Below, piece after piece: positions 1 to 64,000 of a DNA stretch of 64,000 bases (positions within the stretch are counted from its first letter, which is position 1; each line of letters opens with the position of its first letter). The position numbers and the translations under genes were made by a program. The notes under the pieces are model-generated. The model searched no databases. It saw only the letters and a list, made by a program, of their open reading frames with translations, and was not told the DNA's origin. This DNA comes from Antedon mediterranea (lineage: Eukaryota; Animalia; Echinodermata): contig NC_092673.1 of assembly GCF_964355755.1 (NCBI RefSeq), positions 5,642,001-5,706,000 on the forward strand, read 5' to 3'.

Positions 1-1029
1 TTAAACGTAAATCCGGAACCCTTGCAAATGTCATTGCTTAACGACCGTAGGAATCAAAATGGATTTCAACAAGATTTGCTTTTAAACACGACTCTCTCAC
101 AATGTCACACGCATAATGCCGCATAAATCTTGCGCAAATAGCCTTAAAGGTATAGAAGAGATTAATATACGTGCAGTGTGGGATACCCAAGATTTGTCAG
201 GCATATAAGGAGACCCAGAGGAATGCATTTATTAATCTTACGAGAAGCTGTGTAAACCAGTGTATATACAGCTTAATTATAATTACCTTTTGTTTAAAAT
301 GTTCTTTTGTTTATTATCCATTGTTTTTGAAGGTTGTGCTGTTTTATCCAGCATTAACTAGACTTTTAAAGTGAATTTAAATTATTAAAAAAAAAATTCA
401 GTGAAACAATTTTGAATCATGATGTACTAGAGCACTGAAGTGTAATAGTTAATAATCAATCATTACCTAGCCACAAATGGTATTTTTCTTTATTCCTTAA
501 TAGCGTATGGAATTGTTCTTATTTCTCAGTAGCCTAAGGGGTTTTTTAGGTATACTGGCAAACGAATCAAAATAAAAATCAAATTTAATTTGAACTTCTT
601 TAAATCAAAGCTTAAGACGTTTATCATCGGACTTTGACTTTACTATAAGTTTTCATTCATTAATTTGTGATGGAAACTAACGCAATATAAGATTTCCTTA
701 TAATTATTATTATTTCTTTAAAAAGGAGGATCAGGACTGTATAAAATGAGTTTGACAAAATAATGATATTACAATCTTAAATACATCAAAAGTTATCATC
801 TAGAACCATGCAAAACGAATTAAAATCAAATGTAACTCTTTATGCAGGAATCCATAAAGGAAGAGGACTGTATGATTTTGAAAATATAATTACAATACTA
901 TCTTGAATACATCAAAAGGTATCATCTAGAACCATGCAACTGAATCACAATATAAATCAAAGTTAATTCTTTAAGCAGGAATCCATAAATAATTATAATA
1001 CACTTTTGAATACATTTGTTTTGTTTTTA

Positions 1030-1283
1030 TATATTTAGGAAAATTTGCCAAGGATAACCACAAGCAAATTCATTCACTATCCTTCTTAAAGGATAGTGCA
1101 AACATATGCAAACATATACACAAGATGCTCTACATAAACAAAGTCTTATTACAAGTCTTTGGGAGTGGAGTTGTAATTTGTCAATAAAAATTAGAAAAAA
1201 TCTTGACATATGACAGGACTTATCCCCAAGACCGTTGGATTGGTAGCCCTAGCATCATAACCACCAAGTCACAACTCCACTCC
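1030..1283 (-). mobile_element. tRNA-derived SINE (family A)
   Basis: tRNA-like head on - strand; body shared with 13930-14171 and 61555-61719 (ACACAAGATGCTCTACATAAAC). Confidence 0.65.
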
Positions 1284-3162
1284 CAAATTCTGATAAAAAG
1301 TACTACAGTATTGGATGAAAGCAACTTTTATAGAAAATATAGTTACTCTGTCAACTCAAGTTGTATAGCAAAAGGCCAATTCCCTTTAAATCAATTATCT
1401 ACTAATTGATATACATTTTGTCTCCTAATTCATACACATCAATTTGATCAATTTCCTAAATTAAGTGGTTCTCTTTCACTGCTTTATTTACTGATTCAAT
1501 TTAAAAGCTTTGATCTGTCTAGAAAAATAATATTTATAGTATGCAAAATGTATGAATAGTATATAAATAGGTTAGTTTTAACTCCTGATTCTTGAGGTTT
1601 GTCTACGCTAGATTCAGATTCGATTTATTAATTCATTCATACATACATAGTATAATGATAATTGTTTTCTTGGCAAAAAAACACAAGCAAAACAATACAC
1701 ACATAATATTTACATTCGTGATCAACTTAGAACTAACAACAACAACAACAACTGACCAAGCGATATAAAATACAACAGACCTAATGACCTATCTTTGAAA
1801 CTCATTGTTGTGTAGTCTAATAGCGCTAGAAAGAATGAAAATTTATGTCTATTTGTTTTAACTGGAATTGTTAATCTTCCAGATCTAATAAATAATTTTC
1901 TTGCAATACAGCAGGGGAGACTGATTTGTAATATTGTATATGATAGGGAAGAAGGTTCAAGTTGTGGATTATAAATCTCTAATATTACAGTATGGATGTT
2001 ACTTCTATGCTGTTAGTATTTTCACGTTTTCACCTGAGCTATCGGTATCCAATTAGTTACCTTGTTAAATTTAACATTTGAGAATAAGATTTCTACACAA
2101 AAGCCGGATGTATGGCAGCGGATGTGTACTGGAAAATAATATCCATGACGACTTTAAATACAAATTAATTATGACAAATTTGTCGCAGCATTTAAAACGT
2201 CAGTCTTATTTACGTTGTGCAGTATTTTTCTTGACAGATTGTCTTGCAGATTGTCGTTGAAGTACGTTAATGAACGTGTGACGTTAACACATGGTTATTA
2301 ATTCTCGTTAAGTTCGTTGATTTTCAAGAACATGCACTTCAGGCCGTACTCGAGTAGTATACGTTCATGATAGCTATACAGTCTACAGACACAAGAGTGT
2401 ATTGTACTTGAATCATCTAATTATTTTTTTTAATGCAATTTTTTTTAAAGAAAGCATGTACAATTCATTAGTTTTTCATTAGTTACTCTAGATAGGGCTC
2501 TTCACAAGGAAACGGAGAGTTTAAAATTCTGCTCGAATTAAGTGTTACCAGAATTAGACTTCTATTTGTTAAAATATTATTAATTTTGTTATTTACGTGT
2601 CTTCTTTAGGTGCTTGAATTCACACCATATGAAATACAGTACTATAAATAAAATTATTTATAAAGTACGTAAATGTATAGTTTTTATTATTATAATTTGA
2701 TGTATGGAAATTGTTTGAAAATGTCTTTTCTTTCTCCTCAGCCAAATGATGAATGTTTAATGTGATGTATCGTATGTAACAGCCCATTAAATTATCTTGT
2801 AACTAGTGCTATGCTGAAAATGTTACTAGTCGTCAAATATATTACACATACCGTTTTATGTAAAAATAAGTGTATATATTTCTTCATGCATATCATGCAC
2901 TTATACTCTTTTGTTTTAGGGACGATATTTTTTTTAATTTAATTTATTTCTTTTTGAGTCACCCACATCATAGCCCACAATATAAACAACTAAAATAACA
3001 GAATATTTAAATTTTAATATAGATTACTATTAGTTTGTGATGTTAATGAATCGATGAGTTTTGTGGCTGATATAATAATCTTATATTACCAAAACAATTT
3101 CTATTTTTTATTTTGCAGATTTCCTGTTTTTTCCTAGCTTTTTTTCCTAAACAAGTTTCAAA

Positions 3163-6100
3163 ATGTCGGTTAATTGGGGTGGTTTGGTGGCCGTCATAAT
3201 CTTCTACATTATCATCCTGGCCATTGGTCTGTTTGCCGCCAGAAAAACCAGAGGCAAGACCGACTCGGAGGATCTGATGTTAGCGGGCCGTAATATCGGT
3301 TTGGTTGTTGGCATTTTTACAATGACCGGTGAGCATTGAAACATTGATATTTTTAGTACTTCATTCATGTAACTTAGATAGTGTAGAAAAGCTTTCGGCT
3401 TCATGGGGCTTAAGAGATAAAACTGCAGTAGAAGCATAAACTAGTTTGCTTCGTTGACGTTACTTACTTGATGTTTATGTTGATTACCAGGGTTTGACCC
3501 CGGAATGACCTGACAGCGGTTCATATACGATAAACCACTAAAAAAAGACTTTTTAACACACCTGAGAAAATTCATGTCATTTGATTTATGAATATTCAAT
3601 AATTACTCCATTGAAACCATACGTCATAAATCGTGCAATTTTAGTATAGGACCATTGAATTTTGTAATATGGCCATTGAATTAAATGCGCATTCATTCTT
3701 GTTACAATGAGCAACAACTATTAAATAATCTACTCAACGTTAAAAATTAGATCGCCTATTTATTTCATTGTACTCATAAACATTTATTATTTGTATATGT
3801 AGTTGGTTCATGATTAATGCACAAAACATTAAAAAGAAACAGAATTTTAGTCATCGTTAAACCAATCACAGCTTTCCATTATTTGTGCGGCTATGCTTAT
3901 TTCAAAATCTGTCATAGTCATGAAAGTAACGACGATTCTATTTTATGATGCATGGAATTGTACACAAGCAGTGTCTCAAATTAGCACTCTAAAAAATGCT
4001 ATATATTTCTCCGTAGGGACATAAATTATAATATTAACATTAAATGTACTAAAGACATTGTAACTTTACAGTGCAAGAATAAAACATGGTATTTAGCGTT
4101 TTATTAAAGTTATGATATTTAGTTTACAATGGTTGTATTAGTGATGCAGAACATTTAGTGACAGTTTACTTAGTAAGATGTGTGATGCAATGTGTGATAA
4201 ACAAACATGTAATGTATCTTTGATTGTAAGCGCATGTAATTTCTTCGGATTGTTGGAGATAATAAAGTTTTCTTATGTTCGTCTGATGACAAAATACTAC
4301 TAAAATAGAACTTATTCTTTTAGACACTTCTATTTAAGAGACACCAAATAAGAGGACACTTCCATGAAATATATCAACTAGGGGAAAATATGTTTTAACT
4401 CTACAGCACCTACAATTGGTTGGGTCCTAAAAGTTTTTACTGTAATGAGGGCGTGTGGCGCAGTGTGTTGAACATTGGACTACTGATCATGAGATTGAGG
4501 TTTGAATCCAACTCTCGCTGCATTGCTTGTATTCTTTAGACAAGATACTTTTTACTTATGTTTGCCTCTCTCCACCCAGGTGTATAAATGGGTACCCGAC
4601 TCAACTTTGCGCTGATTACTAGCAGCATTATGGGAGTATGTTTCCATACGTGTTTGATAAAAAAAAAATGACTGGGGTAATAATTTTCAGCGCAGTTGTC
4701 CGCAACTTATTTTGACCTCCATCCGCACATTTTTGATGTTTTTCTTGTTTATTGTAATTTTCTTTTTGCAATTTGTAATTTTTATCTTTTATTTTAGAAT
4801 GTGTGGAGAAACTAATAAAACAAACAAACAAAATGTTATGTTATGGATAATTATGTCAACCAACAGCATTTAGTCCCATCTGGAGGATGTGGAATAATAT
4901 AAAAGGCACAGCTTATAATAACAATTACCTTCTCCATTACATGCATGCATTATGACACGAATCAATAACCCTCACTTAAGATTGATCAGTAATCAATACC
5001 AGCGTGATGGGTCTTGGCGGACTAACATTTGTATAAGAGATTGAATGTCTTGGGGGTAAAACATATCTCAATGTTTTGCTTTATAATTTTCCTAACAGCT
5101 GATTTTTAAATCCAATTTTGTGTTTCAGTAGGCCTATGCCTTCAACATCTATTTTCTTATAATAAGTAACTGATGGATATTAAAAATGAATTAATGCTTT
5201 TTAAATCTGTATAACTATGGTTTAGTTGATAGTTCAAAATACATTTTATAGCATTTAGTAATTAATTTATTCGATCAGTGTTTATTAATTGATTTTCAAA
5301 CAAATTTATTAACATGACGATTTAAATAAACTATATTTGTATGGTATTAAAGCTAAAAGTAAATATGAATTATAGTACTCAAATATTTAATTTAATTATC
5401 AAAGTTAGATTATAATGTTTAAAATAATTATCTTTTTGGATTTTGATCTGGCACAGTTTGTCAAAACAGAGGAAGTTGTTGCCTTGAAGGGAGACATGGG
5501 CAATTGCATCATTAAATATGATGACAAACCCATTAATGAACTTGTTCTGTTTTATATATCTAAATCTAGCAGGCAACATTTTCAATGCTTTCTCATTTAA
5601 TGAATGATGTGTAAAAGTTTTTATAATGTTGGCAACACTATAGATAATAATAAACATATTTTTCAAATATTTAAAAACTTGCAACCAAACTCATGGTGTG
5701 TTTAAAATGTAGTAAATAATTCCACATACAATTTTGGTCATTTTGGTACACCCATAGAGATATTATAGTGAACTATAATATCTCTATGGTACACCATATA
5801 TGGATGCATGCAATAGCAACAATTTGTAAACAACAGGCAAACTCTCTCTCTTATTACTTAAATTTAGAATGTTAAAATAAGAATTGTTATCTTGGAAGTT
5901 CTGATTTACATTTTACTATACACAAAATGAGTATCAATGGGCACCTTGGTACACATATCAGCATTGATAGGTACCATGGGAAGTTGTGTTTATGTTGTTG
6001 AACTGATTCATAGAAATAATTTTTGTGAATAATGGTATACTTCTACGAAAACCCAACTGCAGTGTGAATTCTGAAGGCAATCTTAAATTCTTCACGAAAA

Positions 6101-9100
6101 GACGTCAAAGAGATTGAAGCTTTCTCATTTGTGATCATATGGGAGCGATATTGTGCATGTAATGAGTGTTATAATGTGATGCTGGAATGGTTACAAAGGA
6201 CAGAGAGATGTAATATTATAATTTGTAGTAACATTAACAATTTCTTTTAAAGATGTATTGTCCCTAAAAACATGAAAAATGATGAATATTTAAATCATAC
6301 TATTTTGTAGTTTTAATAAAGTTAATCACTCCTGTAAAAAAAAAACCCCAACAAATAATTAATTTACTTATAAAAAGACAAAAACAAACGGTTAATTTTA
6401 ACCAAAAACCATTTTCTGACAGACAATTAAGTTTTTTTTTCTATTTTTTAGTGGGCCTCCATCACAAGCCCCTTGGGGTTTCTTGGAGGTCCCTTTCATC
6501 TTTTTTAAACTTGTTTTACTCCTTCAATTTCTGTGCTTTGTTTTTGATATGAATAAAGAGATTTAAATTTGTTTTTATTTGAACTATACGTTTCCTAAAA
6601 AATATGACTTTCCTACAAAATATGACGTTTCCTAGAAAATATATGTTTACAAATAAACATTAAAGACCCCTTCCCTGCAATTTTGGACGTTTTTTGGAAA
6701 ATAATACATATTTATCACTTTAAAAACATTAAACCATGTCATTCCTTGTCTTAAATGTACGTTTTATGGTAAATTATGATAAAAAGTGAGAAACAATGCA
6801 CTACCTAAGTAGCTCGCGGCGATCGACCTCTCGTGGACGGTCTTAGGCCTAGCCATCTAGGCTTAGTTTTGTAGGCCTAGCTGGTAAACATCGGTAACGT
6901 ACGAACATCATACGCTAGCTATATACCTAGCCTGACGTTGTATAGTTGCTGCATTAATTGTCTTTCTATTTTTGCCAGACTCGGTTGATACAAATTGGGG
7001 AAAACCCGGTATTTTCCCTGAAAAGTTAGGAGTCTTCCATTTGTTTTGGCCTCACACGATCGATCGAAATGTGGGCGAATTACAGGTGAAAAACAAAAAT
7101 ATCAATCCGCGCGCAATGCATTTTGGGATTTATAGCGGGCTGCTATAATTATTAGAATCTACTTATTTTTTACATTTGTCACCGTTTAAAGATGAAAAAA
7201 GTTATCGCAATAGGACCATATAGTATTATTTTTACATTAAATATAGTTTGTGATCTTAAATTAGATCTAAAAAACGTAGGGAAGGGGGCTTTAAGTACTT
7301 AAGACACAAACAATAAAAAGACAATGTCATTGTTATTCTTATAATAACAAATTAGGCTCTCGCGATAATTTCCTTTTACGAGACATTACGCAGATTTTTA
7401 TTGCTATGATATTTTCTTAGACGAGGTTGTAAATAAATTAAGTTGTGTTATGATAGAGTATTAAGTTTTATGTAGTTATGACAAGTACTGTATATGACAT
7501 ATTAAATACAAAATCATAACATCCAAACATTTTTTTTACAAGCAATTATCATGTCTAAAACTGGTTATTTTCCAATTAATAGTTAATTATTTTGTAATGA
7601 TAATTTATAATGTTAATAATTCTACTTCTTTTGTTTTCTTTCGCCAAACTTGAATTGTAATTTCTTCTCATTTTCATTAACCCAAACAGGGCTCAATTTA
7701 TTCAATTTAGACCATAGACCATTCTCTGTTTAATTTCAGACATATCGAAATACATAGGGGGACACCAGTGCCCCCCCCCCCTCTATCCGTCTTGGGACAT
7801 CCCTTTTATTAACATGATATAACTAATTATTTATTTGCTAATTATTTTATTTGTTTTCTATTAAATGTTCCTAAAATGTCATTCTTAAATGAAAGTTACA
7901 TTTTTGGGATGAAGATAAATTTCTATACAGATGAAGCTATAGAAGGACCGTTGATAAATAATTAGTGAAATAATTCTAATTCTAATCAAGTTTTTTTTTA
8001 TAATGTTTAATGTCAATTTGTTTAATGTATTTTTGTTTGTTTTTGCAGCAACATGGGTTGGTGGTGGATACATCAACGGTACAGCTCAATCCGTGTTTGA
8101 CTCGGGGCTATTATGGGCGCAGGCACCATGGGGATATGCCATCAGTCTTGTACTTGGTAAGTATGTGGTTAAACATGGGCTTGGCATGGATTTGTTTATG
8201 CCTCTCAACAAACAGGGCTAAACCTCTTTAGACCATAGCTTCTGTGGTTAATTTTGGACATATCGAAATACATTGGGAGAACCCCCCTTCTCTCCCATAG
8301 AGACACTTTGAAACAACGAAGGTAAAATATATGTTATGATACAACTTAAGTGGCTGAGCGGTTAACTACTGAGTGACCGAGCAAGTAAGGACAGTGGAAC
8401 CATAATCATTAAGGGTTTGAGGCTCACTCCCTACAAGGTCCTGGTGGTAGAACGAGTCTTCTCGGATCGGATAACGACTATAGACCATAGGTCCAGTGTA
8501 CACATCTGGTTCATGTGCACTTTAAAGAACCTAGTAAATCTCTCAGGACAAGTAGGTGGTTACCCCGGTGTACTAGTTCACATAGCCACTGTCACAAACT
8601 CATCATAGTAATATACTATACACTGGACCCTCTGGGAGAACAGTCTTTGACCGAAAGGCTATGCCCAGTATAAAAAATAAATAATAATAATTAGGGAGAC
8701 ACTTTGTTGGGCCTCAGAGGTGTCCCTTATTTCTACTGTATATGAATTTAGAAAAATAATTTATTGTTTCTGACTGAGTAAGATTGTTTAAATAGTGTGA
8801 TAGAGTTTCGTTGACGCTCAGCAGAAAAAAACAAGGTCACCTAATTGATTACAATCTACTGAGAAAGAAAAATCAATTAATTAGTACAAACTCTTATCAA
8901 GCAAGATTCTATATAAAGATTGAGTTGTAAATGATATGACAGGCTTTCAGGTCTGACTAGTCAATTCAGTTTAAAGCTGCATTCACACTGGGTTTTTATA
9001 ATGGGGATTTTACTATTTAGTTTAAATTTGAGTTCACACTGGGTTTGTTATATGGTGGTTTGACTATTATTCTGTTTAAAGCTGCATTCACACTGGGTTT

Positions 9101-12100
9101 GTTTTATGGTGGTTTGACTATTCAGTTTAAAGTTGAGTTCACACTGGGGTTGTTATAGGATGGTTTTACTATTATTTAGTTTAAAGCTGCATTCACACTG
9201 GGTTTGTTATATGGTGGTTTGACTATTCAGTTTAAAGTTGCATTCACACTGGGTTTTTTTAATGGTCGTTTGACTATTCAGTTTAAAGTGAGTTCACACT
9301 GGGTTTGTCATAGGATGGTTTTACTATTATTTAGTTTAAAGCTGCATTCACACTGGGTTTGTTATATGGTGGTTTGACTATTCAGTTTAAAGTTGCATTC
9401 ACACTGGGTTTTTTTAATGGCCATTTGACTATTCAGTTTAAAGTGAGTTCACACATGAGTCTCCCAGTGAAAATTGCAATTTCTTTGATCCTGCCAAACC
9501 ATGACATAGGGCATTGCCTTCCCAGTTTCAACACACTAGTTCCTATACTTTTCATTAATGTACTAAGTTATTTTATTCAAACAAGACCAATGAACTAATG
9601 TCATCCATTGAATTATTATTTTAAATATCTCTGACATTTGTACTATCATATTCAAAATAATTTTATGCAATGTTTAAAATAATAACTATTTCCCATAGCT
9701 AATACGATCCGAGTGGAGTAATTGATCATAGAAATCCATATACGAACTTGGAAACAAATTACCCGTGCGGTTGTAACAAGAGGACCTCTATTGATCCGAA
9801 TGCTAGTTGATATGTAAACCTAGCCAAGTTGCTATAAAGTGTTCTTAACAAATTAGCCTACTTCACAAGGTCACGTGATCCATCAATAGATAAACTGTAC
9901 ATACACAGGTTAACAAGACCTTGTGGAATTTTACCCTTTAATTTGATAAATACAATTAATTAATTGACGTCTCATAAAGACTAAATGACGTCCGTGTTTA
10001 CATTTCTAATTACGCAATTCCTCTGATTGATTTAAACTAATTTAGATCTTAATTCGTGGTTTACGGCACGAACACTATTATGTAAATTATGCAAATTGCT
10101 CTAATGTGATTGTTTCATGCTAATAATCTATTTGGAAAATAACAAATGTACGTGGACAAACCATTTGAAAATTTATAAATTATACAAACTATGCCATTGA
10201 ATCATAATTATACTAATAATCTATATGTTTTATAGAATTTGAAAAAAAACCCAAACAAATGTACTGAAACTATCAAGAAGACCACATGAAAATTAAGAAA
10301 TGTACTCTTTGTAAAATGTTTTTAAAATCATCTGCAGTATGATTTTCATACATACCATTTGGTTAAGATAAGAAAATAAGATTAAGAAAGTGCTCAGTAT
10401 ATTTTCTCAAAATTGTGCGACAAAGAAAATCCTAAACATAGGAGAAACTATAGATTGATAATTATTGGAATACGGTATGCATAATTATACATATATGGTT
10501 TTTAAAATTTAAACAGATTGCAAGGAAATCTCATCTTTAGTCTTAAAGCTCTGCCTATACTATCAAATGTGACAAAAAATGTGATATGCCCAAATATGGA
10601 CATAGTGATGTCATATCACTACCATATTTGGGCATATCACTGCCATTTATAGGGTACATCACACTTTTTTTTAAAAACTAGTTTGATAGTGTAGACAGGG
10701 ACTCGGGCATACCTACATACAGATTTATGTTATGTTTCAACCTCGCATATAAGTAGGCTATAGTTAGAGGCTTATAATAATAAATAGTAATAATACAATT
10801 AATGTCCAAGTAGCCATACGTCATTTCTAGATGTCCATTATCTCGTTGGCAACTGTGATTTTTTTTTTAGACTTGCAAATAATACTTGAGAAATACATTA
10901 TGAATATTTATGACGTCAAAACAGTTGTCTAATTTTGTGAGATGTGTATTCTTAATATCTTATTTATAAAGTAGACAACTAGCTAGAGTAATAAATAGTA
11001 ACTTAATACATTGTTCAATTACCAATTTTTTGCTTTTGAAACTAAATGTTTTATTATATAAATTATTTATGCATTAGTATAGATAATTAAAATAACTTAA
11101 GCTCTATGGCAGTGATATTACCAAATATGGTTGTGATATGGCATCATCATATCCATATATGGGAACATCACATTTCTTTGTCACATAAAGTTTAATAGTA
11201 TAGACAGAGATTTAGAGACCATCACAGTTATTCTACTGCAGTAAATACATTTTGTTTAGGTTCGTTAACCTGTTTAATTATTGAGCAAGTTTTTTTGAGA
11301 AATCACATAGTTTTGTAGTGAATCCCATAAAATAAAATCATACGTTGTCATATAGGTCCCTTAATAATAAATAAATATTGCTTACATAATAAATAGTAGA
11401 TTAAAGTTTGGCTGAATTAATTCAAAATAATTCAATACAGTTACAGTAACACACTATAATCAATAACAATAACAAATAGTAAACTTTTTTAAAGCAGAAA
11501 TAATTTCAGAAAAGTAATCTTATTTAAAATATATTTGCAAGTAGGCTATGACTGCAGGCTTGTAATAAATAGTGATTTAATAAGGTTATATTGGCTGTAC
11601 TTAATTATTACTACTATCTAGGATACTTAGTATCTGATGTGATGGTTATAAATATTTTGATGAAAACTTTTCATAGTATTGATGAAATCAATTTGGAATA
11701 TATATTGTAAGACATTGATAATTATGATAACTATTATGATGATTATTTCATATTGTAAGTTGTTATTATTATAAATTAAGGACCAAAATTGAATCATTCT
11801 TTTTGGCTGTAGAACATCGTCAGTGGAATCTCCACAATAAAATTATCCTTTTGACCTTTACAAACGAGAAATGTATATTTTAATTCTGTTTATTCTGGAA
11901 AATGACCCGTGGTAACGTTTGTGTACTAGTTCGCATGTAATGTACGAGTGCATACTAAGTAACTACCGCGTTCTAGTGCATACTAAGTAACGACCTCGTA
12001 AATCGAGTTGTGTGCTACGCCACCTGTTTACGCAGTGGATGATATTAGTCGTCGTTCCCTCGAGGTAAATTGCACGTGGTTGTAAATTACGAACGAGTAA

Positions 12101-15100
12101 ATAAAATGAGGATTTGTAATAAAGAAAGAAAATATTTGGAAGGTGTAAATGAAGATTAAATTTATTTTGAATGCTATGGGAAGTCTGCCAATGCATCGTA
12201 AATCATATAGATTGTTGTTAAGAAACTAGTTTCTGCAATTTTATTCATTATGAATATTTACCTATTAATCATTTATTCACAATAAATGCTAATAATTTCT
12301 TTTATGTTTTTTCGGTTTTATAAAAATTATCCCGGATGTCGTATCAATGTCAGTAGGATTTAAACTCTGACCCCGTGCCACTCCAACCACTTAGATTGAT
12401 CACCATCTATAGAATGTACCTGTCAATATATTTTGTGTACATTTATTTTGTAATGGTGAAATTTGTAATAAATCATTTGAAATGAATAAAGTTGTTTTCA
12501 GTTGACACGTTTTATTTATCAGCAAATAAATAATATTAATCGGACTACATAATTTGTTTGCTGTCAAAATTCTGTAATCTGTTGCTAGTGTAAATCATGA
12601 TATTTGGTATCTTAATATTAACTTAACTGTGTTAATTTTTTAAAATATAAATGATACAAAAGAATAAAGAAATAGTAAATGTGTCTATATTTGCATCAGT
12701 AGAACCCCTATTAATGGGCAGGGCCCACGAAAGTGTCCTCTTGATATAGTCTATATAGTATACATCATGATATTTGGTGTCTTAATATTAACTCAACTAT
12801 CTTTATTTTTTTAAATATAAATGATACAAAAGAATAAAGAAATAATATAAAGTGCCTATATCAGGCCTTTTCTAAACTGCCCTTGAGGAGTGTGATTTAC
12901 AACACACTTCAATTTGGTAAACTTCTACACACCAAAATACAAACAGCACACCTACAACATCCCTAATTTATTGAGGAGTGCAATTTGTAACACACCTATA
13001 ATTATCAAAAGACAAGGTCTGATATATTGTACAACCCTATTAAGGGGATACTGTACCTTCGGGACCCAGGAAATATCCTTATAGAGGTTTGCTGTAGTAT
13101 TAAAACATATTTCCCTTCATTTGTTTCACAGAAAAGTGTTCCTAAATAGAGGTAGTATCCTAAAGTACCTTACTGAATGTCAATTTCAAAGGATTAATAT
13201 TAATTTTGTTCTTTTTTGATAGGTGGACTATTATTTGCCAAGAAGATGCGAGAACAGGGATATGTGACCATGCTGGATCCTTTCCAACAAAAGTATGGAG
13301 AAAGGATGGGAGGTCTTCTGTTCTTGCCAGCACTGTCTGGAGAGGTGTTTTGGTCGGCGGCCATCTTGTCTTCGCTAGGTAATTATGCAAATATGTTGCA
13401 TTAAAGTATTACTGCTACTTCTATCGTAACACAGCACCCTTTTCACTACTTTGAACTAATTTTCAGTCTTTTTTATGTTTCATTTTGGTACAAATTGTTT
13501 AGGTAATCAATCAAATAAACATTTCTCTTTTCTCAGTGGTAATAATATATATAATAGTTAATGTGAGCAAATTTAGAGGGCGAAAGGTTGAAAGATGCGC
13601 CCTTTGATCATCTTCTGATAAATGATCTTGCTATTTCCTTGACGAAAAATAATATAAAACACAATATTCACTCATTGTAACCTGAACTTAATTATAATTA
13701 GTCATAATCATGAAAAAAAAAATCGAATCATAAATGACTTTCTTCTTTGCAGAAATATAATCAGTGAATTTATTATTTTTTTGAAACTTTATTATATGCT
13801 CAATAATAATTACAATTAATAATGAAATAGGCTAATATAAAAAATGTCAATTATGTAAAACCAATTCAGTGATCAGAAATAATTTGTATTATGACTTCTT
13901 CATACTGTTTGTTTATTATTGTTTTTTTATATATTTAGGCAAATTGCCAAGGATAACAATAATCAAATTCATTCACTATCCAGTTCACAACACAAACATA
14001 CACAAGATGCTCTACATAAACTAAATTACAAGGCTTTAGGAGTGGAGTTGTAATTTGTCATTAGAAAAAATCCTGAAATATTACAGGACTTGAACCCAGG
14101 ACCCTTGGATTGGTAGCCAAGCATCATAACCACCAAGCCACAACTCTACTCCAAAACCACAACTCCACTCCAACAGATGAAAATATTATATAATTTTTTC
14201 TTTTGAACTTAAATTCACTTATTATTTTCAGGAGCAACTGTGAGTGTCATATTGGAAATCAACCTGGAGTTGGCCGTCATCATCTCTGCGTGTATTGCGG
14301 TATTTTACACGCTATTTGGCGGCCTCTATTCAGTGGCTTACACCGACGTTGTACAGCTTATTTGTATATTTATAGGACTGGTAAGGTTTTTTTTTATTTT
14401 TGACATATCTTAATTTTGGATTTATTTGATCTCTACTGGATTAATTGTAAAGGAGTTGCAAAACTCATTCTTTTTTCTCTGTCTACACTATCAAACTAGT
14501 TTGACAAAAAAAATGTGTGATGTACCCAAATATGATAGTGATATGTCATCATGTCCATATATGGGCGCATCACATTTTTGTCACAAAGTTTGATTATGTC
14601 TACACTATCAAAGTTTATGTGACAAAAAAATGTGATGTGCCCATATATGGACATGATGATGTCATATCACTATCATATTTGGGCATGTCATTACCATATT
14701 TGAGCACATCACATTTTTTTTGTCAAAAATAGTTTGATAGTGTAGACAGAGCATTAGAAATCAAACTTGTTTTACCATTGTTTAATGATATCTAATAATT
14801 GTTAATTTTTCTGTTGTTAAAACCATTAACATGTTTTTTTGTGTTTCGCGTTTACTTGAATTTACTTCTAATTGATTTATATTCTGTATTGTTTACCAAG
14901 CGTGTAAATAGTTTACATTTCTTAGTGGCGTATATTGATTCTCTTTCCTGTAAACACATTTAGAGAACTGAAAATATTAGAAGAGTTCACTAAGGAATGA
15001 AATAAGATTATGAAAGATATTATAATTATTTGAAGCTCTGTCTACACTATCAAACTAGTTTGACAAAAAAAAGTGGGATGTGCCCAAATATGGTAGTGAT

Positions 15101-18100
15101 ATGACATCATCATGTCCATGTATGGGCACATCACATTTTTTTGTCACAAAGTTTGATACCGAGACAGAGCTTAAAACATTGAATCTAATGAGGTAAATGT
15201 CAATCCATGGCAAAGTCTCCAGTATATTGTTTGTCCCAAGTTTTATAGACTTCAGGAAAGCAGAGTAGAAAATAAAAAACATGATATTAAAATTTGAAAT
15301 TGCCTAAAGATAATTTTGTATTATGCTAAAGTAAATCAGTATTGACATGCATTTTTTTGGTATACAATATTCTGGTGTTCATTATCAAATTTTATTAAGG
15401 ATGATAATTTATAATTAGTGAACACAAATCAAGTTTCACTTATTAAGGCTAAATCTGAAGAAATTAATCTTTTTTTTAAATGTTTGTATTAAATGAATTA
15501 GACATTTATTTTCTTCTTCTTCTTTCTATTTACAGTGGATATGTCTTCCATTTTCTTTAACAAGTGAGTATGTAGAACCAATTGTGGACACAAGCACTGG
15601 TTGGCTTGGAGAATGGGACAGCAAATTTACCGGTGTTTGGATTGATTACGCTTTACTATTGGTAATTATTTTTTATTGTTCCAAAAGCTGTGTGCATCTT
15701 TTACGAGAAAAACTGGGGATGTGCTGTAACATTTAGGCAATAAGAATATTACAGACTTGTTTCTAGCATTTCAAACAAGGTGTCCCCTTTATAGGTAGGA
15801 GCAGTAGAACCTTGTGACCAAAAAAGTCTTCTCAAAAGGGTCTTTCATGCCTGTTTCGGCATGGTTTCGGGCCGGCAGCAAACCAAAGCGAACCTCAATG
15901 TCTTTTTTTCACGCAGCTACTCGCATACCGATTAGCGCATAGCCATGTGGAGCGTCTTGAGAGAGATGTGAAAGACACTTAAATAGGGCTCCTCTCAAGG
16001 GGTCTGTAGTGTTTGTAGTGCTTGTTTGTTTCACATGAAAGTGTCCCCTTTTAAAGTGGTTTCTCCGCAAGAGGGATTCTACTTTATATTGTTTATAAGT
16101 AATGCATTATGAGTCAATTCAATTTGTTCCGAATTTTACAATACCAACAATAACACATACATCACACATACTAGACTCCTACAGCAAAACTCAATCGCTT
16201 TGGATTAGACGTCGCTGCAGTCTATAGGGTAAATGATTTATATGTATTGCTTTTGCAGATGTTTGGTGGTATTCCATGGCAAGTATACTTTCAACGTGTC
16301 CTGTCATCAAAAACTGCTGCAAGAGCTCAGATTTTATCGTTTGTAGCTGCGTTTGGTTGCATCGTCATGGCAATCCCATCCGTCCTGGTAGGAGCAGTTG
16401 CCAGAGGAACAGGTTTGTATTACGTTATTCAATAATAAATGCTGGGTTTTTGGCGCCATTTGTCCTAATTTAGATTTATAAACAATTATTAGCCAAGCTA
16501 GTATAAAGCTCTGTCTGCAGTATACTATCCAAATGTGTGATGTGCCCAAATATGGCAGTGATCTTAAGTATGGTAGTGATGACATCATCATGTCCATATA
16601 TGGGCCCATCACATAAAGTTTGACAAGGCTAGTCCTGTCTACACTATCAAACTAGTTTAACAAAAAAAAGTATGATGTACCCAAATGTAGTGTAGACAGA
16701 GCTTAAGCTTTCACAATGTAGAGTGAAATGTTAGTGCATGTGATTAATTACTATATTAAGTTAAGAATGCTGTCAGTCTTACTATATTTTCTTTGCTTTT
16801 TTAAAGGCTAACACGTCTACTTCTGCTATTGTAATATATGCCTAAATGTCTTATTAATTTTTTGTCTCAAATCTCACTAGATTGGAATATGACAGATTAT
16901 GGCAAAGATGTAACGAACAGTAACATTGTCCTTCCACTTGTTTTGCAATATCTTACACCACCATTCATCTCGTTCATCGGTTTGGGGGCGGTGTCCGCTG
17001 CGGTCATGTCCTCTGCTGATTCGTCCATCTTGTCTGCCAGTTCAATGTTTGCTCGCAATGTCTACAAACTTATTTTTAGACAAAAGGTATGTATTATGGA
17101 GAGTAGAATTCTTCCTTTAAGACACCAATTAACCAACACCTATTAAGGGGACACCCCTAGTATAGGGAAATTAAGTTTGGGTTACGAATGGTGTTGCCTT
17201 AATAGGGGTTCTGTATTGCTTAAATATATTTCTGCTGGGTGCAATTAGATTTGTGAAATCAAAATGAATAATGAATCACTTGCTGTGATGGTATAAGAAT
17301 TTCATGAAGTATGGCTGCTATGCATGTAATAATATTGCTATTTAAATAATGACTATGTATTGCATAGCAACAAAAGATGAACATTATTCGTCCATTGGAG
17401 TAAATTCTAGTAATTTTCAACTGATATTTTACCTACATACTCAGAAGTGACTGTTATACTAAACACTAAGGTTGAAAATTAGAAAGGCAGGTGTGATTAT
17501 AAAATTATTGAGAAACAAATAATTAACAGTTTTTTTTTTTTTTTTGCAGGCTAGTGAACGCGAGATATTGTGGGTGATGCGTATAGCTATTTTTGGAATG
17601 GGAATTTTATCCACTATTTTGTCCCTCACTATAAACTCAATCTACGGACTATGGTACCTTTGTTCTGATTTTGTTTATGTGGTCCTATTTCCACAACTTT
17701 TCTGTGTTATCTATTTCGAATTCTGTAACACTTACGGCTCTCTTGCCGGTTATATAATCGGTTTGTTTTTAAGACTCGGTGGCGGGGAACCTCTGCTTGG
17801 CCTCAAACCGTTCATTAAGTATCCATACTACGATGAGGTAGACGGACAGCTGTTTCCGTTTCGTACGTTCTGTATGATTATATCATTCATCTCGATTTTA
17901 AGTGTTTCCCATATATCCAGATGTATACTGATGGGTGTTGATAGAAAATGGGATGTGTTCCTGTGCGTCACGAACATTCCAGAGTCAACCAAGTACAGCA
18001 TGGATGATCCCGTGGAGCTGGATAGCAAAGAAACAAAAGGTGAGATGGGTGAATTGATACCGGTAGGGGTCAAAGATTACGGGTCGCGTTACCACGAACA

Positions 18101-18212
18101 TCTGGAGGTCGGCAAACTCGGCCTTCCAGATTCAAGTTCCAAAGAACCACTGAAAAGTGACTTTCCTGTCACGCCAGATCATTCAACCGTTGATTCCTAT
18201 TTTAATGAGTGA
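3163..18212 (+). CDS. SLC5A7: High-affinity choline transporter 1 (sodium:solute symporter family), 8 coding exons, ~575 aa
   Basis: Exons 3163-3328, 8049-8156, 13223-13378, 14232-14380, 15536-15661, 16259-16412, 16881-17086 and 17550-18212. All introns are GT..AG with compatible phases; total 1728 nt. CHT1 motifs: [95 protein letters not shown]. Confidence 0.96.
4448..4600 (+). mobile_element. tRNA-derived SINE
   Basis: A box GTGGCGCAGTG, B-box-like GGTTTGAATCC, followed by CTCTCCACCCAGGTGTATAAATGGGTACC core. Confidence 0.6.
5752..5789. repeat. 38-bp perfect hairpin flanked by 5-bp direct repeat (minimal transposon remnant)
   Basis: CCATAGAGATATTATAGT-GA-ACTATAATATCTCTATGG, with TACAC on both sides (5747-5751, 5790-5794). 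Confidence 0.7.
6664..7290. mobile_element. Non-autonomous DNA transposon, Kolobok-like
   Basis: TIRs AGACCCCTTCCCT / AGGGAAGGGGGCT with TTAA duplicated on both sides (6660-6663, 7291-7294); AG..CT termini. Confidence 0.7.
8349..8691 (+). mobile_element. tRNA-derived SINE (family B)
   Basis: A box GTGGCTGAGCGG, core GGATAACGACTATAGACC, AATAA-rich tail; homologous copy at ~59540-59790. Confidence 0.6.
8964..9453. repeat. Intronic minisatellite, ~52-55-bp unit, ~9 copies
   Basis: Unit TTCAGTTTAAAGCTGCATTCACACTGGGTTTGTTATATGGTGGTTTGACTA repeated head-to-tail. Confidence 0.9.
10548..10702. mobile_element. PIF/Harbinger-like MITE (AGCTCTGTCTACACTATCAAA family), degenerate
   Basis: Degenerate TIRs and internal sequence shared with 63351-63511. 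Confidence 0.65.
13930..14171 (-). mobile_element. tRNA-derived SINE (family A)
   Basis: Minus-strand A box GTGGCTTGGTGG and B box GGTTCAAGTCC; homologous to 1030-1283. Confidence 0.7.
14476..14752. mobile_element. PIF/Harbinger-like MITE, two fused copies
   Basis: CTCTGTCTACACTATCAAA ... TTTGATAGTGTAGACAGAG ends, with a second internal TIR at ~14597. Confidence 0.75.
15034..15172. mobile_element. PIF/Harbinger-like MITE
   Basis: AGCTCTGTCTACACTATCAAAC ... GACAGAGCT. Confidence 0.7.
16508..16703. mobile_element. PIF/Harbinger-like MITE, rearranged
   Basis: Same TIR family, AGCTCTGTCT ... TAGTGTAGACAGAGCT. Confidence 0.6.
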
Positions 18213-19354
18213 AGTCATTTTATCTTCAAATGTAATGTTTATTTAAATCTATATAATAAAATATGAAATATATATTTAAGATTGTGTTAGCTTAATAGGC
18301 TTGTAAAAATTAACATGTTGTAGTAGGACTTTTAGGATTCTATTTATGTCCTAGTATAATTCAAATATCTGGCCAGCAAATCTGATGAATATTAGGGGAT
18401 GGGATTATACTTGAATCTATCAATGTAGAAACGTGAAACCTTGTCTGCCAGAGCCTGTAACAGTCTTGGGTTGACAGTAGGTCGCCTTGTGCTGAGATTG
18501 TAGAATTGTGAAACATTGTCTCATAGAAGGTTGATAGTGAGATTATGCCTTGTGTTGTAGCATTGTGAGAGCTTGTCTGACAGAAACAAGTTGACTAATG
18601 AGATTTTACACATTCCTGGTTTCTGAACCCAAATAAGACATGCAGAAGGTGCTCTCAGTTCTTAAATGGTTCTTTTTTCATAAAACTCACTGCTGTTTGT
18701 TAATAGCAAAATGTATACATTTAATTTTGATTCATTTAAGTCATGTACATATTAATTATGTATGATGGCAAAATAGAGAAGAAAAAATGGCCATTATGTG
18801 GCCAAGATATACAGTATAAAAGTGAAATTACCAGATATGTAATTTCATATTCCTTGATATATCATTTATTTAAGTACCCATTATATATAATATATAAATA
18901 CAATATATTTATTTTTCCTTGTAATTTATTATATGGAAAGTTCTACTTAAAGCTAAATGTTCTACTTAAGATTAATGTTGTACTTAAATATTTGATTTGT
19001 GCGATAGCTATTTAGAAATGTGTCCATTAATGTCTGTCATCAATTTGTTCAAAATCTGTTTTAATAGCCTGTAATTTATTAGGCCACAAATATTATGTGC
19101 AATTGTAATGATTAATTTCTTAACTATATAATTTTTACATGAAAATGATGACATCAAATCATGAACTTATTAATGTTTGACATCAATTCATCGTCTGACA
19201 TGATTTTCAGTAGGCCTAATGCAACCATTTTGACCAAATATATGACATCAATAAGTACTTAATTTCGTATAATGCAATACACATGAATATTGCATACATT
19301 TACTTGTATATGATGCAATCAAATGTAGCGAAATATATATTTCAATTCAATTCA

Positions 19355-19505
19355 ATGACATCATACACATTTGACCGCATGAATATGTGACATACATATT
19401 TGACCCATGACTTTGTGACATCATACATATTTTACCCCATGGATGTATGACATCATACACATTTGACCCCATAAATGCATGACATACACATTTCTGTGAC
19501 ATCAA
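19355..19505. repeat. Short degenerate tandem repeat (~30 bp, ~5 copies)
   Basis: TGACATCATACACATTTGACCCCATG-like units. Confidence 0.7.
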
Positions 19506-22500
19506 ACACCAAAAATGATTGAATTTTCCTCATGTATACAGTGCAATGAATTTGTAAAAACAGACATTTTATATAAAAGTAAATAATTTGAGAAGATGCA
19601 ATAAATTTAGTGCAATTTTCAATATTTATTTATAGTAACAATAAGCAATAAATAATCATTTATTTATTAATCTTTTACGATGTCATACAGTAGATATAAA
19701 TAATTCTAAAAAAACTAAGCAAAAATAACAGTTTTTAGGTGTATTAGTAATTACCATCATATATGTGAAGAGACTAGTGTCTCTTGTAATTTTTTTAAAT
19801 AAAAACATGTTGCATTATTAGGACACCAACAATTATTATAACAATTTTTGTTTCTATATTTTCTATTCAAAGGACTAAAGGGTTATTTTGTATTTTTTAA
19901 TAACATTATTTGTTCAAAATTTTCATTTGTAGAAAAATTGATGGAACAAACCGAGTATGCTAAAATAAGGTAAAATGCAAGGCATTAACAGGGAGACAAC
20001 TTGATTTTTGTTTATATTTGATAACTGCTTGCTTTTTACACAGGCCTACTGCACAAGAAGAGTTTTAAATTTTGTATTTTATTTTATTAACCATCATTTG
20101 AGAGGATTACCTGTGTCGTTTTTTATTTAATTTCGGAATCCTCCTTTTATGAGAGTATTTAAAATCCTCAATTATTAAGTAGATTTTAAAGTGATTTATC
20201 CCTAAAGTAATTAGGATAGGCTATGTCAAAGGTTACACAGTAGCTATGATCTCTCCAGGACTATGACATCTTCACACATGTAGTAGCTTGGAAGAGCATG
20301 TTATAATTTTTCCATACTTTATAAAAGAACACTGCCGGTAGCACATTTGTTCAGTTAAGGTGTTTAGATATTAGTATATAAGCATATTACCGTCTATTAA
20401 AACCCCTCTTGTGTTTAACCTCAAATACCAGGGCCGTAATCATTTATATTATTATTTATATTAAAAACATCTTTGCCTCGTCTGTTTTTCACCCCTTGAT
20501 ACTGCCCTATACATCTGTCACTACACCATGTCTATTCAATCATATAATTAGTCAAATTTGTTTGACTCGTATATGTATGGTTTGAGACTTATAGACACTA
20601 GGGGACAATTTACTCTCCTGATTGCATTGCCAATCAAGTCAATATTCATTCTTATTGCATGCTTGTATGTGCATGTTGTCTGCATGCTTGTGTGATCATC
20701 GTACAGCACATTTTAATTTATTTAATGTTTTATTTTTTTTTGCAGATTTTGCTTTTTATGTTAAAATTCACAATATGCTATAAATTAATTAAATCTCAAT
20801 ACTTGCTAATTACATTTTAAAATATCAATTTACATTCATATTAAAATTTAAATCCCATTGTCATCTTATTTTTTTTGGTTGCTAAATTGAAATTGTGCAA
20901 ATTATGGAACTTTGAATCATACCTTTTGAATTTACAAATTTTTAATTTTTTTAAATAAAATTCAAACGTTAATTGCTCACATATGGCTTCATCGTCGGTC
21001 TGTTTGTGCATGTGGTTTTATTTCTGAATATTGTATTACTTGTACCATTAGTGCGAAGCCTGTTACCTATTTGATTAAAAACACATTCTCTTTGAGAATG
21101 AAAATAAAGATTATACTGTACATCCACCAACTAGTCCTACCCTTTACAGACATTTGGCATTTTGTAACTAATTCTTATACATATTTTCATTTACTAGAAT
21201 ATGCACTGAAGTATTTGTGATTCATTTATAGCTGCATGTTTTAGTCATTTATTATTTTGCGCTTTTTTTTGTTTTTGTCATTTTAAGGTGATCAGTTGCC
21301 CGAACCTGTCATTGAAGAACCTTCACACAAATCAACAGAGGAATTAGTTAAAAGTGATACTTATATCGAGTAATATATCAAATCGCACGTCAATGTTTCG
21401 TTTTCACGTGGGTTCGCACATACCGATTGGCGCATAGCAGCGTTGAACATCGTGAAAACGGAACATTGATCTGTTCATCTTGTATTCATAGTATATAATC
21501 ATTTTTTATATATTTATTATTCCTTGCATCTTTCACCCAATCATATGTTGCAAATATATTGACGATCGGCAATTAATTATATTTTAAAAAGAATATTTTA
21601 ATTATTCCACTGCGTTCATACCAAATACAAATTCATTTTTGGATGGACGGACAAATTCAGACTATATATGTAGCCTACTTTTAAAACAAATTTTAATATA
21701 TTTGGTTTAGAGTGGTGGTTGTAGTTTCATATAAATGCAACATATAGAAATGTAATAACAAATATAAACTTTTAAAATAGGAAAATATTTTAATAAAACT
21801 TTACAATTTTGTGGTATATTTTGTATCATTTTCTCGGATTATTTTGTAACAAATTCTTTTCCCTTCTGCAACTGGAATGTGTCCGAAATAAGAGCACATA
21901 ATTGTATTCACCATTTGTATTATGTATGGTTCTATAATTATTTAGTATGTTTTATATTGTTCCATTTATCTTTTATTTCTTAAAATAATTTGCATAATTA
22001 ATTTCAAATGTGATTGTACTCAAAATATGGATTGAGAGTTTTGTGGGTTTTAAGCTTGTTTCCACTCGGATGCAACACAAGTAGGTAAGCTCAATTTGAC
22101 CAATCGTGACATGATGCAACATTCAAACGATCACTTGTGATTGGTCAATTCATTTGGTCCAAGTGGGAACCAAGAGTTGGGAGGGGATATTTGAAAAATA
22201 GTTACAACTTATGTATGTATTAAATCTGTAGTAGTTTGTTTAAATTTGTTTTAAAAAGTTATCAAATAATCAATCATTAATGTTTACAGGAATCAACATT
22301 GTTTTATAAAGTGAAAATAAAGGGAATATACAAAGCTTTAATTCCTGAAAACCATTGAAATTGTGAACATTCATATTTAGGATCAATGTACCAGAGATAT
22401 TTGTAGCAAACCTAAATTTATTAAACTATTTTATGTATAAGTGTATAAATATTGTAAGCATAATGATGGTAAAGTTTGTAGTACGTATAGCAATGTTCAA

Positions 22501-23862
22501 TCTGTTGTATTTTATTTGGCATAAGTTGGCTGTTAGTCATGAAAAGGTGGCCCTCTCGACCCAACCATGTGAATTCTTTTCAGTTTCCCTTGATGTCTCA
22601 AGCTCTGTATTCTTTATTTAAGAAACCATTGTCAGTTTTGTCCTAGATGTGCCCATGCATATATTTTTGTTAAAGTCACTGTATAAAATACGTTGTATTT
22701 GACACATGCTTGTAAGCAGGTGATTGTAGTTTGAAACAAAGATTCTGAGATATAAGGAGATAGTACCATTTATTTTTGGCTTTTATTACTACCTAAAAGA
22801 AAAAGGTATTTTAAACATTCAATACCAGTTTTAATTTTCCATTCTCTTACTGTATCTCCACATAACGGTTTTGTTTGATTATGGCATTATATGGCCAGTA
22901 AGGAAAATCGTGCGGCACTTGTACTATGTTATGGTTAAGGTTAGGCTTGTGGCCTATGCGACAGGTGTCACATATGATGTACAAAGTATTCTAAAGATTA
23001 AATTACTAAACAATGCATATTTCACTGGTACTTCACTTTTGAAGCAATAAAGTTCTGTGACATAACAAGATAAATTAGCACATATGTGTATAATATATTA
23101 GTGAACACAAAAGCAATTAGCTTAAGTGTAACTATAATTGTGCAAGCCGGTAGCCAGGAGGGTTTGTAGGGTTTTCCTAAAGTGTCCAACAGCTGGTAAA
23201 TAGGTCTAACTTATGACACTAATGTTATGGCCAATTTAGCCAGCAGGCAAATTATTTTCATCTACTAGGTAGGCCCATGGAGAAATAAGTTAGGAACTTT
23301 TCTCCATGGTAGGCCTAAATCTACCTTTTTATGGAAAAAAGATCCCCCTTGCCCTGTAAAAATCCTGGCTACGGGCAGTTTTGCAATTGGACTAACATAA
23401 TGTAGTGCATTAGCCCATTTATTAGTATAAATGATACTAATTGTTAAGTTTATCCTTGTGATATAAGGTATATAATGTGTAAGGTAGATATGTATATGTA
23501 TATTGAAGATTAAAAAGATCACACCACCGATTTGGAATTTATTGTCCCTTTTCTCTTCATTTGCGTATTCTTTATTTCTCAGCACACATTTGATGAACAT
23601 GTAATCACCCCAGTACAGTACAAAAGAACTACAAGCCTACACAAGCCTACTGTGGTTTTTTCAGGAAACTCTACAATATGGAATTATGCGCTAATGTTAG
23701 ATATGATAAAAACTCCTGTGCTATAGCTCAGGTATTTTCTGATAAATCAAAATAAAGCAAAATAGTGTTGAGATGCACTCTCCCATGCCCAAACCAGCCT
23801 AGAAACATATTTTGGCGCATATAGTGGCCTATTGCCGAAAGCATCTAGGAAATCTGTCTATT

Positions 23863-25264
23863 TGTGTGATAGGTACCCCTGGGAGTAGATGTGCACCTCC
23901 CCATGCCCTTTGTGTGTGATAGTTATCCCTGGGAGTAGATGTGCACCTCCCCATGCCCTTTGTGTGTGATAGTTATCCCTGGGAGTAGATGTGCACCTCA
24001 CCATGCCCATGTGTGTGATAGTTATCCCTGGGAGTAGATGTGCACCTCCTCATGCCCATGTGTGTGATAGTTACCCCTTGGAGTAGGTGTGCACCTCTCC
24101 ATGCCCCACTGTGTGTGATAGTCATCCCTGGGAGTAGATGTGAACCTCCCCTATGCCCCTGTGTGTGAAGTATGTGTGTGCTAGTTACCCAAGGGAGTAG
24201 ATGTGCACCTCCCCTATGACCCTGTGTGTGGAGTATGTGTGTGATAGTTACCCTTGGAAGTAGATGTGCACCTCCTCATGCCCCCCCCCCTCCCCATGTG
24301 TGTGATAGTTACCCTTGGAAGTAGATGTGCACCTCCTCATGCCCGCTGTGTGTTATAGTTATCCCTCGGAGTAGATGTGCACCTCCCCATGCCCCAGTGT
24401 ATGATAGTTACCCCTGCGAGTAGATGTGCACCTCCCCTATGCCCCTGTGTGTGGAGTATGTGTGAGATAGTTACCCATGGGAGTAGATGTGTACCTCCCC
24501 ATTCCCCCTGTGTGTGATAGTTACCCCTTGGAGTAGATGTGCACCTCCCCTATGCCCCTGTGTGGAGTATGTGTGTGTGATAGTTACCCCTGGGAGTAGT
24601 CATGTACTGTACCTCCCCACGCCCCCTGTGTGTGATAGTTATCCCTGGGAGTAAATGTGCACTTTCCCTATGACCCTGTGTGTGGAGTATGTGTGTGATA
24701 GTTACCCTTGGAGTAGGTGTGCACCTCCCCGTGCCCAACTGTGTGTGATAGCTATCCCTGGGAGTAGATGTGCACCTCCCTATGCCCCTGTGTGTGGAGT
24801 ATGTGTGTGATAGTTACCCTTGGGAGTAGATGTAAACCTTCCTATGCCCCCCTGTGTGTGATAGTTATCCTGGGAGTAAATGTGCACTTTCCCTATGACC
24901 CTGTGTGTGGAGTATGTGTGTGATAGTTACCCTTAGAAGTTGATGTGCACCTCCTCATGTCCCCCCCCCCCCCTGTGTGTGATAGTTACCCTTGGAAGTA
25001 GATGTGCACCTCCACATTCCCCCTGTGTGTTATAGTTATCCCTGGGAGTAGATGTGCACCTCCCCATGCCCCAGTGTTTGATAGTTACCCCTTAGAGTAG
25101 GTGTGCACCTCCCCATGCCCTACTGTGTGTGATAGTTATCCCTGAGAGTAGATGTGAACCTCCCCTATGCCCCTGTGTGTGGAGTATGTGTGTGATAGTT
25201 ACCCATGGGAGTAGATGTGTACCTCCCCATTCCCCCTGTGTGTGATAGTTACCCCTTGGAGTAG
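23863..25264. repeat. GC-rich minisatellite (~46-60-bp unit), copy 1
   Basis: Unit TGTGTGATAGTTACCCCTGGGAGTAGATGTGCACCTCCCCATGCCCC with optional TGTGTGGAGTA insert. Confidence 0.95.
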
Positions 25265-25544
25265 TTGCGCCCCTATATAGTTTTTGATAAATTACTAATA
25301 ATGTTATGGTATCGATAGATTGTAAGCCAGCTGAATGGTTAGTTCTTGAGTCTCGTAATGTAACGCTGTAGTATTAGGTTAGGGTTAGAGAATTGATTTG
25401 ATACATATATATATATATATATATATTTAATATTTGTTTTACTCACCATCTTCTTTATTGACCATCATCTTTTCTCATCATTTTCTTAGAGGAATGTTTT
25501 TTTTTTGTTTTTGTTTTTTTTAATGAAAATATAACTTCAAGTCA

Positions 25545-25735
25545 ATGATAACAGCGCGCTTCATTGTTAAGCATTCAGGAAGACCATCATGATAACAGCG
25601 CGCTTCATTGTTAAGCATTCAGGTAGACCATCATGATAATCAGCGCGCTTCATTGTTAAGCATTCAGGTAGACCATCATGATAACAGCGCGCTTCATTGT
25701 TAAGCATTCAGGTAGACCATCATGATAACAGCGCG
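25545..25735. repeat. 44-bp tandem repeat x4.3 near island left end (also 31028-31218, ~38375-38566)
   Basis: Unit ATGATAACAGCGCGCTTCATTGTTAAGCATTCAGGTAGACCATC, near-identical copies, no spacers. Confidence 0.93.
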
Positions 25736-26036
25736 GCGCTTTATCGGAAAATTTTTACTAGAATCGGTAGTATACATTTTTATTTTATTCGATGAGAAGT
25801 GTATAATAATTACGCGATGTTATTTCTTACAGTAAACATACTATCTGTACATAATCATTATAAAGTGCCCGTTTATCAATGGTATTCTGGCATGTGTAAT
25901 GATTAAAACAGAGAACGAGACGACTAAATTTCATTCGTTTTATTGGCAACACACACGCACAAAAAATGTATACAATGTAATTTATATAAGACCATAAACA
26001 TAATATGAATGCACGGAGGTATGGTATGAAATCATT

Positions 26037-26973
26037 TCATAACGTTTGTTTTGAGCACGTACACGGTGAAAGTTTCTTTTCACCAGTCTTGTAAACCAAT
26101 GGTCTGAATGCGTGCAGTTTGTCCTTTTCTATAATTGCATCTTCTACCAGTCTTATATGGCGTAAATAAGTGTCCACGCCGTGTCCAAATCGTTCTCTCA
26201 GTTTAATCTTCGTACCATCGGACAACATTCTAATCCACGCTTTTCTTCGTTGAACGTGCGACGGTTCGGCTTCAAGAAATTGTGGTTCTTCTAACTTGAA
26301 TCTTAATCTATCACGATCTACTACCTCGGTTGTTGGATTTCGAAGCGTTTGTGTCAGATACGGATTTTTACACTTGTGTACCGGTAGACTACCGCCGTTC
26401 TTTTCGGCCAATTGCTGAATGTCTAACGTCTGAAACACATCTCTTGTACTACGATCCACGTACATGATGGTTTTACGTTCATTCATATTTTTAAACACGC
26501 ACTTTTCCAATACACTCTTGATCATCGATTCGTCGGCTTTCACTTTATAATGCTTACACGCGTCTTCCAATGAATTCAACGTCAACAGATTTACGTGAAA
26601 GAATACGTTCGGTGGTGGTGTTTCCGAGATGATCAAAGAAGAATTTATCAAGTGTCTCAAGTCGTTTGTTAGCAAATTCACACCGTTTCTCAGCTCATCC
26701 GCTTCGAACTCGTCATTTACCAGAACGCGTATTCGATTACCTCGGCACGCGTTTTTATCTTTGAGCACAACCTTTGTGCACAATTCGAGTATTTTTTTCA
26801 AGCGCCTATGTTGTGGCAAAAAGGCGCTAACGTGTACCATAAAGGCTCGAGCGTTCGACGTTTCCAATACCAATCTGCACGTGTGATCGTTGTTCATCAC
26901 CGGCGGTGGCATCGGTAGTCTATCTCTGCTACCGTCATATGATCTGCATTTCAACACCCTTAAACTGTCGGCA
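26037..26973 (-). pseudogene. C-terminal ~310 codons of virus-like helicase gene, copy 1 (5' part deleted)
   Basis: ORF 26037-26957 is nearly identical to 31574-32806 and keeps the original C-terminus (..VYKTGEKKLSPCTCSKQTL*); AATAAA on - strand at ~25939-25944. Confidence 0.75.
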
Positions 26974-28240
26974 CTTCACTCCACTTCTGAGAATCATCTT
27001 GAGCCTTAAGCGAAACCTTTAGTTGGCGGTGAAAACGTTCAACTAATCCATCTGACATAAGATTCGACCACGTCCACATAGACTTGGTAGGACCACTACC
27101 TTCATCGGATGGTTATACTTACCTACTTACATGTATCGATCGCTTTACAAGATGGCCAGAAGCCATATCAATCACCAATATTACCGCTGAAACTGTAGCC
27201 AAAGCGTTTGTCACTGTTTGGGTATCCAGATTCGGCGCGCCATCCACCATCACTACAGACCGTGGTCGTCAGTTCGAATCGGCACTATTCACCGCCCTAT
27301 CTAACATGTTGGGCACAAAACGCATTCGAACAACATCTTACCATCCTATGTCTCCGGACAGCGGTCAAAGTTGATTTAGGCTGTTCTTCATCGGAACTGG
27401 TGTATGGAGCAACCCTGAAACTTCCAGGGCAGTTTGTCGCGCCTACTGATATCGCCTCACATGAACCTGCGAATTACGTACATATATTGCAAAGACACAT
27501 GCAGAATATTCGACCAGTGCCAACACGAGCGAATCAACGCACCGCACAAATCCACGACGATTTGCGTGAATGTACTCACGTGTTTGTTCGTTGCGATAGC
27601 GTAAAGAAACCTCTTCAGTCTCCTTACAATGGGCCATTTAAAGTTTTAAACAGAACTGACAAATACTTTGTTTTGAGCATCGCAGATAAACATGAAACTG
27701 TTAGTTTGGACAGACTAAAAGTCGCCTATGTTAATAATGATAAAGCTATTAACAACTTTCCAGAATCGTCAAGGCAACCGGAAGCAGTGCTTTCCTCAAC
27801 CGCAAGTACTATTCCAGTCGCACCTCCGCCACGGCAAACGCGTAGCGGACGACATGTACACTGGCCACGTAAGCTTGCAGATTATGATTATTGTGCTGGA
27901 AGTTTTATACTAGAAACATTTTTTTTTATTCATCGCTCGCTAACATTTCATTTGCGATCTAGAGGGGAGCTGATGTAGAGGCAATTTGCATATGTGTTAG
28001 CAGGTGTAACGAACGGCATGCAAACCTTTTTATTCTTTGTCTCTCTCTCAACTACCGACCGTCGAACAAGCAGGACGTATTTGTTTTACTTACCGTTGTT
28101 TGTTAACTCAAGGAACTTTGCGTATCCTGTACATGTACAGAAGAAACTATATTATTGGAATATATTATGTGTATATAATTACGGAGCCAAGTATAAGAAG
28201 TTACTAATGATATTTGGACCCAATGCATGCTCTCACAACA
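26974..28240 (+). mobile_element. Gypsy/Ty3 LTR-retrotransposon 3' fragment (integrase, PPT, 3' LTR), copy 1
   Basis: Integrase [43 protein letters not shown] module PYNGPFKV, PPT AGAGGGGAG at 27961, probable LTR TGTAG..CAACA at 27974-28240. Inverted integrase piece ([11 protein letters not shown]) at 26974-27050. Confidence 0.85.
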
Positions 28241-29344
28241 CAGTATAGTGGGTAAGTTGGATCCTACTAAATGTCTAAACAGAAATATTTTTCAATGCTT
28301 CTCTCAAAATCCCCGAGCACTGTCACGTGTGGAACATAGCTATTTATCTTGGTTCGTTTTTTGACGTTCCACGACCCAATCGGCAATTGAAATGTTTAAA
28401 TGCATATTTTATTGTCGCCGTTGCTGAATCGTCTCGTTCTCGACAGGTGTCACATATGATGTACAAAGTATTCTAAAGATTAAATTACTAAACAATGCAT
28501 ATTTCACTGGTACTTCACTTTTGAAGCAATAAAGTTCTGTGACATAACAAGATAAATTAGCACATATGTGTATAATATATTAGTGAACACAAAAGCAATT
28601 AGCTTAAGTGTAACTATAATTGTGTAAGCCGGTAGCCAGGAGGGTTTGTAGGGTTTTCCTAAAGTGTCCAACAGCTGGTAAATAGGTCTAACTTATGACA
28701 CTAATGTTATGGCCAATTTAGCCAGCAGGCAAATTATTTTCATCTACTAGGTAGGCCCATGGAGAAATAAGTTAGGAACTTTTCTCCATGGTAGGCCTAA
28801 ATCTACCTTTTTATGGAAAAAAGATCCCCCTTGCCCTGTAAAAATCCTGGCTACGGGCAGTTTTGCAATTGGACTAACATAATGTAGTGCATTAGCCCAT
28901 TTATTAGTATAAATGATACTAATTGTTAAGTTTATCCTTGTGATATAAGGTATATAATGTGTAAGGTAGATATGTATATGTATATTGAAGATTAAAAAGA
29001 TCACACCACCGATTTGGAATTTATTGTCCCTTTTCTCTTCATTTGCGTATTCTTTATTTCTCAGCACACATTTGATGAACATGTAATCACCCCAGTACAG
29101 TACAAAAGAACTACAAGCCTACACAAGCCTACTGTGGTTTTTTCAGGAAACTCTACAATATGGAATTATGCGCTAATGTTAGATATGATAAAAACTCCTG
29201 TGCTATAGCTCAGGTATTTTCTGATAAATCAAAATAAAGCAAAATAGTGTTGAGATGCACTCTCCCATGCCCAAACCAGCCTAGAAACATATTTTGGCGC
29301 ATATAGTGGCCTATTGCCGAAAGCATCTAGGAAATCTGTCTATT

Positions 29345-30747
29345 TGTGTGATAGGTACCCCTGGGAGTAGATGTGCACCTCCCCATGCCCTTTGTGTGTG
29401 ATAGTTATCCCTGGGAGTAGATGTGCACCTCCCCATGCCCTTTGTGTGTGATAGTTATCCCTGGGAGTAGATGTGCACCTCACCATGCCCATGTGTGTGA
29501 TAGTTATCCCTGGGAGTAGATGTGCACCTCCTCATGCCCATGTGTGTGATAGTTACCCCTTGGAGTAGGTGTGCACCTCTCCATGCCCCACTGTGTGTGA
29601 TAGTCATCCCTGGGAGTAGATGTGAACCTCCCCTATGCCCCTGTGTGTGAAGTATGTGTGTGCTAGTTACCCAAGGGAGTAGATGTGCACCTCCCCTATG
29701 ACCCTGTGTGTGGAGTATGTGTGTGATAGTTACCCTTGGAAGTAGATGTGCACCTCCTCATGCCCCTCCTCCCCATGTGTGTGATAGTTACCCTTGGAAG
29801 TAGATGTGCACCTCCTCATGCCCGCTGTGTGTTATAGTTATCCCTCGGAGTAGATGTGCACCTCCCCATGCCCCAGTGTATGATAGTTACCCCTGCGAGT
29901 AGATGTGCACCTCCCCTATGCCCCTGTGTGTGGAGTATGTGTGAGATAGTTACCCATGGGAGTAGATGTGTACCTCCCCATTCCCCCTGTGTGTGATAGT
30001 TACCCCTTGGAGTAGATGTGCACCTCCCCTATGCCCCTGTGTGGATTATGTGTGTGTGATAGTTACCCCTGGGAGTAGTCATGTACTGTACCTCCCCACG
30101 CCCCCTGTGTGTGATAGTTATCCCTGGGAGTAAATGTGCACTTTCCCTATGACCCTGTGTGTGGAGTATGTGTGTGATAGTTACCCTTGGAGTAGGTGTG
30201 CACCTCCCCGTGCCCAACTGTGTGTGATAGCTATCCCTGGGAGTAGATGTGCACCTCCCTATGCCCCTGTGTGTGGAGTATGTGTGTGATAGTTACCCTT
30301 GGGAGTAGATGTAAACCTTCCTATGCCCCCCTGTGTGTGATAGTTATCCTGGGAGTAAATGTGCACTTTCCCTATGACCCTGTGTGTGGAGTATGTGTGT
30401 GATAGTTACCCTTAGAAGTTGATGTGCACCTCCTCATGTCCCCCCCCCCCCCCCCGTGTGTGTGATAGTTACCCTTGGAAGTAGATGTGCACCTCCACAT
30501 GCCCCCTGTGTGTTATAGTTATCCCTGGGAGTAGATGTGCACCTCCCCATGCCCCAGTGTTTGATAGTTACCCCTTAGAGTAGGTGTGCACCTCCCCATG
30601 CCCTACTGTGTGTGATAGTTATCCCTGAGAGTAGATGTGAACCTCCCCTATGCCCCTGTGTGTGGAGTATGTGTGTGATAGTTACCCATGGGAGTAGATG
30701 TGTACCTCCCCATTCCCCCTGTGTGTGATAGTTACCCCTTGGAGTAG
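29345..30747. repeat. GC-rich minisatellite, copy 2
   Basis: Same array as 23863-25264. Confidence 0.95.
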
Positions 30748-31519
30748 TTGCGCCCCTATATAGTTTTTGATAAATTACTAATAATGTTATGGTATCGATA
30801 GATTGTAAGCCAGCTGAATGGTTAGTTCTTGAGTCTCGTAATGTAACGCTGTAGTATTAGGTTAGGGTTAGAGAATTGATTTGATACATATATATATATA
30901 TATATATATTTAATATTTGTTTTACTCACCATCTTCTTTATTGACCATCATCTTTTCTCATCATTTTCTTAGAGGAATGTTTTTTTTTTGTTTTTGTTTT
31001 TTTTAATGAAAATATAACTTCAAGTCAATGATAACAGCGCGCTTCATTGTTAAGCATTCAGGAAGACCATCATGATAACAGCGCGCTTCATTGTTAAGCA
31101 TTCAGGTAGACCATCATGATAATCAGCGCGCTTCATTGTTAAGCATTCAGGTAGACCATCATGATAACAGCGCGCTTCATTGTTAAGCATTCAGGTAGAC
31201 CATCATGATAACAGCGCGGCGCTTTATCGGAAAATTTTTACTAGAATCGGTAGTATACATTTTTATTTTATTCGATGAGAAGTGTATAATAATTACGCGA
31301 TGTTATTTCTTACAGTAAACATACTATCTGTACATAATCATTATAAAGTGCGCGTTTATCAATGGTATTCTTGCATGTGTAATGATTAAAACAGAGAACG
31401 AGACGGCTAAATTTCATTCGTTTTATTGGCAACACACACGCACAAAAAATGTATACAATGTAATTTATATAAGACCATAAACATAATATGAATGCACGGA
31501 GGTATGGTATGAAATCATT

Positions 31520-34500
31520 TCATAACGTTTGTTTTGAGCACGTACACGGTGAAAGTTTCTTTTCACCAGTCTTCTAAACCAATGGTCTGAATGCGTGCAG
31601 TTTGTCCTCTTCTATAATTGCATCTTCTACCAGTCTTATATGGCGTAAATAAGTGTCCACGCCGTGTCCAAATCGTTCTCTCAGTTTAATCTCCGTACCA
31701 TCGGACAACATTCTAATCCACGCTTTTCGTCGTTGAACGTGCGACGGTTCGGCTTCAAGAAATTGCGGTTCTTCTAACTTGAATCTTAATCTATCACGAT
31801 CTACTACCTCAGTTGTTGGATTTCGAAGCGTTTGTGTCAGATACGGATTTTTACACTTGTGTAGGCCTACCGTTAGACTACCGCCGTTCTTTTCGGCCAA
31901 TTGCTGAATGTCTAACGTCTGAAACACATCTCTTGTACTACGATCCACGTACATGATGGTTTTACGTTCATTCATATTTTTAAACACGCACTTTTCCAAT
32001 ACACTCTTGATCATCGATTCGTCGGCTTTCACTTTGTAATGCTTACACGCGTCTTCCAATGAATTCAACGTCAACAGATTTACGTGAAAGAATACGTTCG
32101 GTGGTGGTGTTTCCGAGATGATCGAAGAAGAATTTATCAAGTGTCTCAAGTCGTTTGTTAGCAAATTCACACCGTTTCTCAGCTCATCCGCTTCGAACTT
32201 GTCATTTACCAGAACGCGTATTCGATTACCTCGGCACGCGTTTTTATCTTTGAGCACAACCTTTGTGCACAATTCGAGTATTTTTTTCAAGCGCCTATGT
32301 TGTGGCAAAAAGGCGCTAACGTGTACCATAAAGGCTCGAGCGTTCGACGTTTCCAATACCAATCTGCACGTGTGATCGTTGTTCATCACCGGCGGTGGCA
32401 TCGGTAGTCTATCTCTGCTACCGTCATATGATCTGCATTTCAACACCCTTAAACTGTCGGCAATCTCTTTCACGTCAACACCGACCGCAATTGATCCGTT
32501 TTCGTCGCAGTCTCCAGTCACACACGATTGGATTGCGAGTTTCCTAACGTACGCCAGTCGGGTCTCGTGAAAATCTAAATTTATTTTTATCCAGTATCTT
32601 TCTTCGTTGGTAAACTTTTTCGGCACCGATCCTAGATAATTGATGCTGGATTTGGGATCTTGAGAGTTTGACTGGCCCCTGTACGTAGGCCTACCGTATG
32701 TCGAGCGAAGACGGGCAAATGAGACAAGAAGCGTGCGGCTTGTGTAAGTTTTCCATTGAGCATAACGTAAATGTAATGTTTTCCCCTGTACTGTTTTGCA
32801 TTGCACATTCCTGCCATCATCACGTCCGATATTTCACGGTACTCGTTCGCATGTGACGAAAGATGAGCTTCCGTTGCCTCGCTACATTTGAACAGAAGCT
32901 GTTTTTGTCCGTTATCGTCCACTTTTCGAAACATCTTAATACTCCGTCCACCGTGCATGGCCAACAATATTGTTACATTGTTTGCGAGCAACACCCGTTT
33001 TGCGCGCTCTAAAATGGACAGAAGCGCCTCGGACATTACCATGTCGTGTAGTCGCTTCATGTCCTGTTGCATCAGCCACCGTTGATGTTTGGCTATGATT
33101 CTTGAATTGAGACAACAAGTGTTCTCGTTCGGTAATCGAGGTGTATTGGCGTGCAGAATTTGTAACGGACAGCCGTTCACTTGAATCACTGCATTGTGAA
33201 AGGCGCACAAACGTGCCAGGTCGATGAGTTTATTGATGGTTCTAGTTTCTGTGGCGAATCCGAATCGGACTCCTTGCCTTTCCATTTCGACAGATATTCT
33301 ATCGCAAGTCAACAGTAGCATACGATCGTCTTTGTACGAATCACCTTCCGATCGACGTGGATACAGACCGCACTCTGCCAACCGTACATGTTCCATTACT
33401 TTGTGGCGCAGAGCGCCGAATTGCGTTCGAATTTTTAAACGATCCAATTCCTTCTCGTATCCCTCCACTTTCTTGGGCACGTTGACAATCAACACCACTG
33501 GGTGCCACGTCAAAGGTGACAACTCGTTCGTTTAACGAGTTACACAAGTTTTTTTCGTTCATGGCCATTATGGTGGCATTATCGCAAACGTTGATTACGG
33601 TTCGAACACCGTGTCGAGTGGTTCCCGTGTTCGGATCCGTTACCTTCTCGGTTCGTTCGGTGCGCGTACAGCCGGAATCGAGTTCCTCTTTCATTATTGC
33701 CGCTTCTTGACTGCTTTCAATTGATAACGGATTCTTATCGCTTTTAGATCCAGACGACGGTGGCACAAATTCGTTCATGAAGCGTATTTTTTTTTAAATT
33801 GTTGTACTTTCGCTCATTGTCGACGAGCACGGCTTTCTGTGTTCGGTAAGTAACGTCGTCTGAGTAAGCGTTACCGATTACAGATTTAGCGGCTACCATC
33901 ACAGACGTTTTACCCGTAGCCTACCGGGAGGTCCTACCAGAATGGCGTTCATGGCCATCGCATCGTGTGGGCACACGATACGTATAGCCGACAGTAAAAT
34001 GTACAAAAGTTCACCTTTAGCGTTAGACACACCGGCTACATTACCTATCAGAGCCACCATGTTCAAAAGATATCGATAACCTATCGATATTTTCACGTCA
34101 GCTTCCTCTTCGTATACGAATGGAACAAAACTGCCGTCACTGTGTCAAGACGCGTTCATACACCAACCCTTCATCTCGGTATCCTACATATCGGCATACG
34201 ATTGCGTTATTACTTCGCTCATCTGCACGTGTTTTCCCATATGCACTTGCGTGTACATGTCGAAGAAAATTTTGGCGACAGTCTTGTCACGGTATCTTTC
34301 TGGAGTCTATTGCAAGTTGTGAAAATTCTTTCTCATCATCACTATGCCCGGATTCTTTGCCGTGTATTTTTCACCGTATAAATGCCTAAAATATAAAAAA
34401 AAACAATTATAAATCAAAAGTAAAACACGCACACTAGAATTTGTGTTGTGATGATGATGATGATGATGATAAAATACGTACCTCGAGTCTATGGTCACTT

Positions 34501-34610
34501 CGTTCTGATTCTGGTTGGTTACATACAGTTTTCCGATTGCCGAAATTTTGTCTTCGTCCAATTGCGCTGCATCATCGCGCATAGCGTGAACAAACAAATT
34601 TGTATTACTT
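31520..34610 (-). pseudogene. Virus-like AAA+ (MCM-like) helicase pseudogene, copy 2
   Basis: ORF fragments 34307-34597, 33899-34096, 33341-33778, 32632-33522 and 31574-32806 join through frameshifts and stops. Walker A AILVGPPGTGKTS (33906-33934, after removing a 5-nt insert), Walker B-like KIRFMNE, sensor-1-like TIMAMN, Arg-finger-like SLNER. GT-AG intron 34386-34481. Confidence 0.75.
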
Positions 34611-35593
34611 TGACTTTGACCGCTGTCCGGAGACCAAGAAGAACTAGAGGTAAAGTTTCACTCCACTTCTGAGGATCATCTCCGGACAGCGGTCAAAGTT
34701 GATTTAGGCTGTTCTTCATCGGAACTGGTGTATGGAGCAACCCTGAAACTTCCAGGGCAGTTTGTCGCGCCTACTGATATCGCCTCACATGAACCTGCGA
34801 ATTACGTACATAGATTGCAAAGACACATGCAGAATATTCGACCAGTGCCAACACGAGCGAATCAACGCACCGCACAAATCCACGACGATTTGCGTGAATG
34901 TACTCACGTGTTTGTTCGTTGCGATAGCGTAAAGAAACCTCTTCAGTCTCCTTACAATGGGCCATTTAAAGTTTTAAACAGAACTGACAAATACTTTGTT
35001 TTGAGCATCGCAGATAAACATGAAACTGTTAGTTTGGACAGACTAAAAGTCGCCTATGTAAATAATGATAAAGCTATTAACAACTTTCCAGAATCGTCAA
35101 GGCAACCGGAAGCAGTGCTTTCCTCAACCGCAAGTACTATTCCAGTCGCACCTCCGCCACGGCAAACGCGTAGCGGACGACATGTACACTGCCCACGTAA
35201 GCTTGCAGATTATGATTGCGGTTGAAGAAATTCTGTTATTTTATTGTGCTGGAAGTTTTATACTAGAAACATTTTTTTTTATTCATCGCTCGCTAACATT
35301 TCATTTGCGATCTAGAGGGGAGCTGATGTAGAGGCAATTTGCACATGTGTTAGCAGGTGTAACGAACGGCATGCAAACCTTTTTATTCTTTGTCTCTCTC
35401 TCAACTACCGACCGTCGAACAAGCAGGACGTATTTGTTTTACTTACCGTTGTTTGTTAACTCAAGGAACTTTGCGTATCCTGTACATGTACAGAAGAAAC
35501 TATATTATTGGAATATATTATGTGTATATAATTACGGAGCCAAGTATAAGAAGTTACTAATGATATTTGGACCCAATGCATGCTCTCACAACA
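34611..35593 (+). mobile_element. Gypsy 3' fragment (integrase C-terminus, PPT, LTR 35327-35593), copy 2
   Basis: [27 protein letters not shown]; preceded by an inverted integrase piece DDPQKWSETLPLVLLGLRTAVK. Confidence 0.85.
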
Positions 35594-36698
35594 CAGTATA
35601 GTGGGTAAGTTGGATCCTACTAAATGTCTAAACAGAAATATTTTTCAATGCTTCTCTCAAAATCCCCGAGCACTGTCACGTGTGGAACATAGCTATTTAT
35701 CTTGGTTCGTTTTTTGACGTTCCACGACCCAATCGGCAATTGAAATGTTTAAATGCATATTTTATTGTCGCCGTTGCTGAATCGTCTCGTTCTCGACAGG
35801 TGTCACATATGATGTACAAAGTATTCTAAAGATTAAATTACTAAACAATGCATATTTCACTGGTACTTCACTTTTGAAGCAATAAAGTTCTGTGACATAA
35901 CAAGATAAATTAGCACATTATGTGTATAATATATTAGTGAACACAAAAGCAATTAGCTTAAGTGTAACTATAATTGTGTAAGCCGGTAGCCAGGAGGGTT
36001 TGTAGGGTTTTCCTAAAGTGTCCAACAGCTGGTAAATAGGTCTAACTTATGACACTAATGTTATGGCCAATTTAGCCAGCAGGCAAATTATTTTCATCTA
36101 CTAGGTAGGCCCATGGAGAAATAAGTTAGGAACTTTTCTCCATGGTAGGCCTAAATCTACCTTTTTATGGAAAAAAGATCCCCCTTGCCCTGTAAAAATC
36201 CTGGCTACGGGCAGTTTTGCAATTGGACTAACATAATGTAGTGCATTAGCCCATTTATTAGTATAAATGATACTAATTGTTAAGTTTATCCTTGTGATAT
36301 AAGGTATATAATGTGTAAGGTAGATATGTATATGTATATTGAAGATTAAAAAGATCACACCACCGATTTGGAATTTATTGTCCCTTTTCTCTTCATTTGC
36401 GTATTCTTTATTTCTCAGCACACATTTGATGAACATGTAATCACCCCAGTACAGTACAAAAGAACTACAAGCCTACACAAGCCTACTGTGGTTTTTTCAG
36501 GAAACTCTACAATATGGAATTATGCGCTAATGTTAGATATGATAAAAACTCCTGTGCTATAGCTCAGGTATTTTCTGATAAATCAAAATAAAGCAAAATA
36601 GTGTTGAGATGCACTCTCCCATGCCCAAACCAGCCTAGAAACATATTTTGGCGCATATAGTGGCCTATTGCCGAAAGCATCTAGGAAATCTGTCTATT

Positions 36699-38097
36699 TG
36701 TGTGATAGGTACCCCTGGGAGTAGATGTGCACCTCCCCATGCCCTTTGTGTGTGATAGTTATCCCTGGGAGTAGATGTGCACCTCCCCATGCCCTTTGTG
36801 TGTGATAGTTATCCCTGGGAGTAGATGTGCACCTCACCATGCCCATGTGTGTGATAGTTATCCCTGGGAGTAGATGTGCACCTCCTCATGCCCATGTGTG
36901 TGATAGTTACCCCTTGGAGTAGGTGTGCACCTCTCCATGCCCCACTGTGTGTGATAGTCATCCCTGGGAGTAGATGTGAACCTCCCCTATGCCCCTGTGT
37001 GTGAAGTATGTGTGTGCTAGTTACCCAAGGGAGTAGATGTGCACCTCCCCTATGACCCTGTGTGTGGAGTATGTGTGTGATAGTTACCCTTGGAAGTAGA
37101 TGTGCACCTCCTCATGCCCCTCCTCCCCATGTGTGTGATAGTTACCCTTGGAAGTAGATGTGCACCTCCTCATGCCCGCTGTGTGTTATAGTTATCCCTC
37201 GGAGTAGATGTGCACCTCCCCATGCCCCAGTGTATGATAGTTACCCCTGCGAGTAGATGTGCACCTCCCCTATGCCCCTGTGTGTGGAGTATGTGTGAGA
37301 TAGTTACCCATGGGAGTAGATGTGTACCTCCCCATTCCCCCTGTGTGTGATAGTTACCCCTTGGAGTAGATGTGCACCTCCCCTATGCCCCTGTGTGGAT
37401 TATGTGTGTGTGATAGTTACCCCTGGGAGTAGTCATGTACTGTACCTCCCCACGCCCCCTGTGTGTGATAGTTATCCCTGGGAGTAAATGTGCACTTTCC
37501 CTATGACCCTGTGTGTGGAGTATGTGTGTGATAGTTACCCTTGGAGTAGGTGTGCACCTCCCCGTGCCCAACTGTGTGTGATAGCTATCCCTGGGAGTAG
37601 ATGTGCACCTCCCTATGCCCCTGTGTGTGGAGTATGTGTGTGATAGTTACCCTTGGGAGTAGATGTAAACCTTCCTATGCCCCCCTGTGTGTGATAGTTA
37701 TCCTGGGAGTAAATGTGCACTTTCCCTATGACCCTGTGTGTGGAGTATGTGTGTGATAGTTACCCTTAGAAGTTGATGTGCACCTCCTCATGTCCCCCCC
37801 CCCCCGTGTGTGTGATAGTTACCCTTGGAAGTAGATGTGCACCTCCACATGCCCCCTGTGTGTTATAGTTATCCCTGGGAGTAGATGTGCACCTCCCCAT
37901 GCCCCAGTGTTTGATAGTTACCCCTTAGAGTAGGTGTGCACCTCCCCATGCCCTACTGTGTGTGATAGTTATCCCTGAGAGTAGATGTGAACCTCCCCTA
38001 TGCCCCTGTGTGTGGAGTATGTGTGTGATAGTTACCCATGGGAGTAGATGTGTACCTCCCCATTCCCCCTGTGTGTGATAGTTACCCCTTGGAGTAG
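36699..38097. repeat. GC-rich minisatellite, copy 3
   Basis: Same array as 23863-25264. Confidence 0.95.
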
Positions 38098-38867
38098 TTG
38101 CGCCCCTATATAGTTTTTGATAAATTACTAATAATGTTATGGTATCGATAGATTGTAAGCCAGCTGAATGGTTAGTTCTTGAGTCTCGTAATGTAACGCT
38201 GTAGTATTAGGTTAGGGTTAGAGAATTGATTTGATACATATATATATATATATATATTTAATATTTGTTTTACTCACCATCTTCTTTATTGACCATCATC
38301 TTTTCTCATCATTTTCTTAGAGGAATGTTTTTTTTTTTTTTTTGTTTTTTTTAATGAAAATATAACTTCAAGTCAATGATAACAGCGCGCTTCATTGTTA
38401 AGCATTCAGGAAGACCATCATGATAACAGCGCGCTTCATTGTTAAGCATTCAGGTAGACCATCATGATAATCAGCGCGCTTCATTGTTAAGCATTCAGGT
38501 AGACCATCATGATAACAGCGCGCTTCATTGTTAAGCATTCAGGTAGACCATCATGATAACAGCGCGGCGCTTTATCGGAAAATTTTTACTAGAATCGGTA
38601 GTATACATTTTTATTTTATTCGATGAGAAGTGTATAATAATTACGCGATGTTATTTCTTACAGTAAACATACTATCTGTACATAATCATTATAAAGTGCG
38701 CGTTTATCAATGGTATTCTTGCATGTGTAATGATTAAAACAGAGAACGAGACGGCTAAATTTCATTCGTTTTATTGGCAACACACACGCACAAAAAATGT
38801 ATACAATGTAATTTATATAAGACCATAAACATAATATGAATGCACGGAGGTATGGTATGAAATCATT

Positions 38868-41800
38868 TCATAACGTTTGTTTTGAGCACGTACACGGTGA
38901 AAGTTTCTTTTCACCAGTCTTCTAAACCAATGGTCTGAATGCGTGCAGTTTGTCCTCTTCTATAATTGCATCTTCTACCAGTCTTATATGGCGTAAATAA
39001 GTGTCCACGCCGTGTCCAAATCGTTCTCTCAGTTTAATCTCCGTACCATCGGACAACATTCTAATCCACGCTTTTCGTCGTTGAACGTGCGACGGTTCGG
39101 CTTCAAGAAATTGCGGTTCTTCTAACTTGAATCTTAATCTATCACGATCTACTACCTCAGTTGTTGGATTTCGAAGCGTTTGTGTCAGATACGGATTTTT
39201 ACACTTGTGTAGGCCTACCGTTAGACTACCGCCGTTCTTTTCGGCCAATTGCTGAATGTCTAACGTCTGAAACACATCTCTTGTACTACGATCCACGTAC
39301 ATGATGGTTTTACGTTCATTCATATTTTTAAACACGCACTTTTCCAATACACTCTTGATCATCGATTCGTCGGCTTTCACTTTGTAATGCTTACACGCGT
39401 CTTCCAATGAATTCAACGTCAACAGATTTACGTGAAAGAATACGTTCGGTGGTGGTGTTTCCGAGATGATCGAAGAAGAATTTATCAAGTGTCTCAAGTC
39501 GTTTGTTAGCAAATTCACACCGTTTCTCAGCTCATCCGCTTCGAACTTGTCATTTACCAGAACGCGTATTCGATTACCTCGGCACGCGTTTTTATCTTTG
39601 AGCACAACCTTTGTGCACAATTCGAGTATTTTTTTCAAGCGCCTATGTTGTGGCAAAAAGGCGCTAACGTGTACCATAAAGGCTCGAGCGTTCGACGTTT
39701 CCAATACCAATCTGCACGTGTGATCGTTGTTCATCACCGGCGGTGGCATCGGTAGTCTATCTCTGCTACCGTCATATGATCTGCATTTCAACACCCTTAA
39801 ACTGTCGGCAATCTCTTTCACGTCAACACCGACCGCAATTGATCCGTTTTCGTCGCAGTCTCCAGTCACACACGATTGGATTGCGAGTTTCCTAACGTAC
39901 GCCAGTCGGGTCTCGTGAAAATCTAAATTTATTTTTATCCAGTATCTTTCTTCGTTGGTAAACTTTTTCGGCACCGATCCTAGATAATTGATGCTGGATT
40001 TGGGATCTTGAGAGTTTGACTGGCCCCTGTACGTAGGCCTACCGTATGTCGAGCGAAGACGGGCAAATGAGACAAGAAGCGTGCGGCTTGTGTAAGTTTT
40101 CCATTGAGCATAACGTAAATGTAATGTTTTCCCCTGTACTGTTTTGCATTGCACATTCCTGCCATCATCACGTCCGATATTTCACGGTACTCGTTCGCAT
40201 GTGACGAAAGATGAGCTTCCGTTGCCTCGCTACATTTGAACAGAAGCTGTTTTTGTCCGTTATCGTCCACTTTTCGAAACATCTTAATACTCCGTCCACC
40301 GTGCATGGCCAACAATATTGTTACATTGTTTGCGAGCAACACCCGTTTTGCGCGCTCTAAAATGGACAGAAGCGCCTCGGACATTACCATGTCGTGTAGT
40401 CGCTTCATGTCCTGTTGCATCAGCCACCGTTGATGTTTGGCTATGATTCTTGAATTGAGACAACAAGTGTTCTCGTTCGGTAATCGAGGTGTATTGGCGT
40501 GCAGAATTTGTAACGGACAGCCGTTCACTTGAATCACTGCATTGTGAAAGGCGCACAAACGTGCCAGGTCGATGAGTTTATTGATGGTTCTAGTTTCTGT
40601 GGCGAATCCGAATCGGACTCCTTGCCTTTCCATTTCGACAGATATTCTATCGCAAGTCAACAGTAGCATACGATCGTCTTTGTACGAATCACCTTCCGAT
40701 CGACGTGGATACAGACCGCACTCTGCCAACCGTACATGTTCCATTACTTTGTGGCGCAGAGCGCCGAATTGCGTTCGAATTTTTAAACGATCCAATTCCT
40801 TCTCGTATCCCTCCACTTTCTTGGGCACGTTGACAATCAACACCACTGGGTGCCACGTCAAAGGTGACAACTCGTTCGTTTAACGAGTTACACAAGTTTT
40901 TTTCGTTCATGGCCATTATGGTGGCATTATCGCAAACGTTGATTACGGTTCGAACACCGTGTCGAGTGGTTCCCGTGTTCGGATCCGTTACCTTCTCGGT
41001 TCGTTCGGTGCGCGTACAGCCGGAATCGAGTTCCTCTTTCATTATTGCCGCTTCTTGACTGCTTTCAATTGATAACGGATTCTTATCGCTTTTAGATCCA
41101 GACGACGGTGGCACAAATTCGTTCATGAAGCGTATTTTTTTTTAAATTGTTGTACTTTCGCTCATTGTCGACGAGCACGGCTTTCTGTGTTCGGTAAGTA
41201 ACGTCGTCTGAGTAAGCGTTACCGATTACAGATTTAGCGGCTACCATCACAGACGTTTTACCCGTAGCCTACCGGGAGGTCCTACCAGAATGGCGTGCAT
41301 GGCCATCGCATCGTGTGGGCACACGATACGTATAGCCGACAGTAAAATGTACAAAAGTTCACCTTTAGCGTTAGACACACCGGCTACATTACCTATCAGA
41401 GCCACCATGTTCAAAAGATATCGATAACCTATCGATATTTTCACGTCAGCTTCCTCTTCGTATACGAATGGAACAAAACTGCCGTCACTGTGTCAAGACG
41501 CGTTCATACACCAACCCTTCATCTCGGTATCCTACATATCGGCATACGATTGCGTTATTACTTCGCTCATCTGCACGTGTTTTCCCATATGCACTTGCGT
41601 GTACATGTCGAAGAAAATTTTGGCGACAGTCTTGTCACGGTATCTTTCTGGAGTCTATTGCAAGTTGTGAAAATTCTTTCTCATCATCACTATGCCCGGA
41701 TTCTTTGCCGTGTATTTTTCACCGTATAAATGCCTAAAATATAAAAAAAAAACAATTATAAATCAAAAGTAAAACACGCACACTAGAATTTGTGTTGTGA

Positions 41801-43428
41801 TGATGATGATGATGATGATAAAATACGTACCTCGAGTCTATGGTCACTTCGTTCTGATTCTGGTTGGTTACATACAGTTTTCCGATTGCCGAAATTTTGT
41901 CTTCGTCCAATTGCGCTGCATCATCGCGCATAGCGTGAACAAACAAATTTGTATTACTTTGACTTTGACCGCTGTCCGGAGACCAAGAAGAACTAGAGGT
42001 AAAGTTTCACTCCACTTCTGAGGATCATCTCCGGACAGCGGTCAAAGTTGATTTAGGCTGTTCTTCATCGGAACTGGTGTATGGAGCAACCCTGAAACTT
42101 CCAGGGCAGTTTGTCGCGCCTACTGATATCGCCTCACATGAACCTGCGAATTACGTACATAGATTGCAAAGACACATGCAGAATATTCGACCAGTGCCAA
42201 CACGAGCGAATCAACGCACCGCACAAATCCACGACGATTTGCGTGAATGTACTCACGTGTTTGTTCGTTGCGATAGCGTAAAGAAACCTCTTCAGTCTCC
42301 TTACAATGGGCCATTTAAAGTTTTAAACAGAACTGACAAATACTTTGTTTTGAGCATCGCAGATAAACATGAAACTGTTAGTTTGGACAGACTAAAAGTC
42401 GCCTATGTAAATAATGATAAAGCTATTAACAACTTTCCAGAATCGTCAAGGCAACCGGAAGCAGTGCTTTCCTCAACCGCAAGTACTATTCCAGTCGCAC
42501 CTCCGCCACGGCAAACGCGTAGCGGACGACATGTACACTGCCCACGTAAGCTTGCAGATTATGATTGCGGTTGAAGAAATTCTGTCATTTTATTGTGCTG
42601 GAAGTTTTATACTAGAAACATTTTTTTTTTATTCATCGCTCGCTAACATTTCATTTGCGATCTAGAGGGGAGCTGATGTAGAGGCAATTTGCATATGTGT
42701 TAGCAGGTGTAACGAACGGCATGCAAACCTTTTTATTCTTTGTCTCTCTCTCAACTACCGACCGTCGAACAAGCAGGACGTATTTGTTTTACTTACCGTT
42801 GTTTGTTAACTCAAGGAACTTTGCGTATCCTGTACATGTACAGAAGAAACTATATTATTGGAATATATTATGTGTATATAATTACGGAGCCAAGTATAAG
42901 AAGTTACTAATGATTATTTGGACCCAATGCATGCTCTCACAACACAGTATAGTGGGTAAGTTGGATCCTACTAAATGTCTAAACAGAAATATTTTTCAAT
43001 GCTTCTCTCAAAATCCCCGAGCACTGTCACGTGTGGAACATAGCTATTTATCTTGGTTCGTTTTTTGACGTTCCACGACCCAATCGGCAATTGAAATGTT
43101 TAAATGCATATTTTATTGTCGCCGTTGCTGAATCGTCTCGTTTACGTTTTGTCTTTTTACGTTTCGGTTCATTATCATCATCATCATCATACAAGATCGT
43201 TGTCTGAAAACATTTCGCATCGGACGTCTGTCAAGAATGTTGTGTCCCATGCTGGCAGGTATCCGTTGTTATCAACAGTATGGACTTGACAACGTACTGT
43301 AACATTTTGTGCAAGCGTCGTGGGAAGATCAACCAGAACACGTAACCGCACGACACCTTGCCCCGAACCGTTTCATCCACGATGCGACTAGGTTCAATAA
43401 GAGAGCACACCAGTGCGTGACTGTTCAT
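38868..43428 (-). pseudogene. Virus-like AAA+ (MCM-like) helicase pseudogene, copy 3, probably including its N-terminus; interrupted by the Gypsy fragment
   Basis: Nearly identical to copy 2 over 38868-41958. Candidate 5' part at 42945-43428 begins MNSHALVCSL..CGYVFWLIFP and includes an acidic run plus NLS-like DDDDDNEPKRKKTKRKR. Linking the 5' part is inferred from strand, position and composition. Confidence 0.7.
41959..42944 (+). mobile_element. Gypsy 3' fragment (integrase C-terminus, PPT, LTR 42677-42944), copy 3
   Basis: ORF 42077-42574 is identical to 34728-35225; PPT followed by TGTAG..CAACA. Confidence 0.85.
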
Positions 43429-43514
43429 CGTTGCTTAGTTAAGCATAGTTAAGCTTATTTTAGTTACATTTTTTTTCACATTATTGATTGTCTCCATCCC
43501 CGAAACCTCGACTA

Positions 43515-43641
43515 AGAAATACCGGAATGGTGTCCGGCGGGGGATAGTTTATTACCATTAGTTAAGGTCCTATGTAAAGCACCTAGAGGGGTCAGTGATC
43601 CATTAGGCCCTATATAAATACTGTTTATTATTATTATTATT
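43515..43641 (+). mobile_element. SINE/LINE 3' tail fragment
   Basis: TGTAAAGCACCTAGAG..TATATAAATAC followed by a (TTA)n tail. Confidence 0.5.
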
Positions 43642-43642
43642 T

Positions 43643-43885
43643 TTAGTGCAACTGTAACGCTTTTCTCAACAACACCATCATCATTATGTACGTATGCGGG
43701 GAGCAATTGCGCAGCGAGTTTGTCGGTATTTCAAACGATTTCAACTCGACGCACATGATGTGCATGGGTTCACCAAACACAATATCGTCCGTAATTCGAC
43801 TGCCCGGCCATAATTCACATGGCAGTAGATCATCGGCTGTATTCTCAGATTTACTCATTTTCAACAACCGCGCGACTTTAACTAA
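43643..43885 (-). pseudogene. Unidentified CpG-rich ORF fragment of the island
   Basis: KVARLLKMSKSENTADDLLPCELWPGSRITDDIVFGEPMHIMCVELKSFEIP; same strand and composition as the helicase gene; no motif recognised. Confidence 0.35.
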
Positions 43886-44553
43886 ACATTAAAAATACAC
43901 AATCTCGCCTCTTATATTCACAATCACATACGTTGATATTTTCCAAGGTGGACATCGATTAGACATTGTACAACTTACCAGGAGATATATATATGAATAT
44001 GTATATCTTAACATAGATTCTAAGTACTGTATATTCCTTTGTTCATATACTAATTGATATGCTAATTTAGTGTCCAAGCTTATGTATGTGGGTTGCATTT
44101 AATTGGTTTTAGTATTACAGTTTATTTTTAATTTGGTTTTATCGAACTTCCGTCTTATCTGAGTATTATCTGTTTTAATCTAGTCTATCTTTATTTTTAT
44201 ACTCATATATTTTTATATTGTATGTTTAATTGTTTTAAGGATGCACCATTATTATGTGTGCCGCTGTTCAAAAAGCGTTTTCCAAATAAATTATTATATA
44301 TATTATATAATACTCATGCCTATTAATTATGCATAAACTTTGAAGGTCATCGTCTTTTCAATTCGCAAGGACAACAATTCAATTGTATACACACACAATT
44401 TACTTTGCTGGCAGTGAAGCAGTATATATAGCCTACACACACTTCAGTGAAGCAGTATATACTAACTAATATGTCTCAGCAAACAGCTAAGTGTGAAGTG
44501 CAAGAACATACATTGTGGATGACTCCGTGGTGGACTGACGATGTTGAAGGTAA

Positions 44554-46022
44554 AGGCTGGTTTCCTGTCGACGTAAGAAGTCGAATTTTGCAACGACTCT
44601 TGCGTTTCATACGTTTCTTACGTCTCTTACGAAAGTTGAGAAAAAATTGACGTCGTTGACGTTAGTCAAGATCGTGTCAGGCCGCAGAGAAACATCTGTA
44701 GTTATGCTGCTCCCGAAAGTTGAAATTTTGGCTGTGAAACACACGTCGTATGCTTACGTCGATTTTAGTGTTGTTACGAAAGTTGAATTTTTTTTCTTTC
44801 GTCGGTCAGATTTATGACGTATTTGAAACAACATCTATGATTGGTGTTTCTTTTTAGAGCGGGTTTTATCATTTTTCGCGCGAAATGTTGAATGTTGTTA
44901 TTGTACCTGTAGCTACTCAGTGTCAGTGCAGCACACCAGCATATTATTTTTAGTAGATAGGCTAGGCCCTAGTATTAGTAATAATACTTAATTAATACTG
45001 TACTAATAGGAATGGATTTGACCAAAATATAATCAAACTAGCCTAGGAGCCAGGCTAATAGGCTAGGCCTATGCACTATTGTATGAACCAAAATATGAAT
45101 TAATTATTCTGGCCTTAGTAGGCCTAGCCTTAAATAGTTTTCAAAATTAAAAAACGGCAAATCATTTCGGGATTCCTATTATTATTAGACCTACCTATGG
45201 GCCCAGGCATACCGTACTCTAATCGAGCATGAGATAGTACTAACGCAGTAAGATACCCATTATTTACCTATAATAAGAATAAATTTGACAAAACAATATA
45301 AATTATACAAAAATCAAGCAAACATTTTTTTTTAAAGTTACATAATAATATTATATTGCTTACAAGGGCTTTCTATATCTTATCTTGTTGCAAATGTTCA
45401 TTATCGCGACGTTTCTACCGACAAATAGAACAGAAGAATGTCGGTTTCAATGCGGATTGTTTATTGCACGTCCATAAATAAGAGTATTATATTTTGATAT
45501 GAGTTGTAAACTCCCTGATTAGAACAATATTATATTGAAACTACTGTGCATTTGTAAAGTATGTACATTGTACAACATCGTAAAGTGGGCTAAAATTGTA
45601 GTAGTACGATAAATACATACAAATGTTATTGTCCGGCTATATTTCACTGTAAGGTCATACACATTACATCATAACTCTTGTCGCTCATTGGTTGCTTGTT
45701 ACGATTGCGCTTACGTCTCTTGCGAAAGTTGACTTCAAGTCAACTTTCGTAAGAGACGTAAGAAACGTGACGCAAGGGCGTTCATTCAAGCGTAAGATAA
45801 AAAATCCCGGTTTCCTGTAAAATCGGAAGAAAACGTCGTAACGCAACAATTGTTAGGTCATCGGTTTCCTGTAAAATCGTTTGTCGTTACCATTTTTCTT
45901 ACGTTACGTCGATTTTATAAATTTTCGATCGTAATCGGTTTCCTGTAAAATCCGCATTTCTTACGACAAATCGACGTAGTCGCAACAAAAGTGATGTTCT
46001 TACGTCGACAGGAAACCAGCCT
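44554..46022. mobile_element. Non-autonomous PIF/Harbinger DNA transposon
   Basis: Perfect 26-bp TIRs AGGCTGGTTTCCTGTCGACGTAAGAA, TAA target duplication (44551-44553, 46023-46025), subterminal GGTTTCCTGTAAAAT repeats. Confidence 0.88.
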
Positions 46023-46569
46023 TAATTCATAAATGTGTATTGTTTGTTTTAGCAACGTAATATTATTTCTATTGTGTCACTAGTTTTGTTGTTTTTGTTT
46101 TATCGAGAAGAAATAATGTTACCATAGTTTTATAAGGGCATGATTCGATATTATCAAGAATATTGTAATATATATCTTTTACCGGGTTATGCAGCGCATA
46201 ATGACAATGATTGTGGCTGGTAACCCCTTTTTTTTTTTTTTGGTTTTTAGTACAACGAACATCAGTTCAGAATGTTCCACAATGGAAAAATAATGTTAAA
46301 GGTAAATACAATACTAACGTTATATATCTATATTATATATATATTATATATATTATTATAATACATTGTCCTTCGTCGAGTGCAGACGTGTTTGAGCGGA
46401 GCTCTCACACGTATACGTTTTTAGATACAGTACTCGCTTACCTGTGATAGCATGTTCCAAGGATAAGTTACTAACTGCATGAGACCTGTATACCTACCTG
46501 GATAGTGAACGTATCGGTTGCATTAAATATAAGTACACTTTTGTTATTTATTCTAACTAAACATCTACA

Positions 46570-47256
46570 ATGGCCAACGTGGAAAACAATGAGCCAAATA
46601 TTTCTAATTTAAATATTAGCGCCGTTGAACCGAACACCTGGCTGTCGACTCTCATCAAGTCAATCATGGGCTGCAAAACCATTGCTGATATTAAACCAAC
46701 ATTATGCGGCGCAGTCACCAAGATTGTCTCCTTGGAAAAAGACATTACCATCCTCAATCTTGAAATCATCGGTAACAATCTGAGGTTTACTGGCATACCC
46801 GAACAAGCGGAGGATAGCGAAGGTACTGTTAATTTCCTTTCCTCATTTATTTCCAATACCACCGGCATCAAAATCGCTAATGATGATATACAACGAGCCC
46901 ATCGAGTTGGACCACGTAATACCACCAGGGATAAACCGAGACCACTTGTTGCATACTTTCTCAGATATTCCACTAAAGAAAGAGTACGCAAGGCAGCTCC
47001 AAAAGTGAGACCTAAATTTAAAAATAATAACATCTACGTAAATGATGATTTTATCAGCAGAGTGATAAGTAGAAGAAAGGCCTTATACTCATCGATGAAA
47101 TACCTGCATTCCAAAAAAGTAAAGGCCTGGCTCCACCTTGACAAGTTGCGTTACATAGATGCAAATGGTTATGTTCGCACATTCATCGACATGGATCATC
47201 TTGCCAAATACTACCCGAACCTCAAGGAAGCACATGCCCCCGAAGCTACTGAGTAA
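46570..47256 (+). CDS. LINE ORF1 protein (RRM-type, L1/CR1 ORF1-like), intact 228 aa
   Basis: NNLRFTGIPE, IQRAHRVG, KPRPLVAYF and IYVNDDF motifs typical of non-LTR ORF1; directly upstream of APE-RT. Confidence 0.85.
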   Translation: MANVENNEPNISNLNISAVEPNTWLSTLIKSIMGCKTIADIKPTLCGAVTKIVSLEKDITILNLEIIGNNLRFTGIPEQAEDSEGTVNFLSSFISNTTGIKIANDDIQRAHRVGPRNTTRDKPRPLVAYFLRYSTKERVRKAAPKVRPKFKNNNIYVNDDFISRVISRRKALYSSMKYLHSKKVKAWLHLDKLRYIDANGYVRTFIDMDHLAKYYPNLKEAHAPEATE

Positions 47257-47439
47257 TTCTAGTCGTCGCAATAATTAACTTTACTTTGACTCTACTTACC
47301 GTCAACCGAAATATTACCTATAATAAATTTTTATTTCAAGAATTGTTTATTTTGCTTCTCATTAATTATGTATTAATATATACAGTCTCATGCATGCTTA
47401 TTGCTGTATTTCTTTTTTAGATAACGTTATACGCAGCTA

Positions 47440-50400
47440 TTGTTAATGAATGTTAATTATCTTCACTTAGGCCTACTTCCTTTTTATGACTTTAATGTGA
47501 ACACTGAACTTACTAACAACAATGATATTTCTAACATAACCTTTAATCCAGTTAATTACAATGAAAATGACAAATATTATGAATCTTTTGATCAACTAAT
47601 TAATAATCTCAATTTACAGTCAGTTACCCTATAGATGAATGCAGCTTTTATGATTAATACTAAACTATCTCTCCTGCATCTTATTAGAAGTATTACGCAT
47701 AAAGTTAATGATCTCGAATGCCTTTTGAATTCAATTAATAACAAATTTTCCATAATCGGTATCAGTGAAACATGGCTTAATGAAAACTCCCCTATTCCTT
47801 TCATTGATAACTACTCCTTCTTTGCAAGCAATAGAAGCAATAATCAAATTGGAGGAGGAGTTGCATTTTTTATACGTAATGATATTAGCATTACAATTCG
47901 AAATGACTTAAAATTACCAGACGACCTTTCCGAATCACTTTTTGTTGAGATTGAAAATTCAAAGACAAAAAATGATATTATAGGCATTATTTACAGAGCC
48001 CCCTGTGGAGGGCTAGATTCTTTTACTAAATCCGTCGATAATGTATTGAACCAAATTAACAATGAAAACAAAAATTGTCATCTCATGGGAGACTTCAATA
48101 TTGATTTATTAAAATTCCATAACCATAAATTAACAAACACCTACCTAAATACTTTAATTTCCCATTCTTTTTTCCCAACTATTTCAAAACCAACTAGGAT
48201 TACCTCAACTTCGGCCACCTTGATTGATCATTTTTATTCCAAACAATCTAACTATTGCTGGTGTTTTACTTAATGATCTCCGACCACCTTCCTATATTTC
48301 AGTTCATTGATCAAGAAAATAATGATCAAAACCTTGATGATAATAGCGCCAACTATTCATTTCGTATAAACGACCTAAATGCCTTATCGATTGATTTAGA
48401 AGGTGAAGACTGGTCTATGATATTTGATTGTGACCCAAGATTGAGTTTTGATATATTTATTGAAAAATTTACAAATATCCACTCCAGACACTTGGTTAAA
48501 AGTACAGTAGTATAAAATCAAATAAAACGTTTAAACAACCATGGATGTCATCTGCTCTCTTAAAATGTAGTTCACGGAAACATAAACTTTATAACAAATA
48601 TATGCACACACGTAGTAATAATGACAAACTAAACTATACAAAATGTAATAATATTTTCACTAATCTTTGTCGCACTGCTAAAAAGAATTATTATACTTCC
48701 CAGTTTGATAGATATAAAGGTAATCTGAAGAACACATGGCTTGTAATAAATTCTGTTTTAAATAAAGGTAATAATAATAACAAGCACCCGAATCTAATTA
48801 AAGACGGTGATAATATTTACAAAACTCAAAAAGAGATATGTGAATCGTTTAACAACTATTTTTCTACAATTGGTCCTAATCTTATTAATAGTATGCCAAC
48901 TATAACTGATCCATTATCTTATCTTCATTCTGCGTTTGCCAACTCATTTTATATTAGCCCAGTTTCAATTGATGATGTTAACCTAACTATATAAAATCTA
49001 AATTCTAATAAAGGGTCTGGATCTGACGGTATTACTGCTCGTGTCTTAAAATCTGTATCTCCCTTAATCATCCACCAACTTACCCATTGTATAAATTCAT
49101 CTTTTTTATCTGGCACTTTTCCAACACACTTAAAACTAGCTAAAGTTGTGCCCATTTTCAAGAAAAGTGAACGAAGTCAATTATCTAATTACCGGCCAAT
49201 ATCACTACTTTCAGTCTTTTCCAAAATTATTGAAAAACTCATGTATTCTAAACTTTCTGATTATCTCACAAAATTTTATATACTTAATAAACGCCAATAT
49301 GGTTTTTCGAAAAAATCACTCTACATCCCATGCCGTTTTAGATCTTATTAATAATATTACAAATTCATTTGAATCAAAAGAAAATTTATTAAGTTTATTT
49401 ATTGATCTTTCAAAGGCCTTCGATGTTATTAATCACGATAATTTAATTTAAAAACTTGAGTGCTATGGAATTAGAGGTATTTCATTGAATTGGTTTAATA
49501 GTTATTTGAAAGATAGAAAACAATATGTTGCGTTAGGATCTTGTACATCGTCGACGATGGATATTACTTGTGGAGTGCCACATGGATCTGTGCTTATATA
49601 TGTTAATGATCTGGCTAATGTCAGTAACAAAATGCAAGTAATATCCTTCGCCGACGACACCACCTTATTTTACTCTAATTCAAATATTGATTTATTATTT
49701 ACTACGTTCAATGATGAATTAACAACATTTTGTGACTGGTTTATTTCAAACAAATTACTTATTAATACTCTTAAAACAAATTATTTAATCTTTCACAATT
49801 CTCAACGTAAACTAAAAGTTGATAACCTAAATATACTTCTTGACGGAATTCAAATTGAACGCAAAACTGAAACACTTTTTTTAGGTGTATATATTCATGA
49901 AAACCTTAAATGGACCAGTCATCAAAATTACGTTTCGAAAAAAATATCAAGATCTATTAGTATTATTAACAGACTTAAGCACTTCTTCCCTCTAAATATT
50001 TTAATTTCTCTTTATAACACACTTGTACTTCCTTATTTCCAGTATTGTAACATTATTTGGGCTGCAGATTACTCTTCTAATATTGCTAGATTAACTATTA
50101 TAGAACCTCATCTGAACCCCTTTTTAAACGTTTTGGTATATTAAAATTAACGGATATCCACAATGTTCAAGTTGCCAGTTTTATGTTTAATTATTTTAAA
50201 AACCAACTTCCTATTTCTATGATTGATATGCTCTGTAAACGTACCAAATTTCACAATTACAATTTAAGAACTTTTCATTTAAACATTCCTTTTGCTAGAC
50301 TTACCAAAACTAATTTTTTTATAACTATATCAGGTCCTAATTTGTGGAATCATATCCCGCCAAATATCAAAACGTCAATATCATTATTTACTTTCCGAAA

Positions 50401-50443
50401 AAAGTTAAGGAATCATTATATATCTAAATATTATACTGCTTAG
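47440..50443 (+). pseudogene. LINE ORF2 (APE endonuclease + reverse transcriptase), multiple frameshifts and stops
   Basis: Fragments 47635-48273, 48255-48515, 48545-48994, 49148-49451, 49485-50144 and 50183-50443 are collinear. Confidence 0.9.
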
Positions 50444-51873
50444 TTAATATGCTTATTATCATTATTTATACTCATATACTATTTATGTCTTACACAAAAT
50501 ATTAGTTGTTGTTTATTATTGCAATCTTTAATCTATACTATATATAATGTATATATAGTATATACTATATATATACATAAATTATAATTTATGTATACAT
50601 ATTTTTTTCATTTACCAATATCGGTATTTATTTCATTTATAATTATCATGAAACTATTGAAATATAATTTAAATAATTTTTATAAAGAAGATGTTATTAT
50701 TAGTTGTATAATAAAACCAGTTTTCATTTTTTTTTTTATTTCAGTAACAAGAATACCAATACTGCAGTAAGTATTTTTTATTCTCTTGACATTACATTTT
50801 TGTTTATTTATTCGATTCATATATATATATATATATATATAATTTATTCATATAGTACATTTGTAAGAGTTCCCTCGGAAAAGCACCCGTTCAACCCGAA
50901 AGGAGAGGAAACCGTGGAAAAAGGTAAATTAAAGTAAATGAATTGTTGGCGAACGATACTATTTAACGCTGCTCATATGATTGTTATAATATATATTAAA
51001 TATTATAAATATTATACTGCTTAGTTAATATGCTTATTATCATTATTTATACTCATATACTATTTATGTTTACACAAAATATTAGTTGTTGTTTATTATT
51101 GCAATCTTTAATCTATACTATATATAATGTATATATAGTATATACTATATATATACATAAATTATAATTTATGTATACATATTTTTTTCATTTACCAATA
51201 TCGGTATTTATTTCATTTATAATTATCATGAAACTATTGAAATATAATTTAAATAATTTTTATAAAGAAGATGTTAGTTATGTTATTATACTGTAATTTT
51301 TTATCCTAAATTATATAATTATATATTCTAGGTTTATTTTTATTTTTTTAGTAGGCCTAATGTGTTTAGTTGTGGGTCCCTACGAGACAAGTTTTTAACT
51401 TCTAGAAGGGATCCATGATAATAATGACTACCAACTTGATGCTCATTGGGATAAATATTCAAAGAGAACACGATTCAGATGTGTACTCTGAACACATCCA
51501 GTATTAAATCCTTCTCCGAGAAGCTTTGTATATATTTTAATTGGTTGCAAACTAGCACCAGCACCACGTATTATTAGTTGTATAATAAAACCAGTTTTCA
51601 TTTTTTTTTTAAATTTCAGTAACAAGAATACCAATACTGCAGTAAGTATTTTTTATTTTCTTGACATTACATTTTTGTTTATTTATTCGATTCATATATA
51701 TATATATATAATTTATTCATATAGTACATTTGTAAGAGTTCCCTCGGAAGAGCACCCGTTCAACCCGAAAGGAGAGGAAACCGTGGACAAAGGTAAATTA
51801 AAGTAAATGTATTGTTGGCGAACGATACTATTTAACGCTGCTCATATGATTGTTATAATATATATTAAATATA
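50425..51873. repeat. Local duplication in A-B-A-C-B order
   Basis: ~50425-50695 matches ~51006-51275 (LINE 3' UTR); ~50695-51003 matches ~51570-51873 (two small exons). Confidence 0.85.
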
Positions 51874-52449
51874 TTTGATTTCATATAGAATCAACACAGC
51901 AACAACCGTTACATTCGACGGGTCGTTGTAAACGCCTTCAACGAACCAGAGGCGTGTTTTCATGGTAGGTTCACAAACTATTATTCTTGTTCATGCAGAA
52001 AATGCTCCCAAAACCCGAAAATTATTATTCTTTATTTACGTCATGTTTTCTTTCACAGGCAAAGCACACTTCTGCCTTTTAAGGAAATTTACGCCTTTGA
52101 TTCCGAAGACGACAACAACAGCAATGTAGACTACCTGATCGCTTCGTCGTGCTCTGCTGTACATAACAGTGACACGGCAAAAGTAGCAGATATATTAAAA
52201 TGGAATGGCTTCACGTATATTAGAATGAAGCCAACAAAAGACAAACAAACAATAATGAGGTATGTCAAAAGATGCAAACGCGTTATTGTATTCCAAAATC
52301 TATTATTTGAAGATTACGTCAATGACGTATTTACTATCTGCAGCGAAAATTTAGGAATGGTGGAGACAACTCTACCATTCAAAAATAACATTTTTGATAT
52401 AGCGATTTTTTCTAGTGGTACTGTCATGCGCGTATTGAAAAGAAAATAG
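51620..52449 (+). CDS. 3' exons of a compact spliced gene ending in a TIR/SEFIR-like domain (5' part disrupted by the LINE)
   Basis: Exons 51620-51641, 51725-51792, 51889-51964 and 52059-52449 join in one open frame through GT-AG introns of 83, 96 and 94 nt. Last exon reads VDYLIASSCSAVHNSDTAKVADILKWNG..IMRYVKRCKRVIVF. Domain call is by eye. Confidence 0.6.
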
Positions 52450-52760
52450 TTTCATTGTCAATAATTTGTCTTTTGTTGGTTTAATTAAATAATTCCTTTC
52501 ATCATTAGTTGTACAAGTATACATTTTTAACTAAATATATATATATATCACCGGGCGTTTTAGAATTAATGTTCATTGCCTGATGTGTTTAATATATAAA
52601 AGTATCTCTTCGGAGATCCCGCCTCGTGAATAAAAATACTGAAAGATGAGGGCGTATCAATTTGATCTCTGGTGCGCGTGCGTACAACTGAGGACTAGTG
52701 CTGTTCCACCGTACCACGCCGAGAATGTTAAAGAGTCGCTATCCAATCGAGTTTGAACAA

Positions 52761-52803
<43 letters not shown>

Positions 52804-53248
52804 TTGTTTGTGAATGTTAACCTTCGTTGTACGTGAATCCATACTTTTGTAATATCTGCTGCTAGTGGTGCATATTGTTATGTACATAGAGCATCACGGT
52901 TTACTGAAATTTCAGTTTGTTTAATGTTTTATTTAATGATAGAATTTCAATTATTATTGTACTGTATTTATTGTTTATGAATTTAAATTTCGTTAACTTG
53001 GAAATCGTTTTAACAAATAAAAAAAATTTAAAAAGTTAGATCACGTTTGTTTGTTTTTATTTATTCATTTCTTGTGTGTTCTGTCATCCTGTGTGCAGAA
53101 TTTAGGACGACTACTGAATGCGGATAAAAACTCTATTCGAAGACATGCACAGAAAACCGCTTACATACAAACTTTAATTGTCGAATACAATTGCACCAAA
53201 GTGAAACTATTGAAAACACATTAAATAAATGATTGTTTGATACCGCCC

Positions 53249-55813
53249 CACAGTGGGTCAGAATTGGTTCAAAGTGTGCCAAAAGTCTATACGCATGAAT
53301 AAATATTGATTACCTTAATTTTTAAAGGATCTAAGGGGTTTTCAGACCCGTAGAATTTAATGGAAGTATTTTTAAATAGGTATGACGTAATACAAATGGT
53401 GTTTTCTGATTGGTTGAGGCGAATGTGCTTGTAATTCTTATGTCGATTGATATTACATTCATTATTGAAAGTGTAAGGGTTTCTATTACACCCAATAAAT
53501 CCAACTGGAACATTTTCTTAATATATTAGACGTCATAAAATAATAATGTTTGATTAGATGACTTTAATTCTCATTGCAATATCATGTGTGATTAAATTGC
53601 ATCCATGATTAAAGATCCACAGAGTTCAATGAAACCATCTTTTTATTGTTCAGTATGATGTCATTACAAATACTGTTTTCTGATTGTGTGAATAATATTA
53701 ATATTGAAAATAGGTTTTTATTGTATGTTACAAATAAGGGTTTAAATGACTGAAATACATCACTTATGTTTGTTTTCATTGTATGTTTTCGTCGATAGAC
53801 TCTTCGCTCATCATACCTATCAGTAATACAGAACTCGAATTAATTGATGAACCATGAACTAGGAGAACATGTACACTCACTGGCATTTTATACCATGGAT
53901 AGAGTTGTATATATAACTCTGCTGTTTTTCGGCAGTAGTCCCTAAAAAGGGTCTAAGCACGTACTGGATTTACATCCAACCCGCAAATTTCAGCGAAAGT
54001 CTCCTTTTCCTGGAGAGCTAGCTCTGCAAGCTATGTTGCTGTTCCTTGTTTCTTTCCTATATGTTCTTTAAACCGATCGTGTATTTCTTTTCTTCATATC
54101 GGCAACGATGGCTTTGTCACTATCAGACGAAATACGCCACTTTTTTTACTGGCATTCTGTACCAATATGAATTAGCATTTCGAAGCACCTACTCCATTTG
54201 TGTAGTGGCGAGAGCCATAGCTGTAGGCTTCTTCACTTGACGATGGGAGTTTATCCAAATCATTAAACTGTTTTGGAGTAGCTTCACATATATAACATCG
54301 CATTGAATACTTGGTTTCAGTCAAAGCATTCTCGACATTTTGGTCAACTATTGAATTGTAAATTGTAGTGTATTTAGATGTTGTCTTTTCTGTTTTCATC
54401 TGCAGCCAGTTCATAGTTAATTAATATCAGATAATATATTGAATTGCAGGTGTAAGGTCGGCAAAATCACGAGGAAGTATCTTTATGTTCAACTACTTCT
54501 TTAATTTCTTCTTTTTTTTACTGAACAATTCGAAGTGCAGTTTGGTCCAGCAAGCTTTGAAGGGGTACTCTTGCCGAATCTTCTTTAACCGTTATATTAT
54601 TTACGTAGCATCTATGCTTAGCTTCCCTCACGTTCCACAAACCTGTTTGGTATGACTGTTTTGTCATATCAGTTTCAACTTATAGCTAAAAGTGACAAAG
54701 CTTTTTCACTAGTAAACTTGATCGGTTCTGGTTTTTTTTCGGATATTAACTTTCTTATTTTAGCTGGTCTTAATGGTGTTAGCATTGCAAACTTCAGCAC
54801 ATATTTTAAATGTGAATTTTGCTTATATACGCCTTGTGAAGCAGCATAGAGAAGTTCTTCTGGTACTCTGACTAATAATAGTTGATGAAATGAACTTTGT
54901 GACGGCCATACTTGTACCATCTTCCTCATAAATAATAAAGAAAATGGTTTGATAGTTTTAGTAGTATACTCCAAAAGTTCTTTTGGTATGTTCTTGTCAT
55001 TCCTTACATTGTAATGTAAACGCAATTCACGTAAACATACATTGCAGGCTAGTTCAATGTTGGTAATTAAACCAGCCGAATGGACAGCTTTAAAGGTTGT
55101 ATTTTGATATGGAGGCCATGTTACCTGAGTGTACCTACATTTATGAATGCTTATTCTCACACTGGTAGCATTCTCTTTTCAAATACAGACGCGTCGTGGA
55201 AAGGTTTTCTCTTCGTCAAGTTCGTGCGATTGCGATCAATGTGTCAATGAAAATGCATTATACATTTATTTTAAAACGGGACATTTAAATAGCTTCCTAT
55301 ATGCAATGTCGCGAATTTTCGCAGCCAAATTTGGTATTAACGTAAAGCTCAAGCTTTGCTCGAAATATTAATGTCAAAATTAGCGCGCGAATCGACGCGA
55401 ATCCAAACTATTTTAGTGGTTTTACTTTAAAATATGATTTTTTGGTATTTTTGGGCTATATTTTGTGATTTTTAACCCTAAAATAAAGCAATAATCGAAA
55501 ATGTTATTTTACTGCCTAATAGTATTAATAACAGACAACAATTTCATGCAGTATCAAATCCATTGCTTTTTTCTAGAAAAAATAGCAGCGAATTTATCAA
55601 AACTGTTGTTTTTGCTCATTTTAAGTGAAATGTCATGGTTTCTTCAAGTTTCCATGGTTACAAGACACTATTAAAATTTACAAAAAATAAAATTATTAGT
55701 GGATTTATATAATTTAAGATGTCTTCTTCCTAATCCAATATTAAAAAGTTCGGAATGCCACATTTACCATTTTGGACTTTTGGCACACTTTGAATTGATT
55801 CTGGCCCACTGTG
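53249..55813 (-). mobile_element. Transib (RAG1-like transposase) DNA transposon, both ends intact, coding region decayed
   Basis: 39-bp TIRs CACAGTGGGTCAGAATTGGTTCAAAGTGTGCCAAAAGTC (53249-53287 / 55775-55813, 4 mismatches); 5-bp TSD CGCCC (53244-53248, 55814-55818). Minus-strand motifs KFTSEKALSL, SARVPLQSLLDQT, FCRP, SMRCYICEATPKQFN, SPLHKWSRCFE, LYPWYKMPVSVHVLLVHG, IGMMSEES. Confidence 0.93.
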
Positions 55814-56001
55814 CGCCCGCTCGAACAAATCTTCCGCGTGGTTCAGTAAACGTTATGACGTTATCTGCTAACACTGAGGGTGCTTGACTTGTTCATTATC
55901 ATGGATGGGAGCCGTGAAAATCATTTGTGTATGGGTAAATAATAAAAATATACAGAGGGCGCAATCACACAAAAAGTCAGAAGAGTAAACAAGTTTACTA
56001 T

Positions 56002-56227
56002 CTTTAGAAGTAGATATGCACCTCCTCATGCCCCGTGTGTGTGATAGTTAACCCTTGGAGTAGGTGTGCACCTCCCCGTGCCCAACTGTGTGTGATAGTT
56101 ATCCCTGGGAGTAGATGTGCACCTCCCCTATGCCCCTGTGTGTGGAGTATGTGTGTGATAGTCAGCCCTTGGAGTAGATGTGCACCTCCCCATGCCGCTG
56201 TGTGAGTTACCCGTGGGAGTAGATGTG
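56002..56227. repeat. Right-hand remainder of the GC-rich minisatellite (~4.5 units)
   Basis: Same unit and orientation as 23863-25264. Confidence 0.9.
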
Positions 56228-56550
56228 ATTGACGGTCACTATTTTTAATATAAAAATCTCCTGATTTTGTCCATAGTGTAATTATTATGCGTCATTAATA
56301 TGCACATATAGTGTATTATTATCACCCTATCTGAACTAAGTTTTGTCAAAGTACAAGGAAATTGAAATTTGTAATTTTATTTAAAACAAAAACTCATACA
56401 CTACACTACAGGTATTTTAATCTTTAAATTGTTGTTCTAAGCATGTATAATACAAACTATATATCACATAATCTAAGCCTTGATTCGCACGTCACCAGGA
56501 TCTTGGAATTTGTAAAGTATTTCAAACCACTTGAGTATACATAATCATCA

Positions 56551-57544
56551 TTATCTTGCTGTTTGCCCTGTTAACAGTTTTTGATTCAATAGTATTATTT
56601 CTGTTAATGAAAACTGTAAAGTTAATTGTTCAGTTGATTCAACCTTGAGTGATATTACATACATCTTTTTGTACGTGGCACAAATCATCTCATTCTCCTT
56701 ATTTCTGTAAATAAATAAAACAAAATCAAAGAATTATATACAATCATAATATAAGAGAAAAGTTGAGGGTTAAAATTGAACTTATCACTGGATGAACAGA
56801 GACATCCACTATGTGATAATAAGATCAAAAGCTCTATCTACACTATCAAACTAGTTGGACAAAAAAAAAGTGTGCCCAAATATGGTAGTGATATGCTTAA
56901 ATATGGTAGTGATATGACATCATCATGACAATCTGTAAACTTTTATCTTCGCCGCAATATTGCACACATTCGACTTTTTCTTTCGATACGCTCCACATCC
57001 TCTATCATTCATGGTTTTATCTCTTCTCGTCTTGATTATTGCAATTCTCTGTTCTATGCCCTTCCGAATTTTCAAATTAATCGTCTTCAACGACTACAGA
57101 ACTTGGCTGCTTGTATCATTACGTTCACTAACCGTCGCTCTCACATTTCACCTGTTCTTCGAGAACTTCACTGGCTCCCCATTGACAATCGAATCAAATT
57201 TAAAATCTTGCTCCTTACTTTTAAAGCACTTCTTTTCAACCAACCTGCTTACATCCATCAATTAATCACCTTTTATGTTCCTGGACGGACTCTTAGATCA
57301 TCTGATGATTTTTTTACTCTCTGTTCCACGCATAGCCACTAAAACCTTTGGTCATAGATCGTTTTCTTTTGCTGCACCCACACTCTGGAATTCACTCCCC
57401 CCACAAATTAAACACTGCTCTTCTGTTGCCTTATTTAAAAAATTGCTCAAAACTCATTTTTTCGACCACTAACATGCCCAGCGCCTTTGATTTTGTACCT
57501 CGGTCTTTGAATTGACGCTTTATAAATTTTGATATAATAATAAT

Positions 57545-57586
<42 letters not shown>

Positions 57587-60500
57587 AATAATAAATAATA
57601 ATAGTGTAGACAGAGCTTTAGATGTAGGATGGAGCTGAGTTATGAAGACATTTGAAGGTAATAAATAGAACTTTGAACTTCTGCGAGTCAGAAATAGGAA
57701 ACCAATGTAGTTGTAGTTGTTGTTTATGTTTTGTTTCTTACCGTTTCATGTTTGAATGAACTTTGACCAGGTTAAGAAGCACATACTGAAGTCTTGATTT
57801 TAGAATGTTTTTAAGTCCTTCAATCTCAGCATCATCACTATCTAACTCATGACTGTCATTTTTATCTCTCTTGTGTTCTGATAAATGAGTAGACGTATTT
57901 CTTTTTTCATAATCCAAACCCTCTTTAGAAATGTTTTGTTTTTTAAGTTTTTGAGATTCAGTTTTAAGATCTATTTGTTCTTTTTCTAAAACCTCTGATT
58001 GATTAGAAGTACAAGTGTCTCTTTTCTGACAATCTACTGCAGTCTCACTTTTGAATGATTCTAATTGGTTAGAAGTGTCCATGCCACTTTTGAACGCTTC
58101 TGATTGGTTAGAAGAGTCTATCTCAGTTTTGAACACTTCTGATTGGTTAGAAGAGTCTATCCCAGTATTGAACACTTCTGATTGGTTAGAAGAGCCTATC
58201 CCAGTTTTGGAAACTTCTGATTGGTTGAAAGTGTCTATCCCACTTTTAAATTCTTCTGATTGTTTAGAAGTGTCTATCTTCCGTTCTAATGCTTCTGATT
58301 GATTAGAAGTGTCTCTTTTCCTTACAACAGCAAGATTATTGGCTGGTTTATAAGTTTCTTTTTCAGGGATGGTTTCTGAGGTAGTAGCGGTGACATTAGT
58401 TTTAACTTGATCTATGCTATCAGCAGATCCAGTATCAGCAGATGTTACATGTTCTTTATCTAGTATTTGTATTGTATCTTTACACTGCAATAAAATATCC
58501 AAACAGCATTGCAAAGATTTAATCTTGGTTGAATTTCCTGTTTGACCTGTTGGGAGAGAGAAAATAAAAGAAATTTATTGAAAAATTATTAACAATTTTT
58601 TTATTGCAATTAATAATAATAGTTAATTTTACAAACGAAAGTGGATTGTTGATTCATAACTAAATACGGTTGAGGGAATTGACACAATTGGAAGAGAGAT
58701 TGGAATGTTCCATTTATAGCCATCATACAATATATTTGTTAAAACGTAAGTTTTACAAAGTAAAATAGTATTTTTAAAAGTTTACAATTATGATGTTGTA
58801 ATGGAGTTGTGTACCAAGATTCAGCAATTAAAAACAATTATTGTAAACAGAGATAAATAGTATACTTGTTATTATTAAACAAATAAAAATCAGTACTGAA
58901 AGAATGTACCAACTTTCTATATCATTGAGTATAAATTCGAAAAGTTAGGCGCGATTTACTGAAATTTGCCATTGCGTATATTTATATATAGAAACTGCAT
59001 GGTAGTAGAATTTCTGCTCAATTTGCATTCTTTGCTGTTGCTGTGAGTACGGGAAAATTTCCCAAATATATAAAAAATTAGAAAATCAATGAATTAGAAA
59101 ATATGATTAGTTAGTTAGTTGTAACCACTAACTAATCAATTGCCTAACCAGGCCTTTCTCTAGACACACATGATAATAACAAAATAAATACCAGTAATAT
59201 GATTACATAACTTACTATGGAACTGGTGTTCAATCATGGCAACCCTTTCAAGTTGTACCCTTAGAAGTTCTGTTGGTCTTTCAAGAACTCTAAACAATTT
59301 CTCAGCCTTCTCATAATAGTTATCTGCAAGGGATTTTGTGTAGCGTTTCTTTTTGTCACTCATCTAAAAACAAAATTTTGGTCGTGAAGAAGAATTATGC
59401 AACAAAAGCAGTGGTGTTATAACAAATATAGTATATTTTAACTTGGATAGGACACAGGACAATCAAGAGCATGGTAGTTCAACCGATAAATCTCAACACA
59501 ACCAATTACATCACTCTGATAGAAGATAAATGGTACCGTACTGTGGAACCGTAGTCATAACATCGGCAAGGGTTCGAGGCTCACCTGCTTCATGATTCTC
59601 GTGGTAGAACAAAGTTTTCTTGGATAAGGACTATAAACTGTCCAGTGTATACATCTAGATTATGTGCACACCTAGTACATCTTTCTAAACGAGTAGAAGG
59701 GTTACCCCGATATACTAGTACCCATCATACCTGGGTCTTCTGGGAGACCAGTCTTTGACTGAAGAGGATACCCAGTGTAAACAAATTTAAAATTCAAAGA
59801 CTAACCTGATTTCTTAGTGAACTGTGATACATTGAGGCCAGTCTGTAGTAGACATTAGCCATACGGAACTGATGCAAGACAGCATTACTGGATGATGGTT
59901 CCACTGATTCTGACAGTGATAACACTTCATGCATCAGATGAAGAATTTCCTTTTCAACCTTAACAAAAATATTTAAGGATTTTTAATTCTACTTAACCAA
60001 TAGGGAGAAAAAGTGATGACGTCACGTTTCCGACTGCGCTGGGTACAAACAAAGTTTGGTCGGCCATCTTGTCCTATTCTAACGCATTGATTTAACGCCG
60101 CTTTTTCGTACATCCCGATAACTTTCGTTTTTACATAATTTAGAGTTGATCATCTTGCTTTATTTAATTACTATGTTACTACTGTTGAATATTTTGCTGA
60201 TAATATATCGTAAGTAAAATAGCATTTTAAATTTCATGTTACAAGCACTTTTTAGGCCTCTTTCTTTGGCGACGAGTTTATACTAGCAGTATTTCTGCGT
60301 TTGTTTGTGGAAATGTGCGAATCAATATGCATTTCTAACTTTCAGTTTACTATTTATTTATTTATAATGTATTGCTTATTAAAGTTTGAGTTTTTAATAT
60401 GGTAGGTAAAATGTTGAATTTTACTAGTTTTGATGCATCTAGGCCAGATATGGGTCAAATTAATCGGCAAAATGTCGCTGCTATAGGCAGCTAAGAACGA

Positions 60501-63500
60501 CCGCACACGGCTACCTCTAATGTTGTGATGTAACATTGTGATTATAAATTGAAAGTGAACTTACGATATATTATCAGCAAAATATTCAACAGTAGTAACA
60601 TAGTAAAATAAAGCAAGATAATCAACTCTAAATTATGTAAAAACGAAATTTATCTGGATGTACGGAAAAGCGGTGTTAAATCAATGCGTTAGAATAGGAC
60701 AAGATGGCCGATCAAACTTTGTTTGTACCCAGCGCAGTCAACAGCCAGGACACGTGATGTCACACTTTTTCTCCCTATTGAATATAAGTAATTAAAATGG
60801 TAAATTCATATAAAATTGGCTGTGATGAGTGATGCTTAAGTGAAATAAGGAGGCATTCAATTCATATACTTCATATTCCTTCATATACCAAAATGTCTAC
60901 ATTAATTTCCTACAGTATTCAACAGATAAATACAACAAAAAGTGCTTATTTCAGTTTTAGTTTACTGCTGTCAAAAAATATTTTAATAAATTCTCCAAAT
61001 GTTGTAGAGAAATAAAGATTCATCCAAAGTTACTTTGGAAATACTTTTTTGCTCACCTCCTCCCTAGATATCTTTGCCAAGGGAGCATTGTCTTGCATTG
61101 TGGTTGCCATGGTGAAGTAAGTTGTTGATAACTCCCATGTGACTGCATCCCATATCCCAGGGTACAGTGCTCTATTTCTGAGTGTACTTTGTGACTTTTT
61201 ATAATAACTTATAGCCTGTATTTATAAAAGAGAATAATAGTAAAGGCCATCTTTATGTGTGTGCAACGTATGTTTGGTCACATGTCTGATGACAACCTTA
61301 ACAGTTTAAAGCAAACTCCAGGTTTAAGATTGTTATTGTTTATTTGAAATTATGTCCAGCACCTTTCAATTCATGGTATCCAATTGGTTAATCGCCAGTC
61401 TATAGCTATTGCCATGCCCTCGAACTACAGTATAGACTGGCTAAACTGTGCAATAAAATAGGATCTACAGAAGTGATTTAAAAAAAAAACCATATTTAAT
61501 GAGGGTGATACATCCAGCTATTGCTGATCATTAGGGACCCTCAGAGGTTCACAAGACAAACATATACACAAGATGCTCTACATAAACAAAGTCTTATTAC
61601 AAGTCTTTGGGAGTGGAGAATTTGGTCCTTAGAAAAAATCCTGACATGTGACGGGACTTGAACCCAGGACCCTTGGAGTGGTAGCCAAGCATCATAACGA
61701 CCAAGCCACAACTCCACTGATGCGACGATTGTGTAGCTAGCACTAGCCCTTGTCTAGCCACAATGGTTAACTTGTGTAGATGGAGCTGACTTAGAGGATT
61801 TAGTAAGTTAAAAAGATGAAGGAACAAATAAAGTATGCTTTGGGAATATTTATGGCATATCTGAAGCGACTAATTATCAAATGCAGGCCTTTTGTTGATG
61901 TTTGCTTCTTCTCAGCGAAACTTTGCCACTAGCTAGGCCTGTACTCCAATCGAGTCCATGTTATATGTTCGCTTCGGCCTAGCTAGCCTACAGCTGAATT
62001 GCGTGAAATTGTCAAACAAGTATTTACTGTGCTTTCATCATTTTTAAACAGAGAGCTACCTTTTAAACATTGAATCAGCAGTTTTAACTGGTTGTTGTAA
62101 TAAATGTTACCTTATTAAAATAATGTCTCTCATCTTTACTGAAACCCTCTGTCTCTCCGTCACTGCTTGACGCCATAAATGCTTGAGCACATATCCTCAT
62201 CAGCCGACCCATGTTGTTGTACAGCAAGGCAACGTTGACAACATCGGACACAGCGTTAAAAGCTTTTAACGCCTTCTCAAAACACTGAAAACTCTCTGTC
62301 CATAGCTTTTGTTCTTCAGATAGTGGTACTCCGAAATGAGAAAGAGTATTATTAAATCATACTATAGAGTGTGATAGTGTAATGTATGCATATAAGGGCC
62401 AACAAAAATAATGATGAAAAACTGTCGATATTATGTTTATTACGGTTCTACTGCCTTAACAGCTATGCCATACCTGTACATTATAATAAATGTTTACCTG
62501 TCTGTCGTTTTTCAGTCGCAAGATTCATAAACCAAATACCAAGCTCGTTACGTGCGCTACCCAGCTTTCTCGTTGATGTGATTAGCATTTCGGGATCAAG
62601 TCCTTCACTATAGTGATCCAAGATAGATTCATAACATATACAAGCTGTCCTCAAACAGTCTTGTCTTTTAGATTGGAGTTGAACGGCCCATGACAAATCT
62701 GTTTGTTTAAAGAACAAAAAGAGACAAAGTCTTAATTTTTAAATTTGATATATTGTTAGGCCGGGCTTCATACTATAACTTCTAAAAAATATACCATACA
62801 ATGGATTAAAACAACTATGTACAAACATAACTAAATTCTACTGCGGTGAAATATTAACAATTTGCGAGTTCTTTGTTTCTCTTGCACAAAATTCTCAATA
62901 TAATTTACAAAAAAAACAGAATATTTATATATTTAATTATTCAACTTTGTTTTTACTACTTTGGTCTAAAAGCTGTACACCTGATTTGAAGAGGCCCTAT
63001 TAAATGAGCAATGTACCTCCAATTATGAGAAAAGCTCCATATATTTCACAGCATGTGATACGGAATCAACCAATTAAAAGACAGGGATACACTTTGTGTG
63101 TGTTTATTATATTTCACATACCTTCCATATCAGAATCTTCAGTTGTATGTTCCAAAATCTTTGTCTCATTTTCACATATCTTGTTAAATTCTTGTTCATG
63201 TTGCTGAATGTTGTCTACCATAAGTAGGTGCGTATCGCCGCATACTTCTAAGATCTCACTGATCCGTTTGTTGCATTCGTTAATTTTACCAGCATACTTA
63301 TAGTCAACAACACTCTCTATAGATGATAAGGAAACTGTGGTAAAGCCTTAAGCTCTGTCTACACTATCAAACTTTATGTGACAAAAAAATGTGATGTGCC
63401 CTTATATGGATATGATGATGTCATATCACTACCATATTTGGGAATATCACTGCCATACTTCGGTACATCACACTTTTTTTGTCAAACTAGTTTGATAGCG

Positions 63501-64000
63501 TAGACAGAGCTTTAGGGATTACAAGGGCTTGGGTTGGTTTGGGCATGAGGTGATCTTATTTAGGGAGGTGAAAAGAAGGTTTAAAAAAGCAACTTTACTA
63601 GTCAACTTTACAAGCAAGCGTTTATGAGATGATACAGTGTTAAGGCTAGAGTGAACCCTTTGTTTGGGTTCAGGATTGAAGGTACACAGTGGGAGGATAA
63701 TCATGCCCCTTTGCAGTCTATCGCCTTGAAATGAATTTATTCTGTTATAAAAACAATAGCAATTTAATGCAAAAGTCTGTGTATTGTTCATTTCACTAGC
63801 TAAACTTACCAAAGCATGACAGGGCAACACGGGCATGGCGTAATGCTACACCATAACTCTTGATCTGTACCTCATGCTTAGCCTGGGTCATGAAACAATC
63901 TAAAGCATCTAAAAGCAGATCTAACTTGTACATTTGTTGCCATGAGTCCACAGGTAAACACATGTTTGATGTTGTTGATCTGACGAAAGAGTCTTTGCGG
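56551..64000 (-). CDS. EDRF1: Erythroid differentiation-related factor 1, 3' exons (gene continues beyond window)
   Basis: Exons (>64000)-63810, 63316-63122, 62698-62498, 62328-62111, 61215-61057, 59958-59806, 59363-59216, 58546-57742 and 56704-56551 (TAA). Motifs KLGSARNELGIWFMN, NVALLYNNMGRLMRICAQA, WELSTTYFTMAT, YRLASMYHSSLRNQ, ELLRVQLERVA. Confidence 0.9.
56830..57617. mobile_element. Harbinger-like MITE split by a 5'-truncated L2 LINE fragment (~56930-57600, + strand)
   Basis: MITE left TIR at 56830, right TIR at 57601-57617. Between them are L2 RT C-terminal motifs (SRLDYCNSL, HISPVLRELHWLPI, FGHRSFSFAAPTLWNSLP) and an (AAC)n/(AAT)n tail. Confidence 0.8.
57985..58312 (-). repeat. 36-bp (12-aa) coding tandem repeat in an EDRF1 exon
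   Basis: xIDSSNQSEVFKT-like units in ORF 57738-58514. Confidence 0.85.
59540..59790 (+). mobile_element. tRNA-derived SINE (family B), partial
   Basis: GGTTCGAGGCTCAC, GGATAAGGACTATAAAC, CAGTCTTTGAC; homologous to 8349-8691. Confidence 0.6.
59998..60780. mobile_element. Fold-back non-autonomous DNA transposon with ~220-bp inverted arms
   Basis: CAATAGGGAGAAAAAGTG..ATATCGTAAG (59998-~60213) is the reverse complement of ~60560-60780. Confidence 0.8.
61555..61719 (-). mobile_element. tRNA-derived SINE (family A)
   Basis: Minus-strand GTGGCTTGGTCG A box and GGTTCAAGTCC B box; homologous to 1030-1283. Confidence 0.7.
63351..63511. mobile_element. PIF/Harbinger-like MITE, best-preserved copy
   Basis: TIRs AGCTCTGTCTACACTATCAAACT / AGTTTGATAGCGTAGACAGAGCT, TTA duplication (63348-63350, 63512-63514). 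Confidence 0.85.

Follow-up and report, generated by a model that had tools for sequence, protein, structure and literature searches.

A decayed viral fragment, probably related to alloherpesviruses, lies within a host minisatellite

Introduction

Alloherpesviruses have been described from fish and amphibians, and Allo56 is one of five core genes, among twelve, listed with function unknown; in fish herpesviruses it lies back-to-back with the polymerase gene (PMC12567609). The Allo56 ORFs of two sturgeon viruses measure 3,660 and 4,383 bp, and a sturgeon virus polymerase gene 4,863 bp. No report of an Allo56 function was found in the literature searched. According to a 2016 survey, SF6 helicases were not found in eukaryotic viruses (PMC4889955).

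Endogenous forms have been described as well. Teratorn of teleosts, a 180-kb intact multi-copy element, is a fusion of an alloherpesvirus with a piggyBac transposon, defined by its piggyBac transposase, CCYT repeats at both junctions and TTAA duplication (PMC10175614). In integrated AciHV-3 of lake sturgeon, direct arrays enclose a unique region that bears tandem repeats of 44 bp and inverted ends of 13-20 bp (PMC12031113); telomeric hexamers make up these arrays, and the viral genome is complete and intact. Published herpes-like DNA from marine invertebrates was placed between Malacoherpesviridae and Orthoherpesviridae by polymerase or terminase trees, and the portions of those reports used here make no link to Allo56.

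The locus described here shares with Teratorn endogenous, probably alloherpesvirus-related DNA including ORF56, and with AciHV-3 the combination of short inverted ends, tandem repeats of 44 bp and direct arrays on either side. Unlike the former, it is a small decayed fragment without piggyBac transposase, CCYT repeats at both junctions or TTAA duplication; unlike the latter, it retains a single core gene and is flanked by an array with the behaviour of a host minisatellite. Its likeness to the published invertebrate sequences lies in its divergence, its probable herpes-like character and its probable marine invertebrate host, and these sequences could represent the lineage of the island.

Results

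The window (the whole stretch of 64,000 nucleotides analysed) contained a 17.9-kb block of foreign DNA interrupting a minisatellite of 50/63-bp units (Table 1). As first predicted, the minisatellite ended at 25264, 30747 and 38097 and restarted in the same orientation near 56004-56009. The nested Gypsy, Harbinger, LINE and Transib insertions named in the original prediction were all located in this single-copy island, and their subtraction left a core of 7,791 bp, close to the ~7.7 kb expected. The observed/expected CpG ratio was 1.05-1.61 in the 11 core pieces (at least 1.16 in 10 of them), as compared to 0.59 ± 0.27 in 37 host windows, none of which reached 1.16; in the minisatellite it was 0.06.

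Table 1. Position and basis of the features recognised in the window.
Feature	Position	Strand	Basis
High-affinity choline transporter gene SLC5A7, left neighbour	3151..18212	+	Last exon vs. human CHT1, E = 6e-40; other exons by eye
Two tandem duplicates of flank, minisatellite and island left part	22959..35793	+	Unit 1, 22959-28440; unit 2, 28441-35793
Host minisatellite, left part	36699..38097	+	Repeat scan; also 23863-25264 and 29345-30747 in duplicated units
Foreign island (probable virus-derived core plus nested transposons)	38098..56003	.	Minisatellite break, CpG, contigs
Left inverted arm	38098..38129	+	Starts at junction
44-bp tandem repeat, 4.3 copies, 97% alike	38376..38566	+	Repeat scan
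Decayed Allo56-like gene, ~1,400 codons, predicted AAA+ ATPase	38870..43860	-	tblastn to P0001-P0006
Predicted 97-nt GT-AG intron in Allo56-like gene	41734..41830	-	Donor and pyrimidine-rich acceptor in sequence
Rearranged, presumed Gypsy fragment (integrase C-terminus and LTR)	41962..42975	+	Read from sequence
Predicted multi-exon gene	44471..52449	+	Splice signals by eye; interrupted by Harbinger and LINE
Non-coding, presumed Harbinger-type element, 46-nt inverted arms, TAA duplication	44553..46023	.	Inverted repeat scan and sequence
Degraded LINE (ORF1, endonuclease, RT)	about 46365..51420	+	Pfam; local duplication at 50415-51003
Transib-type transposon, CACAGTG ends, 5-bp duplication	53250..55813	-	Sequence
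Right end segment	55814..56003	.	Beyond 56003, continues in organisms B and C
Right inverted arm	55933..55964	-	39 bp inside real junction
Host minisatellite, right part	56004..56230	+	Repeat scan and contigs
EDRF1-like gene, 3' exons, right neighbour	56551..62356	-	Pfam PF23723 on 3 exons

The last exon of the EDRF1-like gene, at 56551, was recognised by eye and had no Pfam match. Host flanks contained 31-35% GC, which together with the Transib-type element points to an invertebrate host. Among the nested elements, the piece that we take from its motifs to be Gypsy had an LTR end and higher contig depth in the runs; a joint of opposite strands (41983/42028) present in all four runs was rejected as a shared insertion, as it stems from intact Gypsy copies elsewhere. 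Empty sites were found in contigs of runs X1, X2 and X6 for the element that its features presumably assign to Harbinger, and in X8 and X9 for the Transib-type element, which displayed a weak match (E = 0.18) to a DNA transposase in the PDB, presumably Transib. The LINE retained domains PF03372 (E = 3.8e-8) and PF00078 (E = 1.6e-4). Neither an integrase, polymerase or capsid gene of the island's own, whose absence had been claimed at the outset, nor a transposase of its own was found among the island ORFs scanned; piggyBac transposase was likewise missing among them, and a deleted derivative could be without one. An Rfam scan of 22000-57000 gave no match.

The principal gene of the core aligned colinearly by tblastn with six related proteins (P0001-P0006) over its whole length, covering residues 7-1372 of P0001 with 34-81% identity per segment. 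Frameshifts were located near 43270, 41270, 41140, 40835 and 40050, stops at 41657, 41534, 41495 and 38924, and a deletion at about 40375; the Gypsy piece replaces part of the N-terminal third, the Walker A loop is broken, and the window copy cannot make the protein. The region of the predicted intron lay within a contig of organism B (40372-41957). From the helicase gene originally predicted here, a large P-loop gene with a predicted ATPase/helicase product was retained, but as one gene of ~1,400 codons, larger than the ORFs first read. A by-eye guess of a UL9-type SF2 helicase was dropped after the relatives showed a P-loop of the AAA+ type. Taken singly, the window ORFs had no match in word-indexed protein searches, returned P0001 alone in an alignment search and were blank in Pfam, PDB and Atlas; a single-sequence model of the C-terminal ORF (pLDDT 32) was set aside.

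The neighbouring multi-exon gene had no match in Pfam, NCBIfam, PHROG or PDB. Its last exon (about 52060-52449) is the ORF that had been labelled TIR/SEFIR-like and taken as immune-signalling cargo. For this ORF (51889-52449), no TIR/SEFIR match was obtained in Pfam (E ≤ 0.1) or PDB (E ≤ 10), and the ESM Atlas leads, at 0.88 only, were C39-like peptidases. The label is therefore without support in Pfam and PDB, and the cargo was not confirmed.

The relatives of the principal gene formed six clusters of unnamed P-loop proteins of 1,356-1,479 aa (E from 3e-47 to 3e-9, among 1.84 billion). The GPPGxGKS loop was intact in five of the six, and motifs downstream of it were common to all; a canonical acidic Walker B pair was absent, and AAA_5 matches in four of the six were weak and below cut-off (E 0.001-0.04). 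The only relatives found were in virus-like contigs. At locus L001 the Allo56-like gene and the gene of a family B polymerase stood back-to-back; this polymerase (PF00136, E = 6.5e-18) has 846 aa, about half of the sturgeon virus gene, and its best PDB match was Pol delta; L001 also carried dNK and a primase with the Herpes_UL52 domain (PF03121, 23 bits, cut-off 21). L002 presented a primase upstream of the Allo56-like gene and a terminase-like N-terminus (PHROG_9, E = 0.0022), so that the upstream neighbour was not the polymerase in L002, nor in the window, where it is the predicted multi-exon gene. The third locus, L003, showed no more than an RFC-like AAA match and was set aside. The candidate endogenous virus of the original prediction thus received support from an Allo56-like gene whose intact relatives have polymerase, primase, nucleoside kinase and terminase-like genes for neighbours.

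When six-frame ORFs of L001 and L002 were compared with the window, the Allo56-like gene and overlapping frames matched; the other match comprised 25 residues in the LINE (E = 0.005). The window contained neither a herpes-type primase nor a terminase ATPase. Major capsid protein, triplex, protease, SF1 helicase and Allo37/54/60/64 were not seen in the window or in the 21.7 kb read of the 37.9 kb of L001, and no profile for capsid, triplex, protease, SF1 helicase or Allo37/54/60/64 genes matched in the libraries scanned; capsid, triplex and protease were seen in none of the relatives. Scans of IMG/VR retrieved no relatives, whether run with the L001 polymerase or with the helicase and primase alignments.

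A low-confidence model of one relative (mean pLDDT 51, ATPase domain <50) was compared with BFVD by Foldseek, and alloherpesvirus Allo56/ORF111 proteins were matched on structure alone (E = 3.5e-11 and 5.4e-11). The top five matches (E 3.5e-11 to 6.6e-6) comprised Ranid herpesvirus 2 ORF111, lake sturgeon herpesvirus Allo56, a Ranid herpesvirus 4 protein and two unnamed proteins, the next match having a probability of 0.25. TM-scores with Allo56 were 0.20-0.24 and identity was 11-13%. In the PDB the best matches were MCM subunits (Foldseek top E = 0.035), which also made up six of the nine top VIA-align rows, with Z ≤ 6 and mostly over the helical lid, where VIA-align rates matches as possibly generic.

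With Allo56 of Alloherpesviridae (IcHV-1 ORF56 family; RaHV-2 ORF111), the relatives have in common the best structural matches, a similar length and, in L001, the back-to-back arrangement with the polymerase and a UL52-type primase nearby. Differences are the polymerase of L001, about half the size, the low identity and the host of the island, which looks invertebrate rather than fish or amphibian; Walker A and AAA+-like motifs are plain in the relatives, while Allo56 is listed with function unknown. The window copy is broken and has a predicted intron. The window gene is likely, judging from the modelled relative, an orthologue of Allo56. As in MCM/SF6 AAA+ helicases, the P-loop is followed by downstream motifs in an order that we take, by eye, to be that of MCM; unlike these, the proteins reach ~1,400 aa, are unrelated in their N- and C-terminal regions and lack the canonical acidic Walker B pair. 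From the Walker A and AAA+-like motifs of the relatives, Allo56-like proteins are therefore predicted to be ring-forming, MCM-like AAA+ ATPases/helicases; an SF3/D5-type identity may also apply.

The short polymerase with Pol delta as best PDB match, the introns in the window genes, the low TM-scores and the published sequences between Malacoherpesviridae and Orthoherpesviridae would also suit a viral fragment of another group (mirusvirus-like, malacoherpesvirus-like or a separate family) sharing the Allo56-like gene. We consider this improbable, as all three named top structural matches were alloherpesviral, L001 keeps the polymerase-Allo56 arrangement and its primase bears the Herpes_UL52 domain.

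The three left ends of the island were copies of one junction, since the tandem duplication takes in host flank as well (900 bp, from 22959 on); three separate insertions were thereby ruled out in favour of one local event. Unit 2 differed from unit 3 by 4 substitutions and 6 small indels over ~7.35 kb, and unit 1 from unit 2 by 21 substitutions over ~5.1 kb, with different deletions. The near identity of units 2 and 3, together with the X1 depth (14.7 for the gene contig vs. 28.8 for the flank), is what could be expected if the island were host sequence or an assembly artefact, and as the X1 depth disagrees with three copies, a private or mis-assembled triplication is conceivable. For the island itself, such an origin is extremely unlikely: both junctions were present in contigs of independent runs, the right one spanned by an X3 contig (55975-56098) with 0 differences, it carries nested host transposons that have target duplications, and its gene has relatives only in virus-like contigs.

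An imperfect inverted match of ~32 nt between the island ends began exactly at the left junction. The window contained four copies of the motif TTGCGCCC, one at each of the three left ends and one inverted at 55957-55964 (expected count 0.45; four reached in 1 of 100 shuffles); in L001-L003 the motif occurred once each, away from any evident end. Among random host windows, 0.24% of 5000 (190 bp each) scored equally well with the first 30 nt of the island and 6.6% of 2000 with its first 300 nt. At seven of its first 10 positions, the left arm agreed with the minisatellite bases that would come next, and microhomology at the junction may therefore account for part of the inverted end. Of the inverted ends originally claimed, the match at the left junction was thus recovered, but the right arm is internal and foreign sequence reaches 56003; the subterminal repeat was present in the core as described (Table 1).

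Past 56003, contigs of X8 and X9 ran into the same non-minisatellite sequence, and in organisms B and C viral sequence was not joined to the minisatellite. X9 had no cover of the host flank and X1 none of 55851-55998, and neither gap was counted as evidence. Contig depth of the right end segment was ~4,000-4,500 in X8, as compared to 140 in the host flank (~30 times), and 737 vs. 216 in X3 (~3 times); the left end reached 23-81 in X6 (organism B) vs. ~110 for the gene. Neither the 32-nt inverted match nor the high-depth right end segment is explained by accidental capture. The circle junction was not seen in contigs, the two island ends having been compared separately. AGTAG, present on both sides of the island, is part of every minisatellite unit, and at the island junctions there was no target-site duplication, TTAA or other, and no CCYT start.

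These data bear on the internally deleted, non-autonomous element with inverted ends that the original prediction had proposed, here a Teratorn-like virus-transposon with its transposase elsewhere and a preference for this repeat. The inverted match at the left junction, the subterminal 44-bp repeat and the raised depth of the right end segment in X8 and X3 speak for it, with the herpesvirus-piggyBac fusion of Teratorn (PMC10175614) and mobility genes reported in a preprint for deep-branching endogenous Herpesvirales as precedents. It is nevertheless unlikely. The right arm lies 39 bp inside the junction, X8 and X9 show the sequence extending further, the end depths differ in the organism B runs, being low for the left end, the three left ends go back to a single junction that was duplicated, and target duplication, CCYT start and own transposase are wanting. 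Repeat targeting likewise found no backing, as organisms B and C show no join between viral sequence and minisatellite, and neither transposase nor target-site duplication was found.

The combination of flanking direct arrays, inverted arms and a 44-bp repeat also recalls AciHV-3, and the minisatellite might be the virus's own terminal repeat, with the island a unique-region remnant integrated by repeat recombination as proposed for that virus. This is very unlikely. A 1,094-bp contig of X8 joins about one minisatellite unit (56130-56180) to host flank, the rest being unlike the island right end; no minisatellite follows the viral right end in X8 and X9; and the repeat is not telomere-like, its CpG ratio lying far from that of the core.

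The organism B copy differed from the window at 82 of ~3,400 sites (2.4%, X6) and its host flank at 48 of 491 (9.8%, X8), a comparison of two samples and 491 bp of flank. The lower viral value is in line with viral DNA that postdates the split of the hosts.

Discussion

Full-length homology, the Foldseek match to Allo56 and the gene order of L001 and L002 therefore make it likely that the fragment is endogenous and stems from an alloherpesvirus-related lineage not described before. We consider it probable that the island is a decayed piece of a large DNA virus, captured in the minisatellite and then invaded and duplicated, with an Allo56-like gene for an MCM-like ATPase. A viral genome fragment would have been captured once, at a break in the host minisatellite, possibly by microhomology-assisted end joining and without an enzyme of the element's own; four host transposons would then have invaded the island, which was partly duplicated in tandem. 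The core can be accounted for by a contiguous viral fragment, with no need of an internal deletion. The Allo56-like protein would act in viral DNA replication beside polymerase and primase.

More tentatively, and on balance doubtfully, a new family of compact intron-bearing herpesviruses near Alloherpesviridae may infect invertebrates, still circulate among related hosts and leave germline fragments and multi-copy end relics, with Allo56, that of fish and frog viruses included, as an MCM-like ring helicase. The low divergence of the viral gene between the window and organism B suggests, on these sequences, a virus that is recent or extant. The literature searched held no report of an invertebrate alloherpesvirus-like lineage; Rosani et al. 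(2023), on herpesviruses of invertebrates, or the supplements of the bioRxiv preprint may already list it.

If the viral reading is true, an Allo56-like gene in a probable invertebrate germline, with at least six divergent relatives among public assemblies, would extend the lineage beyond vertebrates and bear on where herpesvirus families arose. If Allo56 acts as an ATPase/helicase, a core gene of herpesviruses would gain a function, and the clear P-loop of the relatives makes ATP hydrolysis and DNA unwinding by Allo56 directly testable. The island itself is a dead fragment, and its value is as a pointer to a virus lineage.

An Allo56-like gene and its relatives

The island, a foreign block (38098-56003) splitting a host minisatellite, contains a decayed gene probably related to Allo56, a core gene of alloherpesviruses. 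Its single ORFs gave no match in Pfam, PDB, Atlas or two word-indexed searches. An exhaustive HMMER search of the 299-aa middle ORF against 1.84 billion proteins recovered six relatives, all unnamed (1,356-1,479 aa; mutual identity 28-48% over their length), whose minus-strand match in the window runs from about 43860 to 38870. The frames of the relatives were open throughout, with a GPPGxGKS loop intact in five of the six and downstream motifs common to all. The window copy carries four stops and at least five frameshifts, and is further interrupted by a Gypsy piece and a deletion near 40375. One GT-AG intron was predicted at 41830-41734 (minus strand), with a possible second one near 43640-43437.

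Two of the three loci obtained in a metagenome scan were true relatives. In locus L001 the Allo56-like gene lies back-to-back with a family B polymerase; within 8 kb are also a nucleoside kinase and a primase that bears a Herpes_UL52 domain. AT-rich stretches and a LINE-like piece suggest that this locus may be endogenous as well. In locus L002 the gene is preceded by a primase related to that of L001 (E=4e-32) and by a terminase-like N-terminus, the latter match being weak. Additional ORFs of L001 are included in the table below; for comparison of size and position, Allo60 is given as 1,041-1,053 bp (PMC9740441, PMC12031113) and as following the primase in two alloherpesviruses (PMC12567609).

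An AlphaFold2 model of the L001 protein (residues 15-930, six sequences in the alignment) reached a mean pLDDT of 51, with values above 70 in much of residues 12-350 and below 50 in the ATPase domain. Compared with BFVD, this model had six matches at or below an E-value of 0.001, of which the five best reached a probability of 1.00 (Ranid herpesvirus 2 ORF111, lake sturgeon herpesvirus Allo56, a Ranid herpesvirus 4 protein and two unnamed proteins), at TM-scores of only 0.20-0.24. Gene order provides independent support for the link to Allo56, since polymerase and Allo56 are described as back-to-back in two alloherpesviruses (PMC12567609), as in L001. The reported Allo56 lengths of 3,660 and 4,383 bp (PMC9740441, PMC12031113) also agree with the size of the relatives. 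Among solved structures the best matches, which were weak, corresponded to MCM subunits; SF6 helicases are described as absent from eukaryotic viruses in the excerpted text of PMC4889955.

Junctions and tandem duplication

The minisatellite is G+C-rich, with 50- and 63-bp units, and the island lies between the converging host genes SLC5A7 and an EDRF1-like gene. The minisatellite breaks at 25264, 30747 and 38097 were recovered as originally noted, and the restart in the same orientation was confirmed near 56004-56009. Self-comparison of the window displayed 99.2% likeness among 22959-26973, 28441-32462 and 35794-39810, and a 99.5% match between 34679-43142 and 27351-35791; the tandem-duplicated block begins with 900 bp of host flank and ends at 43142, within the Allo56-like gene. 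The three left ends therefore represent a single insertion and not three. Units 2 and 3 of the duplication (28441-35793 and from 35794 on) differed by 4 substitutions and 6 small indels over ~7.35 kb, and units 1 (22959-28440) and 2 by 21 substitutions over ~5.1 kb, unit 1 having other deletions. A 6-nt in-frame insertion in units 2 (31862) and 3 (39210), missing in unit 1 (26379), forms the palindrome TAGGCCTA; the window holds 15 copies of this 8-mer, comparable insertions were seen in other individuals, and the palindrome may be a footprint, frequent in this genome, left by transposon excision.

In sequencing run X1, a 3,480-bp contig corresponded to unit 3 with one substitution, at a depth of 14.7 vs. 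28.8 for the host flank; contig depth is not equal to copy number, and this value is unlike three copies, so that the triplication may in part be private or mis-assembled. Both junctions of the window are genuine: a contig of run X3 spanned 55975-56098 with 0 differences and a contig of X1 carried the left junction. In organism B (run X8), a 1,094-bp contig links approximately one minisatellite unit (56130-56180) to host flank, the remainder being unlike the right end of the island, which fits a candidate empty site.

Nested elements and composition

Four elements are nested in the island; the Gypsy, Harbinger and Transib family labels are based on sequence motifs. Subtraction of these elements left a core of 7,791 bp, against the ~7.7 kb originally given. 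Empty sites were found for the Harbinger-type element (runs X1, X2 and X6) and for the Transib-type element (X8 and X9), thus indicating that both entered later than the island sequence. CpG observed/expected was at least 1.16 in 10 of 11 core pieces vs. none of 37 host windows; the nested transposons were likewise CpG-rich (0.85-1.54), so this richness points to DNA that is foreign or young, viral or not.

Coordinates of elements and other features in the window and in metagenome locus L001
Feature	Position	Remarks
Rearranged Gypsy piece	41962-42975	
Harbinger-type element	44553-46023	TAA duplication
LINE	about 46365-51420	Endonuclease and RT domains
Transib-type element	53250-55813	5-bp duplication
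Short high-depth repeat	43434-43557	Inserted in 5' part of Allo56-like gene, perhaps inside a possible second intron
Additional local tandem duplication, internally deleted	50415-51872	Across LINE 3' end and next island exons
MITE-like family, small internally palindromic repeats	10543-10717, 11105-11229, 14477-14757, 15033-15175, 16579-16698, 56825-56932, 63333-63515	Host flanks
39-bp coding tandem repeat (13-aa units)	58043-58314	Exon of EDRF1-like gene
Element with long inverted arms	59981-60797	EDRF1 intron; arms about 270 nt, 87% alike
Family B polymerase, 846 aa	L001:4984-7524	Cysteine-rich C-terminus; Pol delta best PDB match
Four small plus-strand ORFs	L001:11893-14571	After Allo56-like gene; signal-peptide-like starts; two TNF/C1q-like by eye; no Pfam match except one low-complexity hit
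366-aa ORF	L001:20001-21101	Shortly downstream of primase; size near Allo60

The ORF previously read as TIR/SEFIR-like appears by eye to be the final exon of a plus-strand gene with several exons, whose start is near 44471. It gave no match in Pfam, NCBIfam, PHROG or PDB; Atlas matches at 0.88 toward C39-like peptidases are a lead only. The proposed immune-signalling cargo is unsupported.

Ends of the island

An imperfect inverted match of 32 nt exists between 38098 and 55964. With the left 30 nt as query it was equalled by 0.24% of 5000 windows, above chance, and with the left 300 nt by 6.6% of 2000 windows, at chance level. Its reading as a terminus is weakened because the left arm agrees at 7 of its first 10 positions with the usual minisatellite continuation, and because the right arm is internal, ending 39 bp short of the junction at 56003, with 55814-56003 extending into one common non-minisatellite sequence in X8 and X9 (organisms B and C).

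The depth of 55814-56003 was about 4,000-4,500 vs. 140 for the flank in X8 (about 30 times) and 737 vs. 216 in X3 (about 3 times); the left end had 23-81 vs. ~110 for the Allo56-like gene in X6, a run differing from those of the right end. Some X3 copies of the right segment had another left neighbour, and a short hairpin terminates it at about 55981-56003. Candidates for this segment are a viral repeat in solo form and a small element of unrelated origin. By analogy with AciHV-3, for which a unique region with short inverted ends and 44-bp repeats is described (PMC12031113), the inverted arms and the high-depth segment may be what is left of terminal or internal repeats of the virus.

Age, spread and proposed origin

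The left part of the island was present in nine runs from four studies and three organisms. Between the window and the copy of organism B, 82 of about 3,400 sites differed; this copy lacked the Gypsy joint at 41962 (X6), and the host flank of B differed at 48 of 491 sites (X8); in a second sample of organism A, that of the window, gene and flank were both ~1.3-1.4% divergent (X2 and X3). The comparison covers two samples and one short flank; it suggests entry of closely related viral DNA into both organisms after their split, or presence of the virus itself in organism B.

Most likely, a break in the unstable minisatellite would have been followed by capture of a piece of viral DNA during repair, helped by short junction matches; the captured fragment would then have been inherited, invaded by transposons and duplicated. 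The reading first suggested, a non-autonomous derivative of a larger element, is unlikely; the fragment has no means of its own movement. The island is a real feature and behaves as an endogenous herpesvirus fragment; it is not assigned to Alloherpesviridae, pending evidence on host, capsid genes and phylogenetic position.

Endogenous alloherpesviruses have been reported in sturgeon. They are also described in teleosts, as with Teratorn (PMC10175614, PMC5601938), and molluscs are the sole invertebrate hosts given in the excerpted text of a 2025 review (PMC12096621). The literature searched, of incomplete coverage, contained neither a mention of an Allo56-bearing lineage from invertebrate hosts nor a role assigned to Allo56, which is counted among the core proteins of unknown function (PMC12567609). 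For the Allo56-like protein the prediction is a ring ATPase that, in the virus, would act in replication as a partner of the polymerase and primase.

Follow-up and report, generated by a model that had tools for sequence, protein, structure and literature searches.

A decayed viral gene between two animal genes and its intact relatives, predicted MCM-type helicases resembling alloherpesvirus Allo56

The 64-kb stretch of DNA analysed here (the window) contains a broken, tandemly duplicated viral gene, flanked on either side by an animal gene. Its likely source is an unnamed alloherpesvirus-like herpesvirus, and we predict homology to Allo56 and an MCM-type ring helicase as the product, a reading to which we give a probability of roughly 70%. 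The window copy is of value as a record of the host and as a lead to the family of intact relatives.

A dead viral gene in host DNA

The initial annotation had read several minus-strand fragments as collinear pieces of one gene, and this was borne out: in tblastn, successive parts of the relative P0001 matched the minus strand in order between 43843 and 38874 (E 9e-13 to 1e-105), and 20 of 20 shuffled P0001 controls scored at most 28 bits versus 363 bits for the real protein. The gene runs on the minus strand from 43858 to ∼38880. An intact 1375-aa relative aligned to the window copy with 49% identity across 1149 residues, and the AAA+ core was 75–80% identical to P0001 residues 534–675. A Pfam search with 10 fragments of the window gene and P0001 returned no match at E 0.05. 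The parts of the gene and its surroundings are listed below in window coordinates; residue numbers follow the relatives.

7958..18212, plus strand: host choline transporter exons (SLC5A7-like), left flank; human CHT1 matched by the last exon at E 3e-39, other exons by inspection
22959..28438: copy 1, a partial unit with residues ∼1067–1374 and a longer portion of the retrotransposon, 99.2% identical over 4 kb (self-comparison and tblastn)
28441..35791: copy 2, a 7.35-kb tandem unit of host minisatellite plus the gene from ∼residue 185 on, 99.8% identical to copy 3 (self-comparison)
38880..40375, minus strand: remainder of the predicted winged-helix region and a C-terminal region of unknown fold, residues 888–1372, with three frame changes and one late stop (alignment and structure search)
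40376..40838, minus strand: helical lid with the sensor-2 region, residues 676–831, ending at an internal deletion of ∼56 codons (model and alignment)
40839..41733, minus strand: AAA+ core, three stops upstream of Walker A (motifs and alignment)
∼40873, minus strand: Arg finger (motif alignment)
∼40906, minus strand: sensor-1 Asn (motif alignment)
∼41120, minus strand: Walker B Glu, followed by the pre-sensor-1 hairpin (motif alignment)
∼41283–41252, minus strand: Walker A, broken by a frame change (motif alignment)
41734..41830, minus strand: 97-nt AT-rich intron-like segment, a candidate intron, with GT...AG ends and coding matches on both sides (sequence and alignment)
41831..41960, minus strand: short coding piece ahead of the intron-like segment, 30% identical to P0008 residues ∼352–409 (alignment)
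41962..42975, plus strand: LTR retrotransposon remnant, which we take to be of the Gypsy type, with integrase C-terminus, LTR-like end and short inverted piece, oriented opposite to the gene (likeness to copy 1)
42976..43430, minus strand: second gene piece, residues 79 to ∼240, broken by three frame changes and including an acidic/basic linker (alignment)
43440..43640: ∼200-nt insert breaking the gene, a high-copy host repeat (alignment gap, repeat depth, lower CpG)
43640..43858, minus strand: 5′-most gene piece, P0001 residues ∼1–78, starting with ATG (alignment to the relative, ATG in the sequence)
57738..62356, minus strand: host EDRF1 exons, right flank (Pfam TPR_EDRF1 6e-23 and 5e-7)

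The window copy is a pseudogene, carrying 9 frame changes outside the inserts, 4–5 stops, the Gypsy remnant, a second insert and two deletions. Because P0001 residues ∼240–340 (∼100 codons, at the retrotransposon remnant) and 832–887 have been lost, it is shorter than its intact relatives, which mostly have 1350–1550 aa. The earlier estimates of its extent needed correction: the gene starts at ∼43858 rather than 43428, and ∼1150–1200 codons survive. Both breaks previously named in copy 2 are real, corresponding to the frame changes at ∼41268 and ∼41142 of copy 3, within the larger total of nine; the ∼650 codons placed downstream of the core were correct.

The insert at 43440..43640 reached a summed contig depth of 270–7900 in three runs and is likely a retroelement tail. 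In copy 1, the sequence of the retrotransposon remnant comes after an rve integrase piece (Pfam 2.6e-14), and the remnant region contains a 21-nt inverted repeat. The viral pieces have a GC content of 0.43–0.46 and a CpG o/e of 1.35–1.6; the corresponding values of the host flanks are 0.29–0.31 and 0.5–0.6. No other viral gene remains within the 64-kb window, and a search upstream of the gene revealed no polymerase remnant.

The stretch or part of it was found in 11 runs from four organisms, five of which contained at least half of its words; no RNA run was among those listed as carrying it. The joint at 41983–42028, present in all four runs compared, was rejected as a shared retrotransposon insertion because intact retrotransposon copies elsewhere could yield the joint by way of the inverted repeat. 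Over 4.5 kb, copies 2 and 3 differ at only 6 places, most of them homopolymers, and the number of tandem copies may therefore be an effect of assembly. The same closeness would fit a stretch that is not inherited host DNA at all, but a mis-assembly or a free virus assembled along with the host. A replicating virus could not, however, carry nine frame changes, stops and two host-repeat inserts; in run X1, one contig spans 38600–42026, joining the viral gene to the retrotransposon remnant with zero mismatches, and runs of other organisms carry the stretch at ∼97–98% identity, which makes this explanation extremely improbable.

Retention in several organisms, duplication and the transposon remnants close by might instead suggest that the host kept the copy as a source of antiviral small RNAs, or that it arrived with a transposon–virus hybrid like Teratorn. 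We regard this as very unlikely, since the gene is not bracketed by transposon ends and the inserts and one deletion vary among samples, as expected for neutral decay. Embedded in host DNA, decayed and interrupted by host repeats, the window copy is a dead endogenous viral gene fragment.

Intact relatives retain the AAA+ motifs

From 26 HMMER hits, we removed two false ones with other domains (P0024, P0029) and the fragments P0011, P0021, P0026, P0027 and P0028 before counting motifs. The AAA+ motifs are retained in 23 relatives of 1056–1554 aa: the Walker B Glu, sensor-1 Asn and sensor-2 Arg in 23/23, and the Walker A Lys and Arg finger in 22/23 each. The first Asp of Walker B is not kept, with N, S, G, P or E in its place, and the relatives conserve a long pre-sensor-1 hairpin that bears basic residues. 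In the tree, the window copy is sister to P0001 (support 100/100), within a clade of 11 that includes P0004, the family protein of a 37.9-kb viral locus (L001).

The motifs occur in the order described initially (Walker A, Walker B, pre-sensor-1 hairpin, sensor-1 Asn, Arg finger) and lie on the expected strands in the model of a relative. The cellular MCM signatures IDEFDKM and LLSRFD are both absent, as had been stated, but SRF does occur at the Arg finger in several relatives. The best Pfam MCM score was 12.4 bits against a cut-off of 23.3; with IDEFDKM also missing, the family is not a cellular MCM orthologue.

A single-sequence HMMER search listed no named alloherpesvirus protein; no sequence link to Allo56 emerged, 0 of 20 clusters examined having an informative name; PHROGs gave no match to P0001 or the L001 protein; and IMG/VR scans with P0001, A1, A4, the L001 primase and ORF 51889–52449 found no relative. 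PDB sequence searches returned P-loop matches only. An ESM Atlas search of the core gave 0.92 to unnamed and primase-family clusters, which we treat as a lead.

The predicted fold is closest to MCM

Structure searches used a model (pLDDT 78.6) of the L001 relative rather than of the window copy; a first model built from nine sequences (pLDDT 48.9) was set aside. Among 48,161 PDB representatives, the first 10 rows were all MCM proteins (best Z 18.8, rmsd 3.5, 272 aligned), and a second comparison gave Z 19.6 to MCM. The MCM-type AAA+ domain is placed at residues ∼470–888, with an MCM-like hairpin and displaced sensor-2 helix modelled within 488–886. A winged helix is predicted at 884–996, where the matches to winged-helix chains were middling (Z ∼7.5). 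Cch reached Z 11.2 and SF3 helicases Z 8–9, with the SF3 motors of D5, SaPI5 and ASFV at Z 7–8.5; an SF3 assignment was therefore rejected, and the MCM-type fold suggested initially is supported at the level of the model. We thus predict that the AAA+ domain of the family is of the MCM type.

A different function for an Allo56-like viral protein deserves mention here, namely that its AAA+ domain remodels proteins in the manner of MoxR/RavA or chelatases, perhaps during packaging or the assembly of capsids, rather than unwinding DNA. RavA (Z 16.0) came within 3 Z units of MCM, ahead of BchI (14.2) and MoxR-like 2r44 (13.0); seven family members have weak Pfam AAA_5 matches, and alloherpesviruses already own a PIF1-like helicase-primase. 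The N-terminal tier of MCM (A domain, zinc finger, OB fold) also drew no match in searches that covered this region as part of the full-length model, matches starting near residue 430–470. Yet ten MCM rows rank above RavA, the model has the MCM order of motor and then winged helix, and the long basic pre-sensor-1 hairpin is conserved. The viral matches and genomic neighbours described below likewise point to DNA replication, and we consider a remodelling function unlikely.

Viral neighbours and the link to Allo56

Neighbouring genes were read at two loci, in 21.7 of the 37.9 kb of L001 and in the 5.8-kb L002. At L001, a B-family polymerase gene (PolB, Pfam 6e-18) lies divergent from the family gene, accompanied by dNK and a primase with a Herpes_UL52 domain above cut-off. 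L002 contains a primase, 28% identical to that of L001, and a terminase-like ORF or exon (PHROG E 0.002, Atlas 0.97). The polymerase thus adjoins the family gene in one of the two loci, and the primase takes that place in the other. Of the 12 core genes expected of Alloherpesviridae or Herpesvirales, among them those for a herpes-type capsid, triplex, protease and PIF1-like helicase, the regions read contained only polymerase, primase and the terminase-like exon besides the family gene. The neighbours sought in the initial annotation were found in part: polymerase at L001 and a terminase-like ORF at L002, with no capsid gene in either region.

A search of viral models matched ORF111 of ranid herpesvirus 2 (RaHV-2) over its full length (E 2.7e-22, TM 0.56 over 1276 columns) and 'Protein Allo56' of lake sturgeon herpesvirus at E 1e-12 with a poor global fit (TM 0.25, rmsd 31). 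These alloherpesvirus proteins were the only named full-length structural matches; the next named non-herpes row had E 2.6e-6 over ∼500 columns, and most other named matches were primase-helicases and DUF3987/DUF927 proteins. Among the named rows of the best 50 matches, 22 of which are unnamed, there was no malacoherpesvirus, orthoherpesvirus or mirusvirus. We took ORF111 to be Allo56 on the basis of length (1320 aa versus ∼1316 codons for RaHV-2 Allo56) and position; in the RaHV-2 genome, polymerase (−) and Allo56 (+) are divergent neighbours.

Neighbours and full-length matches together uphold the origin in a large nuclear DNA virus proposed at the outset. The MCM-like helicase could still derive from a different terminase-bearing large DNA virus, an unplaced duplodnavirus or one resembling mirusviruses, rather than from a herpesvirus close to alloherpesviruses. 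Both searches matched the terminase-like ORF to phage terminases, the L001 polymerase has no named herpesvirus relative among the matches found, no capsid gene was seen and, to our knowledge, BFVD contains few mirusviruses. Opposed to this are the exclusively alloherpesviral named full-length matches, the UL52-type primase domain, and two gene arrangements known as alloherpesvirus traits, the divergent polymerase–Allo56 pair and a primase adjoining a terminase exon (PMC12567609). We judge such a donor quite unlikely and retain an alloherpesvirus-like source.

PMC12567609 counts Allo56 among the core genes of alloherpesviruses, the herpesviruses of fish and frogs, and describes its function as unknown. 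From fold and gene order, we predict that Allo56 is an MCM-type (SF6) helicase. These viruses likely have a ring-shaped DNA-unwinding enzyme that is unreported in the literature searched. That literature, mostly outside subscription journals, contained no paper connecting Allo56/ORF56 to MCM or AAA+. The initial suggestion that MCM-like helicases occur in fish and mollusc herpesviruses found no support: those assigned there are PIF1-like SF1 enzymes (PMC4889955 supplement; PMC13030845).

Proposed mechanism and comparison with known systems

By the established MCM mechanism, six subunits would form a ring. ATP would bind at the interfaces, where one subunit contributes Walker A/B and sensor 1 and its neighbour the Arg finger and sensor 2, and one DNA strand would be drawn through the pore by the pre-sensor-1 hairpins. 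Viral DNA would so be opened for the neighbouring polymerase and primase, by a fork helicase or an origin-opening initiator; we infer that the role is replicative. The window gene probably entered a germ line and lost its viral neighbours, and it is decaying.

In a survey from 2016, SF6 helicases were confined to bacterial and archaeal viruses and were not found in eukaryotic ones (PMC4889955), a range that Allo56 as an SF6 enzyme would extend. We give slightly better than even odds to the following reading: Allo56 is a ring helicase of the MCM type (SF6) or an initiator that opens origins, is the first of this class in eukaryotic viruses, and marks a wide unnamed lineage of invertebrate alloherpesvirus-like viruses, one of them the source of the window fossil. 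If so, alloherpesviruses possess an MCM-type motor in addition to the PIF1-like helicase-primase, which may explain how they open origins. The prediction gives a testable function to a protein kept by every alloherpesvirus yet listed as unknown, and makes the family a marker for alloherpesvirus-like viruses outside vertebrates.

Allo56 (the ictalurid herpesvirus 1 ORF56 family, with RaHV-2 ORF111) resembles the relatives in length (targets of 1220–1320 aa), in full-length predicted fold and, at L001, in its divergent pairing with the DNA polymerase. Identity in model-against-model comparison is 11–14%, no hit appeared at the sequence level, and the known viruses infect fish and amphibians, whereas the window host is probably an invertebrate. 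With archaeal MCM, eukaryotic MCM2–7 and MCM8/9, the relatives have in common the AAA+ core, preceding helices, pre-sensor-1 hairpin, sensor 1, Arg finger, sensor-2 helix and following winged helix (Z 18.8–19.6), but they are about twice as long, 11–15% identical and without IDEFDKM or the first Walker B Asp; their N-terminal 430 and C-terminal 400 residues had no MCM match in structure searches. MCM-like helicases of phages and mobile elements (DUF3987, DUF927, SCCmec Cch, SaPI Rep, fusellovirus ORF A460) match the motor in part, yet belong to prokaryotic elements, are shorter and reach E 1e-6 or weaker without a full-length match. Endogenous herpesvirus elements of animals are likewise herpesvirus-derived DNA in animal chromosomes; a preprint describes divergent lineages in invertebrates, with polymerases placed between Ortho- and Malacoherpesviridae. 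Those elements comprise several genes or whole genomes, whereas the window holds a single decayed gene without a transposase fusion.

A decayed viral gene between two host genes

Used as a query against 5162 candidates, the longest natural ORF retrieved one protein, P0001 (1375 aa, E 2e-104), whose collinear matches to the window, all minus-strand, span 43843 to 38874. Shuffled versions of P0001 scored ≤28 bits in all 20 trials. The ordered matches, together with this control, confirm the proposal of the initial annotation that the ORF fragments are pieces of one gene. Of the limits it had assigned (38868..43428), the single minus-strand gene stood, but its start lies further upstream, at about 43858. 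A frameshift-aware comparison aligned 1149 of the 1375 P0001 residues at 49% identity, with 75-80% in the ATPase core. The sequence lies in tandem repeats flanked on the left by choline-transporter exons (last exon against human CHT1, E 3e-39 and about 46% identity as counted from the alignment) and on the right by EDRF1 exons:

22959-28438: copy 1, partial unit
28438-35791: copy 2, tandem unit between the choline-transporter and EDRF1 exons
35791-43142: copy 3, 99.8% identical to copy 2, tandem repeat between the host genes
near 43440-43640: insert in copy 3, about 200 nt
41962-42975: retrotransposon remnant in copy 3, where about 100 codons of the viral gene are missing
41734-41830: putative intron of the viral gene, 97 nt, AT-rich, with GT and AG ends
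near 40375: deletion in copy 3, about 56 codons

Only copy 3 holds the 5′ part of the gene. It carries four or five stops and nine frame changes (near 43270, 43195, 43066, 41268, 41142, 40836, 40353, 40317 and 40030), one of them within Walker A, and the 97-nt piece looks like an intron judging by its sequence. The viral pieces have a GC content of 0.43-0.46 and a CpG o/e of 1.35-1.6; the flanks have 0.29-0.31 and 0.5-0.6, host DNA in the window generally being about 30% GC and low in CpG. This low GC, together with the divergence from the human transporter, suggests an invertebrate host. The locus is a dead fossil of a single viral gene.

Several other elements were seen nearby. Immediately upstream of the gene is a CpG-rich high-copy repeat region (44300-46100; summed depth hundreds to thousands), followed by the decayed remains of a LINE (46561-50443, plus strand), in which Pfam recognised endonuclease and reverse-transcriptase pieces. 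A 186-aa ORF (51889-52449, plus strand) in DNA both CpG-rich and AT-rich had no match in Pfam, PHROG or IMG/VR. The DNA transposon at 53249-55813 has 39-nt terminal inverted repeats beginning CACAGTG and, around 54675-55178, the decayed remains of an ORF on the minus strand; we take it to resemble Transib, and it gave no family hit. Downstream of the gene, a 44-bp tandem repeat (38376-38566, 31028-31218 and 25545-25735) is possibly viral, since it sits inside the CpG-rich zone. The adjoining 50-bp minisatellite is CpG-poor and recurs at 56004-56228.

A family with an intact ATPase motif set

With the core as query, 9 proteins were found among 5662 candidates, and HMMER returned 26 at E 0.001 or better from 1.84 billion representatives, including two false matches and five fragments. 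None of the 20 clusters looked up bore an informative name. The Walker A Lys and the Arg finger are each retained in 22 of 23 aligned relatives, and the Walker B Glu and the sensor-1 Asn in all 23, as is an Arg further along, in the sensor-2 position; the first acidic position of Walker B is not Asp. In a tree with an arbitrary root, the window copy was sister to P0001 (100/100) within an 11-member clade; the other clade had 14 members, and P0030 formed a long branch. One relative, P0023, sits on a 1.34-Mb contig and could be an endogenous copy, still intact, in a different host.

Predicted fold

A model of residues 1-1190 of the relative at locus L001, built from 35 sequences, reached a pLDDT of 78.6. 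Compared with 48,161 PDB representatives, its first ten matches were all MCM (best: Z 18.8, rmsd 3.5, 272 aligned, residues 488-886), ahead of RavA (Z 16.0), BchI (14.2), ComM (13.3), BrxL (12.6) and Cch (11.2), with SF3 helicases at Z 8-9. A second structural comparison gave Z 19.6, and Foldseek on the PDB also ranked MCM top, weakly (E 9e-4). Residues 884-996 matched winged-helix chains (Z about 7.5); an MCM-type motor followed by a winged helix is predicted. Among viral models the best match was ranid herpesvirus 2 (RaHV-2) ORF111 (E 2.7e-22, TM 0.56, 1276 columns, 11% identity), which, judging by its length, is presumably the RaHV-2 Allo56. Two unnamed entries (2e-21, 1e-14) came next, ahead of a lake sturgeon herpesvirus entry named 'Protein Allo56' (1e-12, yet TM 0.25); a ranid herpesvirus 4 protein stood at rank 7.

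Replication genes adjoin the relatives

Two loci, L001 and L002, came from 324 pattern matches among JGI records. At L001 a B-family polymerase (Pfam 6e-18) is divergent from the family gene. Downstream come a deoxynucleoside kinase and a primase whose Herpes_UL52 domain scores 23 bits against a cut-off of 21. At L002 the primase is the divergent gene (28% to that of L001, E 2e-32); beyond it, a terminase-like ORF (PHROG E 0.002; Atlas 0.97 to terminase ATPase clusters) loses its likeness after about 200 residues, exon-like. No relative of any of these 15 neighbours was found in the window.

According to PMC12567609, Allo56 is among 12 core alloherpesvirus proteins, of unknown function, and lies back-to-back with the polymerase; the primase is located where the terminase intron ends. 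The RaHV-2 polymerase (144909-149246, minus) and Allo56 (149354-153304, plus) are likewise divergent (PMC10410580). The family is likely, on the modelled matches, homologous to Allo56. The parts available of PMC12031113, PMC5822658, PMC10175614, PMC10537993, PMC12096621, PMC5249073 and an ictalurid herpesvirus 1 cryo-EM preprint give no function for Allo56. No Allo56-MCM link was found in the literature searched, which was mostly open-access and hence is no proof of novelty.

Further features were noted at L001. Its polymerase (4984-7509) is short, 841 aa; Pfam gave no exonuclease hit for it, and scoring 7991 candidates yielded no close relative. Two small adjoining related genes (12663-13657), one weakly matching C1q (E 0.025), are possible C1q/TNF-like immune mimics. 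A lower-GC fragment amid the viral genes (3981-4502) gave no Pfam hit and presumably resembles a retrotransposon; L001 may itself be integrated.

Proposed role

Together, the MCM matches, replication-gene neighbours and herpesvirus models support the earlier suggestion of an MCM-type helicase of a large DNA virus. The ATPase motif set is intact in the family, and replication genes adjoin it. The protein is predicted to act like MCM but is not a cellular MCM orthologue. By analogy with established MCM biology, six subunits would assemble into a ring, with ATP bound at the interfaces between them and hairpins pulling one strand through the pore. The protein would most plausibly open viral DNA for the adjoining polymerase and primase, acting either at the fork or on the origin. 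An initiator role is possible, since alloherpesviruses have a PIF1-like helicase: PMC4889955 assigns allo- and malacoherpesvirus helicases to PIF1-like SF1 and states that SF6 is missing from viruses of eukaryotes. We favour, at a probability of roughly 0.7, a duplicated, broken gene of an alloherpesvirus-like virus, an Allo56 homologue predicted to be an MCM-type ring helicase. With four gene types only and no capsid gene seen, the donor is no more than a candidate member of Alloherpesviridae. The significance lies in a predicted function for Allo56 and an unnamed virus lineage.

Lesions in other samples

The stretch or part of it was present in eleven runs (six studies, four organisms), five of which held half its words or more. 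Among four runs compared, an X1 contig spanned 38600-42026 with zero mismatches, so that X1 may be the source sample, and X6 covered 38600-41957 but differed at 81 letters. Where the window copy has its deletion, X2 and X6 contigs carried about 164 extra letters, and those of X6 and X9 continued beyond 42975 with letters unlike the window. Since lesions vary between samples (X2, X6, X9), some of them are recent.
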